Source: a virus. Taken from it: DNA of 64,000 bases. Positions 1 to 64,000 of this stretch are shown here, one piece after another. The stretch lies in the IMG/VR virus record IMGVR_UViG_3300044977_000034, positions 1 to 64,000 of that record; one strand, 5' to 3'. Position numbers and translations under genes: made by a program. How positions within the stretch are numbered: the stretch's first letter is position 1; the number at the start of each line of letters is the position of its first letter. The notes under the pieces are model-generated. The model made no database searches. It was not told the DNA's origin and was given only the letters and a program-made list of their open reading frames with translations.

Positions 1-646
1 CCCGGTTGGTGAACGAGCCGAGGAGGTTCTCGAACTGAACCGGAGGCCCTGGCGGTCCCTGCGCGCCGGTCGGGCCGGTGTTCCCCTGCATACCCTGCGG
101 CCCCATCGGGCCGACCTCGCCCTGCATGCCCTCCGGGCCAGTCGGGCCTGTCGGTCCAGGCTCCCCCTGGAGAGTGGCAGCGTCGACCCAAGCCGGATCG
201 CGGATCGCGCCACCGGAAGCGAGCAGCTGTCCGGGGAGACCATGGTTCAGCCATGAGGGCGGGGCGTTGGTTTCGCCAACGAGGATCTGCCCGGTCGCTC
301 CAGGCGGCACGTCGGCGATCGGATTGCCGCCAACCTGAAGCGCGTTGGGCGTGGCGTATCCCCGGCCGGTGCCGCCCGCGCTGACCGGCAGCGGAATCGG
401 CTGCGCGCCGAAGGTAGAGACCTGGGGAAGCGGGAGCCGGACCGTGATCCCGCCCTGAAGCACCGGCAGCCATTCGGCGCCGCTCGGCGGGTTGCCCTGC
501 GGCAGCTGCGAGATCGGGGTGTAGCTCTGCGGCGCTTGGCCCGGTTGCCATTGGGCAGGCCCCGGTATGCCCGGAATCGGCGCCGAGGGCTGCGTCGGGT
601 CCGGCGGCATGATCGGGGCGATCGGGAACGGAACGCGCTTGTTCAT
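1..646 (-). CDS. Collagen-like repeat tail fibre/virion protein (runs off the window edge)
   Basis: ATG at 646 ([11 protein letters not shown]...); G-X-Y repeats such as [21 protein letters not shown]; no stop before the edge. Confidence 0.65.
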
Positions 647-651
647 GTGGC

Positions 652-1032
652 TCACTCGATCGTTAGCGGGCCTCCCGGCTCCGGCTCGGTATAGATCGGC
701 CGGAACGGCGGCGGAGGCCGCTGTTCGGTCGTGATCGGATTGCCCGAGAGCGGCGTCGGGTCGAAGCGCGAGGCGATGAAATTCTCGGGGCGCGGATCGT
801 ACACCGGCACCGGATCAGGCGGCGCGAGGCGCGCGCGCATTTGGGGGTTCGCGATGTCTTTGCAGAGGAGGCAGACGCGCTTGCGTGTATTGATGAGCTT
901 GGTGCCCTGCCACTCGTATTGGTACGTGAGCTTATGTAAATTATACCAGAGCGAGCACCGATCGCAGACGCCGAACGCGCGCGGCGCATGCGGGTTGGTG
1001 ACGGCTCGGCCGGAGCGACTCGCGTAGCCCAT
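652..1032 (-). CDS. Conserved phage protein with two CxxC motifs
   Basis: CDRC...CLLC; lies in the structural operon. Confidence 0.7.
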
Positions 1033-1041
1033 GAGCGCACC

Positions 1042-1749
1042 TCAGTCGTAGTAGCTCTGCACCATCGGCAGGAGATAGATCGAGCCGTCTTCTGTGTCCT
1101 GCGTCGCTGCGTAATCGTAGGCCTGTTTCGCCTGCGCCGCGCGCGTCACTTCAAGATCCTGCGCGTAGTGCACCGCGAGACGCGCGGCCATGCCCGCGCA
1201 AGCCGCATCGAGCCAGCGATAGGGAACGTCGAACTGCATCGCGCCGCGTATGACCGCATCGAACTGCTGGTCGAAGCTCCAGACGTGGAGGTGATAGGGC
1301 TGATTCGGCCATGGCCAGAGCGTGATCGATGGCGAGATCTGACGATCGAACCAGAACGACGTCGGGCGTCCCTGCGTGTACTTGTTCGGTTGCATCGAAT
1401 ATTCCTGCCGCGTCATCGGCGTGATGGTCAGCTCCTGCTCGTTCGGCGGGTCTCCGGTGCCGATGGTGACGTTGAGCACCATGATCGTGGTCGAGGGGAT
1501 TGGATAGGTCGCAGCGCTGGCATCAATGGGGATGATCTGTTCGCTGACCTTCCACAGATTTGGCCCCCGATTCGACCACTCGACTTGCATCAGGTTGGCT
1601 TCCATCCAGGCTTGATGGAGATGCTCGGCGAGGACCATCGGGCCGCGCAGCCGGATGCGCGAAAGCGCATTGAGCGTGACCTCGCCGAGCGACGGGAAGA
1701 AGCCGAAGGTGCCGCTCGTATTGCTGGGCTGGACGATGCCGTTGCTCAT
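1042..1749 (-). CDS. Putative head-tail adaptor/tail tube A-like protein
   Basis: EWSNRGPNLW, GRPTSFWFDRQ...LWPWP; position downstream of the capsid genes. Confidence 0.6.
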   Translation of the reverse strand: MSNGIVQPSNTSGTFGFFPSLGEVTLNALSRIRLRGPMVLAEHLHQAWMEANLMQVEWSNRGPNLWKVSEQIIPIDASAATYPIPSTTIMVLNVTIGTGDPPNEQELTITPMTRQEYSMQPNKYTQGRPTSFWFDRQISPSITLWPWPNQPYHLHVWSFDQQFDAVIRGAMQFDVPYRWLDAACAGMAARLAVHYAQDLEVTRAAQAKQAYDYAATQDTEDGSIYLLPMVQSYYD

Positions 1750-1846
1750 CGATATCGAGGCCTCGCGATCCGCGCGTAGAGACGCCGGTCAAGGACGTAG
1801 AGCATCACTGCGGTGACGCGGACGCCCCGATATTTGCTTCGCGGCA

Positions 1847-2266
1847 TCATTTCATCGCGCCATAGTTCGAGCCCTCGCGCGTCGCGGATGCGATGAGAGG
1901 CGGCGCAAACGGCCCCTGCGTGATGTTCGAGTGGCTGTGCTCGCCCACCTGAAGGAAGGTCGCGCGAACGGCCCCGACGCCGTTCGTCAGGTTGAGCCGG
2001 AAATACAGCGGGGCCGCCATCACCTGAAAGCTGACGCTGGCGTTCCCGGCCTTGACGTCGTCCGGTAGCAGCGAATCATCCCAGGTCATGTTGGCGAAGG
2101 GGACAGGGCTCACGAGATCGCAAGGGTCATCAAAACTGTGTTCGAGCGCGAAAGCACCGCCGCCCGAGGCGACGACCGCCCCGCCGAGGACCGCCGTCGC
2201 GTAGTTGTCGAGGCGGACCAGCGCCTGGGGCGCGGCCGGGGTCACACTGGCGGTGATGGCACGCAT
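1847..2266 (-). CDS. Virion protein, paralogue of 2673-3017
   Basis: Shares VRLD, HSFDDP.DL..PVP and F.+..APL motifs with 2673-3017. Confidence 0.65.
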   Translation of the reverse strand: MRAITASVTPAAPQALVRLDNYATAVLGGAVVASGGGAFALEHSFDDPCDLVSPVPFANMTWDDSLLPDDVKAGNASVSFQVMAAPLYFRLNLTNGVGAVRATFLQVGEHSHSNITQGPFAPPLIASATREGSNYGAMK

Positions 2267-2347
2267 GGGCTATGCTCCACGGCGAGCTGGACAGGCGTTT
2301 GCCGCGCCCGCCCAGCTCTGACCAAGACGCGACTGGAGAGCGCGCGC

Positions 2348-2701
2348 ATGGCTACCCGCGACCTTATCCCGATTCCGTTTCTGCGCGAGTGCTTGAGCTA
2401 CGATGCCGAGAGCGGCGTCCTGCGCTGGCGCGAGAGGCCGCGCTCGCATTTCCTCCACGAGGAGGCGCGGTTGCAATGGAACATGCACTGGGCTCACACC
2501 GAAGCTGGGAAAGTCGATAAGCGAGGTTACCGGCACATCCACATCAACCATCATGGGATGCAACGACGAGTCTACGCTCATCGCGCCGCATGGGCGCTTG
2601 AAACAGGCGAATATCCTCCTCATCCAGTTGCCCATGACGACCTGAACCGCGACAACAATCGCTTCAGAAACCTTATCCCTCGACAACATTGTATTGTGTA
2701 A
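2348..2701 (+). CDS. HNH endonuclease, free-standing, antisense to the late operon
   Basis: LSYDAESGVLRW, YAHRAAW, VAHDDLNRDNNRFRNL; GGAGAG SD before ATG 2348. Confidence 0.75.
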   Translation: MATRDLIPIPFLRECLSYDAESGVLRWRERPRSHFLHEEARLQWNMHWAHTEAGKVDKRGYRHIHINHHGMQRRVYAHRAAWALETGEYPPHPVAHDDLNRDNNRFRNLIPRQHCIV

Positions 2702-3017
2702 CGACCATCTTCGCTTGGCCCGTGCCCGAGTTGAACAGGAGCCTCATCCAAAGCGGCGCAGTCGCCATCGCGAAAGTGATGCCCGCCGCTGCGCCGATCG
2801 CCCCAGCAGGAACCAGTCCAGAATCCCAAAACATGGACCCCACGGGGACTGGGTTGATCAAATCATTTGGGTCATCGAAGGAATGCTGCACGGTGTAGTT
2901 CGGCGCGCCCGAGAGGATCGAGACTTGAATGCCAACGGGCGCGTCGGCCCACTCGTCGAGCCGGACCATTTTCGACGGGCCAGCAGCTGGGCCAGCGGTC
3001 ACCGTGATCGGGCGCAT
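2673..3017 (-). CDS. Virion protein, paralogue of 1847-2266
   Basis: AGGAGAGGTG SD; paralogy with 1847-2266. Confidence 0.7.
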   Translation of the reverse strand: MRPITVTAGPAAGPSKMVRLDEWADAPVGIQVSILSGAPNYTVQHSFDDPNDLINPVPVGSMFWDSGLVPAGAIGAAAGITFAMATAPLWMRLLFNSGTGQAKMVVTQYNVVEG

Positions 3018-3028
3018 TCACCTCTCCT

Positions 3029-3057
3029 AAAAAAGAAGCCGCCTGAGAAGGCGGCTA
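3029..3057 (-). terminator. Intrinsic terminator
   Basis: AGCCGCC/GGCGGCT hairpin followed by a T-tract on the minus strand. Confidence 0.55.
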
Positions 3058-3133
3058 TCGGAGAAAGACGCCCCATGAAAGGCTGGGCATAGCCGGTTCG
3101 ACAAAAGGAAGTCGCTTCGGGCGTCTCTCCGAA

Positions 3134-3523
3134 TTACGGGATCTTCTCGGATTCGGCCATGATCTTTCGCCCTTTCGGGCCAGACCCGGCGTCATGGGTT
3201 TTCGGGTGGAGATCAGCGCCGACGCCGCCGCCGCGCTTGCGCCCAGCTCGCCCCATCGAAGGGGCCTTGCCGCCGCCGCTGATCGTCCCGCCGAGGGCCT
3301 TCTTGACCCGGCCACCTTTGAGCCGAGCCACGATGCCGCCGTCCGCACGGTCGACGACGGCGCCGCCTTCCGCCTTGAAGATCGGGCCGGAGCCGCGCGA
3401 GAGGGAGCCGTCCGGTTCATTCTTCGGGTGGGCGCCTCGCGCCTCGCGCTCGACGTTCTTTCTGGCTTGCTTCTTGAGGGCGCCGCCGCTGGCCCTGCAT
3501 TCGCGATCGCTCTCGCCTCGCAT
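3134..3523 (-). CDS. Small basic Gly/Lys/Arg-rich protein with xAxGG repeats
   Basis: AAGGAGA SD; RASGG, KAEGG, RADGG, KALGG. Confidence 0.7.
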   Translation of the reverse strand: MRGESDRECRASGGALKKQARKNVEREARGAHPKNEPDGSLSRGSGPIFKAEGGAVVDRADGGIVARLKGGRVKKALGGTISGGGKAPSMGRAGRKRGGGVGADLHPKTHDAGSGPKGRKIMAESEKIP

Positions 3524-3535
3524 GGGCTGATCTCC

Positions 3536-4747
3536 TTAAACCGGCGGGACGCCGAACAGCGTCTCCGCGTTGCTCTGACTTGCGCTGGCGCTCAGCACTT
3601 GCATGACAGTGAGCGTCTGCTGAATGACGAAGCGGCTGGTGCCGTCTCCCCCGGTGCCGGGGGTGCCGCCCGTGACGGGGCCAGCGGCCGACACTTGGAG
3701 CGCGCCTCGCGGGTCCATGGTGGAGGTCGTCGCCGGGTAGGTCAAATCGGCGTACTGCGTGAGGGCATCGGGGGCGTAGCCAACCCCGGCGAGAGTGATT
3801 GTCGGGATCGGCTGGTTCGGCAGGAGGCAGACCGGCATGCCGATCAGATCGGACGTGATGACGGTCACGTTCTGACCAGCGGTGTACTGCGGGATCGCGG
3901 CCAGGAAAATCTTGTACGTCTTGCGGCCATAGGTGGTAGCCGCGCCCGCTGGCGTGGCGATTATCTCGCTCTGCGGGCGCATGTAGATGTCGAGGCCTTG
4001 GATCAGGACATTGCCCGCTGGGCTGCCTCCGAGGCTGACCACGCCGACGCCGCGCGCGCAGCTGCTGTCTGGCGCAAGGAAGCGTCCAGCGCCGCCATTC
4101 ATGAACGGCGAATAGAACGAGGGAAGATTGCCGTGCTGCGTGAAGGCGTAGGAGCTTGGGTCGCCGCCATAGCAGCCGATCGCGGCGGCGGCTTGGGTGA
4201 CGACGGCGGGAGGCGAGATCGTGATCGTGCCGACCGGATTGATCGCCGTCACCTTGGCGAACAGCATCGAGCCGCCCGCTCCGGCCCCGGCGACCGAGAC
4301 GAACTGCCCAACCGCGAAGCGCCATGTGTCGTTGGCAAGGGCGAGAGTGACCGTGCCGCTGTTGCTGACGGTCGCGCCCATAGAGTAGCCGGTCTCGATG
4401 CCGACGCCGCGCGCGCCGGTAGGACCGGGCGTTCCCGGCGCGATACCGGGCGCATAGACCGTGGCGAGCGGGAGGGGCACGCCAGACTGGGCTGGGGCGG
4501 CAACGGTCAGCGCGAGTCCGGCGGGCTGGATAGCCTGATTCAGCGCTTGGACGATGGTGGACAGGTAGAGGGCGGGCATCGAGCCCATGCCCTTCTTGTC
4601 CTTGGAGCCAGTCCCCGGAGCGGGCAGGCCGATTCCCTGCCAGAAGATCGACGGGCCGATCTCGACCGAATATTCGGCGGGCGACGGCCTGCCGCCAGCG
4701 AGGCCGCCGAGGGCGATGATGGGGCCGACTGAAACTGACTGCGCCAT
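3536..4747 (-). CDS. Virion structural protein
   Basis: Directly follows the capsid gene; Gly/Ala/Thr-rich; good SD. Confidence 0.7.
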   Translation of the reverse strand: MAQSVSVGPIIALGGLAGGRPSPAEYSVEIGPSIFWQGIGLPAPGTGSKDKKGMGSMPALYLSTIVQALNQAIQPAGLALTVAAPAQSGVPLPLATVYAPGIAPGTPGPTGARGVGIETGYSMGATVSNSGTVTLALANDTWRFAVGQFVSVAGAGAGGSMLFAKVTAINPVGTITISPPAVVTQAAAAIGCYGGDPSSYAFTQHGNLPSFYSPFMNGGAGRFLAPDSSCARGVGVVSLGGSPAGNVLIQGLDIYMRPQSEIIATPAGAATTYGRKTYKIFLAAIPQYTAGQNVTVITSDLIGMPVCLLPNQPIPTITLAGVGYAPDALTQYADLTYPATTSTMDPRGALQVSAAGPVTGGTPGTGGDGTSRFVIQQTLTVMQVLSASASQSNAETLFGVPPV

Positions 4748-4754
4748 CTCTCCC

Positions 4755-5669
4755 TCACTGGGTCGGGAACGAGCCCCAGATGGAGCGGAAGTCGAAGTAG
4801 CCGAAGCTGTAGCGCTCGTAGCCCTTCACGAGGAGGTTGTCCGACGTGAAGTCCACTTGCATGTCGAGTTCAAAGCTGACGCGCTGGAGGTAGAGCAAGC
4901 CCTCCTGATCGGTCATGATGAACCACGCCGTCGGCGACGTCAGATAGTCGTGGACGACATGCCCATCGGGGATGCCGCCGGACGTCTCCGGAATTGCGTT
5001 GATGTCGTTGTCGTTCGTTCCGGGCCGCAGAACGGTCCGGAGGAGCCGGATGGCGATCGGTTCGAGCGCGATCGGCACGACGAGCTTGCGGGCGCGGGCC
5101 TGCATGCGGAGGCCAGCATTGTCGCGGAACGAGCCGCGAATCGAGGCCTGCGCGTTCAGCAGCGAGGCCTCGTTCAAGTCCATATCGACGGCGAATCTAT
5201 TCGGGACGACGCCAGTATCGATCGGATGGTTGAGCGAGCAGAGCGGCTGCTGATCCCCCAGGATGGTGGGATCGTAAACGGTCGCGGTATTGAGGGGATA
5301 GGCGCCGTAGATTTCCTTGGTCTGATTGAACGACTTTTGCAGCCCGAGATTCGATGGCTGCCACTGCCTCTTGTAGAGGTTGTCGTCGATCATTTTCCGG
5401 GTGAAGGCGTACCCGAGGCCAATTTCCTTGTGGTACTGGTTATAGACGTAGCGCTCGCCAGCTTGGTTGTCGAACGTCGTCGGGCCGCCCTCGTTCTTCA
5501 GGGCGGCGAGGCCGAGGTAGCGCATCGAGGCGGTGCGCTCGACCGACATGTAGGATTTGTCGACCTTGTAGATCTTGGGATAGATCCGGTCGAGATCCTT
5601 GTACTGTCCAGCAACCTTGCGGAGGCCTGGAAAGAGAAGGTCGTAAGCCTGGGCGACTGAGACGGCCAT
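4755..5669 (-). CDS. Major capsid protein (GpT-like HK97 fold)
   Basis: LLFPGL, KNEGG...D, LGYAFTRKMIDDNLY, YLTSPTAWF, ERYSFG.FDFR. Confidence 0.85.
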   Translation of the reverse strand: MAVSVAQAYDLLFPGLRKVAGQYKDLDRIYPKIYKVDKSYMSVERTASMRYLGLAALKNEGGPTTFDNQAGERYVYNQYHKEIGLGYAFTRKMIDDNLYKRQWQPSNLGLQKSFNQTKEIYGAYPLNTATVYDPTILGDQQPLCSLNHPIDTGVVPNRFAVDMDLNEASLLNAQASIRGSFRDNAGLRMQARARKLVVPIALEPIAIRLLRTVLRPGTNDNDINAIPETSGGIPDGHVVHDYLTSPTAWFIMTDQEGLLYLQRVSFELDMQVDFTSDNLLVKGYERYSFGYFDFRSIWGSFPTQ

Positions 5670-5681
5670 TTCAATCCCTCC

Positions 5682-6278
5682 TCAGATGCCCGTTAACTGC
5701 TTGAAATCTTGGTTGTTGAACGTGACGTAGGCCCAGTTGAACGGGCTCGTGACGTCGCTGCCTGGGCTTCCCGGCGGATCGGTGATCAGGTCGACGATGC
5801 GCCAGGGGAAGGCCGCGCTGATCGCTGGCGGAGTGACGGAGACGTCGAGCGTCGCGCCCGACTTGCCGGTCACCGTATTGCCTGCGCCGAGCGCAAACGC
5901 GGCGTTCAGGCCGATCATCGCCATGGTGATCTGGCCATTGCCCTGGACCCTGAAGACGGTCAGCGGGTCGTCGATGATTTTCGCGTGGACGTCGAAGCCG
6001 GTGCCGGAGAGGACCGCGTCGTTACCGGGCCACCACGGGCTGGCGACCCACTTCTTCTGCGCGATCGACATGTATTCGCATCCGCAAAAGATGCCGCTGA
6101 TTTGGGTGTTAAAGGCCACCGGCAGCGCGATGTAGCCGGTCGACATCTGGACGATGGGATCGCCCGTGAAGATGGGGGTGGGATTGGTGGCGCTGATCCA
6201 GCGCCGCGACATCTGATAATTGACGGCGGCGCCGAGGCGGTGTGAGTCAGCGAAGCCGAAAGGCGCATTTGGGTTCAT
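5682..6278 (-). CDS. Capsid-associated/decoration protein
   Basis: N.NAPFG, IFTGDP, G+F.GCEY, DDP..VF.VQ; between scaffold and capsid genes. Confidence 0.65.
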   Translation of the reverse strand: MNPNAPFGFADSHRLGAAVNYQMSRRWISATNPTPIFTGDPIVQMSTGYIALPVAFNTQISGIFCGCEYMSIAQKKWVASPWWPGNDAVLSGTGFDVHAKIIDDPLTVFRVQGNGQITMAMIGLNAAFALGAGNTVTGKSGATLDVSVTPPAISAAFPWRIVDLITDPPGSPGSDVTSPFNWAYVTFNNQDFKQLTGI

Positions 6279-6392
6279 GGCGGGACGATCCCTTCCGCGA
6301 GAGCGGGATTACAGGGTTCGTCTCACCGAGCGCCGGACGAGACATTCAGATTTCAAGCGAGAGCACGAGCGCCGCACTCTCACCTAACCGCG

Positions 6393-6959
6393 TTAGTCGG
6401 GAACGCCTATGGGACCCACGGTCGAGCCCACCCGAGGTGCGGTTTTACGATGCTGATCGCGGGGCGCCGTACCGGCAGGCGCCTCGACTAATTTCGCTTC
6501 GCTGTTCCGCACCTGATCGGTGGCTTTGAGTTTCTCGCGCAATCTTCGCCGATCTGTCAACTCCTTCGGTCTCTCCATCAACATGAGACCGTCGATAATA
6601 ATCGTCTCATCAACATATTCTGGATACAACAATTCTCGATGTCGGTTCGCCGGAACGGGCGCCCAGCCGGTGCGCAGGAGCTGCGTCGAATAGTGCGGGA
6701 ACTGCTTGCCGAAAACCGTGTGCGTCTTCCATTCATAAGTCCAACCGGGGGGTGACTCGGCATAAAACCTGTCTAGCGCGATATCGCTATCCTCGTCGTC
6801 CATGTCGCCGTATTGGGCTCGCAGCTCGCTGATCCTGCGCCGCGCCCGCTCCTGATGGTCGATGTAGCCAGGACGGTTCTCGTCCGCGTCGAGGTCGCGA
6901 TAGCCAGGGCGCCCGTTGCGGGCTCCCATGAAGCCTTCGTCGCCTTGGAAATCAGTCAT
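6393..6959 (-). CDS. Conserved phage protein of the head module
   Basis: PPGWTYEWK, GW.PVPA, DGLMLMERP. Confidence 0.7.
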   Translation of the reverse strand: MTDFQGDEGFMGARNGRPGYRDLDADENRPGYIDHQERARRRISELRAQYGDMDDEDSDIALDRFYAESPPGWTYEWKTHTVFGKQFPHYSTQLLRTGWAPVPANRHRELLYPEYVDETIIIDGLMLMERPKELTDRRRLREKLKATDQVRNSEAKLVEAPAGTAPRDQHRKTAPRVGSTVGPIGVPD

Positions 6960-8017
6960 GATCTGGCTCCCAACATCTTGCCGCGCCCTTGCGCGTCGAG
7001 CAGCTCGGCCGCGTATTCCTCATCGGTCATGCCCAGGACGTCTCGGGCATGCTCACGCTGGCGGGCCGTGAGCGCGACTTGCGTGCCGCGCGTCCGGCCG
7101 GTGCGCAGGCTCGGCGCTTCGGCGCGCGCTGGCGCTCCAGCCATGCTGCGGACCGTGTTCTGGCCTATCTGACGCTGGCCTTGGCGCGTCTGCGATGACA
7201 TCTGGCGATCTTCTCCGACGCCCAACAATTCCTCGATCTTGTCGAAGTAGGCGTCCGTTTCGGGGATCAGTTTCAACGTGTTGACGGCAAAGCCGTGCGC
7301 GCCGTCGACCGCGTTGATCGCCGTTTGATCTTTGACCATTTCGGGGTGGCTTCTGATCCACGCGGCGCTCTTCGGGAAGCCCGTTCGGTCGAGATGGGTG
7401 GAGAGGTTGTTGACGTTCGCTTGCATCAGCTGGGCGGGGTCCGCGTACTGCTGACGCTGGGGTTGGGGCTGCGGGCGGGGCTGCGGCTGTTGCGTCTGCG
7501 CTTCGGAGGCGACGCCCTCGCGCATCTCCATCAGGCGTAACAAGTTCGCGCGGGCGTCCGAAATAAGAATCTGGGCCTCGGACGCGCCCTTGTGGTCGCC
7601 CCGGTCGAGCGAATGGCGGAAAAACTCCCGCGCTTGATCGGAATCGCGTTTCGCCGCCTCGATCGCCTGATCGATCATCGCGACGTTGGACTGCGCGACG
7701 CCGCGCTCGGCCGCGATACGGGCCTGATGCTCGTTGCGCGCCACTTCGGCGGCGCGATTCGTCATCATTTGCTGGTGCGAGAGCTGGCGCTTCAGCTCGG
7801 TGACGCCCTCGTCCTCCGGAGCGGGCTCCGGCGAGGCGCGCATCGGCGAGTCCACCTCGGCAGGCGTTACCTTTTTGTCGCCCTTGCGGACCGTCTCGCC
7901 GCCGACAACGACAGTTTTCGCCGGTAACCGCTCCTCCGGGGAGAGATCGTCGTCGGGTTCGTCTAGGAGCGCGCCGAAATGCGTTGCCTGTTCGGGGTCG
8001 TCCGTCTCTCTGGCCAT
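6956..8017 (-). CDS. Putative scaffolding protein
   Basis: Coiled coil; C-terminal LT..QRE.A...LGMT.EEYA. Confidence 0.65.
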   Translation of the reverse strand: MARETDDPEQATHFGALLDEPDDDLSPEERLPAKTVVVGGETVRKGDKKVTPAEVDSPMRASPEPAPEDEGVTELKRQLSHQQMMTNRAAEVARNEHQARIAAERGVAQSNVAMIDQAIEAAKRDSDQAREFFRHSLDRGDHKGASEAQILISDARANLLRLMEMREGVASEAQTQQPQPRPQPQPQRQQYADPAQLMQANVNNLSTHLDRTGFPKSAAWIRSHPEMVKDQTAINAVDGAHGFAVNTLKLIPETDAYFDKIEELLGVGEDRQMSSQTRQGQRQIGQNTVRSMAGAPARAEAPSLRTGRTRGTQVALTARQREHARDVLGMTDEEYAAELLDAQGRGKMLGARS

Positions 8018-8018
8018 C

Positions 8019-8426
8019 TCAGAACCATGCGTCCGGGTGATCGATTTTGCCTCTGATGTAGACGTCGGCGATGAAGCGGACCTCGCGGTTGCCGATCATG
8101 CCCTTGAGGCCGTCCGACGCCCGGTAGACAACCCAGTCTCCAGGCGCGACGTCTTGTCCGTAAAACTTGACCGGGCCGTCATCGACGAAAGCGCGCGGCC
8201 CCTTTTTCAAAACCAGCCCCACCTTGCCCTGGTAGCGGTCCTCATCGACCGCCTCCTCGGCGATCTCCAGGCCGCTCGCGGTGCGGGTCGCTGGCCGGAT
8301 ATAGGTCGCGATCAGCACTTGCTGGTTCATCGGCTCGACCTGTTCGAGGTCGCCGCCGAGCGACTGCCAGATGACGTCTTTGGGGTCCTCCAGATGGAGG
8401 GTGACGATTCTATGATGCGCGGGCAA
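8019..8426 (-). CDS. GroES/Cpn10-like co-chaperonin
   Basis: PMNQQVLI, TASGL, G.V+..GP, V.PGDWVVY; probable TTG start at 8426. Confidence 0.8.
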   Translation of the reverse strand: MPAHHRIVTLHLEDPKDVIWQSLGGDLEQVEPMNQQVLIATYIRPATRTASGLEIAEEAVDEDRYQGKVGLVLKKGPRAFVDDGPVKFYGQDVAPGDWVVYRASDGLKGMIGNREVRFIADVYIRGKIDHPDAWF

Positions 8427-8634
8427 AGGGTCCTCTTCCTTGGTCGTCTTCCTCGGCGTTGATCTCGCCGATCCACTTGATGACGTCTTCAAGCGCTGCG
8501 AGGTATCCGGCGCGCTTTTTGTAGTCGGGGTAATCGGTGGCGGCGCCCTGGATTAGGGGGCGCAGCATTTCCTTCTGCTTGGCTTCGATCAGCTCGACGA
8601 GCTTGCGCGCGACGAAGATTGAGGTGGCGTCCAT
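8410..8634 (-). CDS. Hypothetical protein
   Basis: Coupled ORF; DY.DYK...GY..AL. Confidence 0.6.
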   Translation of the reverse strand: MDATSIFVARKLVELIEAKQKEMLRPLIQGAATDYPDYKKRAGYLAALEDVIKWIGEINAEEDDQGRGPFARAS

Positions 8635-8876
8635 TATTCATCCCGCCACGTCGCGGCCTTGACTCCCCACATCTGCGCCGTCTGCGCCTCGGTGATGGCG
8701 ATCGACCACAGCCTTGCCTTCTCGCCCTTGTCGCCGGACGCTCGGGCGTCGTTACAAATGTCGATGATCTCGGCGTACAGCTGCTTGAGCTTCGTCACCG
8801 TCTTGTCGCCGCTGGGATTGAACAGGAGTCCGACCGCCTGCTCGCCGTAGGTATGGGTTTGGGCTCGGTCCGTCAT
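8634..8876 (-). CDS. Acb2/Tad1-like helical hairpin protein (putative nucleotide-signal sponge)
   Basis: FNPSG...V..LK and RLWSIAITEAQTAQMWGVKA. Confidence 0.5.
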   Translation of the reverse strand: MTDRAQTHTYGEQAVGLLFNPSGDKTVTKLKQLYAEIIDICNDARASGDKGEKARLWSIAITEAQTAQMWGVKAATWRDE

Positions 8877-9718
8877 TCCGGCAACATCACCTTTCCGCTG
8901 TTCTCGCGCTTGGTCTTCTCCAGGCGGCCTCGGCCGGAGCCAGAGCCGAACCTCTCGCTGATCCGGCCGCCGCGCGCGCGGGGCATGCCGGGAGGCGGCA
9001 TCGGCGGCCCGCCCGGAGGCATTCCAGGGGGCATCCCTGGCGGCATACCCGGAGGCCCAGCCGCTCCAGGCGCGCCCGGTGCACCCGGCATCCCTGGAGG
9101 CATCGGTCTCGGGCCAGTCGCGGCCTGGGGAGGCGGCGGCGGCGGAGGCGGCTGCATCGGTGGCAGCATGGGATGGGGAGGCGGCTGGTCCTGATTGCCC
9201 TTGCCGCCGCCGACGATGACGTTAACGACGGTCTTCCCTTTGGCGCCCTTGGTCTTGCCGCCGTGCGCGCGGCCGACTCGGCCGCCCTTGGCGCGCCCCA
9301 GACCCGGTAGGCCAGGGATCTGCCCAGTTGGGGGCGGCGTGGTCATGCCTGGGGGCGTTCCGGCGGCTGGGGGCAACGCGCCGCCGAGCTGCTTCCCGAT
9401 CCGGCCGCCCTTGGCGCGGATCAGCGGCCGATCGCCGTAGCCAATCGGGCCTGAATCACTGACTTTGCTGATGTCGCGGGTCTTGCCGCCATTGGCGCGG
9501 GCGATTCGGCCGCCGCCAGCTCGACCGGCGCGACCAAGCGACGGCGCCTTCGCGGCTCCGCCAGCGGCGAACGCGGAAGAATCGCTCGTCCGGGCGGCTT
9601 TCCGCCCATAATCGTCCGCCGAAGCCCCCTTGTCTCCGTTGGAGCCGCCGTTTTTGCCACTGACCTCAAACTTTTTCAGTTTGTCGGTCGTAAAGGCCTT
9701 CGCTGAATGTTCGCCCAT
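8873..9718 (-). CDS. Pro/Gly/Lys-rich low-complexity protein with RAxGG repeats
   Basis: RANGG, RAKGG twice, RAHGG, RARGG; PPGM repeats. Confidence 0.65.
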   Translation of the reverse strand: MGEHSAKAFTTDKLKKFEVSGKNGGSNGDKGASADDYGRKAARTSDSSAFAAGGAAKAPSLGRAGRAGGGRIARANGGKTRDISKVSDSGPIGYGDRPLIRAKGGRIGKQLGGALPPAAGTPPGMTTPPPTGQIPGLPGLGRAKGGRVGRAHGGKTKGAKGKTVVNVIVGGGKGNQDQPPPHPMLPPMQPPPPPPPPQAATGPRPMPPGMPGAPGAPGAAGPPGMPPGMPPGMPPGGPPMPPPGMPRARGGRISERFGSGSGRGRLEKTKRENSGKVMLPE

Positions 9719-9770
9719 GGCGGAACCCTCTCTGGGGTCCAGCCTTTCACGCGCGGATTTATGGCGCCGA

Positions 9771-9813
9771 TTGCAATTGGGCGAAAGGGTTTCTATATTT
9801 GCAGTTCGTGCAA
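9771..9813 (+). promoter_or_regulatory. Sigma70-type promoter with overlapping TTGCA-N5-TGCAA operator
   Basis: TTGCAA-17-TATATT; TTGCAGTTCGTGCAA at 9799-9813. Confidence 0.7.
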
Positions 9814-9826
9814 ATAGGAGGCCGGG

Positions 9827-10036
9827 ATGGCCCAGATTCAGCGACAGATCCCCCCGGAGATCCTCCAGGCGGCGAAGAACGACGGTATCCTGCGGCGCAT
9901 GATCAAGAGCGGCGCACCGCTGACGCGCGCCAAGTGGATCAACATGAATTGGCTCGGCAACCCGCCGAAGCCGTGGACGTCAGAGCACGAGGCCGAGGTG
10001 CCTCCGCCGTTCCAGCGGCCCCTGCACCCGGACTAA
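9827..10036 (+). CDS. Small antisense gene, convergent with 10033-12540
   Basis: Own promoter and AGGAGG SD. Confidence 0.7.
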   Translation: MAQIQRQIPPEILQAAKNDGILRRMIKSGAPLTRAKWINMNWLGNPPKPWTSEHEAEVPPPFQRPLHPD

Positions 10037-12540
10037 CCCTGCGGGCGCCAGCCCGCTGTATGCCAATCCGGCGGCCGGATGCGCGATGCGCCGGTCGTCG
10101 GATCGGTCATAATCATCCGCTGGGCCGTCGGCAGATCGATATGGCCCATCTGATACAAGTTCCAGACGTTCTGAACCGCCGCGTTGACATCGGGGCTGGC
10201 CTTCTCCGCCGGGGTCCAGAGGCCGCGCAGCGCTTCCCATGTGATTGACTGCATCTGGCGCGGCAGGATGTTCCGGTCGGCCGCAGCGCGCCGATAAGCC
10301 TCGGCATAAGCCCCGTAGAGCCCTTTCGCGCCGGTTGACCGATTGCTGCCGCCCGAGCCGCCGAGGCCGATGTCGACGTCTTTATCGTCGCCCGCCATTG
10401 GGCGCAGATTCGCCCCGGCAATCGCGTGCGTATCGACCGTGACGTCTCCTTGCTGGGAGTTCGGCGCGACGATGTTGTTGAAGAAGTTGCGCACCTTGTG
10501 CCGATCGCCCATCGCGCCAGAGATCGTTGGCATGTCCGGAGCATTGAACGCGGTGATCGCCTTCTCGATCATGTTCATGCTGCCCCACGCCACTCTGGAG
10601 TTGGAGCCGTCCGTGTTCGTCGCCGTGGGGCCGAACGTGCCATCGGGATTGACGATGTTGTAGTCGCGCGGATTGTGCGCCTCGTCGAAGGCGCGGAGCC
10701 AAAGCGCTTGGTTTTCCGGATCGTTGATCTGCCCGAGCGTTCTGCCCGTGTTCTTGAACATTCTGTACGTGGCCAGCGTGTCCGGATCGCCTTTCGCGTA
10801 CTTGCTCGCCCACTTCCACATCTGGGGCGTGAAGGGCGTGTCTTGCTGGTTGTGCATGATGTCCATCACGCGGTCGCCCAGCGAGACGTTCTCGAACCAG
10901 TCCTTCTGCGGCGAGAGCGCCGCGTAAACGCCAGCCGTGTTTTCGACCGGCTTGCCGTAGGTCAGCGCCTTCTGGCTCGCGCGGTTATTGGCGCCGTCGT
11001 ACCAGAGCTGCGAGCCCTGCTTGACGTCGGGAGAGACGGCGTCGTGGAGGGCGAGAATGTTGCTCTTGAAGTGGTTGACCAGCCCCTCGTGGACCTCGTC
11101 GTCGGTCGCGTCGGGCGCGAAGTTGAGTAGATGGGTGGGCGTCCACGTCGGCTTTCCATCGACTACCGGCCCAGGCACATACGGCATCTCTCGCGCGACG
11201 TTGGCCGTCTTCGCGTACATCGAGGGCGTGCTCTGGATCGTGTCGAGGCCGATGGTAGCGGCGTTCGATTGATGGGCCGCATCAGCGAGAGGGCCGACCG
11301 CCGACGGGACGCGGGTGGCAATGCGCCCCTCTGGGAACGAGGGATGATTGTGCGACGCGGGCGGACCGAGTTCGCCCGACTCCATCATCCCGCGAATGTC
11401 GCGGGCGAACCCGGTCGCTCCAGGCACGCCGATCGCCGCCAGCGTCGACCCGGTATATTGCTCGGCCTTGTCGCCCAACCAGCTCTGAGCAGCGCCAAGC
11501 TTGCCCACGACGTCCTCGTAACCAAGTTCGGCGGCCTTGCCCCATTGACCGCCGGAGACTTGCGTCTGCGGCTCTCGCGGCACGTTGGTCGCCGGGTCGA
11601 AGCTCGGCAGGCCGGTTTCTGGATCGACCAGCGAATCGGTGGACGCCTGGGTTGGAGCTGGAGGTGGAGCTGGTTCGGCCGCGCGATCGGCCCGCCCGGT
11701 CATCTGGTCGAGCGCGGAGAACCCAGCGGCGTTGGGATCGTCCGGCGCGCCGCCGGTTTGGAATCCGTGCCGGGGCTGGCGGATCAGCGCGAGACGGCGC
11801 CGCAGATCGGCGTTCAGCTGCACCGGGCCGCCGCCCGCGTAGCCCCCGGCCATTTGGCTCGGCGTTTCGCCAGGGCCGTGCTCGCGGCCGACGAACGTGG
11901 TGCCGCCGATCCTGACTTGGTTCTGCGCGGCGAGCGGCGGCGACCACCATGGATGGCCGCGCATCCGGCCGTAGTAGTGCGTCGCGCCGCCGGTCTGATC
12001 GGGCATGAGACCCGAATAGGCCTTGTCGACGACGTCGCCGATGTTCCGGTAGGCGGCGGCTTGATTCGGATCTCTGCTGTCCGGCGACAGATGCTGCGCG
12101 ACCGGATTGCCCTCTTTGGCGCGCCCCGTGTTCCAGGGCGAAAACTCATGGTAGCCGTACTTGGGGTTCTCGCCCGCAGCGGGCGCCATCACGACGCCAG
12201 GGATGCCCTGGCCATAGGTGCCCGCTCGAACCCGGTTCAGGATAGCGTGGACGATTCCGGCTTGGCCTTGCGGCGGCTCGCCGCTCGCCTCGCCGTAAAC
12301 CGTTTTGATGAGGAGATCTCGATCGCGAGGATCGAGCGGCGGACCGCCCGCGCTCGACGGCGTCGCCTCGGGCTGCCGCGAGGCTAGCTCAAATTGGTCT
12401 GGCGCCGGGTTTTCGCCAGCGCCAGCGAAAGGATCGTGATCGACCGGGCTGACATCGTAGTCGTTCGGTGACGACGCCATCGCGCCGAAGGGGTTTCCTT
12501 CGACTGGGGTGACGTCGTAGTCGCCGAGATCGTCGACCAT
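10033..12540 (-). CDS. Large internal/ejected protein: SleB-like cell-wall hydrolase plus C-terminal HhH-glycosylase-like domain
   Basis: KTVYGEASGE...ILNR...GATHYY; WYDGA, AALSPQKDW, KVRNF, VTVDTHA, QSITW. Confidence 0.65.
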   Translation of the reverse strand: MVDDLGDYDVTPVEGNPFGAMASSPNDYDVSPVDHDPFAGAGENPAPDQFELASRQPEATPSSAGGPPLDPRDRDLLIKTVYGEASGEPPQGQAGIVHAILNRVRAGTYGQGIPGVVMAPAAGENPKYGYHEFSPWNTGRAKEGNPVAQHLSPDSRDPNQAAAYRNIGDVVDKAYSGLMPDQTGGATHYYGRMRGHPWWSPPLAAQNQVRIGGTTFVGREHGPGETPSQMAGGYAGGGPVQLNADLRRRLALIRQPRHGFQTGGAPDDPNAAGFSALDQMTGRADRAAEPAPPPAPTQASTDSLVDPETGLPSFDPATNVPREPQTQVSGGQWGKAAELGYEDVVGKLGAAQSWLGDKAEQYTGSTLAAIGVPGATGFARDIRGMMESGELGPPASHNHPSFPEGRIATRVPSAVGPLADAAHQSNAATIGLDTIQSTPSMYAKTANVAREMPYVPGPVVDGKPTWTPTHLLNFAPDATDDEVHEGLVNHFKSNILALHDAVSPDVKQGSQLWYDGANNRASQKALTYGKPVENTAGVYAALSPQKDWFENVSLGDRVMDIMHNQQDTPFTPQMWKWASKYAKGDPDTLATYRMFKNTGRTLGQINDPENQALWLRAFDEAHNPRDYNIVNPDGTFGPTATNTDGSNSRVAWGSMNMIEKAITAFNAPDMPTISGAMGDRHKVRNFFNNIVAPNSQQGDVTVDTHAIAGANLRPMAGDDKDVDIGLGGSGGSNRSTGAKGLYGAYAEAYRRAAADRNILPRQMQSITWEALRGLWTPAEKASPDVNAAVQNVWNLYQMGHIDLPTAQRMIMTDPTTGASRIRPPDWHTAGWRPQG

Positions 12541-12999
12541 TTACCTTGGACGGGGGGCCGTCCGCACGACAGCCGCAGCCGTCGTCGCCCGAGGCGTCGG
12601 CACAGGCGCGCGCTGACCCGGCTGCTGCCCTGGCAGACGCGGCGGCAGGCCTTGACCCGGCTGACGCCCCGGCAAACCTTGACCCGGCAGCGGCCCTGTC
12701 TGCGGCCCGTCATAGGGCTCGCCTGCCGTGATTTGCCCCTCAGTCGCCGCGCCCTCGGCTGCGCCAACGATGATGTCGATAGCGCAAGTGATCCCGTTAG
12801 ACTCAGCGGTGATCGTCGCAGTTCCGTCTGCGGCCGAGGCCACAGTCGCATGAGTGTCATCGGTCCCGGCTCTGACGCTAGCGATCGAGTCGTCGGACGA
12901 CCACCAAGTCACTGCCCCCGGCGGGTGCGCGGGCGTTCCCGCCGAATCGGTATAGGCGACCGTTAGATCGACAGATTGTCCATTAGTAAGTTCGACCAT
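12541..12999 (-). CDS. Ig-like domain protein with Pro-rich tail
   Basis: VTWWSSDDSIASV...GTATITA. Confidence 0.65.
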   Translation of the reverse strand: MVELTNGQSVDLTVAYTDSAGTPAHPPGAVTWWSSDDSIASVRAGTDDTHATVASAADGTATITAESNGITCAIDIIVGAAEGAATEGQITAGEPYDGPQTGPLPGQGLPGRQPGQGLPPRLPGQQPGQRAPVPTPRATTAAAVVRTAPRPR

Positions 13000-13261
13000 G
13001 TTTCCTCTCCTTCAAAGCTGGGGTGTAGGGGGTTCCAGCAGTGATCGTCGCCGTCATCGTCGGCGCGTTCGGGTCGTAGAGCATCACCGGGTGCTCGGTG
13101 AAGTAGGCGACCGCGTCATCGAACGGAATCGGGAAGACCATGGCGCGCTGGCCCTGCCATTGGCCGCAGACAAAGCTATCTGTGGGGACGGCGACGAACG
13201 CCATGGGCGAGCCCGAGTAGAAAAGGGTCGCCGCTTCTTGGGGATCGAGTGCTTTGCTCAT
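12983..13261 (-). CDS. Hypothetical protein
   Basis: Coupled ORF in the operon. Confidence 0.55.
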   Translation of the reverse strand: MSKALDPQEAATLFYSGSPMAFVAVPTDSFVCGQWQGQRAMVFPIPFDDAVAYFTEHPVMLYDPNAPTMTATITAGTPYTPALKERKHGRTY

Positions 13262-16014
13262 GATCGCCGCCTAATCCTGAAATATTGGCCTGTGTGGGGG
13301 TGCTGAACGTAGAACTCGCCGTCCGGCGCGCGGCGCGCGTGCCCGTAGGGCGTGTCGATTCCATCGTGGACTGAGCCGCCGGTCGCCCGCTTCTGCCGCG
13401 TCGAGCCCGAGCTGCTCGAACGCTGCGGCGCGGGCCGCGCTTTCACCTCTTGGATCTTCGCGCGAGCCTGTTGCTGGCCCATGACGCGCTCATGCTGCTG
13501 CGAGCGCTCTGTCATCTGGTCTTCATGCTGTCGGCCGCGCTCTTCGCGCTGCGCCTCGACCGTTTGCTCGCGCTCTCCCATCTGGGATTCATGCATGCGG
13601 TCCTGCTGGGCGTTCGCGGCGTCCATTTGCCGGTCCTGCTGGCCCTGCACAGCCTCGAATTGCTGTTGCTGCGCGCCCATGACGCGCTCGTGCATCTGGC
13701 CGCGCATCTCGCGCTGGGTCTCATGCTGCTGATCGGCCTGATGCAGCTGGTCTTCGTGCGCCCAACCTCCTCTCTCCAGATTCAATTCGTGTGCTTGCTC
13801 GCGCAATTGCGTCGCTGTGTCGTGCGCGCGGTCGAGCTGCTTCTGCTGGCCCTCATGCTGCTGCTTCGCCGCCTCCATCTGAGGCTTTCTGGCCTCGTTT
13901 TGGGCCTGGAAGCCCGCCGTGTGGGTGGCCAATTGCTGCTTTTGCAGCGCCATCTTCGACGTCGCCATCTTCACCTGGGCGTCGACCTGATGTTGCTGGT
14001 CGTCGAGCGGCTTGTCGCGCATGTCGAGCTGGAGCTGACCCGCCCGTGTCGTCGCATCCATCATCGCCGCCTGCCCGGTGAGCATTGCGGCCTGCGCTTT
14101 CGGGTCCGGCGGCGGGCCTTGCGGCATCGGGTTGAGGAACTGGTCCGGATTCGAGAACCCGATTCCGCGAATGCACATGCGGCGGATCGTCAGGACGTTG
14201 AAGGCGCCCGGTTCGTCCTTAGCCATCTGATACAGGGCCGCATTGCGCAGCATGCGCTGGAGATGCGAGGCCGTATTCGGGTCTGCGCGGGTGACAATCT
14301 CGCTGCGATCGAGCGCCTCAAGAAAGACCTCCGAGTCCCAGTTCCAGGCTTGCCGCTTGTTGGCGCGGAAAAACGACTCGGGATCTTCGCGGAAGCGCTC
14401 GCACAGGAGTTGAAGCTCGTCGGACTGGGCCGCGCACAACCTCTTGTGCGTCGCCATAAGCGGTTTGATCGCCTGCTCGATGAGCGCGAGCGTCGTGCCG
14501 ACAGGGGCGTCCTGGCGGCCCTCGCCGACCATGATCTCGGCCGTGCCGCCGAGGCTCTTGCCCTCCTGATTCAGCTGCTGAACGAAGCCCACCCAGACCG
14601 CGTCCGGGCTCTTGTAGGGCATGCCCATCGCGACTTGCTGAATCGGTAACCCGCCCGTCTCGACTTCAGCTGAGCCCCCTGGCGGAATACGGAAGATGTT
14701 GTTATTCTGTCTAGCGGCTCCCTTGGCAACTAATAAGCCTGGGAAGTTGGCGAACATGCCTGCGTCTACTATCTCTCGCCAAGCCGCCGTGATGCCGTTT
14801 GTAATATTGCCAAGTAGATGACTGAGGCCAATAGCATAAAATCCGAACCCACGGATGAACGGATATTGAACGAAATACGTCTTCGGCAGACACATCTCGT
14901 CGTCTTCGTTCCAATTCCTTCGCAAATCGAGGACGGTTCGCGTCTCCTTGTGAATCGCCACCTTATAGGGAACCGCCAAGCCGTCCGGCTCGCCGTCTGT
15001 CTCGTGCTCGAACCCCTCAAGGTCCAGCTCGCAGTAGGTTTCGAGGATCTCGTGGTCCCGGTCGTCCTGCTCCCAGCTATCGAATCGCCGCACGCCTGAG
15101 ATCTGTTCGCTCTGAAGCTCGGTGGGCGTCTTCTCGATGTACCCAGGCTCGCTGAGTTCGACGTCGCGATAGGCTCCGCAGAGCTGCATGCGGCGAATCA
15201 TCGACGGGCGCATGAAAACGCGGTGCGTGATTCGGCCCGCGTCGTAGATCGAGGTCGAGCTATTGTTTACGATCAGATCGTCGCCGAACACCGCGCGCGA
15301 GATAGGCCGCCGGAGGATCGGATCGTGATAAATTTTCTTGAAGACACAACCATCCAGGCCGACACGCAACAACATCTGATCCGTATCGGGAACCCAAGGT
15401 TTATCGGTGACGGTCAGGTAGTGATTGAGGTCATGCTCCAGCGCGTCGGAGAGCGAGTCGAGGTCTTCAGTCGTCCCCGATGTATCTTCGGCGACTTTTG
15501 CAGGGCCGTCGGTGGGACACAATTCAGCGAAGGCATTGGCTCCGAAACGAATCACCGCTTCCGCCAATAAGGTCGCCCGGATCTGCGACTGACCTTCCAG
15601 CGGCGCCGAGCCGTCTGAGCCGTTCGAGCGCATTGCCTCGATACGTAGGCCCATCAGCTCCATACCGCGAGCGCGCGTGTCGAGCCATTCGCGGCGCGAT
15701 TCGTTGTCCTGCTCGATGAGCCGGATCAGCTCGTCAGCGATATGGTTGAGCTGGGTTTCGGGGAGCGCCTCGGCGAGGTTGTCGCCGAACTCCGTGTCTT
15801 CTTTCGGGATGCGCCTGGGGCCGACCCAGACCACGACGCCGCCGTCGTCGGTTTCTATCTTTGTCGCTTTGTCGTAATCGATGTCGCCGTCGTCGGCGTC
15901 GAGGTCGATATCCCGTGGCGCGAATCGGCTCGCTAAGTCGTCCGGGTCATCCAGGCTCCCGTCAATGGGGCTCGGCGGCAACCTGATGGCGCCGAGTCCC
16001 CCCAGTCCAGCCAT
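13258..16014 (-). CDS. Portal protein with long Q/E/H-rich C-terminal extension
   Basis: SRREW, G..FKKIYHDP, GFGFYAIGLSHLLG, APVGTTLALIEQ. Confidence 0.85.
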   Translation of the reverse strand: MAGLGGLGAIRLPPSPIDGSLDDPDDLASRFAPRDIDLDADDGDIDYDKATKIETDDGGVVVWVGPRRIPKEDTEFGDNLAEALPETQLNHIADELIRLIEQDNESRREWLDTRARGMELMGLRIEAMRSNGSDGSAPLEGQSQIRATLLAEAVIRFGANAFAELCPTDGPAKVAEDTSGTTEDLDSLSDALEHDLNHYLTVTDKPWVPDTDQMLLRVGLDGCVFKKIYHDPILRRPISRAVFGDDLIVNNSSTSIYDAGRITHRVFMRPSMIRRMQLCGAYRDVELSEPGYIEKTPTELQSEQISGVRRFDSWEQDDRDHEILETYCELDLEGFEHETDGEPDGLAVPYKVAIHKETRTVLDLRRNWNEDDEMCLPKTYFVQYPFIRGFGFYAIGLSHLLGNITNGITAAWREIVDAGMFANFPGLLVAKGAARQNNNIFRIPPGGSAEVETGGLPIQQVAMGMPYKSPDAVWVGFVQQLNQEGKSLGGTAEIMVGEGRQDAPVGTTLALIEQAIKPLMATHKRLCAAQSDELQLLCERFREDPESFFRANKRQAWNWDSEVFLEALDRSEIVTRADPNTASHLQRMLRNAALYQMAKDEPGAFNVLTIRRMCIRGIGFSNPDQFLNPMPQGPPPDPKAQAAMLTGQAAMMDATTRAGQLQLDMRDKPLDDQQHQVDAQVKMATSKMALQKQQLATHTAGFQAQNEARKPQMEAAKQQHEGQQKQLDRAHDTATQLREQAHELNLERGGWAHEDQLHQADQQHETQREMRGQMHERVMGAQQQQFEAVQGQQDRQMDAANAQQDRMHESQMGEREQTVEAQREERGRQHEDQMTERSQQHERVMGQQQARAKIQEVKARPAPQRSSSSGSTRQKRATGGSVHDGIDTPYGHARRAPDGEFYVQHPHTGQYFRIRRRS

Positions 16015-16031
16015 GGCGAACCCCAGTCAGA

Positions 16032-16385
16032 TCAGGGTTGCGGATCATCCGCGAGCACGAGGTCTTGCTCCAAGACCTGTTTCTCGATGTCCTCGGTGAC
16101 TGGGTAGCAGATGACCAGGGTATTGTGCAGTCTGAACGCCGCGAACCAGTTTTCCGGTGGATCGCCCCGTTTCTTGAGCCGGTGACCGGCGCGGAAGAGC
16201 TGCGCGGCCTCTTCTGGAGCGACCGTTCTCTCAGGCGGCGCTTCCTCTTCCGGCTGGGGCTGCTGATCGCGCTGGGCGACGCCGGGTCTGGCGGCTGGGG
16301 GCTGCGCCGGGTGGCGCGGGGGCTCATGTCGAGGGGGCGGCGCGGGCCTAGTGGACGCCGCCGGACGTTGTGGAGACTGTGCCAT
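16032..16385 (-). CDS. Hypothetical protein
   Basis: GAGGA SD; Pro-rich N-terminus. Confidence 0.55.
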   Translation of the reverse strand: MAQSPQRPAASTRPAPPPRHEPPRHPAQPPAARPGVAQRDQQPQPEEEAPPERTVAPEEAAQLFRAGHRLKKRGDPPENWFAAFRLHNTLVICYPVTEDIEKQVLEQDLVLADDPQP

Positions 16386-16439
16386 GGGGTTCCTCGCCTA
16401 TTGCGGGGCGGGGATTTCGCGCATCGACGGGGAGGTTAG

Positions 16440-16628
16440 TCAAGACGTCCGCTGGACGTGCAACGCGAACTCCTGGCCACGAAACTTGAAAACGACCACT
16501 CCGCCAGCCCTTCCGATGATCTCGACGCCGCTCTGCGCCCGAAGAAGGTCTTCGAGTAATGTCCCCCAGTGGGCGAGCCCTTCGTCCGCCGGGGCGGGCG
16601 GAGGCGGTTGAGTCGGTTCGTCAGCCAC
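16440..16628 (-). CDS. Hypothetical protein
   Basis: Coupled ORF. Confidence 0.5.
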   Translation of the reverse strand: MADEPTQPPPPAPADEGLAHWGTLLEDLLRAQSGVEIIGRAGGVVVFKFRGQEFALHVQRTS

Positions 16629-16848
16629 GGTGCACCTTCGTGTCGGGTCCGATCGGCATCAGCTTCGCCATATCCTCTTCAGTCTCGCCAGAGAAGATCA
16701 TCACGTCGATCGGCAGATCCATCACCTTGCCGTCGATCTTGATGTACGTGTCTCCGGGCTCGTCAATGAACTTGCCGAGGTTGCCAAAGCTAAGGCCGAT
16801 CACCAGAAGCTGGCGACCGTCTTCCCCCATTACCGTCGCTTTGATCAT
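16621..16848 (-). CDS. Hypothetical protein
   Basis: ATGA overlap; MIKATVMG start. Confidence 0.6.
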   Translation of the reverse strand: MIKATVMGEDGRQLLVIGLSFGNLGKFIDEPGDTYIKIDGKVMDLPIDVMIFSGETEEDMAKLMPIGPDTKVHRG

Positions 16849-17078
16849 CGCTTCCGCCCGAGTGAGGGCGCCTTCGCCGCGCCGCCGATCGCCAGCGGCT
16901 TCGCGTGCCTCTGTTTGCGACTCATTTTGCCGCGCTTCACGCCGAGCTTGGTCGGCTGATTCGTCCCCTCCTTCAGCTCGCCAGCCTTTTGGAGAGTAGA
17001 CGTCGCGACGGCCCACGGGTTCACACCGGGGCTCGATTTCTTAATGGCTTTGACCGCCTTTTCGAGGATGGCTGGCAT
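16845..17078 (-). CDS. Small basic protein
   Basis: AAGGAGG SD; shares KAPSLGR with 8873-9718. Confidence 0.65.
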   Translation of the reverse strand: MPAILEKAVKAIKKSSPGVNPWAVATSTLQKAGELKEGTNQPTKLGVKRGKMSRKQRHAKPLAIGGAAKAPSLGRKR

Positions 17079-17091
17079 CCTTCGGCCTCCT

Positions 17092-17388
17092 TCACTGCGC
17101 CTTCCACTTCTTGTCGAGCAACGGCTTGGTGATGAACTCGTTGACCGGGGTCAGCTCCCGCACCGTCTTGATGAACACCTTCAGCGCATGCTCGCGCATC
17201 GCGTCCGTCTCACGCCGTTTCAGCTCTCCGGTCTGCTTGTCCGTGAGGAACATTCCGGCCAGCCACATGGAAACCAGATCGGCGAGCGCCGCGCTTTGCA
17301 CGATCTCACTTTTCCCGGCGAGAAGCGGCCGGATCGATTCCATGAGGTCGAGCGCTGCGGTGGCTTGATCGCTGGTATCGTCGCTCAA
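17092..17388 (-). CDS. Hypothetical protein
   Basis: Coupled ORF with TTG start. Confidence 0.55.
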   Translation of the reverse strand: MSDDTSDQATAALDLMESIRPLLAGKSEIVQSAALADLVSMWLAGMFLTDKQTGELKRRETDAMREHALKVFIKTVRELTPVNEFITKPLLDKKWKAQ

Positions 17389-17708
17389 TTGACGCCGCCC
17401 ATCACGCGCCGGACGTGCTCCTGCGCGAAGCGCTCGCACAACGCGGCGAAGAAACAGCGCGGCGTGAAATACTTGAGGAAGTCGCCGCTCGCGATCTCCT
17501 CGTCGCTACAGCAGAGGATGTGCACCGGGCCGTCCTGCACGATCTCGCCGACGCCATTGATGAAGAACAACCCCTCGCTCGTGACATGGCTGACGCCGAG
17601 CGTGACGCCGTGCAACTTGCCGATCTCGGCGGCGATCTTGTCGAGGATCGGCCGCACCTCAAACGAGCTGCGGACCTTGGCCTGCTGCCGAATCTGATGC
17701 TCGCTCAT
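17385..17708 (-). CDS. Hypothetical protein
   Basis: ATGA overlap. Confidence 0.55.
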   Translation of the reverse strand: MSEHQIRQQAKVRSSFEVRPILDKIAAEIGKLHGVTLGVSHVTSEGLFFINGVGEIVQDGPVHILCCSDEEIASGDFLKYFTPRCFFAALCERFAQEHVRRVMGGVN

Positions 17709-17998
17709 GACAACCAATACTCCGCTTTTTGCTCGACGAGATCGGTCGCGGCCCACTTAGCGGCGAAGGCTGGATCGTAATCGTGGAGGTTGATCCAGTT
17801 GTCCGCCATCGGGCGCGACCAGCCGTGCGCCTCAAGGTCGACGCCGTTGCGGATCGCTTGATGGAGCCAGCTGGCCGGAACGTAGAGCGGCATGTGCCGC
17901 ACCAGCGGAATCCGCATGAGCGACTCGACGCGGACGATCGCTGGCGCGGCGACCAGGGCTGCGAGCCCAGTGATGAATCCGCGTCGGCCGATGATCAT
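17705..17998 (-). CDS. Protein with twin-arginine-like leader
   Basis: MIIGRRGFITGLAALVAAPAIVR. Confidence 0.6.
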   Translation of the reverse strand: MIIGRRGFITGLAALVAAPAIVRVESLMRIPLVRHMPLYVPASWLHQAIRNGVDLEAHGWSRPMADNWINLHDYDPAFAAKWAATDLVEQKAEYWLS

Positions 17999-18270
17999 GG
18001 GGTTCGAGCCTTCTCGATCTGCTGGTAGCGGAGAAGCATACCCGCGCGGAACGCCCGGACGGCAAAGTCATCAAGAAATTTGCCCGCCGTGATCTCCTCC
18101 AAGGTCGTCGCGATAACTTCTTCCCCGTCATTCGTGACCGGCTCGCCGTCGATGTCGACGAAGATCAGCCGATCGCCGTTTTTAACAACCTCGACATCGA
18201 TCCCGACAACCCGGCCGATCGCCCGCGCCATGCGGGTCAGCCGTTCCGCAACTTCATCAAGTTCTGCCAT
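17995..18270 (-). CDS. Hypothetical protein
   Basis: GGAGG SD. Confidence 0.6.
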   Translation of the reverse strand: MAELDEVAERLTRMARAIGRVVGIDVEVVKNGDRLIFVDIDGEPVTNDGEEVIATTLEEITAGKFLDDFAVRAFRAGMLLRYQQIEKARTP

Positions 18271-18380
18271 GTTTCCTCCAAAAAAGGCGGGCGGGCCCCA
18301 TCCGCGAGCGTTGGGGGGCTTAACCGCTTAGGGAGCCGCCCGGTGAGACGGGAGTCTCACAATTTGCACGATACGCGAGT

Positions 18381-18418
18381 TCGCAGAACTTGCAAACCGT
18401 GTCTCGCTATGTTATAAT
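18381..18418 (+). promoter_or_regulatory. Sigma70 promoter with near-consensus operator over the -35
   Basis: TTGCAA-17-TATAAT; TCGCAGAACTTGCAA. Confidence 0.75.
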
Positions 18419-18460
18419 TACCGGGACGGGCGGCCTATCGCCCGAATCAAGGAGTCGAAT

Positions 18461-18979
18461 ATGAAAACGAAAACCTTCGATCGCCCGATCGTTGACTTGC
18501 AAGCGGCCCGCAAGGCCGCCGCCGAGCGCTTCTACGCCATCGGCATGGCGTGTCTGCCGGAAGGCTGGACCTACACCTTCCGCAAGGCGCTGAGCGGCCG
18601 AGCCTTCCTCGAATTGAAGCGCATCGAGGCGCCGAAGCCGGTGACCCGCAAGGCGCTCTACATCTGGCTGCATGAGTGCGCGCACGCTCACCTCCACGTC
18701 GGATCGCGCAAGACGCGGCACGTCGAGGAGATGGAGGCCGAGAAATGGGCGCATGAGAAGATGCGCGAACACGGCGTCCCGGTGCCGAAGGCGATGACCA
18801 AGCGCGCCAAGCGCTACGTCGCCCACAAGATCAAGCAGGCCCAGGTGCGCGGCGCGAAGAAGATCGACGCGGAGGCCAAGGCCTTCGCCGAGGGGTCATA
18901 CGCCAAGGCCAAGGCCGGATCGCGAGGTCCCATCCTGCTGGAACGGCTGCTGAACGGGATGTTCAACCGCCGCCGCTAA
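18461..18979 (+). CDS. SprT-like HExxH zinc metallopeptidase
   Basis: WLHECAHAHLH...EEMEAE. Confidence 0.6.
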   Translation: MKTKTFDRPIVDLQAARKAAAERFYAIGMACLPEGWTYTFRKALSGRAFLELKRIEAPKPVTRKALYIWLHECAHAHLHVGSRKTRHVEEMEAEKWAHEKMREHGVPVPKAMTKRAKRYVAHKIKQAQVRGAKKIDAEAKAFAEGSYAKAKAGSRGPILLERLLNGMFNRRR

Positions 18980-19063
18980 ACGAAAAGGCCGCCGCGCTGC
19001 GGATGCGCGGCGGCCCCCGTCTCGCCCACAGAAAGGGACTGGAGGTCCCAACAGGAGTCTACC

Positions 19064-19711
19064 ATGAAACACGCCGTCGCCTACTTCAGAACCAGCTCAG
19101 CCACCAACGTCGGCCAGGACAAGGATTCGCTCGCCCGCCAGGAGAGCGCCGTCCGCAGCTACGCCGCGCGCAACGACATCGAGATCGTCGGCGAATATTA
19201 CGACGCGGCGGTCAGCGGCGCCGATCCGGTCACGCAGCGCGAGGGATTCAGCCTCATGCTCCAGCGCATCGCCAGCAACGGCGTGCGGACAATCCTCGTC
19301 GAGACAGCGAATCGCTTCGCCCGCGACCTGATGGTGCAGGAGACTGGCTGGAAGATGCTTCAGGATCTCGGCGTCGAGCTGGTCGCCGTCGATTCGCCCA
19401 TGAGTTTCGTCGAGGACACGCCGACGGCGAATATGGTCCGGCAGATCCTGGGCGCGGTGGCCGAGTTCGATAAGGCGCTGACGGTCGCCAAGCTCCGGGG
19501 CGCGCGCGAGCGCATGAAGGCCAAGACCGGCAAGTGCGAGGGGCGGAAGAGCTGGGCCGAGATGGACCCGGCGATGGTCGCGATGGCGCGCGAGCTGCGC
19601 CGGTCCGGCAAATCGCTAAACGCGGTGCGCGTAGCCCTGGCGAACCTGGGCTATGTCTCCGCGAGCGGGACGCCGTTCACGCGATCGGTCGTTTCTCGGA
19701 TGACCGACTGA
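19064..19711 (+). CDS. Small serine recombinase (resolvase family)
   Basis: AYFRTSS, SLARQ, DAAVSG, NRFARD. Confidence 0.9.
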   Translation: MKHAVAYFRTSSATNVGQDKDSLARQESAVRSYAARNDIEIVGEYYDAAVSGADPVTQREGFSLMLQRIASNGVRTILVETANRFARDLMVQETGWKMLQDLGVELVAVDSPMSFVEDTPTANMVRQILGAVAEFDKALTVAKLRGARERMKAKTGKCEGRKSWAEMDPAMVAMARELRRSGKSLNAVRVALANLGYVSASGTPFTRSVVSRMTD

Positions 19712-19818
19712 AACAAAACTTGCAAAAAAATGGTTGACAGCAACGCCAACCCATCGAAATATGCGCCTGCGGCGTTCGTGGTGGAACGCCGCAGGCCTAA
19801 AAGTGATGGAGAAGCGTT

Positions 19819-21150
19819 ATGAGTATTTCTGCGACTGATAAGCTACGCCTTTTGGACAACGTAGACCAGCCTCCCGGCCTCAACGTCGAGATCGTCGACA
19901 AATTCGAGGCCCTCCAACCCGGCAAGGCGACTCTGAACAAGGCCCAAACGGCCCTGTTCGGCTCGGCCTTCCTGCAAGGGCGCAGGCTGCAATTCACGAC
20001 CTCGATGCCGCTCGGCGATTACCTCAATGTCGTCAGCATGCACCGCGCCGCCAAGGGCGCGACCGTCGAGGAACTGCGGACCGCCTCCAACCGGACCAAG
20101 ATCGCCGCGCACGAAAAGGCGATTCGGGAATATCTGGCCGACACTGCGTTCGTCAGCGAGAAATTCATCTTCCCGAATTTCATGCTGAACTACGGCAGCG
20201 CGTGGGACGAGGGCATGCCCAAGGCCAAGCTGACCTTGCTGGCGACCGATCCGGAAACCCTGGCGTGGCCAGCGGTCTTTGAGACGGCGACCGGAACCAA
20301 GATGCCGGTCACCGACGGCGCGCACCGCACCGGAAGCCTGATCGAGCTGATCGCGAAGCATCAGAACAAGGCGGGCATCGGCGCGCTTCTCAGCAACTCA
20401 GTCGGGCTGACGATTGTCATGGAGGCATCGAAGGACGATGCCCACCAAGACTTCGCCGATTGCGGTCGCGCGAAGCCGATCGCGGACAGCGTTCTGGCGA
20501 CCTTCGACATGCGCAATCAGGTCGTCGCCTTCGCGCGCGATCTGGTGGGCTCAAGCCCGTTCTTGAGTCGGCATGTCGATGCGACGAGCGCCTCGGTCAA
20601 CCTGTCGAGCAACTCGACCAAGGTCTGGTCGATGTCGGCGGTGCGCGGCTATCTCATGGCGGCGATTCCCACGGACAAGCCGTTCCTCGACATGACGGCG
20701 GCCGAGCGCGCGGCGGTCTTGCACGAGCATAAGAAGCCGCTGGCGGAGTACATGCACGCGGTCGTCGAAGGCGTGCCGATCCTCACCGATCTGGCGTCGG
20801 AGAAGCCCGACCAGACGCCGGGGGCCTTGCGCAAGCAGCGCGGCGGCTGCGTTCTCATGCGCGGCGCCGGATTCGGCGTCCTCATGCGGGCCTACCGGCA
20901 CGGCCCCGGCAAGACCGGAACGGCGAACGGCGCGATCGCGGCGGCGGTCGAGAAGCTGGCGGCGGTCGACTGGTTTGTGTTCAAGCCTGGAGTCGGCCAG
21001 CAGCCGCTGATGGACGGAGACGCCTACGGCTGGCTCAAGGAGAACGTGCAGCCAGCTTGGTTTGAAATGATCGCGGTCGATCCCGGCAAAGGCTCGTATC
21101 GGCTCAAGGGGACGAACGCTATGATCGACGCCGCGTTCGCCGCCCTCTAA
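19819..21150 (+). CDS. DGQHR/DndB-like protein
   Basis: FIFPN, VTDGAHR, QDFAD...KPI..S....FD.R. Confidence 0.65.
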   Translation: MSISATDKLRLLDNVDQPPGLNVEIVDKFEALQPGKATLNKAQTALFGSAFLQGRRLQFTTSMPLGDYLNVVSMHRAAKGATVEELRTASNRTKIAAHEKAIREYLADTAFVSEKFIFPNFMLNYGSAWDEGMPKAKLTLLATDPETLAWPAVFETATGTKMPVTDGAHRTGSLIELIAKHQNKAGIGALLSNSVGLTIVMEASKDDAHQDFADCGRAKPIADSVLATFDMRNQVVAFARDLVGSSPFLSRHVDATSASVNLSSNSTKVWSMSAVRGYLMAAIPTDKPFLDMTAAERAAVLHEHKKPLAEYMHAVVEGVPILTDLASEKPDQTPGALRKQRGGCVLMRGAGFGVLMRAYRHGPGKTGTANGAIAAAVEKLAAVDWFVFKPGVGQQPLMDGDAYGWLKENVQPAWFEMIAVDPGKGSYRLKGTNAMIDAAFAAL

Positions 21151-21185
21151 CGGCAAGGGCGCGAGGGCAACCTCGCGCCCGCTCC

Positions 21186-22208
21186 ATGATCGTCCGCCTC
21201 ACCCATATCGACGGCAAACTGCCGAATCTGGCTTTGATGAAAATCGCCGCCGAGCATCGCCGCCGGGGCGATACCATCGTTTTCACCAAGGACGTTGAGC
21301 GCGGCATGTTCGAGGCCGCTTACGATCGCGTCTACGGTTCAGCCATCTTCGCCTACGACCACTCGCTCGCCCGCGTCGAGCGGTTCAAGGCCGCCTTCCC
21401 CGACGCCATCCTCGGCGGCACCCATAACCGAGCCAAGCCGATCACCGTCGAGGCGGTCCTCGGGATCAGCGAGACGGCGCCGGTCGACTATTCGATCTAC
21501 CCCAAGTTCGACGGCTCCATCGGCTTCACCCAGCGCGGCTGTCGGCTGAAATGCGGCTTCTGCGTCGTGCCGAAGAAAGAGGGCAAGAACCGCACGATCG
21601 CGACGATCTTCGATATCTGGCGCGGGCACGGCCATCCGAAGCATCTGCACCTCCTCGACAACGATTTCTTCGGCCAGCCGCGCGACCAGTGGGAGGCGCG
21701 AATCGATGAGATCCAGCGGGGCAACTTCATGGTCTGCCTCAACCAGGGCATCAATGTCCGGATGATCGACGACGTCTCGGCCGCCGCGCTCGCCTCAATC
21801 CATTATTGCGACGACAGCTTCACCCGGCGACGGCTCTACACCGCCTGGGACAGCCTGGGCGACGAGGAGCGGTTCTTCTCCGGCGTCAACACGCTGGAGA
21901 AGCACGGCGTGCCGCCGAGCAACCTTCTGGTCTACATGCTGGTCGGCTACGACAAGCGCGAGACCTGGGAGCGCGTCCTCTATCGCTTCGACAAAATGGT
22001 CGCGCGCGGCATCCGGCCCTATCCGATGATCTTCGGCGACCGGCGCCGCAAGCTGCCGCTGGGCGGCACCAACCAGCGGCTCGACGAACGCACGCTTTCC
22101 GAGTTCCAGCGCTGGGCCGTCGGCCGGTTCTACAACGTCTCTTCATTCGAGAACTACGACGCGAGCAAGCGCGGCCCGACCGCGACCGACCAGATGAGCC
22201 TGTTCTGA
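21186..22208 (+). CDS. Radical SAM protein
   Basis: RGCRLKCGFCVVP.KEG, LLDNDF, PNLALMKI. Confidence 0.85.
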   Translation: MIVRLTHIDGKLPNLALMKIAAEHRRRGDTIVFTKDVERGMFEAAYDRVYGSAIFAYDHSLARVERFKAAFPDAILGGTHNRAKPITVEAVLGISETAPVDYSIYPKFDGSIGFTQRGCRLKCGFCVVPKKEGKNRTIATIFDIWRGHGHPKHLHLLDNDFFGQPRDQWEARIDEIQRGNFMVCLNQGINVRMIDDVSAAALASIHYCDDSFTRRRLYTAWDSLGDEERFFSGVNTLEKHGVPPSNLLVYMLVGYDKRETWERVLYRFDKMVARGIRPYPMIFGDRRRKLPLGGTNQRLDERTLSEFQRWAVGRFYNVSSFENYDASKRGPTATDQMSLF

Positions 22209-22477
22209 TGCCTGGATTCTGGATGTTCGAGACGAGCGGCGTCCTGCGGCCCGCGATCGAGGCCTATCTGTTCACGCGCGGGCCGCTGACCGACAAACAG
22301 GTCGCGGCGATCAGAGTTTACCTTCGCCAGTGGATCGCCGGACCCTGGCACGCCGCCCCAGGCGCCGAGGCGCGCGTGCTCGAACGGCTGCGCAGCATGG
22401 TCGACCAGCTCGACGACCGGGCGAAGATCGACATCTGGCTGATGCAGGCGAACAGCATCGATATCGATCCGCTCTAG
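22208..22477 (+). CDS. Hypothetical protein
   Basis: TGATG coupling; MPGFWMFETSGVL. Confidence 0.6.
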   Translation: MPGFWMFETSGVLRPAIEAYLFTRGPLTDKQVAAIRVYLRQWIAGPWHAAPGAEARVLERLRSMVDQLDDRAKIDIWLMQANSIDIDPL

Positions 22478-22953
22478 CCGCCAAGCTTGACGAATTTCAC
22501 CAGATCCAGCGGGCACGCGAAATTGCTCTCGACGTTGCCGGTATTACTGACCGGGCACGTTCTGATGTACCACTCGTCCGAGGTGCGCTCCTCCACGATC
22601 GCGGCTGCGCCCAGGTCGTCGCTCACGCTCACCCAGGCGAAGACGTCACCGATCGCGCGCCGAACCGAATCCACGCTGGCGACGAAGACCTCGCGGTAGG
22701 GCCAATCCCTCCGGCCGGTGAAGGTCACCCCGAGCGTCTTGACCTCGATTCGGAGCCTCGGGCCGCCCTCTTCCCAGGCGAACACGTCGCCGTTGTCGCG
22801 GTAGTTCCTGTGCTCAGCCGCCGTCGGCGCCTCTCGGAGCGGCGGAATCGTGACCCAGTAGCCTTGCGAACTGAGCCAATAGGCGAAGGCCCACTGCCCA
22901 CGCTTCGACCCGCGCAATCGGTCGAGGAATTTCGCATGTTGGCTGGTGCCCAA
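22474..22953 (-). CDS. Putative PD-(D/E)XK nuclease
   Basis: D.GD...RIEVK; start codon uncertain, lies within the tRNA. Confidence 0.55.
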   Translation of the reverse strand: MGTSQHAKFLDRLRGSKRGQWAFAYWLSSQGYWVTIPPLREAPTAAEHRNYRDNGDVFAWEEGGPRLRIEVKTLGVTFTGRRDWPYREVFVASVDSVRRAIGDVFAWVSVSDDLGAAAIVEERTSDEWYIRTCPVSNTGNVESNFACPLDLVKFVKLGG

Positions 22954-23019
22954 GGAAGGGATCGAACCTCCGACGCCCGCGCCTTCAACGCGGCGCTCTA
23001 CCAGCTGAGCTACCTGGGC
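22944..23019 (-). tRNA. tRNA-Phe(GAA) with encoded CCA
   Basis: Cloverleaf: GCCCAGG/CTTGGGC acceptor stem, TAGCTCAGCTGGTAGAGC D-arm, CCGCG-TTGAAGG-CGCGG anticodon arm, GGTTCGATCCC T-arm. Confidence 0.92.
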
Positions 23020-23309
23020 ATCGCGGGAGCCTCCGGGGTTGTGGATGCAGACGTCGTCCCGGCCGAGCCGTCACTCGTATCTGCGCACGCCCCGGAGGCC
23101 CGTAGGCCCGCTTTCTCGAACTCCCAAATGATCCCCAGCCCACCATCCAGCTGATCGATCGCCCGACAGATCAAAACCCGCGACTCGACCGTCCGCCCCG
23201 ACGCCAGCTCGAACTGCGCGTGCTCGACCATCCGCACCGCAAAGCTGACGCGCAGATTCACCCGCTCGTTCAAAACTTGCAAGCGCCGCTTGGCCAGCCG
23301 GTCAATCAT
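23010..23309 (-). CDS. Hypothetical protein (stop codon inside the tRNA)
   Basis: GGAGG SD; MIDRLAKRR. Confidence 0.5.
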   Translation of the reverse strand: MIDRLAKRRLQVLNERVNLRVSFAVRMVEHAQFELASGRTVESRVLICRAIDQLDGGLGIIWEFEKAGLRASGACADTSDGSAGTTSASTTPEAPAMPR

Positions 23310-23514
23310 AGGCCTCCAGGCTGTCGATGAACGCGAGCACGCGCTCCTCGCCCAGGCACGTCCAGGCCCGGTCATGCATAGCATGGTATGCAAACGCCGC
23401 CTTGGCGTGATCGAGATCCGGCGACTCCTCCAGGCAGATCGGCCACAGGATCTCCATGTCGATCGCCCGCTGCCGCTTATGCCACCACGCCTGAATCAGC
23501 GCCCAGAGACCCAT
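23302..23514 (-). CDS. Hypothetical protein
   Basis: AAGGA SD. Confidence 0.55.
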   Translation of the reverse strand: MGLWALIQAWWHKRQRAIDMEILWPICLEESPDLDHAKAAFAYHAMHDRAWTCLGEERVLAFIDSLEAYD

Positions 23515-23681
23515 GTTCCTTTTTTGTCTCTCGATAGAGGCGGTATATCATTCGCCCGGTAGGGTGACGATAGCGTCCTCAAGACGTGTTCACCGATCCA
23601 CGCCAGAAGGTTCGGTCCGCCCACGCGCCTGTCGGATGGACTGAAGGGGCCGGTTCCGGCGCTGGAGCCGGTCCCACCCCC

Positions 23682-25340
23682 TCAGACCGGATACAGCGGC
23701 ATCGGCGGCATCGGGCTCTGCATCAGCTCCGCGTATTCCTCCATCTGAACCTCGGTGCTCTTCTTCAGCATCCCCCGATCGCGGAAAAACTTCAGCCCTT
23801 GGGTGACAGCGTCAACAATGTCGTCGTGCTTGCCCTTCGGGAAGCTCGCCATCTGCGACATCGCCAGCTCCGCCCAGTCCCGAGGCCAAATCGCCCCATG
23901 GCTCTGAGTCTGCGCCGGAACCCAAACCACGCCCTTCCGCACCGAGCCGTCGGCCTGCTCCTCGCCCCACAGGTGACTCAGCGCATGCGCCCGCGAGGTC
24001 TTGTCCATGTTGCCCGGATCGATCCGCTGAACCGCGAACTCCTCGTCCCGCGTCAGCCGCGTCACCTCCTGGGCGACCGAGATCCCGCTCCCCTTCAGCT
24101 CGATGAGCAAGCGATCGACCTTGAGCTTGCGGCAGCTCTTGATCACCTCCTCGACCAGATCGTTCAGCGGCAGCCGCTTCTGCCAGCACGCCATCAAAAT
24201 CACTTGCTGGACGCCCTTGTGGTTCGTCCAAACCCCGAGCACGACGAACGCCGAATAGTCGTTCTCCTGCTTCTCGCCGTAAGCCGAATCCAGCGAGCCC
24301 ACGATCATGTCCAGATCCGGAAATTGGCTCTCGTTGCGCCCATAGGTCACTGCGACGCTGCGCGACCATAGCTCCCAACCATTGTACGGAAAAATCCCGC
24401 CGCCACGCGGCGCAGGCCTTTGCTGGTACTGACCATTCCAGGCCCATTTGTCCATGTCGCGCTTGAGGTTCTCGACCTCCGGCCGAGCCCACCGCGCCGG
24501 AAACAACAGCTCCCCCTCCGAGCGCCGCCAGTCGCTGAAGCCGATCGACGTCTCGCAGTGCCGACCGCTCTCGTATTCCATCGGCAAAACCAGCTGAACG
24601 TAATCCGGCATGTGCTCCTGAATGACCCCCGAAATATCCGCCTCGTGCAGCCGCTGCATCACCACAACGATCGCTGATTTCGCCTGATCGTTGAGCCGAT
24701 TCACCGCGCTTTCTCTAAATCTACGTGTTGCCTTTTCTCGGTCGTTCTGGCTCTCTGCTTTCTCTACACTGTGAGGATCATCAAGTATAAGACGATCTCC
24801 TCTTCGGCTCGTAAGACTAGAGAAAGCAACACCATCCCTTGTCCCAGTAAGAGTGTTCTCAAAACTAAGTTCGCCGCCTCTGGTTAACTCAACGTGCGGC
24901 CAATGTCTTTGATACCAGTCGCTCGTTACTAGCAACCGCATCTTCCGAACGTCCCGAACGCACGCGCTCTCCGCAAATGAACTCGAAATATACCGATAGC
25001 TCGTCAGACCCTTCGGTCCCCATTCCCACGCGGGCCACATCACCGACACGAGCAAACTCTTCGCGCTCCCTGGCGGGACATTGATCAGCAGCCGTGTGAT
25101 CAGCCCAGCGGTCACCGATTCGAGGTGCTCGCAGATAGCCTCCACCAACATTCCACGTACAAACGGCATCCTCGGTTCGAGGATCGGCCACGCCTCCTCT
25201 ACAAACCCAACCAAGCTATCTCGGCACTTCTCCCTCACCGACGACATCGACTCCGTCGCCGCCATCGACGAGATCCCCAGCTCCCGCCGCATCAACTCGC
25301 TGACCACCGCCTCGTGACTGGGTAGATTCGACCTGGGCAT
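23682..25340 (-). CDS. terL: Terminase large subunit
   Basis: INVPPGSAKS, LILDDPH, MQRLH, YQQRP, FPKGKHDDIVDA. Confidence 0.93.
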   Translation of the reverse strand: MPRSNLPSHEAVVSELMRRELGISSMAATESMSSVREKCRDSLVGFVEEAWPILEPRMPFVRGMLVEAICEHLESVTAGLITRLLINVPPGSAKSLLVSVMWPAWEWGPKGLTSYRYISSSFAESACVRDVRKMRLLVTSDWYQRHWPHVELTRGGELSFENTLTGTRDGVAFSSLTSRRGDRLILDDPHSVEKAESQNDREKATRRFRESAVNRLNDQAKSAIVVVMQRLHEADISGVIQEHMPDYVQLVLPMEYESGRHCETSIGFSDWRRSEGELLFPARWARPEVENLKRDMDKWAWNGQYQQRPAPRGGGIFPYNGWELWSRSVAVTYGRNESQFPDLDMIVGSLDSAYGEKQENDYSAFVVLGVWTNHKGVQQVILMACWQKRLPLNDLVEEVIKSCRKLKVDRLLIELKGSGISVAQEVTRLTRDEEFAVQRIDPGNMDKTSRAHALSHLWGEEQADGSVRKGVVWVPAQTQSHGAIWPRDWAELAMSQMASFPKGKHDDIVDAVTQGLKFFRDRGMLKKSTEVQMEEYAELMQSPMPPMPLYPV

Positions 25341-25797
25341 CTATCAAAACCGGATTCCGCGCCAAAGGCCGCAACGCCTTCTCCAGCTCAATCAATTGCG
25401 GCACGCTCAACCTTGTCAAATCCGGCCCGCGCTCCTCGTCCGCCTTCGGCGGCGCCCAGATCGGTCCGCCCCTCCGCTCCAGCCAAAACTTGTTCATGCT
25501 CGCGTCCGCCTGACGCCAGTTCTTCTCCGGCCCTCCCGTCGCCATCAAATACGCCGCCTGCGCGACCTCGTTCGTCCGCTTCGCTCCCCCCTTCATCATG
25601 AAGTCCTTGTACTTCCGGTACAGCCGCTCCGCGCTCAACCCCGTCAGCAGCGAGATCTCTTGAGGCGTCAGACCGTTCGCCGACATCTGCTCAACGCTCG
25701 CCTCCATCTCCTTCGCCTGCTTCTCTCGCTCCGCAAGCTCCTCCGTGCTCAGCGCCCGCGATCGCCGCGCCCTCGGCTTGCCCGCTTCTGCCATCAC
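25216..25797 (-). CDS. terS: Terminase small subunit
   Basis: HTH-like N-terminus, A.GG...A..KFWLERR; directly upstream of terL. Confidence 0.7.
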   Translation of the reverse strand: MMAEAGKPRARRSRALSTEELAEREKQAKEMEASVEQMSANGLTPQEISLLTGLSAERLYRKYKDFMMKGGAKRTNEVAQAAYLMATGGPEKNWRQADASMNKFWLERRGGPIWAPPKADEERGPDLTRLSVPQLIELEKALRPLARNPVLIDAQVESTQSRGGGQRVDAAGAGDLVDGGDGVDVVGEGEVPR

Positions 25798-26315
25798 TCG
25801 CCCTCATCATCCGCCTGGGGAGACCGAACACTGCGCAATTGCTGAACCGCAACCGGCAAACTCGACCCCCCATCTCCAGCCAACCGTACTTGGCTCGCCG
25901 GTAGCGAAATCCGCCGCATCGGACGCAAAACCGGCACAAAAATCACAGTGTCAAACCCCAAATGATAGAGCGCCAAAAGATCAACCTCATCCGACGTCAG
26001 CAACCTGTTCACATATCTCCCGCCACCAATCGACCGCTGCTTCGCAAGCTCCCAAGTACACCGCTCCTTCAGCCCACCTTGATGGTAGTCACTCGTCGAC
26101 TTCACATCCACACGATAAGACCGCCCCTCATAATCCAAAATAATGTCAAACCCTATCGTGTCTACATGCACACAGTAATGCCCCATCTTCGTCAAAAAAG
26201 CGCAAACCATAAACTCAGCATATCGCGGAAGTCGAGGAAACTTCTCAGCCTCAACTTCAGCAGAACTCGAAACGTCTACAATATTGCCAAATAAATCCTT
26301 CACTTCTCCCATCAC
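25794..26315 (-). CDS. PD-(D/E)XK free-standing endonuclease
   Basis: AEF.V...L, FDIILD...YRVDVKS; lower GC than its neighbours. Confidence 0.7.
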   Translation of the reverse strand: MMGEVKDLFGNIVDVSSSAEVEAEKFPRLPRYAEFMVCAFLTKMGHYCVHVDTIGFDIILDYEGRSYRVDVKSTSDYHQGGLKERCTWELAKQRSIGGGRYVNRLLTSDEVDLLALYHLGFDTVIFVPVLRPMRRISLPASQVRLAGDGGSSLPVAVQQLRSVRSPQADDEGE

Positions 26316-26631
26316 ACATCTCCATTACGCTAATACTACACGGGGCAACCCATATTTTTGCCTCGTGGTTATAGGCTTAAAACTTTCCGACCAGCACTCC
26401 CCCCCCACCCTCCTGGCACCATTACGGCACCCTATCGGCACCGTTGCGGCACTGAATACGCCCCTGGCAGTGGTGCAGAACGCCATGCGTTCTACGCCTG
26501 TCTCACAATCCGAAGATAGCGAGCGCGCAACGCCTGGAGATGCCCGCAATTGCTGGGCTTTCCGGGCCATGCGGTTGACCGGAGGCGGCGCTGCGCGGAA
26601 ACCAGTTGACCGAGCGCGAAACCGGGCCGCA

Positions 26632-27045
26632 GGGACGCCCGACGCGCGCCGCGCGACAATCAATCTTCGCATCCGGAGGAGGGAACCGGCGGGGAAGTGA
26701 TCGAATCGTCGATCGCTGGCCGCTGCCCTCATGAACGTGAATGCAGGCTTTAGCGGCGGGACGAAGAAAGGGTTTGCCCAACGGGACGCGCAGCGCCCTT
26801 TCTTTGTCCCGGCGTGGGGACATTAGCGGGACAAAGGGCATCATTATTGACGTTTTCTCGCGGCGGAGCGCTAATGTTTGAACGCCTGGGGCCTGGGCGC
26901 TGCGGGACCTCGCTTAAACCGGGCGCTAGTCGCGCCCGCGCTCCGTCCCTTGGCCGCTATGGGCTGGTGGAATGTGGCGGGGGGAGGGGGGATAGGGGGG
27001 AACCGTCACAATACTTGTCAAGAGGGACATGGCGGATAGCGGGAC
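26632..27045. repeat. GGGAC/GTCCC cluster 1
   Basis: 10 copies in about 415 bp of apparently non-coding DNA. Confidence 0.6.
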
Positions 27046-27150
27046 GGAATTGAAAATTTAATGTTTGAGGTGGGGCAAGCCACTGATTTGACTACCTCGC
27101 ATTTTATGCAAGATTGGCCTTCAGACGCTCACAGAAGGCCGCTGGCGAGC

Positions 27151-27525
27151 ATGGCGAACAATCCGGCGCTGATTCCTGCCCAATCAATCGACGAGGTTTT
27201 GAGGCCTCGTGGATGGCTCCAATTGCGGCTGCAAAGCCACAAGTCTGGGGTATGGTTTGGCTGGTCTCTGCGCCAGCGGCGCAACTGGTGGCGCGTGAGC
27301 GGCTGGGCCGACAAGTCCGAGTCGATCGTCATCGGCCATGTTGACTTTGACGCGCGCGTGTTCCGGCCGGTTCCGGGTCGAGGCGGCTTGCCTCAAACGG
27401 TGATGTTTGGATGGCTCTTGCGCCGTCTCGCGTCTGGCGAGCTACCGCTGGCTGACGCTGACCTGTACGCGCTGACGCTGAACGTCGAGACACTCCAAAC
27501 CCGTCAACGGCGCCTTCGCCGATGA
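27151..27525 (+). CDS. Hypothetical protein
   Basis: ATGA-coupled to the next ORF; start uncertain. Confidence 0.4.
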   Translation: MANNPALIPAQSIDEVLRPRGWLQLRLQSHKSGVWFGWSLRQRRNWWRVSGWADKSESIVIGHVDFDARVFRPVPGRGGLPQTVMFGWLLRRLASGELPLADADLYALTLNVETLQTRQRRLRR

Positions 27526-27704
27526 TCGATCGCGACGAGGCGTGCGACCGCCTGGAGGATGAGAACCTCACCGACTGGGAGGCGGACTTTGTCGCCTCGA
27601 TTCGCGACTGGCACGGTTCGCTGACTGACGCGCAGGCTGAGACGCTGGCGCGTTTGGTCAAGCGGCGGCTGGGCGAGGACTGTGACCCGACAGACTTTCA
27701 ATGA
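27522..27704 (+). CDS. Hypothetical protein
   Basis: LTDWE.DFV.S...LT..Q...L. Confidence 0.6.
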   Translation: MIDRDEACDRLEDENLTDWEADFVASIRDWHGSLTDAQAETLARLVKRRLGEDCDPTDFQ

Positions 27705-27718
27705 GGAGGAACCGAGCC

Positions 27719-27877
27719 ATGGCGAGAGACAAGTATGAGCAACACGCCCGGATCGTGATCGATCAATTGTTCCCGCAATGGCCGGACGAGGCGCGCGCGT
27801 CTCTGGTCTGGCTACTGGTTGATTTTCTCCTGAGTCTGGACGGCATCTGCGCCAAGATGCCTGAAGGGCCGCAATGA
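27719..27877 (+). CDS. Hypothetical 52-aa protein
   Basis: GAGGAGG SD; MARDKYEQHAR. Confidence 0.5.
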   Translation: MARDKYEQHARIVIDQLFPQWPDEARASLVWLLVDFLLSLDGICAKMPEGPQ

Positions 27878-28158
27878 CTTAGGCGGCAAATTTCTGAAAA
27901 GCACCTCGAGATCGGTAAACCGGGAAAACTCCTAGATCGCTGTTAACATCGCCAGTTATCAGAACATCATCTTTCGGCTTTGCCGACTTTTTCTGCAAAC
28001 CTGACTTTCCCGTAGCTTAGGGTAAATTCGGCGTATTTGGCCGCTGATGGGCCTTGCCGGAATCTCCGGGCTTGCACGGCGTGCAAAAATGGACCCCGCT
28101 CACGGGCGATCTATGGCCGTTTAATCGCCTATCGTCTTTTGTGGCTTGAGAGGCGTTT

Positions 28159-28386
28159 GTCCCTGGCTTGTCCCGTCTCAGTCCCGCCTGTTTAAGCGTG
28201 TCCGAGCCGAATCGACGCGCGGGACACGCGCGGGACATTGTGCAAGCATTCCGCCCGGAATTGCTCAGGTCGAGAGGGACAAGCGCGGGACGCAACCAGC
28301 CCTATGTATATAAAGCGTGCAAAAAGCGTCGTGATGGCGACGAAAACCTCTTGACCGCGCGTCCCGCAACGATCATATAGAGGGAC
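28159..28386. repeat. GGGAC/GTCCC cluster 2, 11-bp phased
   Basis: 9 copies in about 230 bp. Confidence 0.65.
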
Positions 28387-28427
28387 ATGCGCGCCGCCTA
28401 CGGCGCCCCAAAAGAGGAGTCGAGATC
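28351..28427 (+). promoter_or_regulatory. Early promoter plus GCCTA-loop hairpin and GGAGTCGA leader
   Basis: TTGACC-17-CATATA; GCGCCG-CCTA-CGGCGC. Confidence 0.7.
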
Positions 28428-28664
28428 ATGTCCCGTTTTGAAATGAAGGTGAACGATACCGCCGATTGGGCCGAGCACGATTGGCTCGTTTTCGAGGACG
28501 GCGTGATGGTTCATGGGTTCGCTGGGTCCAATGCGGCCGAGCGTTTCATCGCCCGTCGTCAGGCTGCGATCGCGATCGACAAAGAGATTGCTCGCGCTCG
28601 CCGGACGTCTCGCGTGTCGAACGCCGAGGCGCGCCGCATCCACGCTCTTTTGCGGAGGCGCTGA
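28428..28664 (+). CDS. Hypothetical early protein
   Basis: GGAGTCGA leader. Confidence 0.7.
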   Translation: MSRFEMKVNDTADWAEHDWLVFEDGVMVHGFAGSNAAERFIARRQAAIAIDKEIARARRTSRVSNAEARRIHALLRRR

Positions 28665-28666
28665 CA

Positions 28667-28730
28667 AGGCGAAACGCGATCGGCTATTGGCCGATCGCGT
28701 CCTGGCGTGAGGCGCCAGCTGACGAGCCTA
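28667..28730 (+). ncRNA. Type II hammerhead ribozyme HH1 (predicted cut after C28701)
   Basis: AGGC-GAAA-CGCGATCGGC/GCCGATCGCG-TC-CTGGCG/CGCCAG-CTGACGA-GCCT. Confidence 0.92.
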
Positions 28731-28759
28731 CCGTCTGCCATCCAACCGGAGTCGAATCC

Positions 28760-29176
28760 ATGTCACGCGAATCTGATCTGCGCCCGTTCTCGTTTGATGA
28801 TCTGCCTTGCCGCGACGGCAAGCGCGTCGAGCCCGAAAAATGGGGACCGAAATATTCCCGGCCGGTGAAACCCGGCAAGCCGGTCGATCGCTGCCCCACC
28901 AATTGCGCGAGCGGGCAGAAGTATGACTTCGACGCGGGGAAACACCGGGCGAAGATCCGGGCGGAGTTCGTCGCCCAGGCTAACGCCGATCGGCGGTCCT
29001 GGGCGGAGGGCAAGCCGCGCGCGAAGGCCTGGGGCCTCACCGAGACGATTGTCGACGTCTACAAGGCGGCCATGCGCGACAAGCGCAAGCGTGAGTTCGC
29101 CGCGCAGTCCGCAAAAAATGCCGAGTACCTACAATTTTTTCTCGACGACGACGCCCCGATCGCGAGGGCGGCATGA
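28760..29176 (+). CDS. Hypothetical early protein
   Basis: GGAGTCGAA leader before ATG 28760. Confidence 0.65.
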   Translation: MSRESDLRPFSFDDLPCRDGKRVEPEKWGPKYSRPVKPGKPVDRCPTNCASGQKYDFDAGKHRAKIRAEFVAQANADRRSWAEGKPRAKAWGLTETIVDVYKAAMRDKRKREFAAQSAKNAEYLQFFLDDDAPIARAA

Positions 29177-29358
29177 TGACCAAGTGGATTGTGACCTATC
29201 CCGGCATCACTCAAGACCTAACCCGCGCCTTCGACAACGAGTCGGAGGCCAAGCAATTCGCGCGCGTCCGCCGGGATCGCGAACTGCATATGTGGCGCCA
29301 TGTCCGCCTTGAACGGACCGAGGACAATTGCGTCACCATGATCCCGGTCAAGTTCTAA
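29173..29358 (+). CDS. Hypothetical early protein
   Basis: ATGA coupling. Confidence 0.6.
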   Translation: MMTKWIVTYPGITQDLTRAFDNESEAKQFARVRRDRELHMWRHVRLERTEDNCVTMIPVKF

Positions 29359-29424
29359 GGCGAAACGAGGAGGCCCGTCAGCGGGCTTCCTTGTCGCGCG
29401 GTGAGGCCGCGCCTGATGAGCCTA
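29358..29424 (+). ncRNA. Type II hammerhead ribozyme HH2 (predicted cut after C29395)
   Basis: AGGC-GAAA-CGAGGAGGCCCG/CGGGCTTCCTTG-TC-GCGCGG/CCGCGC-CTGATGA-GCCT. Confidence 0.92.
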
Positions 29425-29441
29425 ACCAACAGGAGTCGAAT

Positions 29442-29726
29442 ATGACAGACCGCAAGATTGATTACGTGACCTTTGACGATGACCCGGACGGGCTCGATTG
29501 GAAGGCGCCGATCTACGACAAGGACGGGACGCCTCGTCCGCAAATTGTCTTGATGGCGCTCGCCTACCGCGACGGGAGCGATGACCTCGTCGATTCGCTA
29601 AGCACCATCGATTTCTATCAGGAGCGCGGCGACTGGATTCGGGGGACGTTCCGGCGCGTGCGGGACATCCCGGCGCGTTGCGCCCATCTGCGTGAGGTCG
29701 CGGAACAGCTGGGGTTGAAGCAATGA
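29442..29726 (+). CDS. Hypothetical early protein
   Basis: GGAGTCGAA leader. Confidence 0.65.
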   Translation: MTDRKIDYVTFDDDPDGLDWKAPIYDKDGTPRPQIVLMALAYRDGSDDLVDSLSTIDFYQERGDWIRGTFRRVRDIPARCAHLREVAEQLGLKQ

Positions 29727-30013
29727 GACTGCCCACCATCCACCTGAACGGGACCGACGCACAGTCGCTCTTTGACGGCTACAAGGCCGCCCATGAGGCG
29801 ATCAAAGCCGCTCAAGAGGCGCTCGCCCAGTGCGCGCCCAATGGCCGCGACTACTACGTCCAAAAGACCGAGTCCGGCGACTGGACCGACGTACCCACCA
29901 ACGAGGCGATATATGAGCACCGCGCCCGGATGGCGGCGCTGGAAACGATCGAGCGTGACCTTGAGGCGCTCGCCCTGCACGTCATGGACGCTGACCCCAA
30001 GGTGCGGACGTGA
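29723..30013 (+). CDS. Hypothetical early protein
   Basis: PTIHLNGT...PNGRDYY; coupled ORF. Confidence 0.7.
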   Translation: MRLPTIHLNGTDAQSLFDGYKAAHEAIKAAQEALAQCAPNGRDYYVQKTESGDWTDVPTNEAIYEHRARMAALETIERDLEALALHVMDADPKVRT

Positions 30014-30080
30014 TCGGCCTCGCCTGCCTGTTCGCGCTGTTCATGTTGGCGAGCGGCAGAATATAAAAACGGTTGCCATG

Positions 30081-30160
30081 TTGACAAGTTTTGCAGTCAA
30101 CGCTATCTGAGAGGGGCGCGGCGCCTACCGCGCCCCTTAACTTTTTTGGAGTCGAATCCC
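30081..30160 (+). promoter_or_regulatory. Promoter plus CGCCTA-loop hairpin and GGAGTCGAA leader
   Basis: TTGACA-17-TATCTG; GGGGCGCGG-CGCCTA-CCGCGCCCC. Confidence 0.75.
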
Positions 30161-31069
30161 ATGCGTGACCTACACCGAGAAATTACCGACAAAATCCTCG
30201 CCCAGCTCAAGACGGGCGTGGCGCCCTGGCGCAAGCCCTGGTCTGAGCACGTCCAGGCGCACGGTTCCGTGATGCCGCGCAACGCCGTCACCGGCCGCGC
30301 CTATTCGGGCGCCAACGTCCTGTTGTTGTGGGGCGTAGCGCAGACTGAGGGCTACGGCCCGAGGTGGCTGACGTTCAAACAGGCCAAGGCGGCTGGCGGG
30401 ACTGTGCGCGCGGGCGAGCACGGCGTGGCCGTGATCTTCGTCAAGCGCATGCTGGTGCGCGATCGAAAGGACCCGGACGCGCACAAGACGATCGGTTTTC
30501 TCAAGGCCTATACCGTGTTCAACACGGCCCAGTGCGACGGCTTGCCGGACTCGGTCCTGGGCATTGGCGAGGCTCCCCTGCACCGCCCGGTGAACCCGGA
30601 CGGGCGCGATGCTGACCTCGATGCCTTCGTCGCGGCGACCGAAATTCGCTTTGTCGAGCAAGGCATCAAAGCCCAATATTCGCCCCTGTTCGACCGCATC
30701 GAGATGCCGCCTTTCGCCCAGTTCAAGGGCGCCCATCCGTACTACGCGACCATGTTCCATGAGATGGGGCACGCCACCGGCCACAAGAGCCGCCTGGACC
30801 GCAACCTCAACAACAAATTCGGCGACCGCTCCTATGCGGCCGAGGAGCTAATCGCCGAGCTAACGTCGGCCTTTGTGTGCGCGGAGTGGGGCATCGACAT
30901 GGGCGAGGCTCCGGCCGCCTACATCGAGACCTGGGTCTCGCTCCTGGCCGAGAAGGAAACGGCGATCGTGACCGCCGCTGCGGCGGCCTCGCGCGCGGTG
31001 GAGTGGATGCGGGGCGCGGCGAGCGCCGAGGAGGCGGACGAGGACGAACCCCTGCCCATGGCCGCCTAA
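30161..31069 (+). CDS. ardC: ArdC-like ssDNA-binding antirestriction protein
   Basis: PWRKPW, YSGAN, WLTFKQA, FHEMGHATGH..RL.R, YAAEELIAE. Confidence 0.88.
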   Translation: MRDLHREITDKILAQLKTGVAPWRKPWSEHVQAHGSVMPRNAVTGRAYSGANVLLLWGVAQTEGYGPRWLTFKQAKAAGGTVRAGEHGVAVIFVKRMLVRDRKDPDAHKTIGFLKAYTVFNTAQCDGLPDSVLGIGEAPLHRPVNPDGRDADLDAFVAATEIRFVEQGIKAQYSPLFDRIEMPPFAQFKGAHPYYATMFHEMGHATGHKSRLDRNLNNKFGDRSYAAEELIAELTSAFVCAEWGIDMGEAPAAYIETWVSLLAEKETAIVTAAAAASRAVEWMRGAASAEEADEDEPLPMAA

Positions 31070-31093
31070 TTCAATCCTGAGAGGAGTCGAGCA

Positions 31094-31324
31094 ATGTCTA
31101 AGCCACAGTACGTCGTAGTGATCACCTTCGCCAACGGTTCGATCGATCGCCTATCGTTCGATCGCTGGTCCCAGTGCCGGGACGTCTGCCAACACGGCAT
31201 CAGCTACAGCGGCGGTCGCGTGCGCCGCGTCGAGGTGGATTGCGCCGCGCTTGGCGGCGGCCTGCGGGCTATGTGGGACGTCTCGTGGACGGCCGAGAGT
31301 CAGCACGCTGGTCTGTACAACTAA
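31094..31324 (+). CDS. Hypothetical early protein
   Basis: GGAGTCGA leader. Confidence 0.65.
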   Translation: MSKPQYVVVITFANGSIDRLSFDRWSQCRDVCQHGISYSGGRVRRVEVDCAALGGGLRAMWDVSWTAESQHAGLYN

Positions 31325-31387
31325 GGGCGAAACGGCGGCCGAGCGATCGGCCGTTGTCGCGGCGTAAGGCGCCGCCTGATGAGCCTA
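31325..31387 (+). ncRNA. Type II hammerhead ribozyme HH3 (predicted cut after C31358)
   Basis: GGGC-GAAA-CGGCGGCCGA/TCGGCCGTTG-TC-GCGGCG/CGCCGC-CTGATGA-GCCT. Confidence 0.92.
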
Positions 31388-31401
31388 AACAGGAGTCGAA
31401 A

Positions 31402-31905
31402 ATGATTAGTGACGAAGACAAGCTTGCGGCGGCCGAGGCGCTCGACCGGGCCTATGCAAAGGCGGAGGCCTTTGACGCGGCGCAAGAGGAAGACCGCAAA
31501 TTGGATGCCTACGGGCATCTGACGTGGACGCTTGGGGATGACGATTGGATGGCGTGTTTCGACGCCGTCCGGATAGGCTCCGAGATCGCCTACCACGTCG
31601 TGGTCGACTGTGAGTCGGGCGGTTTTATCTCCACAATCGAGAAGGGCGTCGTGCCAGTTAGCGAGGCCGCGCGCCTCATTAATCTGCCGAGCCAGTACGT
31701 TGATATGGCGATCGAGAACCATCTCGACGCGCGCCGTAAACGCGAACCCGTGGGCCGGTTCGCCTATCGCGGCTGCGAGAAGCGCTGGGCGCGACATATC
31801 AAGCAGCTCATCAAGCAAAAGCCGGAGCCCCAGGACGATGACGTCGAGGACGTTGACCAAGCGGCCGAGCTACGCAAGGCGGCGCTGAATCGGGGGCAAC
31901 CATGA
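31402..31905 (+). CDS. Hypothetical early protein
   Basis: GGAGTCGAA leader. Confidence 0.65.
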   Translation: MISDEDKLAAAEALDRAYAKAEAFDAAQEEDRKLDAYGHLTWTLGDDDWMACFDAVRIGSEIAYHVVVDCESGGFISTIEKGVVPVSEAARLINLPSQYVDMAIENHLDARRKREPVGRFAYRGCEKRWARHIKQLIKQKPEPQDDDVEDVDQAAELRKAALNRGQP

Positions 31906-32135
31906 GCCAAGTTATATTCACGCGCTGGTGCCTGGACCCCAAGGGGCGCACGCCGGTCTCGGTTGACCCGGCGCGCGTCGATTGCACCGAGCACTACGGC
32001 GATGCTTTCCAGGCGCCCTACGCTGACGGTGAAGCCTTCCCGGCGGCCACGCGGGTCATCATGAAGGGCAAGCAAGAATATGTCGTCCAAGGGGCTCTGG
32101 CTGACGTCGTGGCGCGCCTGAACGTCAACGACTGA
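31902..32135 (+). CDS. Hypothetical early protein
   Basis: ATGA coupling. Confidence 0.6.
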   Translation: MSQVIFTRWCLDPKGRTPVSVDPARVDCTEHYGDAFQAPYADGEAFPAATRVIMKGKQEYVVQGALADVVARLNVND

Positions 32136-32209
32136 GAACGCGAGCGGGACGGCGTCGAGCAATCGTCGCCGCCTCGCGGGCGCTCTTGCCCGGTTAAGGA
32201 GTCGAACCC

Positions 32210-32512
32210 ATGCAGAAAGTAGCCGAAAAAACGATCAAACCCACCGAGCTGGTGAGCGAGGGGAGCTGGGGCTCCCGGCGTCTCGGCAAGCACGCCTCGA
32301 CCATGACGCTGTACGCGGACGGTCCCCATTACACGATCGAGTGGGACATCCCCGCGCTCGATGAGGTCGAGCACATAGGCCTGACGTTCGAGCACAAAAC
32401 GCTGACCGATTACGACGGCATCATGTCGCTGCCACGCGAGGCGGTCGCGTTCCTGCGCGAGCAGGGCTTCATCGTGCCTCGCGAGTTCGAGGACGACGAG
32501 GCGCTGTCGTGA
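32210..32512 (+). CDS. Hypothetical early protein
   Basis: GGAGTCGAA leader; IEWDIP..DYDG. Confidence 0.7.
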   Translation: MQKVAEKTIKPTELVSEGSWGSRRLGKHASTMTLYADGPHYTIEWDIPALDEVEHIGLTFEHKTLTDYDGIMSLPREAVAFLREQGFIVPREFEDDEALS

Positions 32513-32730
32513 ACCCGGAGCTGGACAAGCGCCGGGATGCCCTCCTGCGGGCGATCTCCGCGCCCGATCTATATCGGATGCGCGCGGCGGTCGATGGGTG
32601 CTGGACGCGCGAGCTGGGCGACTTCAACGTGGTGAACGTGCGCTATTTCATCGCCGCCAACTGGCACCGCTACGCCGACGAGATTCGGCGGTGGTGCGAG
32701 TTCACGCTCACGGGCGAATCGACGCTCTAA
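32509..32730 (+). CDS. Hypothetical early protein
   Basis: GTGA coupling. Confidence 0.55.
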   Translation: MNPELDKRRDALLRAISAPDLYRMRAAVDGCWTRELGDFNVVNVRYFIAANWHRYADEIRRWCEFTLTGESTL

Positions 32731-32750
32731 AAATAAAAACAGTCGCCATG

Positions 32751-32826
32751 TTGCCTCTTTTCGCATAGCATGCCATATCAGGACCGGGCGGCGCCTACCG
32801 CCCGGTTTTCTTTTGGAGTCGAAATT
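32751..32826 (+). promoter_or_regulatory. Promoter plus CGCCTA-loop hairpin and GGAGTCGAA leader
   Basis: TTGCCT-17-CATATC; ACCGGGCGG-CGCCTA-CCGCCCGGT; upstream ATAAAAAC.GT.GCCATGTTG shared with the 30081 promoter. Confidence 0.7.
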
Positions 32827-33030
32827 ATGTCCCGTATTGGAATCCTGCGACAAGCGCGCCGCCTCGCGCGCATGCCCAACCCCGAGGCGCGGCTCGCCTC
32901 TCTCGATCGCATCGCAGCCATTCTTGAGAAGGCCTGCGAGCGCAATGCGCGCCAACGTGCGCTGGCTAAATTCCAGCCGCGCGTCATCCCCTCAAAGCGC
33001 ATCTACACGCGCAAAGGGAGGCCGCAATGA
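32827..33030 (+). CDS. Hypothetical basic protein
   Basis: GGAGTCGAA leader. Confidence 0.6.
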   Translation: MSRIGILRQARRLARMPNPEARLASLDRIAAILEKACERNARQRALAKFQPRVIPSKRIYTRKGRPQ

Positions 33031-33371
33031 TCACGATCACGCAAGAGGGCGGCCGGTACGTCGCCCGATTCGCTTTCGACTACGCGACCAAGGATTTGGT
33101 GAAGGCGGCCGGATTCAGGTTCGACGGCGTCCGCAAAATCTGGTGGACCGACAAGGCCGAGATCGCCGCGCAAGTTTCGGCCGATCCTGGCGAGCTGGCG
33201 GCGCGTCTCAACGCCGAGCGGCAGGCGCAACATCAGGCTCGCGAGGCGTCAATTGTCGCATCGCACGCGACCGATGCCGCGATCGAGATTCCGGTGCCGC
33301 AGGGGCTCGAATATTTGCCCTACCAAAAGGCAGGCATCGCTTACGCGCTCCGAGTTTTCGGGGACCTCTGA
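33027..33371 (+). CDS. N-terminal fragment of SNF2/HARP-like helicase
   Basis: HARP-like KAAGFRFD...W; ends in the Q-motif LPYQKAGI. Confidence 0.7.
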   Translation: MITITQEGGRYVARFAFDYATKDLVKAAGFRFDGVRKIWWTDKAEIAAQVSADPGELAARLNAERQAQHQAREASIVASHATDAAIEIPVPQGLEYLPYQKAGIAYALRVFGDL

Positions 33372-33754
33372 TGCCCGTCGCGATCGTCTGCGCGATTTGT
33401 TCGACGCAATTTTTTGTGGTGCCGAGCCGCGTCAAAAAGGGCGCGAAATATTGCAGCTACGCTTGCCACCAGATTGGCGAGGGCCGCAAGGGCGGCACTG
33501 CCCGAGGCGAACAAGTCAAGCAGGCGAGCAAGGGCAAGACTTACACCAAGACCAAAGGGCGCCACACGCATCGTGTCGTCGCCGAGAAGGTTCTCGGGCG
33601 GCCACTGCGTCCAAAAGAAACCGTCCACCACGCGGACGAAAACATACTGAACAATGACCCCGGCAACATCGAAGTCCTGCCGGACCAAGCAACCCATATG
33701 CAGAAGCATCGCAAAGCGCTGCTGGCTGCCAGGAAGGTGAAACATGGCTACTGA
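33371..33754 (+). CDS. HNH endonuclease inserted in the helicase gene
   Basis: CAIC...YCS..C; HRVVAE..LGR.L...E.VHH.DEN..NN. Confidence 0.85.
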   Translation: MPVAIVCAICSTQFFVVPSRVKKGAKYCSYACHQIGEGRKGGTARGEQVKQASKGKTYTKTKGRHTHRVVAEKVLGRPLRPKETVHHADENILNNDPGNIEVLPDQATHMQKHRKALLAARKVKHGY

Positions 33755-35399
33755 TGGCGTATTGATCGGCGACGAAATGGGATTAGGAAAAACAATACAG
33801 GCGCTTGGTATCGTCAATGCGGTTCCGAGCATTAAGTCGGTACTTGTTATATGCCCTGCCTCGCTAAAACTAAACTGGCTGCGCGAGGCCCAGAAGTGGC
33901 TTGTGCGCCCAGTGACAGTGGGCGTTGCTAATGGATCGTTTCCAACGACTGACGTCGTGATTGTCAATTACGACGTGCTGACCAAGTTCGACGCCCAGAT
34001 CAAAGCGGTGAACTGGGACCTCGCGATTCTCGACGAATGTCATTTTGCCAAGAACGCCAAGGCGCAGCGGACTCAGGCGATATTCGGCAAGTGGGACGCT
34101 GAGACGAAGGCGTGGAAGGTCGCGCCGGTTCGCGCCGCGCGCCGCCTGTTTTTGACCGGCACGCCCATCCTGAACCGGCCAAAAGAACTGTGGACGATTG
34201 TCCACGCGCTGGACCGGCAAGGGCTGGGTGCCAATTGGAGGGCGTTCCACACTCGCTATTGCGCTGGTCACCAGACCCGGCACGGTTGGGATATCGACGG
34301 CGCATCGAACCTCGCCGAGCTGAATAGCAAGCTTCGCGCGGCGTTCATGATTCGCCGCCTCAAGAGCGAGGTTCTCACCGAGCTACCGCCCAAGCGCCGA
34401 CAGGTGATCGTGCTTGAGCCGTCGAAAAAGGCGCGCGCCCTGATCGAGCGGCAGAACGCCCTCGCCGATCGCGTCAGCAAGGCCAAGGAAGCCCTCCAGG
34501 CGTCGAAGGCCTCAGAGGACCCCAAGGCGTTCGAGGCGGCTGTAGCCGCCCTGGAGGACGCCTCTGGGGCCGCTTTCGAGGAGATGAGCGCGCTCCGGCA
34601 CGAGATCGCCCTGGCCAAGCTTCCCCAGGTCATCGAGCACGTTCGCGATGCCCTGGACGGCAGCGAGGGCAAGATCATTGTTTTCGCCCACCACCGGGAT
34701 GTGGTCGAAGCCCTGGCGAAAGAGTTTTCCGACGTCGGCGCCGTCAAGCTTATGGGCGGCGATAGCGCTGACGACAAACAGTCGGCGGTCGATCGCTTCC
34801 AGACTGATCCGAGCTGCCGCGTGTTTGTCGGTTCGATCAAGGCGGCAGGCGTAGGCATTACTCTGACGGCGGCGACTCACGTTCTGTTCGCGGAGCAGGA
34901 CTGGACTCCTGGCTGGAATCAGCAGGCCGAGGACAGGGCGCACCGCATCGGGCAGCGCGAGTCGGTGCTCATCCAATACGTGGTGCTCGACGGTTCGTTG
35001 GATGCGCACATTGCGCAAGTCAATGTCGATAAGGCGGCCATTGCCGACAAGGCGCTCGACAAGCCGGGGGCCGCGCTCGTCGCGCTCGCCGAGTTGGTGA
35101 CGCCACCGGCTCCCAAAGCCCCAGAGAGCCTCGTGGAGCCGCGTCCGGCCGCTCCGGCTCCCAGCCTAGCCCCGGAGGTCGTGGAGGCGGTCCACGCTGG
35201 TCTGAAGGTGATTGCGGGCCTATGCGACGGCGCCCAGGCGCTCGACGATCACGGGTTCAACAAGCTGGACAGCACGTTTGGCAAGAGCCTTGCGGCGGCG
35301 CCGTTCCTTTCGCCGCGTCAGGCCGATCACGGGCGGCGCCTCTGCATCAAGTATGGGCGGCAGCTCCCGGCCGATTTGCTGGCGACCATCAAAGGCTGA
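33744..35399 (+). CDS. SNF2-family helicase, main body
   Basis: DEMGLGKT, DECH, LTGTPI.N, QAEDRAHRIGQ. Confidence 0.92.
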   Translation: MATDGVLIGDEMGLGKTIQALGIVNAVPSIKSVLVICPASLKLNWLREAQKWLVRPVTVGVANGSFPTTDVVIVNYDVLTKFDAQIKAVNWDLAILDECHFAKNAKAQRTQAIFGKWDAETKAWKVAPVRAARRLFLTGTPILNRPKELWTIVHALDRQGLGANWRAFHTRYCAGHQTRHGWDIDGASNLAELNSKLRAAFMIRRLKSEVLTELPPKRRQVIVLEPSKKARALIERQNALADRVSKAKEALQASKASEDPKAFEAAVAALEDASGAAFEEMSALRHEIALAKLPQVIEHVRDALDGSEGKIIVFAHHRDVVEALAKEFSDVGAVKLMGGDSADDKQSAVDRFQTDPSCRVFVGSIKAAGVGITLTAATHVLFAEQDWTPGWNQQAEDRAHRIGQRESVLIQYVVLDGSLDAHIAQVNVDKAAIADKALDKPGAALVALAELVTPPAPKAPESLVEPRPAAPAPSLAPEVVEAVHAGLKVIAGLCDGAQALDDHGFNKLDSTFGKSLAAAPFLSPRQADHGRRLCIKYGRQLPADLLATIKG

Positions 35400-35471
35400 A
35401 GGCCAGCGCGCGCGCCTCGACGTTTCGGGGCGCGGTCGCGGGCAATCCGCCCGGTAGAGAGAGTCGAACCA

Positions 35472-35720
35472 ATGGACATCACAAAAGACGGCGCCATCGC
35501 GCGTGCGAAGGCGGTGGCGGGGTTTTCGGTGAACGCCGTACACCACATCACCCAGGACGATTGGGCGGCCCTTGGGCATGCCCTCCTGGGCATCGAGCGG
35601 ACGTTGGGCGAGCTACGCGAATATTGGGAGACGAAGGAGGAGACTCCGCCGCGCTTCAATATGTTCGCGATCCGCGTGACCCACGACGATGACGTCGAAG
35701 AGCGCGGATCGGAGGGCTGA
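35472..35720 (+). CDS. Hypothetical protein
   Basis: GAGTCGAA leader. Confidence 0.6.
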   Translation: MDITKDGAIARAKAVAGFSVNAVHHITQDDWAALGHALLGIERTLGELREYWETKEETPPRFNMFAIRVTHDDDVEERGSEG

Positions 35721-35724
35721 AGCA

Positions 35725-35922
35725 ATGACTGCACGATGGACAATCTACCTTCGCCAAACGCCCAAGGGCTGGGAGTGGGGGCGCAAGCCAGACGTCATGC
35801 ACTGGGGGCCTTACAAGACCAAAGGTCACGCGACCAGTGCGGCCAAGCGGTCGATCAATCCGGTTGTCGGCGGCAAGACCCAACCCTCCGATTGGAATTT
35901 CGTCGTCGTGGCGGAGGGCTGA
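35725..35922 (+). CDS. Hypothetical protein
   Basis: GGAGG SD. Confidence 0.55.
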   Translation: MTARWTIYLRQTPKGWEWGRKPDVMHWGPYKTKGHATSAAKRSINPVVGGKTQPSDWNFVVVAEG

Positions 35923-35925
35923 CCA

Positions 35926-36408
35926 ATGGACCTAGAACAGATGCTCAAGCTTGCCGAGGATCAGGCGCGGCGCGTCCTGATTGGCACGCGCGAAGAGCTG
36001 ATGCCGATATGGCTCGTCCAGTCGGAGGGCAAGGTCGAGGTCACCGCCACGCCATGGGCGAATAACAACCAAAAGCGTATGACGGTCGAATTTATGCGGA
36101 GGCGGATGCGCGAGCAAAACGCGACCGCCTACAGCCTCCTGACTGAGGCTTGGTACAGCGTGATTTCTGTCTTGGAGGCGGCCAAGGAATACACCGGACC
36201 GCCGCCGAGCGAGCGCGCCGATCGCAAAGAGGCGGTTGTCGCCATGGCCGCCGATCGCGACGGCAAGCACATTTACCGGCACTGGGAGATCATCCGCGAC
36301 CATCAAGGGCGCACGCGCGAGCTGCGGCGCCTGGACGGTCCCGAGGACCTGATCTCGTCGGGGATCTTCGACAACCTCCTGATGGACGATCGCGGGAGGG
36401 CGAATTGA
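35926..36408 (+). CDS. Hypothetical protein
   Basis: EAW...PSE..DR.E; GGAGG SD. Confidence 0.65.
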   Translation: MDLEQMLKLAEDQARRVLIGTREELMPIWLVQSEGKVEVTATPWANNNQKRMTVEFMRRRMREQNATAYSLLTEAWYSVISVLEAAKEYTGPPPSERADRKEAVVAMAADRDGKHIYRHWEIIRDHQGRTRELRRLDGPEDLISSGIFDNLLMDDRGRAN

Positions 36409-36620
36409 GGCAGCGCTACACGATCGATCTGGAGCGGGTTCCGGTCCAACACCTCACACTCACGGTTGTCGCGGAGGGCATCGCCGAGGCTCAACGCAAA
36501 GCGCTGGCCCATATGCGCGACTATCCCGAGCAATGGGTGACCGAGGAGCATCCGCTGTCTGACGCGCGGGTGACCAAGGTCATCTGTCACGCTGGCGAGG
36601 CGCCCGATGAGCAGGATTAG
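36405..36620 (+). CDS. Hypothetical protein
   Basis: TTG start with GGAGG SD. Confidence 0.45.
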   Translation: MRQRYTIDLERVPVQHLTLTVVAEGIAEAQRKALAHMRDYPEQWVTEEHPLSDARVTKVICHAGEAPDEQD

Positions 36621-36885
36621 GCGCCGCGTCTACCCAAAACATAGCGGGGACGCCTACGACCGATTCCTTACCGAGCGGTCGCGCGGCCAGGACGGCGAGT
36701 TCTCGTTCGAGCGATTCGTCGCGCTGATCGACTCGCTCGACTGCCCGCCCGACACGATCCCCAAGGACGGGAACAACGGGACCAAGCGCATGACCGCCGG
36801 GATTCTTCTGCGGTCATGGTTCGCGGACGGCGTGCTCCGTTTTCGAGACGGCTCGACCGTCCAGCTAAATCTTGAGGACTCGTAA
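36607..36885 (+). CDS. Hypothetical protein
   Basis: Overlapping operon ORF. Confidence 0.55.
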   Translation: MSRIRRRVYPKHSGDAYDRFLTERSRGQDGEFSFERFVALIDSLDCPPDTIPKDGNNGTKRMTAGILLRSWFADGVLRFRDGSTVQLNLEDS

Positions 36886-36886
36886 A

Positions 36887-37114
36887 ATGATGCAAGTTAC
36901 TAAGATGCGCCGAGGCTGGCGCCTGCGGCTCACCGACAATGAAATGGAGATGCTGCGGCATGCCGTCGCGCGCGGCCTCCCAGACTTCCAACGCGTGAAC
37001 GTCCGCGAGCGGCTGCCCTACAAAGTGCGCAAGGTGCTCATGCATGACCCTCGTTGGGCGCTGCCGCACGGCCCGCTCGTTCCTGACGAAGACAGGAGGC
37101 TGCATGAGCAATGA
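36887..37114 (+). CDS. Hypothetical protein
   Basis: GAGGA SD. Confidence 0.5.
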   Translation: MMQVTKMRRGWRLRLTDNEMEMLRHAVARGLPDFQRVNVRERLPYKVRKVLMHDPRWALPHGPLVPDEDRRLHEQ

Positions 37115-37376
37115 GATTATCGACACTTGGTTCAGGCTTCACGATGCGATGTTCCGCGACGGGCACCCCGGCGACGTAACCGCGCTGCGTCCGCCGTCGC
37201 TGCGTGACGCCTGCTATGCGCGCGCGCTCGCGGCGCGGAAACAGGATACCGAGACGACGCCCGAGACGATCGAGGCGTTTGTGAATGGGCTTGAGCTGGG
37301 CGCATTGAGCGCGCTGCGCGCGGCCTGGAAGGTGCAGCATGCGCGGGCGGAGCCATATCCGCCGCAGGAGGGCTAG
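37104..37376 (+). CDS. Hypothetical protein
   Basis: AGGAGG SD. Confidence 0.55.
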   Translation: MSNEIIDTWFRLHDAMFRDGHPGDVTALRPPSLRDACYARALAARKQDTETTPETIEAFVNGLELGALSALRAAWKVQHARAEPYPPQEG

Positions 37377-37882
37377 CGCCCGATGAACGTGGCGCGGCGC
37401 CCGTCCTTGTAAAACAGGAGCCAAGCCGCGTTGTCCTTACCGACATGGGGCGAGTCCGGAATCCACCGCACGCGACCGACAGCGACGACTCGGCGCAACC
37501 GCTTGGCGATGATGGGGCCGGACGACTTGTTGAATAGCCAATCGGCGCTCATCAAGAGCCACGTCGGCGCCTGATCGGACAAGTTTTCGATCAGAGGATG
37601 CAGCTCTTTCGGGCGGCCCCATGAGGGAGGATTCGTGATGAAGATCACTCCAGGCGCCAAATGGAGGCGATAGGAGTGAAAGCGCGCGTCAGTCGGCAGA
37701 TCGAACGCGCCGACGTTTCGATGCCCAGAAGCCTCTAGGGCGCCCGCTAGCGCCCCTTCGCCGTAGCAGGGGTCAATGAACCAAGTCCCGCGCTTGAGCC
37801 AGCGCAAGAGCGGCCTGACGGCTGCGGTGGGCGTATTGTAGAGATCTCGCGGAACCCTCTCGAACGTGGAACGCTTGCCCAT
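37373..37882 (-). CDS. Small DNA adenine methyltransferase-like protein
   Basis: D.Y.TP, DPCYGEGAL, ITNPPS. Confidence 0.7.
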   Translation of the reverse strand: MGKRSTFERVPRDLYNTPTAAVRPLLRWLKRGTWFIDPCYGEGALAGALEASGHRNVGAFDLPTDARFHSYRLHLAPGVIFITNPPSWGRPKELHPLIENLSDQAPTWLLMSADWLFNKSSGPIIAKRLRRVVAVGRVRWIPDSPHVGKDNAAWLLFYKDGRRATFIGR

Positions 37883-38068
37883 GGCCGCCTCAAAACGCGG
37901 GAAGAAACCGGAAGTGATGCCGCCAGGGCCGAATCCGGCCGCTAGCCGCCCGCTGCATATCGCGCCCTTTGGCAAGGTCTGGGCCGTCGTCGAGGGGCTA
38001 GGGGTTTTCTTCGCGAGCTGCGATCGAGCGGAGGTCGAGGCGGAGCTGGCGCGGCTCCAGGCGAAGCG

Positions 38069-38425
38069 TCAGAAGTCCCCGGACGCGCCGCCGCCGCCGG
38101 AGGAGCCGCCGCCGGGATCGATGGTCGAGGGCGGGTCCATGGGTGCCGTTGGAGCCTCAGAGGAGGCCGCTGGCGGCTCATAGGGCGTGAATGTGAACGG
38201 AGAGGGCGGATCGCTGTCCGAGGGCGCGGGCGGCCTTCTCTGGGCCTCCTGATGGCGGCGGAAGCGAGCGCGCTCCCGCTCGTAGAGCGCCTGGACGTTG
38301 TCATCGAATGTATGGCAGCGCCCGCAATAGCGCTCGCGGATGTCGTTCAGGTTCCAACTTTTCGCGCCGCACCTGGGACAGGTGAAATGATCCTTGCGCT
38401 CCCAGTGCTCCCTAAGCGTCGTCAT
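38069..38425 (-). CDS. Zn-ribbon protein
   Basis: CPRC...YCGRCH; Gly/Ser-rich tail. Confidence 0.6.
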   Translation of the reverse strand: MTTLREHWERKDHFTCPRCGAKSWNLNDIRERYCGRCHTFDDNVQALYERERARFRRHQEAQRRPPAPSDSDPPSPFTFTPYEPPAASSEAPTAPMDPPSTIDPGGGSSGGGGASGDF

Positions 38426-38766
38426 GGCAGCGTGTCCTCGAACGTCTCATGCTGGGGGCCGCGCAGCCGGATCGCCTTGGCGTTGTCGCAGAACATCAGC
38501 GAGATGCGGAGGTGGAGGTTGTTGCCGGGTCCGGCCTGATGGACAAGCCAGCCGATGCAATGGCCGTCCTGGGTCTCGTGGCACGCCATCACCGGCATCG
38601 GTTCCCCGCGCAGGAACGGCCCCAGGTCGCCCTCAATCGCGATCGTCTGCGCGAGCGCCTTATGCCTCTCGACGGTGTACCCGTTTGGGATCTCGTGCGG
38701 GTTTGTCGCCTTTCGCCAAGGGCACTTTTCGCACTGTCTTGTGCGCTTGAGCTTCCACCGTTCCAT
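38422..38766 (-). CDS. Cys-rich protein (DUF6283-like)
   Basis: C..CPWR, MACH, C.GWL. Confidence 0.6.
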   Translation of the reverse strand: MERWKLKRTRQCEKCPWRKATNPHEIPNGYTVERHKALAQTIAIEGDLGPFLRGEPMPVMACHETQDGHCIGWLVHQAGPGNNLHLRISLMFCDNAKAIRLRGPQHETFEDTLP

Positions 38767-38862
38767 GCCGACTCCGCAGATCATTGATGTAGGCCTCGAT
38801 CTCATCGATCGAGCATTGGCAATGGTCGATCGTCGCCTTCAACTTCTCGTCGTGAGGCGTCC

Positions 38863-39168
38863 TCACTGTCGGGTGCCGATAGGCGGCTCCGGCATGCTCG
38901 GCTCCGGCTGCGGCTGCTGCGGCTGCGGCTGCGGCTGAAGCGGCTCCATCGCCTTGGTGACAATCGTATGATCCATGCACCGGATGCCGCCGATCAGGTC
39001 CGTTTGCGGCCGGTTGCCGAAATGCCAACGCCACCCAACGATTCCGTTCGGGTCCACGGTGATGACGGCGAAGGCGGCGATCTTCGCGTCGTGCGCGCGC
39101 TTGAGGATCTCCTCGAACGCCTCGACGCTGCGCGGGAACGGGTGGGCCTGCTTTTGGGTCTCGTTCAT
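38863..39168 (-). CDS. Hypothetical protein
   Basis: Coupled ORF. Confidence 0.55.
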   Translation of the reverse strand: MNETQKQAHPFPRSVEAFEEILKRAHDAKIAAFAVITVDPNGIVGWRWHFGNRPQTDLIGGIRCMDHTIVTKAMEPLQPQPQPQQPQPEPSMPEPPIGTRQ

Positions 39169-39377
39169 TGTTGCGGGGTCCCTGGTATGTCAGCCTCGAT
39201 TTGATCGGCGATCGATCTCAGCATCGCGGGCAAGTTGAGCAGGACGGGAAGCGTCGTTTGACACGCGAACCCTTCGCCCTTGTCGCCGCCGATCACGATC
39301 ACGATCACGCCCGAGGCGTTGGTCGCTTTTTGAACCATCGTGGCTTGGTCGTCGTATCTGCCGGGGCCGATGGTCAT
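39165..39377 (-). CDS. Hypothetical protein
   Basis: GPGRYDD; coupled ORF. Confidence 0.6.
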   Translation of the reverse strand: MTIGPGRYDDQATMVQKATNASGVIVIVIGGDKGEGFACQTTLPVLLNLPAMLRSIADQIEADIPGTPQQ

Positions 39378-39832
39378 ACCGGGTTCTTCCCTTCCATTCG
39401 TTCCTCGAACGCGCGTTCCATTTCGGCTGGGTCCTTCTCGGCGCACGCCTTGCAGACCCACTGGCGCACGCCGTTCGCCTGTTTCTTGCCGTAGGGGCGC
39501 AGCTCTTTGAGCTTGCCGCAGTCCTGGCAGATCTCCGGCGGCAGTTCCTCAAGGACCAGAACCTTCACCTCCCCCTTGAGGGCGGCACGGAAAGCGCGGG
39601 TGCGGGCGAGCGCCTGCTTAAGGTCCGGCTCAGTCTCCAGCTCCTTCATCGCCGCTTCCGACAACTCGGCGAAACCCTCGCCGCCCCATTCCATGACGTA
39701 GGAGCAATAGCCGCAGACCATGATGGAGCCCTTCTGCGGGTCGTGCCCTTTCGGCCCGGAGATGCCATCCAGCTCCTTGCCGCAATGCAGGCAGGCGCCC
39801 TGCTTGAAACGACGGTTGTCCCACTCTTCCAT
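39374..39832 (-). CDS. Double Zn-ribbon protein
   Basis: Four CxxC motifs. Confidence 0.6.
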   Translation of the reverse strand: MEEWDNRRFKQGACLHCGKELDGISGPKGHDPQKGSIMVCGYCSYVMEWGGEGFAELSEAAMKELETEPDLKQALARTRAFRAALKGEVKVLVLEELPPEICQDCGKLKELRPYGKKQANGVRQWVCKACAEKDPAEMERAFEERMEGKNPV

Positions 39833-39834
39833 GG

Positions 39835-40071
39835 CTAATGCGCCGTATGGTGTTCACAGACGGCGCCGTCGTTCGTCTCGCCGTCGATCTGGCGCATCAC
39901 GCCCGCGAGGAACGAAACCCAACCCTCGCGGTCCCAGCCGAATACCGCCATTGGTTTCTCATGCTTGTCGAGGAGCACGGCGTTGTACGAGCCGCAGCCG
40001 CAAGGGCAGAGGCCCCACCACTGCACCTCTTCGGCTTGCGGGATGCGCTCCGGAACCAGTTTTTTGGCCAT
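39835..40071 (-). CDS. Hypothetical protein
   Basis: CPCGC; operon position. Confidence 0.55.
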   Translation of the reverse strand: MAKKLVPERIPQAEEVQWWGLCPCGCGSYNAVLLDKHEKPMAVFGWDREGWVSFLAGVMRQIDGETNDGAVCEHHTAH

Positions 40072-40072
40072 G

Positions 40073-41398
40073 TCAAAAATCCACGTCAGCTATAGGCTCC
40101 GAATCTTCGCTCTCGGGCTTTGGGCGGGGTTGCGTGTCCGGAAACGCACGCAAAGGTTTGCCGGTGAAGTACACGAACGTCTTCCCGTCGTGGCGGACGA
40201 CGCCCAGGATGCCGAGCGCTTCCAAATCCTCGCGCATTCTTTGAATCCGCTTCTTCATTGTCTCGCGCCAGCGCCGATCAGCGATCTCCGCCTCCGCCGT
40301 CGTTTGCTGGTCCGGAGTCAGGGCGTCGGACGGGCTCTTGTCGGCAAAGAGACGTTTCACATCCTCCCACGGGGCGAGAGAACGGACAGAGGCGGCCAAG
40401 GAGACCTCTCGCGGAACCGGCGTGCCATATCGGCGCTCCGCGTCAAAAAACGACGCCATAAACAGCTCTTGAGTTTTGTTGAGGCGGAAGCCCTTCAGCT
40501 CCTCCTCGCGGCGCACGGCGTCCTTCTCGCCCACCGGCAGACAGATGCAGCTCGTGATCTTCTCGCCGTCCTCATCGACGCCGATCACCACTTGCATCAG
40601 CTCGAATTTCATCGTCCGCCCGTCTTCGTCATCCTTTTGCTTGTCGAGCTTGACGGTCCTGATTCCGGTCTCCTCGTCTCTCTCCACCAGCATCACTTGG
40701 CCGACGTTGGCGTAGACCGAGGTGTGGCCACGTAACTTTCCGCCCGCCGCATTGAGGTGATGCACGAGCATGACGTGGCAGCCGCACTTATCGCTGATGC
40801 GCGCGACGTTCCCGAGAACGGTCGACATGTCGCGGCCCGAGTTTTCATCGGCTCCAGGCGTTGCGGTCGCGAGCGTGTCGATAACCACGAGCCTCAAAGG
40901 GTCCTCGAACACTTTGGCGTGGGCCAGGATCTCGGCGATCAGCGAGTCGACCTCTTCGGTCGAATGATAGATGTCGATTGGCCGCTGGAGGAGGACGAAC
41001 GGCGTCTCGCGGGTCCAGACCCTGCCGTGATGTTGGCGCCATGCGCGCAGGCGTTTTTTGACTCCCGTCGCCCCCTCGCCTGCCTGATAGACCACTGAGC
41101 CGTGCTTGACCTTGAGCCCGAAGAGCGGGCGCGCCTCCGCGACGCACAGCCCGGTTTCGAGCGCGAGAAATGACTTGCCCGAGCGTGAGGCCCCGGCGAG
41201 GACGCTGACCTCGTTGGCGGCGAGCCAACCCTGCACCAACCAGTTGTGCTCCGGGCCGGGATTGTCGAGTTCGTCCAAGTAGAGGGCTCCAAACTTGCTC
41301 TTCACCGGCTGGTCGAAGATCCAGGCGATGCGGTTGAGGAAGTCATCACCGGATTCGATGCCTACCGGGTGCTCAAGAATCGCCGGAAAAGCGGTCAT
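40073..41398 (-). CDS. RepA-like (AAA_25) replicative helicase
   Basis: GASRSGKS, VVIDT, DEN, VHH...RG; likely start at 41398. Confidence 0.88.
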   Translation of the reverse strand: MTAFPAILEHPVGIESGDDFLNRIAWIFDQPVKSKFGALYLDELDNPGPEHNWLVQGWLAANEVSVLAGASRSGKSFLALETGLCVAEARPLFGLKVKHGSVVYQAGEGATGVKKRLRAWRQHHGRVWTRETPFVLLQRPIDIYHSTEEVDSLIAEILAHAKVFEDPLRLVVIDTLATATPGADENSGRDMSTVLGNVARISDKCGCHVMLVHHLNAAGGKLRGHTSVYANVGQVMLVERDEETGIRTVKLDKQKDDEDGRTMKFELMQVVIGVDEDGEKITSCICLPVGEKDAVRREEELKGFRLNKTQELFMASFFDAERRYGTPVPREVSLAASVRSLAPWEDVKRLFADKSPSDALTPDQQTTAEAEIADRRWRETMKKRIQRMREDLEALGILGVVRHDGKTFVYFTGKPLRAFPDTQPRPKPESEDSEPIADVDF

Positions 41399-41414
41399 GA
41401 GCCTACCCCGGCAT

Positions 41415-41429
41415 TTGCAGTTCGTGCAA
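41415..41429. promoter_or_regulatory. TTGCA-N5-TGCAA operator between primase and helicase
   Basis: Identical to the copies at 9799 and 54610. Confidence 0.6.
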
Positions 41430-41435
41430 GTCGCA

Positions 41436-42632
41436 TCAACGGCCCTCCTCCAGCAAGAGCTGGTTGTAGTCTTTGCCGGTCGGCGGCCAGCTAATCTCGA
41501 CGTTGAGTTCCTGCGCCTTGAAACGACGCACCGCGACCGCGAGAACGCCTGCCGTGGCGTAGCTCTCCGAGTCGGTGTCCGCGATGATGATGACGGAGCG
41601 GATGCCCTGCGGCAGGATGAGGCCTGGAGCCTTTGGGTCCGGCAGGCCGTTGGGCATGCGCCTGGGGCGCCCTTCCGGGTCGACGAGGGTCTTGTGGGCA
41701 ATGTTGCCGGTGGCGCGCCCCGCTAGGTTGCCCAGGTCGACCGCCGCCGCCAGCATGACCTCTTCAGGCCCAAGCCCGAGCTGGTGCCAAGCCAGGGCGT
41801 TCTCCCAGCCCTCCGCTATCGCGATCGTCTCGGCAGGCCGCCCCAGGCGGATCATGCCGCCGTGCTTCTTGCCCCGGATCTTCTTCGGGCTGTTTCGCGG
41901 GCTCCCGGTGGGTTGCCATTTTCGGGGCTCGTTGGGGTCGAGGTAGGTCTGCGAGATGCCGATGACCTCGCCCAGCGCGTCGCGGATAATCGCGATCAGC
42001 GCGGGGACGCTGGCGAGGAGGACCGGCTCGTTCGAGCCATTGTCCCCGGCGCCCCAGTAATCGAGAGCGGTCACGAATCGTAAGTCGCCCGTGAGCCAGC
42101 GCGGCGGGGTCAGCCCGCGTGTTTCGCGCATGTAGCGATCGGCGTGGGTTGTCCCATCGAGCGGCTTGGCGCGCTTGATGATGTCGGAGACCTTGGCCTC
42201 GTCCGCCGCCGCCTTGGCCTCCAGGGCGGCCCGCTCGTCCGCCTCGCGCTTGGCATATTCGGTCGCCAGCGCGGCGTGCCGTTGCTCCCGCTTCTTCCGC
42301 TCTTCGGCGCTCTCATCGCGGGTCCGGTCCGGGCGCGGCGTGCCGGTGATTCGCTCTACCGCCTCGATGAAGTCACAGCCGATGACGTGCATCACGAGAT
42401 TGATGGCGTCGCCCGCGCCATACGAGCCTTCGCCCGAGCCTCGGCAGTTAAAGATGCGCTTCTGTTGGTTTACGGCGAAGCGGTCTCGGCCGCCGCAGAT
42501 CGGGCAGGGGCCGATCCACTCATGGCCCTCTCTTTTGAGGTGGGCGCCATGCTCGACCGCGACGTCGTGGATGTCCCGCGTGCGGGCGACCGCGATCCAA
42601 TTCTCCCATTCTGCTCGACTTGCACGCGCCAT
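41436..42632 (-). CDS. DNA primase (Zn-binding plus Toprim)
   Basis: GPCPICGGRDRF, FNCRG, IAEG.E, ADTD. Confidence 0.85.
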   Translation of the reverse strand: MARASRAEWENWIAVARTRDIHDVAVEHGAHLKREGHEWIGPCPICGGRDRFAVNQQKRIFNCRGSGEGSYGAGDAINLVMHVIGCDFIEAVERITGTPRPDRTRDESAEERKKREQRHAALATEYAKREADERAALEAKAAADEAKVSDIIKRAKPLDGTTHADRYMRETRGLTPPRWLTGDLRFVTALDYWGAGDNGSNEPVLLASVPALIAIIRDALGEVIGISQTYLDPNEPRKWQPTGSPRNSPKKIRGKKHGGMIRLGRPAETIAIAEGWENALAWHQLGLGPEEVMLAAAVDLGNLAGRATGNIAHKTLVDPEGRPRRMPNGLPDPKAPGLILPQGIRSVIIIADTDSESYATAGVLAVAVRRFKAQELNVEISWPPTGKDYNQLLLEEGR

Positions 42633-42692
42633 TCGCTCGGTCCGCCTTCCGAATTGGGCGCTAAATTCAACGTCTGGTTCGTCGCAGCATCC

Positions 42693-43001
42693 TCACTGGA
42701 ACGCCGAGGTAAATGTCGCCATCGCCTGCTTGGCGATCGTCCTCACCCACTCTGGGCGCGGGTGCTTCTCATCGACGTTCTGCCATGCGCCGACAATGTG
42801 CGTGAATACGTCCGCCGCCGCCTCCATGGCGATCAGGCGCTTGAGGTGCTCCTTGCCCTCCTTGCTCTGGCAGTACAGGAAGGAATTGGCCTCAAAGCCG
42901 GTGCGCAGCCCATAGGCGCGCTCGATGAGCACATCGCGGATGAAGCAGAGCATGCGCTCGCGCTTCTCGTCCTTGGCGTCGATGACGGGCGCGTCGGTCA
43001 T
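42693..43001 (-). CDS. Hypothetical protein
   Basis: ATGA coupling, GGAGG SD. Confidence 0.55.
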   Translation of the reverse strand: MTDAPVIDAKDEKRERMLCFIRDVLIERAYGLRTGFEANSFLYCQSKEGKEHLKRLIAMEAAADVFTHIVGAWQNVDEKHPRPEWVRTIAKQAMATFTSAFQ

Positions 43002-43552
43002 GCGGCCCGCCTCCGGAACGGAACGACCTCGACGCATTGTTTGTGCATAAGCTTGGAGATCAGCGGCGCTTGGCCGTGGGCGAGGCTGGCGAACCAGAAC
43101 AGGCAGCCCGCGTCCGCCTCATCGTCGTTCTGCGGATTCCAGCCGAGCAACCGGCACATCGCGCGCGAGCGCCGCTTGGCGACGTCGCGCTTGAGCCCGC
43201 CATGGCCCAAAAACCCCTTGCGGGCGGTCGTGATCCTGACGGGGTGCACCGGCACGCCCTTGAGGCGCGCGGCAGAGCCAATGATCATGTAAAGGCCGTT
43301 AAGCCGCACGCGGGACGCGGCGCTCGATTGGCCTTCCTTCCCCCCAAACGCCATCGGCTCCTCCATCCAGATTTCGTCCGGGCGATCATCAGTCAGCCGA
43401 TGGGCGATCCATCTCAAGGCCCGAGCGCCCACCTCCAGCTGGTTGTCCCCGATATCCCCAAAGTGAACAGTTTCGAGTCGTGGCTTCTCCCCCGCCTCGC
43501 CGGAAGCGAGGCCGCACTGCGTTGCCGCATCGATGGCGAGGATCTTGGGCAT
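42998..43552 (-). CDS. RuvC-like Holliday junction resolvase
   Basis: ILAID, MEEP, NDDEADA. Confidence 0.75.
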   Translation of the reverse strand: MPKILAIDAATQCGLASGEAGEKPRLETVHFGDIGDNQLEVGARALRWIAHRLTDDRPDEIWMEEPMAFGGKEGQSSAASRVRLNGLYMIIGSAARLKGVPVHPVRITTARKGFLGHGGLKRDVAKRRSRAMCRLLGWNPQNDDEADAGCLFWFASLAHGQAPLISKLMHKQCVEVVPFRRRAA

Positions 43553-43563
43553 GGTCGGCCGCC

Positions 43564-44013
43564 TTATTCGGCGGCGGCGGCATCTTCTTCGGGCGCCGGA
43601 TCTTCCTCGCGCACCAGCTCATCGATGGGATCGCGCCGCTTCTTGCGCGGGCGCGGCGCGCTAGCCGTCCTGGCCGCATCCATGGCGGCCTTGCCGAGCG
43701 GGGAATCGGCGAACGTCCCGAGGTGGAGCTGGAGCCTGTCGAGGGCCGTCTGGGTGACCTCGTCCAGCTCGTTTTCGAGCAGCTCCATCTTGCGCACATA
43801 TTCGCGCTGCTTCACGCCCACCTTCAACGCTTTTTTGTCGAAACCCTTGGTTTTGACGGCGTCTTCGATGGTGTCCTTGATGGCTTCATGAAGGGGTTTG
43901 CAGCGGTTCATATAGAGGGATTTTTCGGCCCTCAGATCGGCCATGTAGCCTTCGATGGCGTGGACGACGTTTTCGGTTTCCTCTTGCGTCGGCCCATTCG
44001 GTCGCTCGGTCAT
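43564..44013 (-). CDS. GapR/DUF2312-like DNA-binding protein
   Basis: IKD...A...GFD.KALK..V..R; LG.FADSPLG. Confidence 0.55.
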   Translation of the reverse strand: MTERPNGPTQEETENVVHAIEGYMADLRAEKSLYMNRCKPLHEAIKDTIEDAVKTKGFDKKALKVGVKQREYVRKMELLENELDEVTQTALDRLQLHLGTFADSPLGKAAMDAARTASAPRPRKKRRDPIDELVREEDPAPEEDAAAAE

Positions 44014-44237
44014 ACTGCCTCCTTGGCATCGGGTTTCGACTGGGAGGAGACAGCAAACATCAGATCGCTAATGTCGACTTCGCCCTCGGTCGCCTCAATG
44101 ATTTTAATGAGGTTTTGGCGCTTGGGGATCGTCGCGCCCGAGAGCAGTCGATAGATCGTGGTTGGATGGACGCCCACCTTCGCCGCGAATTGCTCGGGAT
44201 TCATTTCGTGGCTAGCTAGATATTCGCTCAAGCGCAT
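44010..44237 (-). CDS. Cro-like HTH regulator (probably leaderless)
   Basis: MRLSEYL...FA.KVGV...TIYR...G...P. Confidence 0.8.
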   Translation of the reverse strand: MRLSEYLASHEMNPEQFAAKVGVHPTTIYRLLSGATIPKRQNLIKIIEATEGEVDISDLMFAVSSQSKPDAKEAV

Positions 44238-44243
44238 CCGCCT

Positions 44244-44306
44244 ACGATAGCGCGAGTTGCGGTCGATGCAAATTCCCACTTGCTTCTCATCTTGCAGATC
44301 GTGCAA
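44244..44306 (-). promoter_or_regulatory. Promoter of the cro-like gene with two operators
   Basis: TTGCAT-16-TATCGT six nt before the ATG; operators at 44257-44271 and 44292-44306. Confidence 0.65.
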
Positions 44307-44465
44307 GATTGAGTCGCCCATCGATCAGCGGTTCGGCCGATTCGAGCGCTGTCGTCGGGAACGGCAAGCGAAGTAGGCCGCTAAGGCGCGCGCCAACCGC
44401 CGATCGGTCCACGGGAGGTCGGGGGGCGGCCCCAGTCAGGGTCGTCCCCCGCAGGAGTCGAAAAC

Positions 44466-44954
44466 ATGAGATATCGCATTCAAGTTTTGGTCGATAGCGA
44501 TCGTCTGCCAGCCGTCATCGAGGCCGCCTTCGGTGGCGAGCTGGGCTATGACCCCGAGCTGAAGGTCTGGCCTGCGTCGCAGCCGGAGACGCCGCAAAAT
44601 GCGGCCTACGCAGCCACGCGGAGGATGATCGACAGGAACCTCTACAAGGCGCCGGAGAGGCCGAAAGACCACTCGCAAGTCGGCGGCGTTCACCGCGAGA
44701 CGCTCCTCGCCCAAAGGGCGGCGCGGAGCCGCTACAGCAAGCCAAACATGCGCGCCGAGTTGGTCGAGGCGGCGCTGAAGACGGGGCCGAAACGCTGGAG
44801 CGATCTAAGGACGGCCCTCGCGACGGGCGGGCTCTCCGAATCGTCGCTGAACAGCTTGATCAGCAAGTGGCAGAAAGCGGGCAAGATCGTCCGGCAGGAC
44901 GGTGGCCTCTGGAGCTTGACCTATGCGGAAGCGCAAAAAGCGCATGCTGGATGA
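44466..44954 (+). CDS. Hypothetical protein, possible C-terminal winged helix
   Basis: GGAGTCGAA leader. Confidence 0.65.
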   Translation: MRYRIQVLVDSDRLPAVIEAAFGGELGYDPELKVWPASQPETPQNAAYAATRRMIDRNLYKAPERPKDHSQVGGVHRETLLAQRAARSRYSKPNMRAELVEAALKTGPKRWSDLRTALATGGLSESSLNSLISKWQKAGKIVRQDGGLWSLTYAEAQKAHAG

Positions 44955-45348
44955 CTTTCCGGATCTGGAATGGCTCGGCCAGTACATCCTCGGCGGCGAG
45001 GACGGGCATACGCCGGTCCCCTGCTACAGCCTGCACAAATGGGGCAGATGGCTGGAGGAGAAGGTCGAGCATCGGAGCCTCTGGTGGACCGGCAATGAGA
45101 CCAAGTGGGTCTCGACGGTCTTCCTTGGCCTCGATCATCAGCATTGGCGCGGCCCGCCGCTTCTCTTTGAGACCATGGCATTCGTCCACGAGGGCCGAAT
45201 GATGGACCTCGGCAACGGTCCGCAGCCAGTCCCCGAGACCCTCTGCCAAGAGCGCTACAGCTCTTGGGACGATGCGGAAATAGGGCATCGGTCGGCGGTC
45301 CGGAAATATCTCGTCAACCAAAAGACCCGCGCGGTGAAGGCAGAATGA
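44944..45348 (+). CDS. Conserved phage protein
   Basis: VSTVFLGLDH...P.LFETM.F...RY.SW..A..GH. Confidence 0.7.
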   Translation: MLDDFPDLEWLGQYILGGEDGHTPVPCYSLHKWGRWLEEKVEHRSLWWTGNETKWVSTVFLGLDHQHWRGPPLLFETMAFVHEGRMMDLGNGPQPVPETLCQERYSSWDDAEIGHRSAVRKYLVNQKTRAVKAE

Positions 45349-45836
45349 TCGGGCGACAATTCGGAAGGCTCCAAGTCATTGGGCTTCGGAGCGACGGAAG
45401 GCGCATTCTCGCGGTTTGCCGCTGTGACTGCGGCGGGCAAAAAGAGACGCGGCGGGATGCTTTGGCATCCGGAGCCACACGATCATGCGGATGTTTAAAC
45501 AGAGAGCTGTCAACGGCGAGAGCAATCCGCGCTGGAGAAACAAACCGAAAGCATGGGGAAAGCTGGCCGCCCACGAAGGAATATAAGGCGTGGCAGTCGA
45601 TGTGGCAGCGATGCGGCAACCCAAAAAACGCGAAATATGACCTCTATGGCGGTTGCGGAATCACAGTCTGCGAACGCTGGCGCGAGTACGGCAACTTCCT
45701 CGCGGCCCTCGGCCGCGCGCCGTCACCTACGCATTCGCTTGATCGTTGGCCTAATCCAAGCGGGAATTACGAGCCAGGGAACGTTCGCTGGGCGACGGCG
45801 GAGGAACAGCGCGCGAACAGGAGGGACGCGCAGTGA
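45345..45836 (+). CDS. HNH-type endonuclease
   Basis: FGRL, CRCDCG, SCGC, YGG.GI.VC.RW, SLDR...GNYEPGN.RWAT. Confidence 0.85.
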   Translation: MIGRQFGRLQVIGLRSDGRRILAVCRCDCGGQKETRRDALASGATRSCGCLNRELSTARAIRAGETNRKHGESWPPTKEYKAWQSMWQRCGNPKNAKYDLYGGCGITVCERWREYGNFLAALGRAPSPTHSLDRWPNPSGNYEPGNVRWATAEEQRANRRDAQ

Positions 45837-46774
45837 TCCATTCCGCGCCAATCGGAAGTCGCGAGCAATGGCTTGCGCGCCGCCGCCTCAACGTCAACGC
45901 CTCTGAGGCCGCCGCGCTATTCGGACCCGACATCCACCCATATCTGAGCCCGTTTAAGCTCTGGGCGCTCAAGAGCGGCAAGCTCCCCGATCAGGAGGAC
46001 AGCCCGATCCTCCAGCGCGGGCGCAAGTTCGAGCCGGTCGTCATCGAGATCCTCAAGGAGGACTATCCCGACTGGCACCTTAGCCCAGCCAACGTCTATT
46101 ACTGGGACGATTCGACGAGGATCGGCGCCACGCCCGACGTCTACGCCACCCGGCCTGCCGACTACGGCCGAGGGACGGTACAGATCAAAACCGTCGGCCA
46201 GTTCGCGTTCAAGCGCCGCTGGCATGACGAACACGGGAACATCGCGGTGCCCACCTGGGTGGCCGTCCAGGCCAGCGTCGAGGCCTATCTGATCGGGGCG
46301 TCATGGGCTGGCGTGGCGGCGATGAAGCTCGGGGACGGCGGCATCGAGATCGCCTACATCGACATCCCGCTCAAGCCTCACCTGATCCACAAGATCGAGG
46401 ATCTGACCGGCGAGTTCTGGCGCCGGGTGCAGGCCGACGAGCCCTATGACCCGGACTTCGGCCGCGACCGCAAAGTGATCTTCGACCTGTACGCGGAAGG
46501 CTCCGGGCCGATCATCGACCTCACTGACGACGCCGAGTTCCGCGAGATCCTGGCCGAGCGCGCGCAGTTCAAGCAAGTCGAGAAGGCGGGCACCAACGCG
46601 GCCGAGGAGCGCAAGATTCTCGACGCCCGGATCATCCAGAAGCTCGGCAATGCTCCGGCCGCGCGCAGCGGCGCGCGCTTGGTGACGGTCAGAGTGGTTA
46701 AAAAGAAAGCCTACCAAGTGAAGGCCACGCAATATCCGCAAGTGACCGTGAAAGGGGCCGATGATGGCGACTGA
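45833..46774 (+). CDS. YqaJ/lambda-exonuclease-like recombination nuclease
   Basis: WL..R...ASE, G..FEP, ATPD, QIKT. Confidence 0.85.
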   Translation: MIHSAPIGSREQWLARRRLNVNASEAAALFGPDIHPYLSPFKLWALKSGKLPDQEDSPILQRGRKFEPVVIEILKEDYPDWHLSPANVYYWDDSTRIGATPDVYATRPADYGRGTVQIKTVGQFAFKRRWHDEHGNIAVPTWVAVQASVEAYLIGASWAGVAAMKLGDGGIEIAYIDIPLKPHLIHKIEDLTGEFWRRVQADEPYDPDFGRDRKVIFDLYAEGSGPIIDLTDDAEFREILAERAQFKQVEKAGTNAAEERKILDARIIQKLGNAPAARSGARLVTVRVVKKKAYQVKATQYPQVTVKGADDGD

Positions 46775-48023
46775 GTCGAGGGATCTCACGATCGCGCAAG
46801 ACCTTGGCCACAGGTTGCCTCAGTTCGAGGCCGCGCTGACCGGGACCGGCGTCGATCCCAAGCGGTTCATCCGAGTGGTGATGACGGCCATTAACATAAA
46901 TCCGGACCTCCTCGCTTGTGAAAGGCGGTCTTTAATGAACGCGGCCATGCGCGCCGCGAGCGACGGTCTCGTGCCGGACGGAATCGACGGCGCCCTGGTC
47001 CCATTCGAGGGCAAGGTCACATGGATGCCGATGATCGCGGGCATCCGAAAGAAGGTCCGCCGGAGTGGCGAGGTGACCAGCTGGGACGTGACGGCGGTCT
47101 TCCAAAAGGATCGCTTCGACTACGAGCTGGGCGACGATCCGTTCATCAAGCACAAGCCCTACGATGCGCCGGAGCTGCCGCGCGCCGACGGCGAAGCCGA
47201 TGAGGATTACAACCGGCGGCTGCGCAAACATCTCGACCACGGACAGCTGACCCACGTCTATTCGGTCGCGAAGATCAAAGGCGGCGACAAGTCGCGCGAC
47301 GTCATGACGCGGGCCGAGGTCGAGCTGGTGCGCGATAGCTATGCGCGGAAGAACAAGAAGGGCGAGTTCTCGCCAGCCTGGAGGAAATCGTTCGCTGAGA
47401 TGGCGAAGAAGACGATCGCGCGGCGGCACGCCAAGCAGCTGCCGATGTCCACGGACATCCTGGCTTTGCTCTCTCGCGATGATGACCTATATGATGTGGA
47501 CAGAGAGCGCGCGGACCGCATTCAAGCGCCCAGCGTGCTCGATGACCGCCTAGAGCTTCTCGTCGGAGTCGATCCTGAGACTGGCGAATTTGGTTCTGCT
47601 GAAGGGGTGTCGACTCCCCCATCGCAGGAACGCGCGGCCCCCCATGACATCTCCGGAGTAGGCGCCGGGGACGAGGGGGCCGCGCAACATCTCGAATCCC
47701 GAGCGGTGATCCCCGCCGCTCCGGATGGCGCGGCGGACAGGGGCTCGCAGCCGACCGCCGCGCAGCCCGAGCTGGCGACTACCGCACTAGAACCCAGCTC
47801 GCCAGCGCCACCGGGAGTCTCGCAAACCCCCGCACCAGCTCCCGGTGGTACTCCCCGCGATCTCCTGACGCCGCCGGTCGAGCAGCGCGGCGCAGACATG
47901 GCCAAAAGAGGTAGGCCGGAGCTGGAGCGCTGGGTGAACGAATTGCCGCCCGATGAAATGGCGAAGATCTCCCTGGCCCAGCTCAAGGCATGGCGCGGCG
48001 TCGCCGACAAGGTGGCGACCTGA
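46761..48023 (+). CDS. recT: RecT-family single-strand annealing protein
   Basis: SL..A...A..GL.PDG, LVPF, W...F.EMAKKT. Confidence 0.85.
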   Translation: MMATESRDLTIAQDLGHRLPQFEAALTGTGVDPKRFIRVVMTAININPDLLACERRSLMNAAMRAASDGLVPDGIDGALVPFEGKVTWMPMIAGIRKKVRRSGEVTSWDVTAVFQKDRFDYELGDDPFIKHKPYDAPELPRADGEADEDYNRRLRKHLDHGQLTHVYSVAKIKGGDKSRDVMTRAEVELVRDSYARKNKKGEFSPAWRKSFAEMAKKTIARRHAKQLPMSTDILALLSRDDDLYDVDRERADRIQAPSVLDDRLELLVGVDPETGEFGSAEGVSTPPSQERAAPHDISGVGAGDEGAAQHLESRAVIPAAPDGAADRGSQPTAAQPELATTALEPSSPAPPGVSQTPAPAPGGTPRDLLTPPVEQRGADMAKRGRPELERWVNELPPDEMAKISLAQLKAWRGVADKVAT

Positions 48024-48235
48024 TGACGAAGGAAGAATGGCTCGCCGATCTGAAGAAGCGCGCGCTGGAGCTGGCCCGCGCCGGGGATCTCCAGCACGCG
48101 GTCAGCCTGATGGGCGTCGAGATCAACCGGCGGCAGGACATGAAGGTCCACCACGCCTTTGTCCTGGCCGGTACAATGCACGCGATGAACGATGATTCGC
48201 CTGCGGTCATCCACTGGATCGAGTCAATCCAATGA
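48023..48235 (+). CDS. Hypothetical protein
   Basis: TGATG coupling. Confidence 0.6.
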   Translation: MTKEEWLADLKKRALELARAGDLQHAVSLMGVEINRRQDMKVHHAFVLAGTMHAMNDDSPAVIHWIESIQ

Positions 48236-48492
48236 AAACGGTCGCGGAAGGTGACCTAATCCAAGTCAATGAGGACGGACCCGCCAATTGGTTCCGGTGC
48301 ATCCTCGTGGTCGACACGGTCAGGACCTCGTGGGTCCGGGCCTATGCGATCCTTCCCCAGGCGCGCGGCAAGCCCTCGGCCGACGCTTTCATGCAGCTCG
48401 ACTGGGAAGAGTTCGATACACTCGGGGTGAAATCCAAGTTCATCATCGCCCCGACGATGGATATGTTTGAAGGACAGGGAGAGCCACAATGA
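48232..48492 (+). CDS. Hypothetical protein
   Basis: ATGA coupling. Confidence 0.6.
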   Translation: MKTVAEGDLIQVNEDGPANWFRCILVVDTVRTSWVRAYAILPQARGKPSADAFMQLDWEEFDTLGVKSKFIIAPTMDMFEGQGEPQ

Positions 48493-48971
48493 TGAGCTGG
48501 GTACTTGCGCTCCTACCGGGCGCTATCGCGGCGCGGCTGAAAGAGCCGAAGCCGAACGGGACCGTCGCTCTGCTCGCGCTCAAAGAGCGAAACGCCGAGC
48601 TGAAGGAGAAGCTGCGCCTTTGCGAAGCGGCCCGCGACGCAGCTCGCGCCGATCGCGACCAAAGCGACGCCCAGCTGCGCATGGTCCTTCGCAGATTCGC
48701 GGAGGAACAGGCCGCGCGCCTTCAGCTCCAACGCGACCTGATCGAGGCGCAGGCGTTCCAGCGCGCCGAGCGCGAAGTCTTGGGGCCGCTCCTCGCCCAA
48801 AGCGTCATGCTGCCGCTGCCAGCGCGCGCCATGCTGCCGCTGCCAGCGCCGACGATCGTGCCGCTGACGCAGAGCCTGGAGAACGCCATGCGGCAAATGG
48901 ACGAGTTCATCTGCAACTGCGCGCCTGGGCGCCATGAGATCCTCAACCTCAACCGCCTGTTCGAGGAGTAA
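48489..48971 (+). CDS. Coiled-coil hypothetical protein
   Basis: Coupled ORF; internal MLPLPA duplication. Confidence 0.55.
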   Translation: MMSWVLALLPGAIAARLKEPKPNGTVALLALKERNAELKEKLRLCEAARDAARADRDQSDAQLRMVLRRFAEEQAARLQLQRDLIEAQAFQRAEREVLGPLLAQSVMLPLPARAMLPLPAPTIVPLTQSLENAMRQMDEFICNCAPGRHEILNLNRLFEE

Positions 48972-49012
48972 AACCAACCGGGCCGCCTACGGCCCCTCGG
49001 GGGAAGAGTCGA

Positions 49013-49333
49013 ATGAGTGGACGAGCGAAGTGGTCGCTTGCGCAGCGTTTTTGGGCGCATGTCGATATTCGGGGGCCAGACGAATGCTGGCCGTGGATGG
49101 GCTGCAAGCCCGACAGATATCCATTCTTCCGGGCTGGAACGAAAGCTTATCACGCCTCTCGCATCGCCTTCATGCTCGCGACCGGGCGGTGGACTGATTA
49201 CTTGCGGCACTCCTGTGACTATCCGCCGTGCGTCAATCCCGGCCATCTGGTCGAAAGTACTCATGCCGAGAACGTCGCCGACATGTACGCGAAGGGGCGC
49301 GATCGTTGCTGGGGATGGGGGGTAAGCCGATGA
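49013..49333 (+). CDS. HNH endonuclease
   Basis: RFW..V....DECW.W, HSCD.P.CVNP.HL...T..EN..D. Confidence 0.85.
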   Translation: MSGRAKWSLAQRFWAHVDIRGPDECWPWMGCKPDRYPFFRAGTKAYHASRIAFMLATGRWTDYLRHSCDYPPCVNPGHLVESTHAENVADMYAKGRDRCWGWGVSR

Positions 49334-49863
49334 GGCGCGAGTGCGGCGACTGTCAATTGTGCTGTAAATTATTGCCCGTCAAAGGAATCAACAAGCCCGC
49401 GAACACGCGGTGCCAGCATCAGCGGCACGGGAAGGGGTGCGCCGTCTACCACAAGCCCCAGAAAGGGTTCCCGTGGGAGTGCGGCTACTGGAATTGCGTC
49501 TGGCTTCAGGGTGATGACGCGGCGGAGCTGCGCCGCCCGGATCGCGCTCATTACGTTTTGGATATCATGCCCGATTACGTGACTGCACAGGACCCCAAGC
49601 TCGGCGAGGTCCGAATCCCCTGCATCCAGATCTGGTGCGATCCGAAATACCCTGACGCCCACCGAGACCCCGCGCTGCGGGCATGGCTGATCCGGCGCGA
49701 CGGATTCGTCGGCCTCGTCCGCTACAGCAACGACAGCGGGGACTTCGTGCTGATCCCGCCGTACATGATGGAAAACGGCGAGTGGCTTGAGAAGCGCCAA
49801 GGCAATGTTCAAGAGGGCAATCATTCGTTCGGCCAAATCCTCGATGCTCTGAGTGGCGCATGA
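49330..49863 (+). CDS. Cys-cluster (YkgJ-like) protein
   Basis: CG.C.LCC, C.H...GC.VY, C.WL, RPDR. Confidence 0.65.
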   Translation: MRRECGDCQLCCKLLPVKGINKPANTRCQHQRHGKGCAVYHKPQKGFPWECGYWNCVWLQGDDAAELRRPDRAHYVLDIMPDYVTAQDPKLGEVRIPCIQIWCDPKYPDAHRDPALRAWLIRRDGFVGLVRYSNDSGDFVLIPPYMMENGEWLEKRQGNVQEGNHSFGQILDALSGA

Positions 49864-50132
49864 GACGGGCCGCCCTGGCTGTGATCGCCATCACACTGGC
49901 GACCGATTCGGCCGCCGCATGCCGCAAGCACGCCATCTGGAAATACCCGTGGCCCCAACCGTGCTTCACCGCCTATGCGCCGCAGCCGCTCCGGCATCGC
50001 GCCGATGAGCAAAGCCACGACTGGACCGTCGAGATCACCAAGCTGCCGCCGAGGTGGAACCTCGACGAGCCGCGCCTGGAAGACCCTGATCGGGCCAAGG
50101 GGCTCGATTTACTAAAGGAGCAACTCAAATGA
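49860..50132 (+). CDS. Small secreted protein
   Basis: Signal-peptide-like N-terminus. Confidence 0.5.
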   Translation: MRRAALAVIAITLATDSAAACRKHAIWKYPWPQPCFTAYAPQPLRHRADEQSHDWTVEITKLPPRWNLDEPRLEDPDRAKGLDLLKEQLK

Positions 50133-50467
50133 GTGACGAGTCGAACCACTTCGCTGATCACGAAGGACAAGCCATTCGCCCCGGCGTCGGCATCCCAGTG
50201 AGCGCGCCACTGCGCGAAACCCCCGCCTTCAAGCGCATGCTCGGGGCCATCCCGCCCTCCGAGAAAGAGATCCTGGCCGACGCCGATCACGGAATCGCCG
50301 CCGTCGCCAACGGCAATGCTGTCAAGCGCTCCGAGGCGCGGCGCGACGCCATTCTCGCAGTCTCGCTAGCGATCGTGCGGCGCGGCCAGAACCCGGTCAC
50401 GGACTGGACGACGCGGGACACGGACACGGCCTACGCCATCGCGGACCAGCTCATCGCGCTGTCATGA
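50129..50467 (+). CDS. Hypothetical protein
   Basis: AAGGAG SD. Confidence 0.6.
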   Translation: MSDESNHFADHEGQAIRPGVGIPVSAPLRETPAFKRMLGAIPPSEKEILADADHGIAAVANGNAVKRSEARRDAILAVSLAIVRRGQNPVTDWTTRDTDTAYAIADQLIALS

Positions 50468-50491
50468 ACCGCCTACAAACGGAGTCGAACC

Positions 50492-50791
50492 ATGCCAAAA
50501 TTCAGCCATCAAGACCTAGCGGAAGCGTTCCAATTCACCAGCGAGTACGGACCCGGATTCGGCGAAAGGTGGTCACTGTCCCAGTCTCGGCAGGAGACAA
50601 CGAGGCTGAGAAGACGCCTGGAGAGATACGCCATGCCGTTCGAGCTGGTCGACCACGGAAACGACGTCTGGGAGCTGATTCAAGAGGCTCCGATGAGCCG
50701 GTCGGACTATATGGGCCGCCTGTTTGGGCCTGAACGAAAGGACGACAGCAACCGTTGCCGCGTTGGCGCGTTTGCCTACGACCATTTGTGA
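50492..50791 (+). CDS. Hypothetical protein
   Basis: GGAGTCGAA leader. Confidence 0.6.
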   Translation: MPKFSHQDLAEAFQFTSEYGPGFGERWSLSQSRQETTRLRRRLERYAMPFELVDHGNDVWELIQEAPMSRSDYMGRLFGPERKDDSNRCRVGAFAYDHL

Positions 50792-50820
50792 CGAAAGCCC
50801 AGGCGTTCACCTAAAAGCAT

Positions 50821-50849
50821 TTGCACGTTGTGCAAAATCTGCCTAAATT
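50821..50849 (+). promoter_or_regulatory. Promoter with operator over the -35
   Basis: TTGCAC-17-TAAATT; TTGCACGTTGTGCAA. Confidence 0.6.
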
Positions 50850-50854
50850 GACGG

Positions 50855-50968
50855 CGTTGGCCGGAGCCCACACTCCGGCCCACACTTCGCCCCTCAAGCG
50901 CACCAAGGGGGCGGAGGGAGGGGGACCCGCTGCCCGAGACCGCCTCTCCTAAAGCCGGTCCCCCTCTA
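50855..50968 (+). ncRNA. Candidate three-hairpin small RNA
   Basis: Three abutting stems downstream of a promoter, no ORF. Confidence 0.4.
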
Positions 50969-50969
50969 C

Positions 50970-51152
50970 CTACCCGAGCCTTCCTGTCAGCAGCAAGACA
51001 ATCACGATGATCAACAGAATCGTGATCAAGCTGATGCCGCCATTGCCGAATCCGTAGCCGGGTTGCCAGGGCGCGCCGGAATAGAAGCGCGGGCCGACGC
51101 CTCCCACCAGAATCACGATCAGAATGATGAGGAGGATGGTTCCGAGGCTCAT
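50970..51152 (-). CDS. DUF3309-like small membrane protein
   Basis: MSLGTILLIILIVILVGG...GYG; two TM segments. Confidence 0.7.
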   Translation of the reverse strand: MSLGTILLIILIVILVGGVGPRFYSGAPWQPGYGFGNGGISLITILLIIVIVLLLTGRLG

Positions 51153-51153
51153 A

Positions 51154-51396
51154 TCACTGTCCCAGGATTCTGATTGCTCCGAGCACTCCGACTACGATCG
51201 CGACGAACTCCAGGGCAAACTTCGATATCGAGCCGTTGGTGCAACCCTCCGGCACTGGCTTGCTCACGAAAACAAACTGGAAGCACGCCCACTCGGCGTA
51301 GAGCGTGCCAAACGCGAACAGGAACAGGATGCCGAAGATCGACAAAATGGCGATGAGCAGCAGCTGCCGATAAGTTTTTTTGTCCTCATCGCTCAT
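51154..51396 (-). CDS. Putative holin
   Basis: Two TM segments; coupled to the endolysin. Confidence 0.5.
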   Translation of the reverse strand: MSDEDKKTYRQLLLIAILSIFGILFLFAFGTLYAEWACFQFVFVSKPVPEGCTNGSISKFALEFVAIVVGVLGAIRILGQ

Positions 51397-51845
51397 GCAA
51401 AGCCGCTGCGGGTGCCCTTGTTGTCGATGGTCAAGGCTTGATGGCGCGGCTCGCCAGCGGTCAGACCGAGATGCACCCAAGTGTCATATTCGTGGATGAG
51501 CTGGTCGATACCCAGCTCCTTCATGTGTGAGTGGAGATGCTTGCAAATCTTCAGCGGCGTGCCGAAACCAGGGCAGCTGAAGTCGACCGCGAGCGCGCTC
51601 ATGTGCGCGGATGACTTGCTGCCCCCGACTGCCGCATTGACCTGGGGGCTGCGATAGCCGGAACTGACCAGAATCGGCTTGTCGCCAAGCAAGGTGCGAA
51701 CCTTCTCCATCACCTCGGCGGTGCGGGTGAGGTTCTTGCGCTCCTGACTGCTGGCAGGCGGCACGTTGTTGAGGCCTTTGCGGGCCGCCGTCTGGCTGTC
51801 TGTAAATTCCTCAAGCGTGAAATGCGGCGTAAGTTGAGTGGCCAT
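51393..51845 (-). CDS. Endolysin, peptidase M15 family
   Basis: HFTLEEF..S, SSGYR...N..VGG...S.H...A.D, WVH. Confidence 0.88.
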   Translation of the reverse strand: MATQLTPHFTLEEFTDSQTAARKGLNNVPPASSQERKNLTRTAEVMEKVRTLLGDKPILVSSGYRSPQVNAAVGGSKSSAHMSALAVDFSCPGFGTPLKICKHLHSHMKELGIDQLIHEYDTWVHLGLTAGEPRHQALTIDNKGTRSGFA

Positions 51846-51939
51846 GGGATTCCCTCCCATTGCCGACCGGCTAGCCCGCCGCAGTTATGCCACAGATCGA
51901 CGGCGGCTGTCCCCATTCGCGATTCGTTCTTCGAGGAAC

Positions 51940-51965
51940 AAAAAGGGGGCGGCCAAAGCCGCCCC
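51940..51965 (-). terminator. Intrinsic terminator
   Basis: GGGGCGGC/GCCGCCCC hairpin plus T-tract. Confidence 0.6.
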
Positions 51966-51992
51966 AATGTCCTTCTACGCGAAAGGAAAACC

Positions 51993-52643
51993 TCAGAACG
52001 CGAGACGCTCCTTGGCGCGCCTGTGCAGCCCGAGCAGGCTCAGCAAGCCGAAGCCGAGCACCAGCATGGCCCAGGTCGAGGGCTCCGGAACGCCGGTCAC
52101 CAACTGAACCGAGCCGCCGAACGACTGCCTCGGCGCCGTGAAGTCGATGGCGAATTGGGCCTCGTCCGAGGTGAACGCGCCAGCCGCCGCCGAAACCGGA
52201 CCAAAGGAGCCGTCGAGCAGCGTGGCTGGGAACGTGTGCGTGGCGAGCAGCCCGCCATCGGCGAAGGTCCGCTCGGTCGTCGGGCCTGGATCGTTGGTCA
52301 GGCCGTTGACCGTGAAAGTTGACAGCGTGTTCCCTGTCCCCGTGATGGCGCTTTGGATGACGTCGATCGTCAGCTCGTGCGAGCCGCTGAATCCCGCCGC
52401 CGCAGTGGCGTCGAGCGTCACGGCGGAGAGGTCCGCCTTGGGCAGAATCGGCGAGCCTTGAGCGTTGATGGTGATGTTGGCGAAGTTCGCGTCGTTGGCC
52501 GTGAGGCTCGCCGCGCCGGTCGTGATCCCCGTGATGTTGTCGATCAAGGTTCCGTTGTCGAACACCTCGATGCTCAACGTCGCCTTGGCCGGACCCGCGC
52601 CGATCGCCGCGAGAACCGCCGTAGTCAGTAGCAATCTATGCAT
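51993..52643 (-). CDS. PEP-CTERM (PEPxxWA) surface protein
   Basis: Signal peptide ending AKA; C-terminal VPEPSTWAM-TM-RR. Confidence 0.85.
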   Translation of the reverse strand: MHRLLLTTAVLAAIGAGPAKATLSIEVFDNGTLIDNITGITTGAASLTANDANFANITINAQGSPILPKADLSAVTLDATAAAGFSGSHELTIDVIQSAITGTGNTLSTFTVNGLTNDPGPTTERTFADGGLLATHTFPATLLDGSFGPVSAAAGAFTSDEAQFAIDFTAPRQSFGGSVQLVTGVPEPSTWAMLVLGFGLLSLLGLHRRAKERLAF

Positions 52644-52704
52644 GGAAAGACCCCTAGAGTTGGATGCCGAATCGTAGCCTTTCTACAACTCGATGAATAC
52701 AAAT

Positions 52705-52733
52705 AAATTACATCCGTCTTGCAGTCCATGCAA
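52705..52733 (-). promoter_or_regulatory. Promoter with operator for the PEP-CTERM gene
   Basis: TTGCAT-17-TAATTT; TTGCAGTCCATGCAA. Confidence 0.6.
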
Positions 52734-52828
52734 AAAAATCAGCGGCGGAGGCGCAGTGGGAGGAACGCGCCGCCGCCGCTTCAACCGCCTATTGCCCCTG
52801 CGCTAGAGACCTCGGCGATTCAGCCTGT

Positions 52829-53527
52829 TTACCGCTTGGGCTGTCGCTCCGGAGGCGTCGGCAACGGCTGGCCTGGAGCCGGACGGCTTGGCGGCAGGCC
52901 TTGGCCCGGACGCGGCGGAATCCCCGGCCTAGTCGGCGGCAGGGGTTGGCCTGCGGTCGGGGGACGGCCCGGTCGGCCGCCGGGGAGGCTTTGGTCGGGG
53001 TGCTCCTCGCCAACGCCATAGTCAGGATCGGTCGGCCGCTCCGGCCGCACCGGAACATCGATCACCGCCCACCGCGAGCCGACGCCCGAAATAAAGATCA
53101 CCGCGAGCGCCTTGCCCGGAGGGACGCTCGGAGGCAGCGGCGGCCAGACGGAGCCCGGAGGCAGCTCTGGAAGACCGGGAGGAACCTCCGGCGGCAAGCC
53201 CTGATCGGGACTCTCTGGATCGATCGGGTAGACCGGGAGCTGACCCGATTCGGCGCCTTCATCTACGCCATAACCCGGATCGCGACCGCCCCAACCGCCC
53301 CACGAACCCGGAGGACGATTGCCCGGATGCTCGCCGCCGCCCCAACCCCAGCCCGGATCGACCGGACGGCCAGGACGACCGGGCAAATGGCCGGGACGCT
53401 CGGGACGGCCGGGAAGCCCGCCGCCGATTTCAGCGCCTTCGTCAATGCCATAGTCGGGGTCGACAGGGCGCCCCGCGTGATCAAAGTGAACTGGTTGAAG
53501 CCAGACTAACTGCTTTCCTCGTGCCAT
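52829..53527 (-). CDS. Proline-rich repeat protein
   Basis: RPVDPDYG-like and PDQGLP-like repeats; AAGGAG SD. Confidence 0.7.
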   Translation of the reverse strand: MARGKQLVWLQPVHFDHAGRPVDPDYGIDEGAEIGGGLPGRPERPGHLPGRPGRPVDPGWGWGGGEHPGNRPPGSWGGWGGRDPGYGVDEGAESGQLPVYPIDPESPDQGLPPEVPPGLPELPPGSVWPPLPPSVPPGKALAVIFISGVGSRWAVIDVPVRPERPTDPDYGVGEEHPDQSLPGGRPGRPPTAGQPLPPTRPGIPPRPGQGLPPSRPAPGQPLPTPPERQPKR

Positions 53528-53598
53528 GCGTTTCTCCTTCTTGGGGTTCGCCTCTCCCTTGTGCGCCTTGGCGGTAGCACGAATCGATGACGGGCGGG

Positions 53599-54594
53599 CT
53601 ACCACTTGATGATTTTCATCGTGCAAGTTGTGGGCTGGATGTTGTTGTGGGCGCCCGAGCTGCCCGCAGGGGCGAGGTTAGCGTAGCCGGTTCCGATATA
53701 GACGCCGCTGGCGGACGCGCCCCCGGTGTTTGCAGCGCTTTGAGAGACAGCGCCAGTACTGGGGTACGTCCCGCCATAAAGGGCGAAATTCGTCGCCTCG
53801 GTGTAGCCGTGGGTGTGGTTGTCCTGAGACGCGGCATGGCCATGGCCATAGTCGCCGTGGGTGTGGGACGGCATCTCGGCCGCCGACAACGTGTGATAGG
53901 CCTCGCCCGCGAAGGTCACCACGCCCCAGCTGTTGAGGATGCCCCGGTTGCCCTCGTTCTGGGCGTAAGGCCCCGAGGGAGGAACCGTGCCGATCTGGTC
54001 CGCCATCGCGGTCACCGTGCCGCGATAATCGGGGACCCTGAACGAGCCGCCGCTGACCCCCCAGGTCCCGCCGATGATGTCGTACAGCAGATCATGCTGG
54101 GCCTGACTCACATATCGGCCGTCGCACGGCAGCCAGCCGTTGTGGATAAAGGTCGTCGGCATATCCGCCACCGTCCCCGGAGGGCAACCGGCGTAATCCC
54201 AATAGACCCGGCTCGGGGTGACGATGATCGGATAGGGGATGCCGAAGCTGGTGAAGAAATAAATCCCGATCTGGTCGTTGAAGTTGTTGCCGCGCACATA
54301 GAGCGCGTGGCCGTTGAGGTTGATCCCCTGAATGACGATCCGGCGACCTCCGATCGGCGGGTAGCTGATGTACTGGTCGCTGCTCAGCGTGCCGGTCAGA
54401 TAGAGGATCGGATTGGCGGCCTGGGCGATGGTGAGTTCGATCGTTCCGCCTGAACACGAGAGGACGTACTGCCCGCCATACGCCGTGTCGAGCGTATTGA
54501 GCGAGCCATCCATAGGGGTGTCCCAGCCGGTCGCGGCGTAGTCTCCATGAGCGGGAATTTCCAAACTTAAGTTAGGTGTAAAAGTGCTAACCAT
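53599..54594 (-). CDS. Tail fibre/collar-domain protein
   Basis: GWL.CDG, F.VPDYRG, GE..HTL...EMPSHTH, HNNIQP. Confidence 0.85.
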   Translation of the reverse strand: MVSTFTPNLSLEIPAHGDYAATGWDTPMDGSLNTLDTAYGGQYVLSCSGGTIELTIAQAANPILYLTGTLSSDQYISYPPIGGRRIVIQGINLNGHALYVRGNNFNDQIGIYFFTSFGIPYPIIVTPSRVYWDYAGCPPGTVADMPTTFIHNGWLPCDGRYVSQAQHDLLYDIIGGTWGVSGGSFRVPDYRGTVTAMADQIGTVPPSGPYAQNEGNRGILNSWGVVTFAGEAYHTLSAAEMPSHTHGDYGHGHAASQDNHTHGYTEATNFALYGGTYPSTGAVSQSAANTGGASASGVYIGTGYANLAPAGSSGAHNNIQPTTCTMKIIKW

Positions 54595-54609
54595 CGGTAT
54601 TTCCAGATC

Positions 54610-54662
54610 TTGCAGTTCGTGCAAAAAGCGCTATATTTGGGCGGCCTACAGGAGTCGAAATC
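54610..54662 (+). promoter_or_regulatory. Promoter, operator and GCCTA/GGAGTCGAA leader
   Basis: TTGCAG-16-TATATT; TTGCAGTTCGTGCAA; GCCTACAGGAGTCGAA. Confidence 0.7.
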
Positions 54663-54848
54663 ATGCCAGAACCAAGCCTAGAATTTATCCAGCGCAATTT
54701 GCGGATGATCCAGTTGGATCAGCGGCTGATGCGCAGCGAGATGCAAACCCTGCACACGAAACTGGACACGCTGAGCGACAAGTTTGATTTGCTGATGGAG
54801 GCGTTTGGCAGCTTGGAAACCGCCGTCAAAGCGAAGCTGGGGGACTAG
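54663..54848 (+). CDS. Small coiled-coil protein, antisense to the late genes
   Basis: Own promoter and leader. Confidence 0.65.
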   Translation: MPEPSLEFIQRNLRMIQLDQRLMRSEMQTLHTKLDTLSDKFDLLMEAFGSLETAVKAKLGD

Positions 54849-54852
54849 GGCC

Positions 54853-55002
54853 ATGTGGTTCCTTATTTTCCCGCACCCGTTCAGTTTCTCGCCGAGAGAG
54901 AAGCCGCCCCAGGACCCCGACCAGATATCATGGAGGACTGTGATCCTCGTGATCGTCCTCTGTTCGTTAGCCAGCGGCCTCTTTAATTATCTCGTTCATT
55001 GA
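54853..55002 (+). CDS. Small membrane protein
   Basis: C-terminal TM segment; convergent overlap with 54996-56885. Confidence 0.45.
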   Translation: MWFLIFPHPFSFSPREKPPQDPDQISWRTVILVIVLCSLASGLFNYLVH

Positions 55003-56885
55003 GGCACGTTTCCGCTCTGGTCCCCGGCCCCCTCGCCTTCATGCTCCGTGTAATGCTGTAGCGCCCAAGCGGCGAGCGGCTTTGGGTCAATCTTCGCGCC
55101 GAGCTGCGCCCCTGCGGTTGCTGCGGTCCGCACCGCCGCATTGCGGATGGCTTCGGCGTTGCCGCTCCCCACCGCGCGCGTCCAATTCGTTACCGCTCCA
55201 GAGCCAGCGGGGCTCGCCAGGAATTTGCCCATCGCTTTGAACCCAAGAAAAGCCGTGATGGCTTCTGCGGGATGCCTTGCTCCCTCCACCATCGCGACCG
55301 GGCCGACGGCGTGCATGCCGGAATGGGTTGGATTGGCGTAGCGGCCGAGGCTTTTCCACTGCTGCGAGACAGTCGCCAGATCATCGAGGTTCTGACGCAG
55401 CGCGGGGTTCTGATTGAACAATATGTCCTTCGCTTTGTCGTCGATTTTCGAGTAGCCGGTCAGAAATCTCGCGGTGCTAAAGCTGCCATCAGTCGGGTCT
55501 CGCCCCAGGTTTGAAACGAAGCCTCGCGAAATCTGATCCCAGTCGTTCGCCGGAACGGCTTGCTGCGCCCGCTGCAAGAGATCGAGGTCGCCTGCTTTTC
55601 CCGGCTGGGCGGCGGCCTGAATATTCCCGAACACGTTTTCGGGTTGAGCGTCCATCTTTGAGCCGCCCAGCAGCTCCTGCAACCTTTGCCGATTGTCGGT
55701 GATGGCTTTGAACGTGGCGCTCGCAGTGTTATTCGCGTCCACGGCGTCCTGGCCGCCAGCGCGCCTAGCGGCGTTGGTGAGGTCGCCGGAGAGCGCGCCC
55801 CAAAGGTGCTCGACCTCGTTGTCTTCCAGCTCCTTCGGCCCGACTTGGCCCCAGCTATCCGTCAGGGAGCCCAACCTCGTGCGCAGATCCTTCATCGCGT
55901 TGTAAGTGAGGCCGCCAGGGACGTTGTTCGCGTCCTGAATCAGCTTGGCGACTGGCCCCGTCATTTTCTCGCCATAGGCACCGCGTTTCCCCATGATCTG
56001 GTTGAACGCACCGACGGTGTTCGAGATCGGCGATTGAACCCGTTGGTTCATGAGGCTGTTGGCGTAGGCGTAGCGCTGGTCGACGATGTTCTGAGAGGTT
56101 GGCCCGATCCAATTCTTGAGGCTCGTGCTCGCCGTCTTGCCAGCGCCTCTCGTCGTTGCGCCCGCCGCCGCCTGCGTGGCGGCATCGCCGAGCCCCTCTA
56201 TGGATTTCGCCGTGCCCTCTTCAAGCGGCGCCGCAGCGCCAGGAATGCTGAACCCAAGCTTGCCCGCCATTTGAGTGATCGGCAGGCCGACCGAGTAGCG
56301 CGGCATCGTGACATTGAGCCGCTTCGCCGCATCGAGGATGGTCTGGCGCGCGACGCCTCCGACTGCGGGAAGAACCGAGTTTGCGAGCGCGGCGCCGCCT
56401 GCGCCGCCCGCCGCGCCAAGGGTTCCCTTAACGAGCGAGCCACCAACGCTCTCGCCCTCACCAGCGCCAAGCGCGCCGCCGTAGATCGCGGCCCCTTTCG
56501 CCGTGGCAGCCCCTGGCGTCATGATCATGGGGAGAGATTGCCCACCCGCGTAGAGCCAGGGATGCGCCTCGGCCGCCTGTCCGCCCTTCGTCGCCAGCGC
56601 CTCGCTTGCCGAGGTGTAATCCTGCGGCAGGCCCGCGACGGCTTTCTTCTGGTCCTCATTAAGAAGGCCGTATTCGTCGGCCTTGCGCGCGAGCCATCCG
56701 ATGCCCGCGTTCCCGGCGGCGGCGATCTTTGAACCGCCAGGAATGCCCTTGATCACGCCGTAGCCGAAGGCGCCCGCGCTGCTGTCGGCGTCGCTCGTTG
56801 GCCCGCCATCAGTCGACGTCGGCGGAGGCGGCGCCGCTGGCGTTACGACGTTTCCATCCGCGTCAACGATATCGCCGATTGCCAT
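54996..56885 (-). CDS. Internal virion/DNA ejection protein
   Basis: Ala/Gly-rich helical protein; N.+HSG near C-terminus; gene order. Confidence 0.65.
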   Translation of the reverse strand: MAIGDIVDADGNVVTPAAPPPPTSTDGGPTSDADSSAGAFGYGVIKGIPGGSKIAAAGNAGIGWLARKADEYGLLNEDQKKAVAGLPQDYTSASEALATKGGQAAEAHPWLYAGGQSLPMIMTPGAATAKGAAIYGGALGAGEGESVGGSLVKGTLGAAGGAGGAALANSVLPAVGGVARQTILDAAKRLNVTMPRYSVGLPITQMAGKLGFSIPGAAAPLEEGTAKSIEGLGDAATQAAAGATTRGAGKTASTSLKNWIGPTSQNIVDQRYAYANSLMNQRVQSPISNTVGAFNQIMGKRGAYGEKMTGPVAKLIQDANNVPGGLTYNAMKDLRTRLGSLTDSWGQVGPKELEDNEVEHLWGALSGDLTNAARRAGGQDAVDANNTASATFKAITDNRQRLQELLGGSKMDAQPENVFGNIQAAAQPGKAGDLDLLQRAQQAVPANDWDQISRGFVSNLGRDPTDGSFSTARFLTGYSKIDDKAKDILFNQNPALRQNLDDLATVSQQWKSLGRYANPTHSGMHAVGPVAMVEGARHPAEAITAFLGFKAMGKFLASPAGSGAVTNWTRAVGSGNAEAIRNAAVRTAATAGAQLGAKIDPKPLAAWALQHYTEHEGEGAGDQSGNVPQ

Positions 56886-56887
56886 GG

Positions 56888-59800
56888 CTATGGCTCGTAT
56901 TCGACTTGGAAAGTGCCGTCTGGCTGAGCCCGCACAATCTTGCCGTTAGGCAACGAATAACGCTCGCCGGGTTGAGCGCCCGTCTTCGGGAGCGGCGCGG
57001 GCCAATCCTCGCCGGTCACGTTCTTCATCGTCTCCGGCGTGATGCCCTTGAAGATCGGCACCTCTTTCCGCGCCTTGCCCAGATAGTCGCCGTACTTGTG
57101 CGCCTTGGTGAAGGTGTCCATGTCGTCGCCGACGTTCAGATTATGGCCGGGGACGTTCGAGTACATGTCGTGCTGGTAGTCGAGCGTCGCGAGCTGGTCG
57201 GTGAGGATCTTGCGCAGCGCGGCGGGATCGCGGGTCGGCGAGGCGACCATCATCGTGGCCTCGCGCAGTCCGGCGCGCGGCGCTTTCTGGAGACCTGAGT
57301 TGGCGACCGCAGCGAAGGCCTGCTGAATCGCCGACTTCATCGCCGCGTCGGCGCTCGCCGCCTGCGGCAGCTTGAAGCCGAAGGCGTTGGCCCAGCTCGC
57401 CAGCTCGGCCTGCGCCTCGGACGAGCGACCAGCCTGGAAGTGCTGGTAGATGTTCGACAGCTCGGAGATTTCGCTGCGGGTCTGGTCGTAGGTCGACTCA
57501 AATTTCTCCCTGTTCTCCAGATAGGACTGAAGGACGGGCTTCTGCGCCTCGGTCGTCGCCGAGGTTACCGCCTCTTGCCCCTTGGACGAGATCTCCGCCT
57601 GCTTCTCCCAATTCGATTTTGCGGCCTCCTGCTGGGCCTTGCCTTGCGTGATGAGATCGTCGCCTAGCCCAGGATGGATCAGGTTTTGCTGATTGCCCTG
57701 CGCGATCAGGTTGGTGCCCGCCTTGTAGGCTGGATCTTGGTTGAGGTCGGGGACGCCGCCCGCAGGAGCCGCCCCGGCAGGAGCCGCCCCGGCAGGAGCT
57801 GCGCCAGACGGCGCGCCTCCGGATGGCGCAGCCGCGCCGCTAGGAGCCCCGCTGGGGGCCGCTCCGCCGCCGAGGGTCGGAAGTGTGGGGAGCCCGCCCG
57901 AGGGCGCTCCCTGGCCTCCTGTTGGCGCTGGCGCAGCCGTTCCTCCGCTCCCGCCGCCGAGCAAGCCCTTGCTGCGCAGCATCTGGATGTAGACCTTGTT
58001 CATCATCGCGCCGATCTGGAGCTGCTGGACCTTCAGATCCGCGTCCGCGCCATGCTCGCGCGCTTCCTGCGACAGGTTGTTGATCTGCGCCTGCGCCTCT
58101 CCCCATTGCTTCTCCAGCCCCTTTTGCGCTTGGAGGTAATTGTTCCCGGCCGTTAAGCCCTCGCCGATCGCCGTGCCGAGCTGGGGGGCGCGCGAGGACA
58201 TCATCGCCGCGCCGACGCTCATCAGGTAGCCGCCAGGATCGTGCCGCAGCTCGTCGCCCATGGTGGGCGCTTGCAGATTGCGCCGGTCCAACTGCCCCGG
58301 AGGGGGACCGCTTTGGCTTGGGCCGGGGAGCATGAAGCCGCCGCCGTAGGACGACGTGTCCGCCTCGGCGGGCTGGACGTCCTGCCCCGGTACGTTGGCG
58401 CCGCCCGCTATCTTGTCGGCCTGACCTTTCGTCGACCAATCGTGCCAGCCGTGCTGAGCGGTGTAGTCCGCGACAAACTTGACTTGGTCGGGCACGGTCT
58501 TCGGATCGCGCGGATCGAGGCCGGTCTGTTTCTTGAACTCATCGCCGAGGCCGGAGTGCGGCATGTCGGGGTTAATGCCGCCCATGTGCAGCTGGAACGG
58601 GCCGAACGAGGAGCCGCCGTCGCCGACATAGGACTTGCCCATGCCGCTTTCGAGCGAGGAGATCGTCGAGGCGTACCCGGCGCGATTGCCGAAGTTCTGC
58701 TTGATCAGGTCCGGCACCGCAGGAGCGGCGCCGCCGCCGCTAGGAGCTGGAGCCGCTACCGGCGGCGCTGGCGGCCCCCCGCCCGCGACTTCGGCGTCGA
58801 TGGCGTCGAGGTTCGGCGTCCCGCCATCTGAAAAGCCACCGCGCAGGGAGCCAAGCCCCACGCCACCTCCTGTCCTAAAGCCGAGATCCTGCCCTACGTC
58901 GAAGGCGTTGTCCGAGAGATTGGAGAAGTCCGGTGTCCCGGCCATGCTCCCCCATCCTCCAGAGGCGTCGCTCGGGTCGCCCGCCGGAGCCGTCTGCTGG
59001 CCGCCTGCCTGACCCGCGAATTTCTTCACCGCGTCGCCGAGCTTGCCGAGGCCGTCACCGCCGAGAGGCCCGCCGCCTGCGGCCGGTGGCGGCGCCGAAC
59101 TAGGCGGCGCAGGAGGCCCGTGCCCGCCGCCGCCTTGCATCGGCGTCGCCGAGGCCGTGATCTCCGCCAGGAACGGATCGCCGATGTCGGCCCCAGTCAG
59201 GCCGCCGCTGGCCCCGCCGCTGGCGAAACCGGCGCGGTCGCCGCCGCCGAACAGGTCGCCGAATCCACCGGCCGCCTTGTTGGCGGTCGCGATCGAGCCG
59301 AGGCCTCCGCCCTGCGAAGTCTGGCCGGTCACGCCCGCGCCCTGCGGGGTGTAGGCGCCCGCGTTCATCATGGGCGAGGAGCCGAGCACGCCGCCGCCGC
59401 CCTGGAAGCCAGCATAGGCTCGCGAGAGGGAGTCATCGCCCGTGATGCCGCTCGCCACACTGGTCGCAGGATGCATCCTCTTCTGATTGGCGATGATGCT
59501 CGGGTCCATCGGCCCTGGACCGGCCATGTTCTGGCGCGCCACGATCTCCGGATCGACGATTCCCGTTCCCAGCGAAGACCCCGAGCCCCGCGCGCGCATC
59601 GCGTCATGCTGCCGCACGATGTGCCGCATGGTCGTGATCGCCGGGTGCTCCGGCGCCTGTGCACGAGCATTCGGACTGATCCCCGCGCCTGCTCCGCCGC
59701 CGCCCGAGCCGGGGACATAGGTCGCGCCGCGCGCGTTGCCGGTCGTCGGCGTGTAGTGCCCCGAGAGGTCGAGCGCGGAGATCGGCGGCCCACCCATGTT

Positions 59801-62800
59801 GGAGACCTGGGTAAAGTGCGGGCCGCCGCCTCCGCCGCCAGCGCCCTGGAAGCTCGGCGCTTCGGCGACAGCTCGCGGATCGATCTGGGCGCGCTGCGGA
59901 CCGCGACTGGGGCCAAGATCGAAAGTGTCATCGGGGAGCGAAGAGAAGTCCGGCGTCCCAACCCCTCCCCCATTCCCGCCGAAGATCGAGTCCCAATCGA
60001 TATTGCTGAGATCCGGCGAGGCAGGCGTGCCAGTGGGCGCTTCCATGACATTGCCAGCGCCGCCGCCGATCGGGATCGAGCCACCGTCATCGCGGCCGAT
60101 TCGCCCTCCCCAGTAGCGAGGAACCCGGCCGCCGCGCGCCTCGGCGGCGATCCCTTGGCCACCGCCTCGGAAGACGCCGGGGAGGTCGACGTCCCAGCCC
60201 GTGTGCATGGGCGCTTCGTCGCCCGAAGGCGGCGCGATAGCCAGCGGGCGCTGCCCGAACGGGTCGCCGCCGACGAGCCTCGGCGCCATCAGCGGTCGCC
60301 CGCCCGCCTCTGAAAATTCGGCGCTCTCGCGCGGCGCCTCGACCTCGGCCGATGGCTTGTTCCACTCCTGCGTGCCCTCAAGCGGCGGGGCTCGCGTCGC
60401 CGGGAGGTTCTGCTTCGGGACGCCACCGAAGAACGCCGCCCTGGTCATCGGCGCGTTCGACGGCGTTCCTGCCGCCTCCGGCGGGACCAAGCCCAAGGTC
60501 GGATAGCCCATGCCAGGACCGCGCGAGCCAGGAACGGACGGCTCTCGCATAGTCAGCGAATCGCGCAGGGTCGCAGGCGCTTGGCCGCCGACCGGCGCCA
60601 CCGATCGCGGCGCCGTCATCGGTAGCCCGCCAGGGCCAGGAGGCTGCGGGCGCGGGTCGTCCTCCGGTCGATAAGGCGTGATGTCGTGGTGCTCGCCGGT
60701 CACCGGGTCAGGCGCGATGACGCGCGGCCTGACGACGCCGCGCTGGACCGCCGCCTTGGCGCGCGCCTGCCCGAGCTGACGCTGCATCTGGATGGCGCGC
60801 GGCGTTTGCTGCTGCTGACCGCCGCCGAACAGGTGCGAGAGGTCGAGCGCGGTATAGGTCGGCGGATTGCGCGCCGGATTCGCCGTGGGCTGGTAGGTCG
60901 TGAACTGCGGGAAGCCGCCGCGCTGGAAGCCGGATCGCATGTTCACTCCTCCGCCGCCCGCCCTGCTCATCCCGGCAGGCACCCATTCATTGTGAAAGAC
61001 ATTGCCCGTCGGCGCGCCCATGCCAGCGTTTTCGCCGCCAGCTGCGCCACCAGTGGTCGTCCCGCCAACGCTAGTCCAGTACCCCCCCTGCGGCTGCTGT
61101 GCGGCGGGCGCCGCTGCGGCAGCTGGCGCCGTCTTCGGGTTTTGAACCGGCGTCGATCCGGGCGTGTAGCCGAAGCCGCCGCTGCCGCCAGCGCCGCCAG
61201 CGCCGCCGCTTCCCTGTGTGCCGAAGTATTCATCGACAATTTGGCCGAGCCCACCGCGAGACAGCCCGCCTTCCGTCGCCCCCGCCGCGCCCATCGGACC
61301 GGGCATCCTCGCGCCGCCCACCGGCATCGGGCCGCTATTCGCGGCAGGCGCAGTGCCCATGGAGGCTTGCGTGCCGCCGAAGGCGCCCGCGAGCGAAGCC
61401 TCGGCCGAGCCGAACTGCGGCGAGTTCTGGAGGTTCTGATAGTCCGGCTGCGGCGAAACCGGGAACCCCGTCGCAGGCTGCGGCGGCAACCATTCCCCGC
61501 CGCCGATCGCGGCGCCCTGGTCGACATCGATGCCGGTGTAGGGCGACTTCGACCCGGCGCTCTCCTCGCCGAACAGCGCCTCGGAGATGCCCGCTTGGGA
61601 ATTGAGCAGCGTTCCCGGCTGCCAGCCCTCGCTGTAGCTGGCGCTCGATCCGGACCCGATCGGGATGACGCCAGGAGGAAGCACCACGCCGCCCTCTTGG
61701 AAGCTCTGGCGCGGCTGGGCGAGCGCAGTCTCGGGCTGGGGATGCATAGTCGTCCCGCCCATGAGAGCGAACGAGCCCATGCCCGAGCGTGCGCTGGGGT
61801 CGCCCATGAACATGAGCGCCTGATCCGGCGACATCGACTGCGGCTTTTGCTGCGGCTGGATGCCCTGCGTCACGCCTTGCGTCACGCCGCCAGGAGGCGG
61901 CTCCGCCTCGCCGCCGTCGGCGTAGTGTCCGCGCTCGGCCGCGCCTTGCGTCGCGCGCCCATAATCGATGCCAAGCAAGTCCCCCATGCCGATGCGGTGG
62001 ACGCTGCCAGGATCGTGGTAGGCCTCCTCCTGCGCGATCAAGCCGATCTGCGTGCGCGGATCGCCCTTGAAGTTGTAGCGGTAGATGTTCTGACCGTCGT
62101 AGGTCTTGCCGATTTCCTCCACGTTCTCTTTCGCGCGCTCGTCCGACATGCCGACGAGGCTGCCAAGAAGACCGAGGCCGGATGTCGCCGCGCCGAGGCC
62201 TTGCGCGATCGAGTTCGGCCCCGGCGAAGTGGTCTGGCTCTGTCCCCCCGAGAGGCTGCCGGTTCCCTCGATGAGGTTGCCCAACCAGCCGGTCGTCGTG
62301 AATGGATAGGCTTGGCCCTGCTGGTACATCTGCTGAGCGGCAGTATCGATCGCTTGCTGTTCCTGCTGCGGGATCATGCCAGCTTGGATATCGGCCTGCG
62401 CCCCTTGCAGGCCCGCCTGCTGCGCAGACTGGCCGATCTCCCCGAGCTGGGCGGCCCCTGACATCTGGCGCGCGGCGTTGGCCTGCTGCGCCGCAAGGTT
62501 GGTGGATTGCTGCCCCGTCCAATCGCCCATCGCCTGGGTGAAGTTGGCTTGATTCAGGCCCGCGATCGTCGGCGCTTCGGCGAGGTTCTGCTGGTTCGCC
62601 AGGATCGATTGGCCGATGCCAGCGCGGTCGCCGCCGAAAGCCCCAGAACTAATGTTCGCGGAATTTAAGAACTGAGCCTGTTGCTCGTTCTGGTTGTTCA
62701 TCTCCGCTTGGGTTGTGTCAACGACCGAGCTGGTGTACGGGTTCATAAACGGGGCTAACGAACCCATGCCTTGGAATTGCATCGGGTTGACCGGCGCAGA

Positions 62801-63097
62801 CGCGCCCATCGTCATCGCCCCGGCCGCGCCGAGATAAGGCTGCGCGGCGTTCGCGTACTGGTTGATTCCCCCGAGCCCCGCGTTGGTCTGGCTCGTCAGC
62901 GGGGCGACCTGTTCGCCCTGGTAGGGCTGATAGGGCTGGTTCGCGACGTTGGTCGCGCGGTCGACAAGGCTCTGGTACTCAGCCATCACCTGGGGCGGCG
63001 GCCCCGAAGAGGATGATGTCTGCTGAGTGGTGCCGCCCTTTGAGCCGCCCTCGAAACAGAATGGCTGGCGAAAAGAGGCTTCTCTGGGCGGCCTCAT
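56888..63097 (-). CDS. Very large internal virion/ejection protein with peptidase S74-like and lysozyme-like domains
   Basis: PYQPYQG..VA, GAFGG.R; SDERAKEN...Y.Y.FK...IGLIAQE; LESG...SSFGPFQL. Confidence 0.75.
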   Translation of the reverse strand: MRPPREASFRQPFCFEGGSKGGTTQQTSSSSGPPPQVMAEYQSLVDRATNVANQPYQPYQGEQVAPLTSQTNAGLGGINQYANAAQPYLGAAGAMTMGASAPVNPMQFQGMGSLAPFMNPYTSSVVDTTQAEMNNQNEQQAQFLNSANISSGAFGGDRAGIGQSILANQQNLAEAPTIAGLNQANFTQAMGDWTGQQSTNLAAQQANAARQMSGAAQLGEIGQSAQQAGLQGAQADIQAGMIPQQEQQAIDTAAQQMYQQGQAYPFTTTGWLGNLIEGTGSLSGGQSQTTSPGPNSIAQGLGAATSGLGLLGSLVGMSDERAKENVEEIGKTYDGQNIYRYNFKGDPRTQIGLIAQEEAYHDPGSVHRIGMGDLLGIDYGRATQGAAERGHYADGGEAEPPPGGVTQGVTQGIQPQQKPQSMSPDQALMFMGDPSARSGMGSFALMGGTTMHPQPETALAQPRQSFQEGGVVLPPGVIPIGSGSSASYSEGWQPGTLLNSQAGISEALFGEESAGSKSPYTGIDVDQGAAIGGGEWLPPQPATGFPVSPQPDYQNLQNSPQFGSAEASLAGAFGGTQASMGTAPAANSGPMPVGGARMPGPMGAAGATEGGLSRGGLGQIVDEYFGTQGSGGAGGAGGSGGFGYTPGSTPVQNPKTAPAAAAAPAAQQPQGGYWTSVGGTTTGGAAGGENAGMGAPTGNVFHNEWVPAGMSRAGGGGVNMRSGFQRGGFPQFTTYQPTANPARNPPTYTALDLSHLFGGGQQQQTPRAIQMQRQLGQARAKAAVQRGVVRPRVIAPDPVTGEHHDITPYRPEDDPRPQPPGPGGLPMTAPRSVAPVGGQAPATLRDSLTMREPSVPGSRGPGMGYPTLGLVPPEAAGTPSNAPMTRAAFFGGVPKQNLPATRAPPLEGTQEWNKPSAEVEAPRESAEFSEAGGRPLMAPRLVGGDPFGQRPLAIAPPSGDEAPMHTGWDVDLPGVFRGGGQGIAAEARGGRVPRYWGGRIGRDDGGSIPIGGGAGNVMEAPTGTPASPDLSNIDWDSIFGGNGGGVGTPDFSSLPDDTFDLGPSRGPQRAQIDPRAVAEAPSFQGAGGGGGGPHFTQVSNMGGPPISALDLSGHYTPTTGNARGATYVPGSGGGGAGAGISPNARAQAPEHPAITTMRHIVRQHDAMRARGSGSSLGTGIVDPEIVARQNMAGPGPMDPSIIANQKRMHPATSVASGITGDDSLSRAYAGFQGGGGVLGSSPMMNAGAYTPQGAGVTGQTSQGGGLGSIATANKAAGGFGDLFGGGDRAGFASGGASGGLTGADIGDPFLAEITASATPMQGGGGHGPPAPPSSAPPPAAGGGPLGGDGLGKLGDAVKKFAGQAGGQQTAPAGDPSDASGGWGSMAGTPDFSNLSDNAFDVGQDLGFRTGGGVGLGSLRGGFSDGGTPNLDAIDAEVAGGGPPAPPVAAPAPSGGGAAPAVPDLIKQNFGNRAGYASTISSLESGMGKSYVGDGGSSFGPFQLHMGGINPDMPHSGLGDEFKKQTGLDPRDPKTVPDQVKFVADYTAQHGWHDWSTKGQADKIAGGANVPGQDVQPAEADTSSYGGGFMLPGPSQSGPPPGQLDRRNLQAPTMGDELRHDPGGYLMSVGAAMMSSRAPQLGTAIGEGLTAGNNYLQAQKGLEKQWGEAQAQINNLSQEAREHGADADLKVQQLQIGAMMNKVYIQMLRSKGLLGGGSGGTAAPAPTGGQGAPSGGLPTLPTLGGGAAPSGAPSGAAAPSGGAPSGAAPAGAAPAGAAPAGGVPDLNQDPAYKAGTNLIAQGNQQNLIHPGLGDDLITQGKAQQEAAKSNWEKQAEISSKGQEAVTSATTEAQKPVLQSYLENREKFESTYDQTRSEISELSNIYQHFQAGRSSEAQAELASWANAFGFKLPQAASADAAMKSAIQQAFAAVANSGLQKAPRAGLREATMMVASPTRDPAALRKILTDQLATLDYQHDMYSNVPGHNLNVGDDMDTFTKAHKYGDYLGKARKEVPIFKGITPETMKNVTGEDWPAPLPKTGAQPGERYSLPNGKIVRAQPDGTFQVEYEP

Positions 63098-63102
63098 GGT
63101 CG

Positions 63103-63669
63103 CTACTCCGCCGCGACTTTGTTCGCGGGCGGCATATCAGCGAGGCGTTCGGCGAAAGGTGTTCGGTTCGGCGGGGCGTAGCAGAAGAAAGCCCCGAACT
63201 GCGGGACCCAGCGGCGATAGAGTCGGATCTTCGCAGCGGTCCGGATGTTCGAGTACACGCCGATGGTGAGGTCGAGGCCGATCTGATCGGAGCATTGCTT
63301 CGCGTAAGCGATCAGGTCGTTGGCGAAGCCCATGCGCCGATATTCCGGGCGCACGAAATTGAAAAATTCGAGCAGCTGCCAGTCGTCCGAATACCAGATC
63401 GGTTCGATGAGCAGGAAGATCGCGCCCTTGAGATGATCCCTCTCACCGATGACGCCGAGAATGCCGCGCCGCTCCGGCCCCTGGTGGATGGCAAGGCGAA
63501 TCATCGCCGCGACCTTGCCCATGTTCAACGGGTGATAAGGTTGTTCGCGATGCATGAGTCGGCACATGTCCAAGATCGCCAGCTCGTCGTCGTCGTCGGC
63601 TAAGCGGATCGGCGTGCGCGGTGGCGTCGAGCGCAGCTCCTCTTCGTGTTCGCGGCTGAACTCTTTCAC
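63103..63669 (-). CDS. GNAT acetyltransferase-like virion-module protein
   Basis: IRLA..DD, FVRPEYRR.G. Confidence 0.7.
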   Translation of the reverse strand: MKEFSREHEEELRSTPPRTPIRLADDDDELAILDMCRLMHREQPYHPLNMGKVAAMIRLAIHQGPERRGILGVIGERDHLKGAIFLLIEPIWYSDDWQLLEFFNFVRPEYRRMGFANDLIAYAKQCSDQIGLDLTIGVYSNIRTAAKIRLYRRWVPQFGAFFCYAPPNRTPFAERLADMPPANKVAAE

Positions 63670-63679
63670 GCCACTTCTC

Positions 63680-64000
63680 CTATTTCGCCGGACCAGGGAG
63701 CTGCTTGAGTGTTTGCGCCGCTTCCTTCTTCAGGGCGACGACCCACTTGTCGAGGACGAGGTGTCCTTTGTCGACATTGCCGTCGCCGATTCGCGCGACC
63801 TCGTCCGGCTCGATGACGAACTCGCCGCCGCTCGCATTGATCGGGACCGCCGGACCGGGGCCGCGCGCCGCGCCGCCATGCTTCTGCTTCCCCTCCTCCA
63901 GCGCCGGGTTCTGCGCCGTGTAGCCAGGAGGACCGAAAACGGGCGGCTGAAAGTGCGCGGGCGGCGGCTTCGGAATCCCCACGCCCTTGCTAACCGGGAG
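63680..64000 (-). CDS. Virion protein, C-terminal part only
   Basis: VPI.ASGGEFVI.P..V..IG.G....G..VLD. Confidence 0.6.
   Translation of the reverse strand, partial: LPVSKGVGIPKPPPAHFQPPVFGPPGYTAQNPALEEGKQKHGGAARGPGPAVPINASGGEFVIEPDEVARIGDGNVDKGHLVLDKWVVALKKEAAQTLKQLPGPAK

Follow-up and report, generated by a model that had tools for sequence, protein, structure and literature searches.

Why do so many unrelated genes on one strand of this phage begin behind the same eight nucleotides, and why is GCCTA so often found just upstream? An earlier, sequence-only reading of the window (the whole 64,000-nucleotide stretch that we analysed, positions 1 to 64,000 of IMG/VR record IMGVR_UViG_3300044977_000034) had listed 14 copies of RGAGTCGA near start codons, 11 of them preceded by GCCTA, and had proposed that the pair forms a translational signal or a recombination handle. 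All 14 coordinates were right, each copy lying on the plus strand with the start ATG of an ORF 0–5 nt (most often 4 nt) further 3′, as were all 11 GCCTA positions, which lie 2–20 nt 5′ of the word (Table 1).

Table 1. Features associated with the start signal in the window.
Feature	Coordinates	Strand	Remarks
Sigma70-like promoter TTGCAA-17-TATAAT, cassette 1	18390–18418	+	Scanner 10/12 with TG extension
Hairpin, 6–7 bp stem, GCCUAU loop, GCCTA 18433–18437; begins 9 nt past -10	18427–18444	+	Hairpin kept in L006 orthologue
GGAGTCGA	18451–18458	+	ATG 18461, 172-aa orphan, opens its plus-strand block
Promoter-like TTGACC-17-CATATA	28351–28380	+	Seen by eye and by conservation only; strict scanner did not report it
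Hairpin, 6-bp stem, CCUA loop, GCCTA 28396–28400	28391–28406	+	Orthologues: loop kept, stems changed
GGAGTCGA	28416–28423	+	ATG 28428, 78-aa orphan; L001, L005 and L007 HSPs end exactly at 28423
Type II hammerhead 1, AGGC-GAAAC-stem III-GUC-stem I-CUGACGA-GCCUA	28667–28730	+	Rfam Hammerhead_II 23.7 bits (below gathering threshold), model positions 1–66
GGAGTCGA	28748–28755	+	ATG 28760
Type II hammerhead 2, stem II AGGC/GCCU, GCCTA 29420–29424	29358–29424	+	Rfam 24.7 bits (below gathering threshold)
GGAGTCGA	29432–29439	+	ATG 29442
AT-rich stretch and promoter-like TTGACA-17-TATCTG	30063–30109	+	Paralogous to 32733–32779 (alignment A3)
11-bp hairpin, CGCCUA loop, then T-run; 5′ arm begins 2 nt past -10	30111–30138	+	Top terminator-like match
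GGAGTCGA	30148–30155	+	ATG 30161, ArdC-like anti-restriction protein
GCCTA at 31064 overlapping ArdC stop codon, and GGAGTCGA 31083–31090	31064–31090	+	ATG 31094
Type II hammerhead 3, stem II GGGC/GCCU	31325–31387	+	Rfam 23.9 bits (below gathering threshold); 95% identity to L012 hammerhead at another position
GGAGTCGA	31392–31399	+	ATG 31402
Third cassette type: conserved structured spacer without GCCTA, 3′ end GGAGTCGA 32198–32205	32136–32205	+	ATG 32210
AT-rich stretch, TTGCCT-17-CATATC, hairpin 32780–32809 (CGCCUA loop), T-run, GGAGTCGA 32815–32822	32733–32822	+	ATG 32827; alignment A3
Third cassette type, second copy, 3′ end AGAGTCGA 35460–35467	35400–35467	+	ATG 35472
13-bp GC hairpin without GCCTA, and GGAGTCGA 44454–44461	44421–44461	+	ATG 44466, opens its plus-strand block
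Start-less bipartite copy in recT: GCCTA 47548–47552, GGAGTCGA 47565–47572; inverted TCGACTCC 47610–47617	47548–47617	+	
6-bp hairpin 48980–48995, CCUA loop, and AGAGTCGA 49005–49012	48980–49012	+	Abuts ATG 49013, HNH endonuclease
GCCTAC, unstructured, and GGAGTCGA 50481–50488	50471–50488	+	ATG 50492
Promoter-like TTGCAG-16-TATATT over TTGCA-N5-TGCAA palindrome, GCCTAC 54644–54648, GGAGTCGA 54651–54658	54610–54658	+	ATG 54663

A start-associated word and its upstream partner

We measured enrichment against shuffled sequence, a comparison that the sequence-only reading had suggested and that bore it out. We counted 17 copies of RGAGTCGA where 6.1 were expected, and the word followed by ATG within 0–5 nt occurs 14 times, always on the plus strand, against 0.49 expected (200 dinucleotide shuffles, maximum 3), with no such combination in the final 14 kb of the 78-kb genome. 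The bipartite pattern GCCTA-N2-20-RGAGTCGA was found 12 times against 0.04 expected, the twelfth copy, missing from the earlier list, lying within recT. When local GCCTA density is taken into account, the probability that at least 11 of the 14 starts would be so preceded is ~1e-12 to 1e-14. The start signal is non-random and start-associated; one or two of the GCCTA copies may be coincidental, such as that at 31064, which overlaps a stop codon. The motif forms the 3′ end of 14 of the ~18 plus-strand intergenic gaps of at least 20 nt and of none of the minus-strand gaps, and the minus-strand structural and primase genes do not carry it. Minus-strand genes use ordinary Shine–Dalgarno sequences, as had been noticed earlier for late genes: where they have GGAG it is followed by varied bases and never by the full TCGA, and the other genes of both strands likewise carry GGAGG-type sequences with varied followers.

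Both words are invariant in a clade of ~13 IMG/VR contigs. Nine genomes hold 68 unique exact sites of GGAGTCGA with an ATG, whereas single-mismatch variants, summed for each of the eight positions, never exceed 7, and the spacers on both sides of TCGA vary freely while TCGA does not. As judged from these comparisons, the signal is under purifying selection that extends beyond the Shine–Dalgarno core. Five relatives have 10–18 sites each, strand-biased, against 0 for a reversed-pattern control. The composite of hammerhead and motif is confined, within IMG/VR, to 13 contigs, and the nearest GenBank relative has none.

The GGAG of the word is a Shine–Dalgarno core and pairs with the anti-Shine–Dalgarno sequence, whereas TCGA has no pairing partner in the canonical 16S 3′ end (...GGATCACCTCCTTT, from one Caulobacteraceae 16S; the phage host may differ). 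The claim that TCGA lies outside such pairing was thus borne out on a real 16S 3′ end, with the near-universal tail assumed for the phage host; GCCUA likewise cannot pair with the canonical end. Distant relatives of the phage infect Alphaproteobacteria, and in five alphaproteobacterial genomes from candidate host groups we counted 3–14 sites per 2.4–7.2 Mb, as against 14 in the 78-kb phage.

A resemblance to another part of 16S rRNA could be taken as mimicry, in which GCCUAA ... AGUCGAAC would copy positions 46–67 (GCCUAACACAUGCAAGUCGAACG) and recruit a 16S-binding protein. The corresponding 23-mer occurs at positions 46–68 of real 16S genes from many bacteria, including Caulobacteraceae and Sphingomonadales, with both halves in the same order. 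However, the halves are separated by 2–20 nt in the phage and by a fixed 9 nt in 16S, the bases 3′ of the motif depart from the rRNA sequence and GCCUA is missing at a third of the sites; the likeness was also spotted post hoc, with a chance of such a match of ~0.002–0.02. We regard mimicry as very improbable indeed.

Three kinds of cassette with a common 3′ module

Intergenic cassettes of three kinds end in the bipartite signal as a common 3′ module. The first has a sigma70-like promoter and a GC hairpin that carries GCCUA in its loop, the second a type II hammerhead with an AGGC/GCCU stem II, and the third a conserved fold without GCCUA. The five (G)CCUA-loop hairpins proposed from the window all proved real. 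Among 25 such hairpins, with stems of 6–11 bp, GC and CG pairs are swapped at stem positions 2–8 while every loop retains CCUA, and the motif almost always lies 3′ of them. In 18 aligned cassettes, GCCTA and GGAGTCGA are invariant against a mean column identity of 60%, and in folds the motif region is largely unpaired or weakly paired. The promoter component is more variable, in that a single site (18390–18418) passed the strict scanner, four more have conserved TTGAC-17-(C/T)ATAT blocks together with an AAAAAC stretch, and nine have no promoter.

The three hammerheads have complete cores, and GCCU, which the earlier reading had placed in stem II, is the 3′ strand of that 4-bp stem. The type II arrangement (a CUGANGA ... 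GAAA ... NUH core, an open stem II, and loops that close stems I and III) is common to all 3 copies in the window and all 23 in the clade, and the minimum-free-energy fold of the first window copy recovers its three stems with z = -3.1. The window copies align over the full length of the RF02276 model with scores below the Rfam gathering threshold (37 bits), for which the covariation of stems across the 23 copies compensates in part. All 23 unique hammerheads have the motif 4–18 nt further 3′, and AGGC/GCCU is the common form of stem II. Because GCCU is intrinsic to the structure as stem II, its conservation within hammerheads needs no extra reader. The proposal that cleavage unmasks GCCUA fared less clearly: folding shifts weakly in its favour, the mean unpaired probability of GCCUA rising from 0.70 before cleavage to 0.80 after it, and in ~14 of the 23 cleavage-product tails an alternative hairpin with GCCUA in its loop is predicted.

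The third fold, which matched no Rfam family at 32136–32205, is 92–96% identical there in three relatives (L007, L008 and L009), and the genes 3′ of it differ.

Clusters of type II hammerheads at the flanks of genes have been described from phages and prophages (Perreault et al. 2011, PMC3088659; Rfam RF02276). The predicted phage ribozymes resemble them in their topology and complete core, and in lying between small phage genes, just 5′ of start codons, with varying genes downstream. They differ in their sub-threshold Rfam scores and constant 4-bp AGGC/GCCU stem II, in the fusion of the same ribosome-binding word to every copy, and in that many tails can, by prediction, refold with the catalytic core.

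Homology between relatives stops at the motif

Checking related phages for breakpoints, we found that 32 of 107 BLAST segments (HSPs) have right ends 0–12 nt past a motif, against 1.4 expected, whereas no left ends fall there; in 17 of the 32 the offset from the motif 3′ end is 0–1 nt. Past 32822 alone, ten HSPs end within 0–7 nt, five of them exactly at that position. The 84 motif-led ORFs of the clade fall into at least 46 unrelated protein families, one family can stand behind different cassette types, and one cassette can precede unrelated genes. Because nucleotide homology between relatives stops at the motif, the cassettes coincide with mosaic junctions, which fits the earlier suggestion of a recombination handle. 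Homology ending at the motif would be expected from plain cassette conservation combined with gene turnover as well as from crossover at that point. The phage encodes RecT and a YqaJ-type exonuclease (45833–48023), a serine recombinase (19064–19711) and several HNH endonucleases.

The copy within recT lacks a start codon, and its inverted partner lies at a distance of 37 nt. Four relatives conserve the recT copy by way of rare codons, namely CTA (3.6% of Leu), GGA (10.4% of Gly) and GAT (33.5% of Asp). This conservation speaks for a recognition of the words that does not depend on a start codon next to them.

These observations also bear on the idea that a DNA-level signal is superimposed on the Shine–Dalgarno sequence, with GAGTC serving as a GANTC (CcrM-type) methylation site or GAGTCGA as a recombinase or nuclease site for integron-like ORF swapping. 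Such a signal would suit the breaks in homology right at the motif 3′ end, the start-less recT copy with its inverted partner and the encoded recombinase and HNH endonucleases; GANTC is present in every site (by construction of the motif), and CcrM acts in the Alphaproteobacteria that distant relatives infect. Yet we found no GcrA, CcrM-type methylase or tyrosine recombinase in the phage; GANTC is only mildly under-represented, with 248 sites scattered over the genome; and the final GA is not constrained by CcrM. Moreover, the sites lie 30–45 nt 3′ of the -10 or, in hammerhead cassettes, far from any promoter, a 67-aa gene was inserted at 32827–33030 without motif copies on both flanks, and the covarying stems and conserved loops point to RNA. 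This evidence speaks against CcrM/GcrA methylation control, with neither protein encoded by the phage (the host may differ) and the sites away from promoters, and against integron-type recombination, with no Phage_integrase domain in the genome and no pair of sites flanking the insert; a DNA-level signal of some kind is, overall, quite improbable.

Candidate readers and related systems

The sequence-only reading had invoked a protein or small RNA that reads the signal, and our searches gave it no candidate: no RegA/RegB homologue was detected in the phage (with uninformative controls), the conserved small proteins carried no Pfam/PHROG hint of a reader and no antisense RNA candidate was found. 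The lack of a candidate would suit a standardised strong ribosome-binding site with an insulator and no dedicated reader, in which the word is a structure-free landing pad and the hairpin or ribozyme insulates and stabilises the 5′ end, as in the synthetic RiboJ, the copies being kept identical by selection on translation efficiency and spread by duplication and recombination of cassettes. GGAG does lie at a good Shine–Dalgarno distance, the motif region is mainly unpaired or weakly paired, and the cassettes are paralogous and mobile. However, efficiency alone would rarely fix four non-pairing bases exactly, with TCGA constant between variable spacers; the other genes of both strands manage with GGAGG and varied followers; the motif is not in use in the five candidate host-group genomes; and neither the conserved recT copy with its rare codons nor the conservation of the GCCUA loop is explained. 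We consider this account unlikely.

We lean instead towards mobile, PeSL-like expression cassettes whose start signal, similar to SAS and specific to the gene class, would be recognised on the RNA by a putative phage-specific factor. Such cassettes would head nearly every non-coupled gene in the plus-strand early and accessory blocks of the clade. Each would create an mRNA 5′ end that starts with a GC-rich hairpin, by initiation at a sigma70-type promoter that lies immediately 5′ of the hairpin or shares bases with it (some copies of the hairpin also resemble a terminator for upstream transcripts), by predicted hammerhead self-cleavage, after which the new 5′ end would start with stem I, or through the third conserved fold. 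GCCUA would be displayed in the hairpin loop; in hammerhead cassettes GCCU would first form stem II and after cleavage, in many copies, enter the loop of an alternative hairpin made from the CUGAYGA core and the tail. The 3′ end, GGAGUCGA, would place its GGAG as the Shine–Dalgarno core ~8 nt from the AUG. Because UCGA and GCCUA have no anti-Shine–Dalgarno pairing and no general ribosome-binding role in the five candidate host-group genomes, we infer that a phage-specific protein or RNA reads them on the RNA. Such a factor would act as a joint switch on the entire gene class, through translation or stability, comparable to T4 RegB/RegA on early ribosome-binding sites and to the proposal for mycobacteriophage SAS, and the 60–100 nt cassettes could serve as homology linkers for the phage RecT and exonuclease, with orphan genes swapped behind a ready expression signal. 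A more specific version, which we offer tentatively as a possibility, is that the GCCUA loop and GGAGUCGA together act as a bipartite operator on the RNA, through which a single phage-encoded regulator (protein or RNA) switches the early-message class on or off, with exposure timed by hammerhead cleavage and core refolding, the cassettes acting as exchange linkers and the recT copy as an internal control or decoy.

The analogies drawn earlier, to mycobacteriophage start-associated sequences (SAS) and to T4-type PeSL elements, hold feature by feature. The SAS of Cluster K mycobacteriophages, with the consensus GGGATAGGAGCCC (2011, PMC3203893; 2025 survey, PMC12699233), are short asymmetric words in 11–19 copies per genome (14 here, 10–18 in relatives) that lie in one orientation 3–7 nt (here 0–5 nt) before ATG-biased starts of non-structural genes only, and are conserved before different gene families (46 here). 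Both signals join a Shine–Dalgarno core to conserved bases without a 16S pairing partner (here against the Caulobacteraceae 16S; the host may differ), are rare in the host genome (here in five candidate host-group genomes), and have a second upstream element at a subset of sites and occasional start-less copies. The words themselves differ (GGAGTCGA versus GGGATAGGAGCCC), as do the phage group and the probable host group, and upstream of the word we find either an RNA hairpin, whose stem covaries while the loop is conserved, or a predicted ribozyme; the ESAS inverted repeats, in contrast, do not support pairing in RNA, and a role as DNA sites was suggested for them. The phage signal is an analogue of SAS and not a member.

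T4-type phages have mobile regulatory cassettes named PeSL (promoter-early stem-loop; Arbiol et al. 2010, PMC2839356). These intergenic modules are ~100 nt long, combine an AT-rich stretch with a sigma70-like promoter and a GC stem-loop, and end on the 3′ side in a Shine–Dalgarno sequence and ATG. Like the cassettes here, they are repeated among orphan genes of plastic regions and match insertions, deletions and replacements between close relatives. Our cassettes come from an unrelated phage group, exchange the promoter module for hammerheads or the third fold and bear an invariant 8-mer with a conserved loop word in the 3′ module. PeSL traits also include mini-circles formed when two cassettes recombine, as well as terminator and promoter activity.

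A further analogy is to phage T4, in which the RegB endoribonuclease and the RegA translational repressor act on early-gene ribosome-binding sites. There too an early mRNA class has a common ribosome-binding feature through which one phage factor could shut the class off; the likeness is purely functional, with no homologue detected here and a target word that is longer and bipartite.

Start-associated sequences entered the literature in 2011, and as late as 2025 a survey called their function unverified (PMC12699233). The clade studied here is an unusually clear case of such a signal, with a short invariant word and an RNA hairpin loop supported by covariation, in which promoter, ribozyme and third fold are interchangeable upstream modules and the comparative evidence for mosaic junctions is direct. 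If a reader exists, the signal would be a simple class-wide translational switch and a natural counterpart to engineered ribozyme and hairpin insulators of ribosome-binding sites.

A start-associated signal on the plus strand

The 8-mer that precedes early-gene ATGs, RGAGTCGA (GGAG being the Shine-Dalgarno core), is strongly overrepresented in the window, and every coordinate given for it in the sequence-only reading proved correct. There are 17 copies where 6.1 are expected. Fifteen of them are on the plus strand, and 14 of these sit 0–5 nt before an ORF-opening ATG; dinucleotide shuffles yielded 0.49 such sites. GCCTA lies 2–20 nt upstream at 11 of these 14 start-associated sites, and the resulting bipartite pattern has 12 copies against 0.04 expected, the twelfth lying within recT. 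The motif ends ~14 of the 18 plus-strand intergenic gaps of at least 20 nt and none of the minus-strand gaps, and the minus-strand genes do use plain Shine-Dalgarno sequences, as that reading had also held, with GGAG followed by varied bases. A search of the last 14 kb of the genome found no further motif sites.

The window spans the opening 64 kb of an IMG/VR phage genome of 78,058 bp and 63% G+C that is complete by CheckV. The genome's portal, head, terminase and tail-fibre genes and a primase/helicase block are all on the minus strand; the plus strand carries four blocks, chiefly of small orphan genes, that also encode an ArdC-like protein, a split SNF2 helicase, HNH endonucleases, a serine recombinase, a RecT/YqaJ pair and a DndB-like/radical-SAM pair. 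Because distant portal and helicase relatives have Caulobacter, Pelagibacter, Roseobacter and Sphingobium as hosts, the host is probably an alphaproteobacterium; prophage relatives sought in GTDB genomes for host assignment gave no matches. Rfam, run over the whole window at the gathering threshold, matched only a tRNA gene beside the terminase region (22947–23019, minus strand), whose anticodon loop we read as tRNA-Phe(GAA). The ~1.7 kb at 25798–27521 contain no convincing ORF, and the regulatory stretch after 27521 (within 25798–28400) is rich in GGGACA/GCGGGAC repeats and ends at the first early promoter. Inspection by eye picked out TTGCA-N5-TGCAA palindromes at or close to promoters (approximately 9800–9815, 41410–41425, 50822–50836, 52722–52736 and 54610–54624), one of them overlapping the promoter of the cassette at 54651; they resemble phage-repressor operators.

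The signal is real and clade-wide. Thirteen related contigs, located through ArdC (66–84% identity), carry the same word, and nine genomes contain 68 unique sites with exactly GGAGTCGA followed by ATG; variants with one mismatch, taken together, number no more than 7 at each of the eight positions. In whole-sequence searches, five relatives gave 10–18 sites each, with a strong strand bias and no site for the reversed-pattern control. The composite of hammerhead, GCCTA and motif was found in 13 of 2.9 million IMG/VR contigs, and no motif copy lies in 50 kb of the closest GenBank record, whose portal is 46% identical. MW202675.1 is among the closest relatives lacking the motif. Five alphaproteobacterial genomes have 3–14 motif-plus-ATG sites per 2.4–7.2 Mb, a density at least 50-fold sparser than that of the phage. 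That TCGA stands outside anti-Shine-Dalgarno pairing was borne out for one Caulobacteraceae 16S, whose 3′ end is the canonical CACCTCCTTT, so that motif positions 5–8 have no partner on it.

Cassettes that end in the signal

Cassette classes in the window (single positions are the first nucleotide of the 8-mer)
Class	Position	Strand	Remark
Promoter-hairpin cassettes	18451, 28416, 30148, 32815	+	
Promoter-hairpin class	54651	+	without hairpin
Promoter-hairpin class	49005	+	hairpin only
Type II hammerheads	28667–28730, 29358–29424, 31325–31387	+	full-length Rfam Hammerhead_II matches
Third structured spacer	32136–32197, 35400–35459	+	conserved, without GCCUA
Short unstructured spacers	31083, 50481	+	

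The motif closes intergenic cassettes of three kinds: promoter-hairpin, hammerhead and third spacer. For the promoter-hairpin kind, we aligned the locus upstream of ardC and its paralogue upstream of the SNF2 gene from several relatives (18 copies). From 5′ to 3′ they have an AT-rich stretch, TTGAC, a (C/T)ATAT block resembling a –10 element, a GC hairpin with a T-run after it in most copies, then GGAGTCGA and ATG, with GCCTA and GGAGTCGA invariant at a mean column identity of 60%. Only 18390–18418 passed a strict promoter scanner. The hairpin starts 9–12 nt after the –10 at 18451 and 28416 and 1–5 nt after it at 30148 and 32815, which places the predicted start site at or inside the 5′ arm of the hairpin. 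The phage's own transcripts would start with a full or shortened hairpin, and read-through transcripts would meet the full terminator-like stem. Because the T-run is absent from 4–5 of the 18 copies, termination is not the conserved function. In relatives, cassettes of the 28416 type also have GGGACA between the –10 and the hairpin.

RNAalifold returned no structure on loop-anchored ungapped alignments, in which loop lengths differ, and per-sequence folding was used instead. The 25 hairpins of this cassette class have stems of 6–11 bp with GC-to-CG swaps at stem positions 2–8; all 25 have CCUA in the loop, most loops being (C)GCCUA(A), and strong GCCUA-loop hairpins almost never occur without the motif downstream. 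A one-mismatch variant, GGAGTCTA, at 19055–19062 lies ahead of the serine recombinase gene, whose ATG is at 19064, and follows a long GC hairpin without GCCUA.

The three window hammerheads score 23.7–24.7 bits, under the 37-bit Rfam threshold. All 23 unique hammerheads of the clade have the form (A/G)GGC-GAAAC-stem III-GUC-stem I-CUGANGA-GCCUA, and all have GGAGTCGA 4–18 nt downstream; stem II is constant among them, and the changes in stems I and III are compensatory. GCCU is structurally required in this class, and that role alone accounts for its conservation there. In ~14 of the 23 predicted 3′ cleavage products, folding pairs the tail with the catalytic CUGAYGA(G) in a second hairpin with an (A)GCCUA loop, an arrangement that would mirror the layout of GCCUA-loop hairpin plus ribosome-binding site in the promoter-hairpin class and would inactivate the hammerhead core after cleavage. 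For the earlier proposal that cleavage unmasks GCCUA, folding predicts a modest gain (from 0.70 to 0.80 unpaired). Many hammerhead tails in relatives (CGUCAG, CUCACCAG; for example at L002:2460–2560 and L012:8794–8890) are complementary to the catalytic CUGAYGA core, and some to loop I (UGAUG) too, which would allow either a pseudoknot or a hairpin that sequesters the core.

The third spacer type stands where the hammerheads stand in their cassettes and is 92–96% identical in relatives; it neither matches an Rfam family nor contains a hammerhead core, and may be another processing element. The GCCTA at 31064, which overlaps the ardC stop codon, may be coincidental.

Mosaic junctions at the cassettes

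Comparing 26–38 kb of the window with nine relatives by blastn gave 107 segments, of which 32 end 0–12 nt after the motif (1.4 expected, P ~1e-33) and none starts at it. Segments that consist of a cassette only include 28666–28764, 29357–29440, 31326–31405, 32130–32212, 32733–32822 and 35396–35468. The 84 motif-led ORFs belong to 46 protein families, and a given family can sit behind a hammerhead or behind a promoter-hairpin, depending on the genome. Near-identical third-type cassettes stand before four unrelated genes, and the 31325 hammerhead shares 95% identity with a copy at a different map position in the related contig L012. A 67-aa orphan gene (32827–33030) is inserted exactly between GGAGTCGA and the former downstream gene, the SNF2 N-terminal gene, which directly follows the cassette in relatives and in the window now has a GGGAGG Shine-Dalgarno sequence. 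These mosaic features agree with the description of the promoter-early stem-loop (PeSL) cassettes of T4-type phages. RecT and an exonuclease are also among the proteins of the phage. The junctions are no proof of crossover within the 8-mer, because exchange at any other point of the conserved cassette would produce junctions of this kind too.

Candidate readers of the signal

The copy within recT, GCCTA-N12-GGAGTCGA at 47548–47572, has no start codon and is followed 37 nt downstream by an inverted copy of the 8-mer (whole span 47548–47617). Four relatives retain it at an overall identity of 73–82%. Its conservation through rare codons (CTA, 3.6% of Leu; GGA, 10.4% of Gly; GAT, 33.5% of Asp) suggests nucleotide-level selection on the words where no start codon follows, and such selection would favour a dedicated reader, of RNA or of DNA, over a plain ribosome-binding site. 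We consider it unlikely that the signal is a standardised ribosome-binding site or insulator that nothing reads, and give still less weight to a signal acting on DNA. On balance, we lean towards a start signal that acts at the RNA level, is specific to one class of genes and is carried by mobile cassettes.

Several specific readers were rejected. For pairing of the motif to another 16S region, UCGACUCC, a word of E. coli 16S, is absent from a Caulobacteraceae 16S; for a trans-acting hammerhead cutting GUC inside the motif, the genome has no GAAACUCC enzyme strand; and for an antisense or small RNA, complements (G-U allowed) occur only on the sites' own opposite strands and at two coding-region copies. 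Searches of the phage found neither GcrA nor a CcrM-type methylase for CcrM/GcrA control, no sigma70 region 2 for a phage sigma factor and no tyrosine recombinase for integron-type recombination. Neither a T7-type RNA polymerase nor RegA/RegB homologues were found in the phage, by searches whose controls were uninformative. A Chi-like octamer was rejected on account of the motif's fixed distance to the ATG. Pfam and PHROG searches with 30 small proteins gave no RNA-binding or nuclease hint beyond the HNH endonucleases.

Positions 46–68 of bacterial 16S rRNA (L094:3158–3180 and other 16S genes) contain GCCUAA and AGUCGAAC in the order of the phage signal, a likeness that is probably coincidental. 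Although the sequence at 46–67 was verified, the spacing and geometry do not fit, and we regard mimicry of this rRNA segment as very improbable.

The phage signal works similarly to the start-associated sequences (SAS/ESAS) of mycobacteriophages, and its cassettes resemble PeSL cassettes in function, the signal being a strict member of neither group. Combined with these two likenesses is a third, to the hammerhead punctuation of phage operons, and the phage signal is an unusually well-defined case.

Follow-up and report, generated by a model that had tools for sequence, protein, structure and literature searches.

Three type II hammerhead ribozymes between stop codons and start boxes in a phage genome

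Results

Genes and transcription units at the locus

The window, by which we mean the whole stretch of 64,000 nucleotides that was analysed, is DNA of an uncultured 78-kb phage with genes for a terminase, ArdC, HNH, SNF2, RecT and a primase. Three copies of a type II hammerhead ribozyme, here called HH1, HH2 and HH3, lie within 2.7 kb on the strand of the genes, at the junctions listed in Table 1. The start at 28760 of the gene that follows HH1 is supported by homologues in the related phages L025 and L048, which align from residue 1 and place HH1 outside the coding sequence. The ArdC-like gene matches Pfam ArdcN (1.4e-35) and MPTase-PolyVal (1e-40) as well as phrog_7245, an anti-restriction protein (3.2e-80).

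The first-pass annotation had assigned all three elements to a single early polycistron. Since a strong terminator-like hairpin and a promoter-like box are found between HH2 and HH3, the region is probably organized as two transcription units instead, and the three copies are probably divided between them, with the boundary at 30111-30146.

Table 1. Features of the hammerhead region in window coordinates
Feature	Position	Strand	Remarks
Gene upstream of HH1, 78 aa	28428..28664	+	Without Pfam or PHROG match; homologue in L025
HH1, type II	28667..28730	+	Predicted cut after C28701; stems II/III/I 4/12/7 pairs; minimum free energy -36.2 kcal/mol
GGAGTCGA start box, gene 28760-29176	28748..28755	+	17 nt past HH1
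Two-gene block, HH1 to HH2 cuts	28760..29358	+	138 aa + 61 aa, overlapping ATGA
HH2, type II	29358..29424	+	Predicted cut after C29395; stems II/III/I 4/13/7 pairs; minimum free energy -39.9 kcal/mol
GGAGTCGA start box, gene 29442-29726	29432..29439	+	7 nt past HH2
Two-gene block after HH2	29442..30013	+	94 aa + 96 aa
Promoter-like box, TTGACA-17-TATCTG	30081-30109	+	Read by eye
Terminator-like GC-rich hairpin with T-run	30111..30146	+	Terminator scan, 11 pairs; abuts ArdC start box
ArdC-like anti-restriction gene (302 aa) and 76-aa gene, upstream of HH3	30161..31324	+	Pfam/PHROG matches
HH3, type II	31325..31387	+	Predicted cut after C31358; stems II/III/I 4/11/7 pairs; minimum free energy -36.0 kcal/mol
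GGAGTCGA start box, gene 31402-31905	31392..31399	+	4 nt past HH3

Core and fold of the three elements

Each copy consists, in order, of the stem II 5' strand (AGGC or GGGC), GAAA, the stem III hairpin, GUC, the stem I hairpin, CUGA(C/U)GA and GCCU, the last of which is the stem II 3' strand in all three. The topology is that of type II, with terminal loops on stems I and III and an open stem II. Under the acceptance rules of Perreault et al. 2011 for core and helices, the invariant core (C3 U4 G5 A6 N7 G8 A9, G12 A13 A14, A15.1, U16.1, H17) is present with zero deviation in all three copies. The pairs next to the core are standard throughout (10.1-11.1 G-C, 15.1-16.1 A-U, 1.1-2.1 C-G or G-C), and G-U is the sole non-Watson-Crick pair type in the helices; such a pair opens stem II of HH3. 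Stem II has 4 bp in each copy and stem I has 6-7 pairs, with 6 bp plus a loop closed by U..G. Stem III measures 12, 13 and 11 bp in HH1, HH2 and HH3, compared with a family mode of 6-7. The minimum-energy fold of every copy is the hammerhead three-way junction, with z-scores of -4.65, -3.88 and -2.87 in the same order. The first-pass annotation had described a complete type II core at these coordinates, stems I and III that stay paired in all copies and a conserved loop I (UGAGG in HH1 and HH2, UAAGG in HH3). These observations were reproduced, and a general descriptor arrived at the same three cut positions.

The core pattern is matched three times, against 0.05 expected. A permissive descriptor covering types I, II and III returned just these three sites on both strands of the whole 78-kb record, and 0 in 20 shuffles.

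A pseudoknot-less subclass below the Rfam cut-off

A search with the Rfam Hammerhead_II model, which had been suggested as a check on the elements, did not recover them at its cut-off: RF02276 gave 24.7 bits for HH2 and 23.9 bits for HH3 against a gathering score of 37, HH1 was absent from its matches at E<=10, and the sole Rfam match at gathering score in the whole window was a tRNA. A custom covariance model, R1, was trained on 20 IMG/VR copies of the pseudoknot-less subclass from unrelated phages, none of them from this phage clade. R1 scored HH1, HH2 and HH3 at 55.0, 51.8 and 46.9 bits (E 1e-10 to 1e-8), and the next-best match, with filters off, stood at 11.7 bits. Degenerate copies were sought between 26 and 38 kb with a relaxed model search without filters, and none exceeded that value.

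The sub-threshold Rfam scores arise because RF02276 is built around a pseudoknot that these copies lack. Its cut-off is passed by 24 pseudoknot-type copies and by one of 12 sampled pseudoknot-less copies from other phages; failure at this threshold is a limit of that model and not of the hammerhead class, and a common pseudoknot-less subclass of type II escapes the standard cut-off. When loop I was compared with the tail that follows stem II for a pseudoknot of at least 4 pairs, the longest pairing was AGG/CCU, which is 3 pairs. We considered this pairing as a pseudoknot and rejected it, since loop I varies across the subclass and CCU is already taken by stem II. Perreault et al. 2011 (PMC3088659) state that a pseudoknot is used by just ~40% of hammerheads. 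In copies of the Rfam type it is the pseudoknot that makes cleavage fast, and the three copies lack it.

Stem I of the subclass shows double changes at all six pairs and no broken pair in 30 copies, a set chosen for pairing. Among the unselected raw core-pattern matches in IMG/VR, both helices are present in 123 of 169, against 0.065 expected from shuffled inserts. AGGC/GCCU is the stem II consensus of the whole subclass in unrelated phages. The U at the 5' end of loop I and the A just 5' of stem II are invariant (30/30 subclass members), and a purine usually follows directly after stem II. We infer that a tertiary contact between this U and this A might replace the pseudoknot.

Copies in related phages and other genomes

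Further copies occupy gene junctions of the homologous region in L025 (four), L048 (two) and L123 (three), and the 13 invariant core positions are intact in these nine as in the three described here. The counterpart of HH2, L025:1265-1331(-), differs by a G-C to A-U exchange in stem I. That of HH3, L123:3909-3970, has an identical stem I and a stem III of wholly different sequence that is still paired; it likewise lies upstream of a homologue of gene 31402-31905. The type II hammerhead identity of the three elements thus rests on the full core, the fold, the custom covariance model and the compensatory changes in the copies of relatives. In L124-L126, which carry more distant relatives of the gene after HH3 (41-48% identity), no hammerhead was found within 4 kb, and the elements are therefore dispensable for that gene.

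A blastn search of 28400-31500 against 50,697 phage records gave no match. Loci selected by ArdC in 80 bacterial genomes were at most 45% identical and contained only weak, low-quality descriptor matches, so no host or prophage copy was found there. A search of sequencing runs matched a single soil-metagenome DNA run, with a small word share (0.14), and no RNA run.

Placement between stop codons and start boxes

The first-pass annotation had placed each element at a stop codon and 4-17 nt before a ribosome-binding site, and both parts of this claim hold. The stop codons lie at 28662-28664 (2 nt before HH1), at 29356-29358, where the last A of the TAA is the first base of HH2, and at 31322-31324 (directly before HH3); the distances to the start boxes are those in Table 1. 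Among the IMG/VR copies of the family, 86% lie no more than 40 nt from a co-oriented stop codon and 81% lie 12-32 nt upstream of a start codon with a Shine-Dalgarno sequence. The stop codon abuts or overlaps stem II (within 1 nt) in 60 of 120 family cases and often forms part of the ribozyme. The family as a whole shows this order of stop codon, ribozyme and ribosome-binding site. The first-pass annotation also proposed that a terminating ribosome over the 5' strand of stem II could couple cleavage to translation; what the analysis shows on this point is the closeness of stop codon and stem II across the family.

The last 12 bases of the ribozyme and the start box are nearly identical across junctions. 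In this clade the conserved start box can be preceded by any of three interchangeable types of leader, of which the ribozymes are one. There are 13 start boxes on the + strand, and the motif GCCUA precedes 11 of them (expectation, 0.03). Where it is promoter-proximal it is shown in a hairpin loop, and in the ribozymes it is held in stem II.

Discussion

We think it likely that the three elements are catalytically competent type II hammerheads that are transcribed in the rightward early/replication region and split its messages into separate two-gene blocks. Once its 3' strand has been made, each ribozyme would fold and then cut itself after the C of GUC, precisely at a point that leaves the stop codon on one side and the following ribosome-binding site on the other. 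Of the two products, the one upstream would carry the long, GC-rich hairpin of stem III at its end, together with an overhang of one base and a 2',3'-cyclic phosphate. The downstream product would have its 5'-hydroxyl end flush with the stem I hairpin, and a leader of about 20-35 nt and the start box would come next. Hairpin-capped products, which had been part of the polycistron-cutting proposal, are predicted by folding: the upstream 3' end forms a hairpin of -19.6 to -23.5 kcal/mol with a 1-nt overhang, and the downstream 5' end a flush hairpin of -10.7 to -12.3 kcal/mol. Stem II contributes only about -6 kcal/mol in these predictions, and because its 4 bp alone would join the two pieces, they should separate. 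As a likely result, each two-gene block would become a message of its own, and its stability and translation might thereby be freed from those of its neighbours, with the ribozyme acting as a natural insulator.

Synthetic insulators such as RiboJ place an engineered type III satellite hammerhead and a hairpin before the ribosome-binding site, which keeps the leader constant irrespective of the upstream sequence. The elements described here differ in being natural type II copies with a putative insulating effect. A direct effect on initiation was also considered. Minimum-energy folds of the leaders with and without the ribozyme showed no clear, consistent change in Shine-Dalgarno accessibility, and a direct translational switch was dropped because the folded leaders neither mask nor unmask this sequence consistently. 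It is possible, though we regard it as doubtful, that GCCUA is a leader signal common to nearly all messages of the clade and is unmasked by self-cleavage for a protein or RNA partner. If so, processed messages would gain the leader of a primary transcript, consisting of a 5' hairpin, GCCUA and the start box.

Several other explanations of the locus deserve consideration. The elements could be inactive look-alikes, in which stable hairpin pairs only punctuate the transcript structurally, by blocking exonucleases or causing pauses, and do not cleave themselves. Scores under the Rfam cut-off and the absent pseudoknot might be read in this way, and the unusually long stem III would be a good exonuclease block by itself. 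However, the low Rfam score is explained by the model, as the near-complete failure of sampled pseudoknot-less copies from other phages illustrates, and all 13 core positions are kept in every copy here and in the nine of the relatives. Hairpins that served only as structures would have no reason to retain the unpaired CUGANGA and GAAA. We consider this explanation very unlikely. Even less credible to us is that cleavage is followed by ligation, with the 694-nt block between HH1 and HH2 circularised or spliced out through reverse ligation or a host RtcB-type ligase. The stem II strands (A/GGGC with GCCU) are identical or compatible among the copies, so that the 3' half of one ribozyme can pair with the 5' half of the next and rebuild a nicked hammerhead, and each fragment end bears a complete hairpin. 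Ends with a 5'-hydroxyl and a 2',3'-cyclic phosphate are substrates for both reverse ligation and RtcB-type ligation, which also counts in favour. The same possibility was raised by Perreault et al. 2011 (PMC3088659), but these authors reported that they had looked for circles and spliced RNAs derived from such clusters without success (data not shown). Moreover, a stem II consensus of AGGC/GCCU throughout the subclass, in unrelated phages, already accounts for the identity between copies. Four base pairs worth about -6 kcal/mol would close a 690-nt loop weakly, and HH3 is probably on another transcript.

A different role might lie in genome exchange, with the ribozyme and start box serving mainly as a homology patch at which related phages swap gene blocks, and cleavage being secondary. 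The positions of ribozymes shift between relatives and the flanking genes differ: L025 has its four copies, L123 has copies directly after ArdC and after the homologue of 29723-30013, and in L048 a different gene follows the copy that trails the 61-aa gene. The near identity of the junctions, from the last 12 ribozyme bases through the start box, would suit such a patch. Recombination sites, however, are not required to keep core positions and helices intact by compensatory change, as these copies do, and all copies are in gene orientation. We consider an exchange function unlikely as the main one; since it is compatible with cleavage, it would be an added role and not a true rival of message processing.

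The preferred reading, self-cleavage between gene blocks, draws on work on equivalent prophage clusters. Clustered hammerheads flanking prophage genes were described by Perreault et al. 2011 (PMC3088659), who proposed that they process polycistrons. Cleavage was seen in vitro for three triples, those of A. tumefaciens (around ardA), A. caulinodans and C. scindens, and for the first of them also in E. coli (PMC3088659). From this literature self-cleavage may be carried over to copies of the present kind, and cleavage in this phage, together with its purpose, is what we infer; what these clusters do for their phages is still described as unexplained in the literature (PMC6765202). The present locus likewise contains several co-oriented copies within a few kb of phage genome that flank single genes or short blocks. 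It shares with the earlier clusters (PMC3088659) the type II form, the two to three copies in a few kb of a phage early region, the gene orientation, a nearby anti-restriction gene and the proposed role of cutting long phage transcripts. It differs in its anti-restriction gene, which is of the ArdC-like kind instead of ArdA and has no ribozyme immediately beside it; self-cleavage of the present copies is predicted.

In D. vulgaris, cyPhyRNA-seq has shown that type II copies are cleaved inside cells (Olzog et al. 2021, PMC8782182). Like the present elements, those copies lie near genes of phage type, and two of them are close neighbours; they belong to another host and accompany other genes, and cutting of the copies in this phage is a prediction. 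With the RF02276 consensus the three elements share the core, the AGGCGAAAC start, the capped stems I and III and the open stem II. The Rfam type, however, has a 2-bp stem II and a pseudoknot of at least 4 bp between loop I and the 3' tail, whereas in the copies here stem II has 4 bp, the loop on the 6-bp stem I reads U-NNN-G, and a tail of this kind is missing. The putative contact that takes the place of the pseudoknot recalls the loop 1-loop 2 motif of viroid and satellite hammerheads (Dufour et al. 2008, PMC2632901), with which it shares the 5' U of loop 1 and an A equivalent to the 3' end of loop 2. In contrast to that motif, loop 2 is opened here and its ends are flanking mRNA, so that the A lies within the upstream stop codon in many copies, and the penultimate loop 1 pyrimidine is not kept (G in these three copies).

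Collectively, the arrangement has been known in phages since 2011, and the three copies are a clean, ordinary example of it that leaves the accepted picture unchanged. As a well-documented example with comparison phages, they offer a clean system for studying the effects of cleavage on the stability and translation of phage messages.

Identity of the elements

Three intergenic elements of the phage genome, HH1 to HH3, are securely identified as type II hammerhead ribozymes. Reading of the sequence bears out the positions and full core reported in the first-pass annotation: each element runs through a 4-nt strand, GAAA, a long hairpin, GUC, a second hairpin, CUGA(C/U)GA and GCCU, the type II permutation in which stem II is open and stems I and III are capped, and the core-adjacent pairs are standard in all three. 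The core pattern was matched three times against 0.05 expected. A permissive descriptor, covering all three permutations with stems of at least 3 pairs (at least 2 for stem II), found only HH1-HH3 on either strand of the complete 78,058-base virus record (the window plus its remainder, L128) and had no match in 20 shuffles; the cuts it predicts are those proposed in the first pass. On folding, the three-way junction is both the minimum-energy and the centroid structure of each element. A stop codon lies 2 nt upstream of HH1, shares the first base of HH2 and abuts HH3, and an extended ribosome-binding site (GGAGTCGA, the start box) follows 17, 7 and 4 nt downstream, respectively.

Coordinates of the hammerhead elements and neighbouring features
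Feature	Position	Strand	Description
HH1	28667-28730	+	Intergenic; stem II 5' strand AGGC; predicted cut after C28701
HH2	29358-29424	+	Intergenic; stem II 5' strand AGGC; predicted cut after C29395
HH3	31325-31387	+	Intergenic; stem II 5' strand GGGC; predicted cut after C31358
Terminator-like hairpin	30111-30146		11 pairs, then a T-run, between HH2 and HH3; ranked first by terminator scan
GC-rich hairpins with T-runs	30081-30146; 32751-32812		Resemble intrinsic terminators; abut the next start box
GCCTA sites	18433-54658, e.g. 18433, 28396, 30123, 32793, 50471, 54644	+	At + strand start boxes
Third leader type	32136-32209; 35400-35471		Placed between a stop codon and a start box; copies 79% alike
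tRNA gene	22947-23019	-	59.2 bits; tRNA-Phe (GAA), from reading of the anticodon loop; adjoins terminase genes

At the gathering score, Rfam returned no hammerhead in the whole window, its sole match being a tRNA. Under a relaxed threshold its Hammerhead_II model (RF02276, cut-off 37) gave HH2 24.7 bits and HH3 23.9 bits, and HH1 was absent even then. The model misses these elements because its consensus expects stem II to be 2 bp long and a tail to be pseudoknotted to loop I, both absent here. Scanning IMG/VR with the shared core pattern yielded at least 120 contigs, with up to six copies per locus among the matches listed. From these we separated a pseudoknot-less subclass resembling HH1-HH3, in which stem II is a 4-bp AGGC/GCCU helix, mostly with an A after it, and stem I has 6 bp and is capped by a U-NNN-G loop; only 1 of 12 subclass copies passed the gathering score, whereas it was passed by 24 copies of the pseudoknot type from four loci. 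Within the phage, the loop I conservation reported in the first pass holds (UGAGG, UGAGG and UAAGG), but across the subclass only the flanking U and G are kept. A covariance model built from 20 subclass copies of unrelated phages, leaving out this clade, scored HH1, HH2 and HH3 at 55.0, 51.8 and 46.9 bits and matched no other site genome-wide; in an unfiltered search of 26-38 kb, the next match reached only 11.7 bits. Dense arrays are common in IMG/VR, since five uncultured phages (L016, L020, L034, L037 and L117) carry 4-6 or more pseudoknot-type type II hammerheads within a few kb.

Conservation and placement

Both helices were present in 123 of 169 raw core matches listed from IMG/VR, against 0.065 expected from shuffled inserts. 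Thirty subclass copies show compensatory changes at all six stem I pairs and no broken pair; because that set had been selected for pairing, the unselected count is the fairer test of conservation. Three contigs, L025, L048 and L123 (one contig with L067), are true relatives of the phage, sharing its start box and having neighbouring proteins 57-95% identical to its own. Their homologous regions hold 4, 2 and 3 hammerheads, respectively. The L123 copy before the homologue of gene 31402-31905 has the stem I of HH3 and a wholly different, yet paired, stem III, and in the L025 counterpart of HH2 a stem I G-C is exchanged for A-U. Ribozyme positions vary among these relatives: L123 has hammerheads after the homologue of 29723-30013 and directly after ArdC, and the L048 copy downstream of a 61-aa gene sits before a different gene. 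No hammerhead was found near the more distant homologues L124-L126.

The stop-ribozyme-start placement is typical of phage type II hammerheads rather than peculiar to this phage, as the same arrangement recurs across 139 surveyed copies (136 listed from IMG/VR plus HH1-HH3). A co-oriented frame of at least 40 codons ends, by its stop codon, no more than 40 nt upstream in 120 of them. In half of these (60/120) the stop codon ends no more than 1 base from the stem II GGC; in 35 of those 60 it reaches exactly to the edge of the GGC, with its final base opening stem II. Start codons preceded by a Shine-Dalgarno sequence follow 113/139 copies, mostly 12-32 nt downstream.

Transcription units and leaders

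HH1-HH3 lie within a rightward block of small genes without known family, an ArdC-like anti-restriction gene, an HNH endonuclease and a SNF2 helicase; from about 25.8 kb the terminase genes read in the opposite, leftward direction. The first-pass annotation had all three copies on one early polycistron, a layout that is not supported as stated, since a terminator-like hairpin separates HH2 from HH3. This hairpin is preceded by a promoter-like box (TTGACA-17-TATCTG), and the gene at 28428 by a similar box and a small hairpin. Given the hairpin with its T-run and these boxes, two transcription units are likely, one probably running from gene A through HH1, a gene pair, HH2 and a second gene pair to the terminator, the other comprising ArdC with one gene, HH3 and further genes. 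Each of the two GC-rich hairpins with T-runs has a promoter-like box upstream, with predicted transcripts starting at the hairpin foot, and may serve both as the end of one unit and as a 5'-terminal cap for the one that follows.

The window has 15 start boxes (3.6 expected); 13 precede start codons on the + strand, and the box is common to related phages. GCCTA stands 0-30 nt upstream of 11 of these 13 (0.03 expected). Hammerhead strands account for only three of the 11 sites, and several others occupy the loop of a GC-rich hairpin directly downstream of a promoter-like box; the pattern recurs in L025, L048 and L123. One idea is that a protein recognises GCCTA, as it would a boxB-like element. 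A third leader type, conserved in L048 and L123, lacks the hammerhead core in both its copies. One copy gave a weak, non-significant match (18.2 bits, cut-off 41.2, E 5.4) to RAGATH-10 (RF03147), which comes from a motif set originally discovered in the vicinity of genes that accompany hammerhead and twister ribozymes.

Proposed function

Cleavage is predicted to leave the upstream product with a 3' hairpin (-19.6 to -23.5 kcal/mol) and one unpaired base, and the downstream product with a flush 5' hairpin (-10.7 to -12.3 kcal/mol); their association through stem II would be worth only about -6 kcal/mol. Stem III measures 11-13 bp, which places it among the longest 5% in a family with a mode of 6-7 bp and for this reason fits a 3' protective hairpin. 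The nucleases that usually degrade bacterial RNA are expected to enter poorly at a 5'-OH that is paired or at a cyclic-phosphate 3' end closed by a hairpin, and the cleaved messages would carry such ends. A role in transcript processing is likely on this analysis. Folding of the HH1-HH3 leaders revealed no consistent change in Shine-Dalgarno accessibility upon cleavage, and the coupling of cleavage to translation claimed in the first pass is not supported as stated.

Comparison with known hammerheads

The first base of loop I is U, and the base directly 5' of stem II is A, in 30/30 subclass members. Their counterparts are the U at the 5' end of loop 1 and the A at the 3' end of loop 2, two bases that most natural hammerheads conserve and that are joined by reverse Hoogsteen pairing in the structures from Schistosoma and sTRSV (PMC2632901). 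Unlike in those ribozymes, loop 2 is opened in the subclass and the A often belongs to the stop codon. A similar loop-loop tertiary contact may therefore form in the subclass, judging from these invariant bases.

Natural type II hammerheads were described by Perreault et al. 2011 (PMC3088659), who found that prophages often have multiple copies around single genes or short gene blocks, demonstrated cleavage for triples of A. tumefaciens (flanking ardA), A. caulinodans and C. scindens, sought circular or spliced products and found none, and proposed that the ribozymes process long phage transcripts. A 2019 review still termed the purpose of such clusters undefined (PMC6765202), and in D. vulgaris, type II copies close to phage genes were later found to cleave in vivo (Olzog et al. 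2021, PMC8782182). HH1-HH3 are thus a further case of the type II hammerhead clusters already described in prophages and phages.
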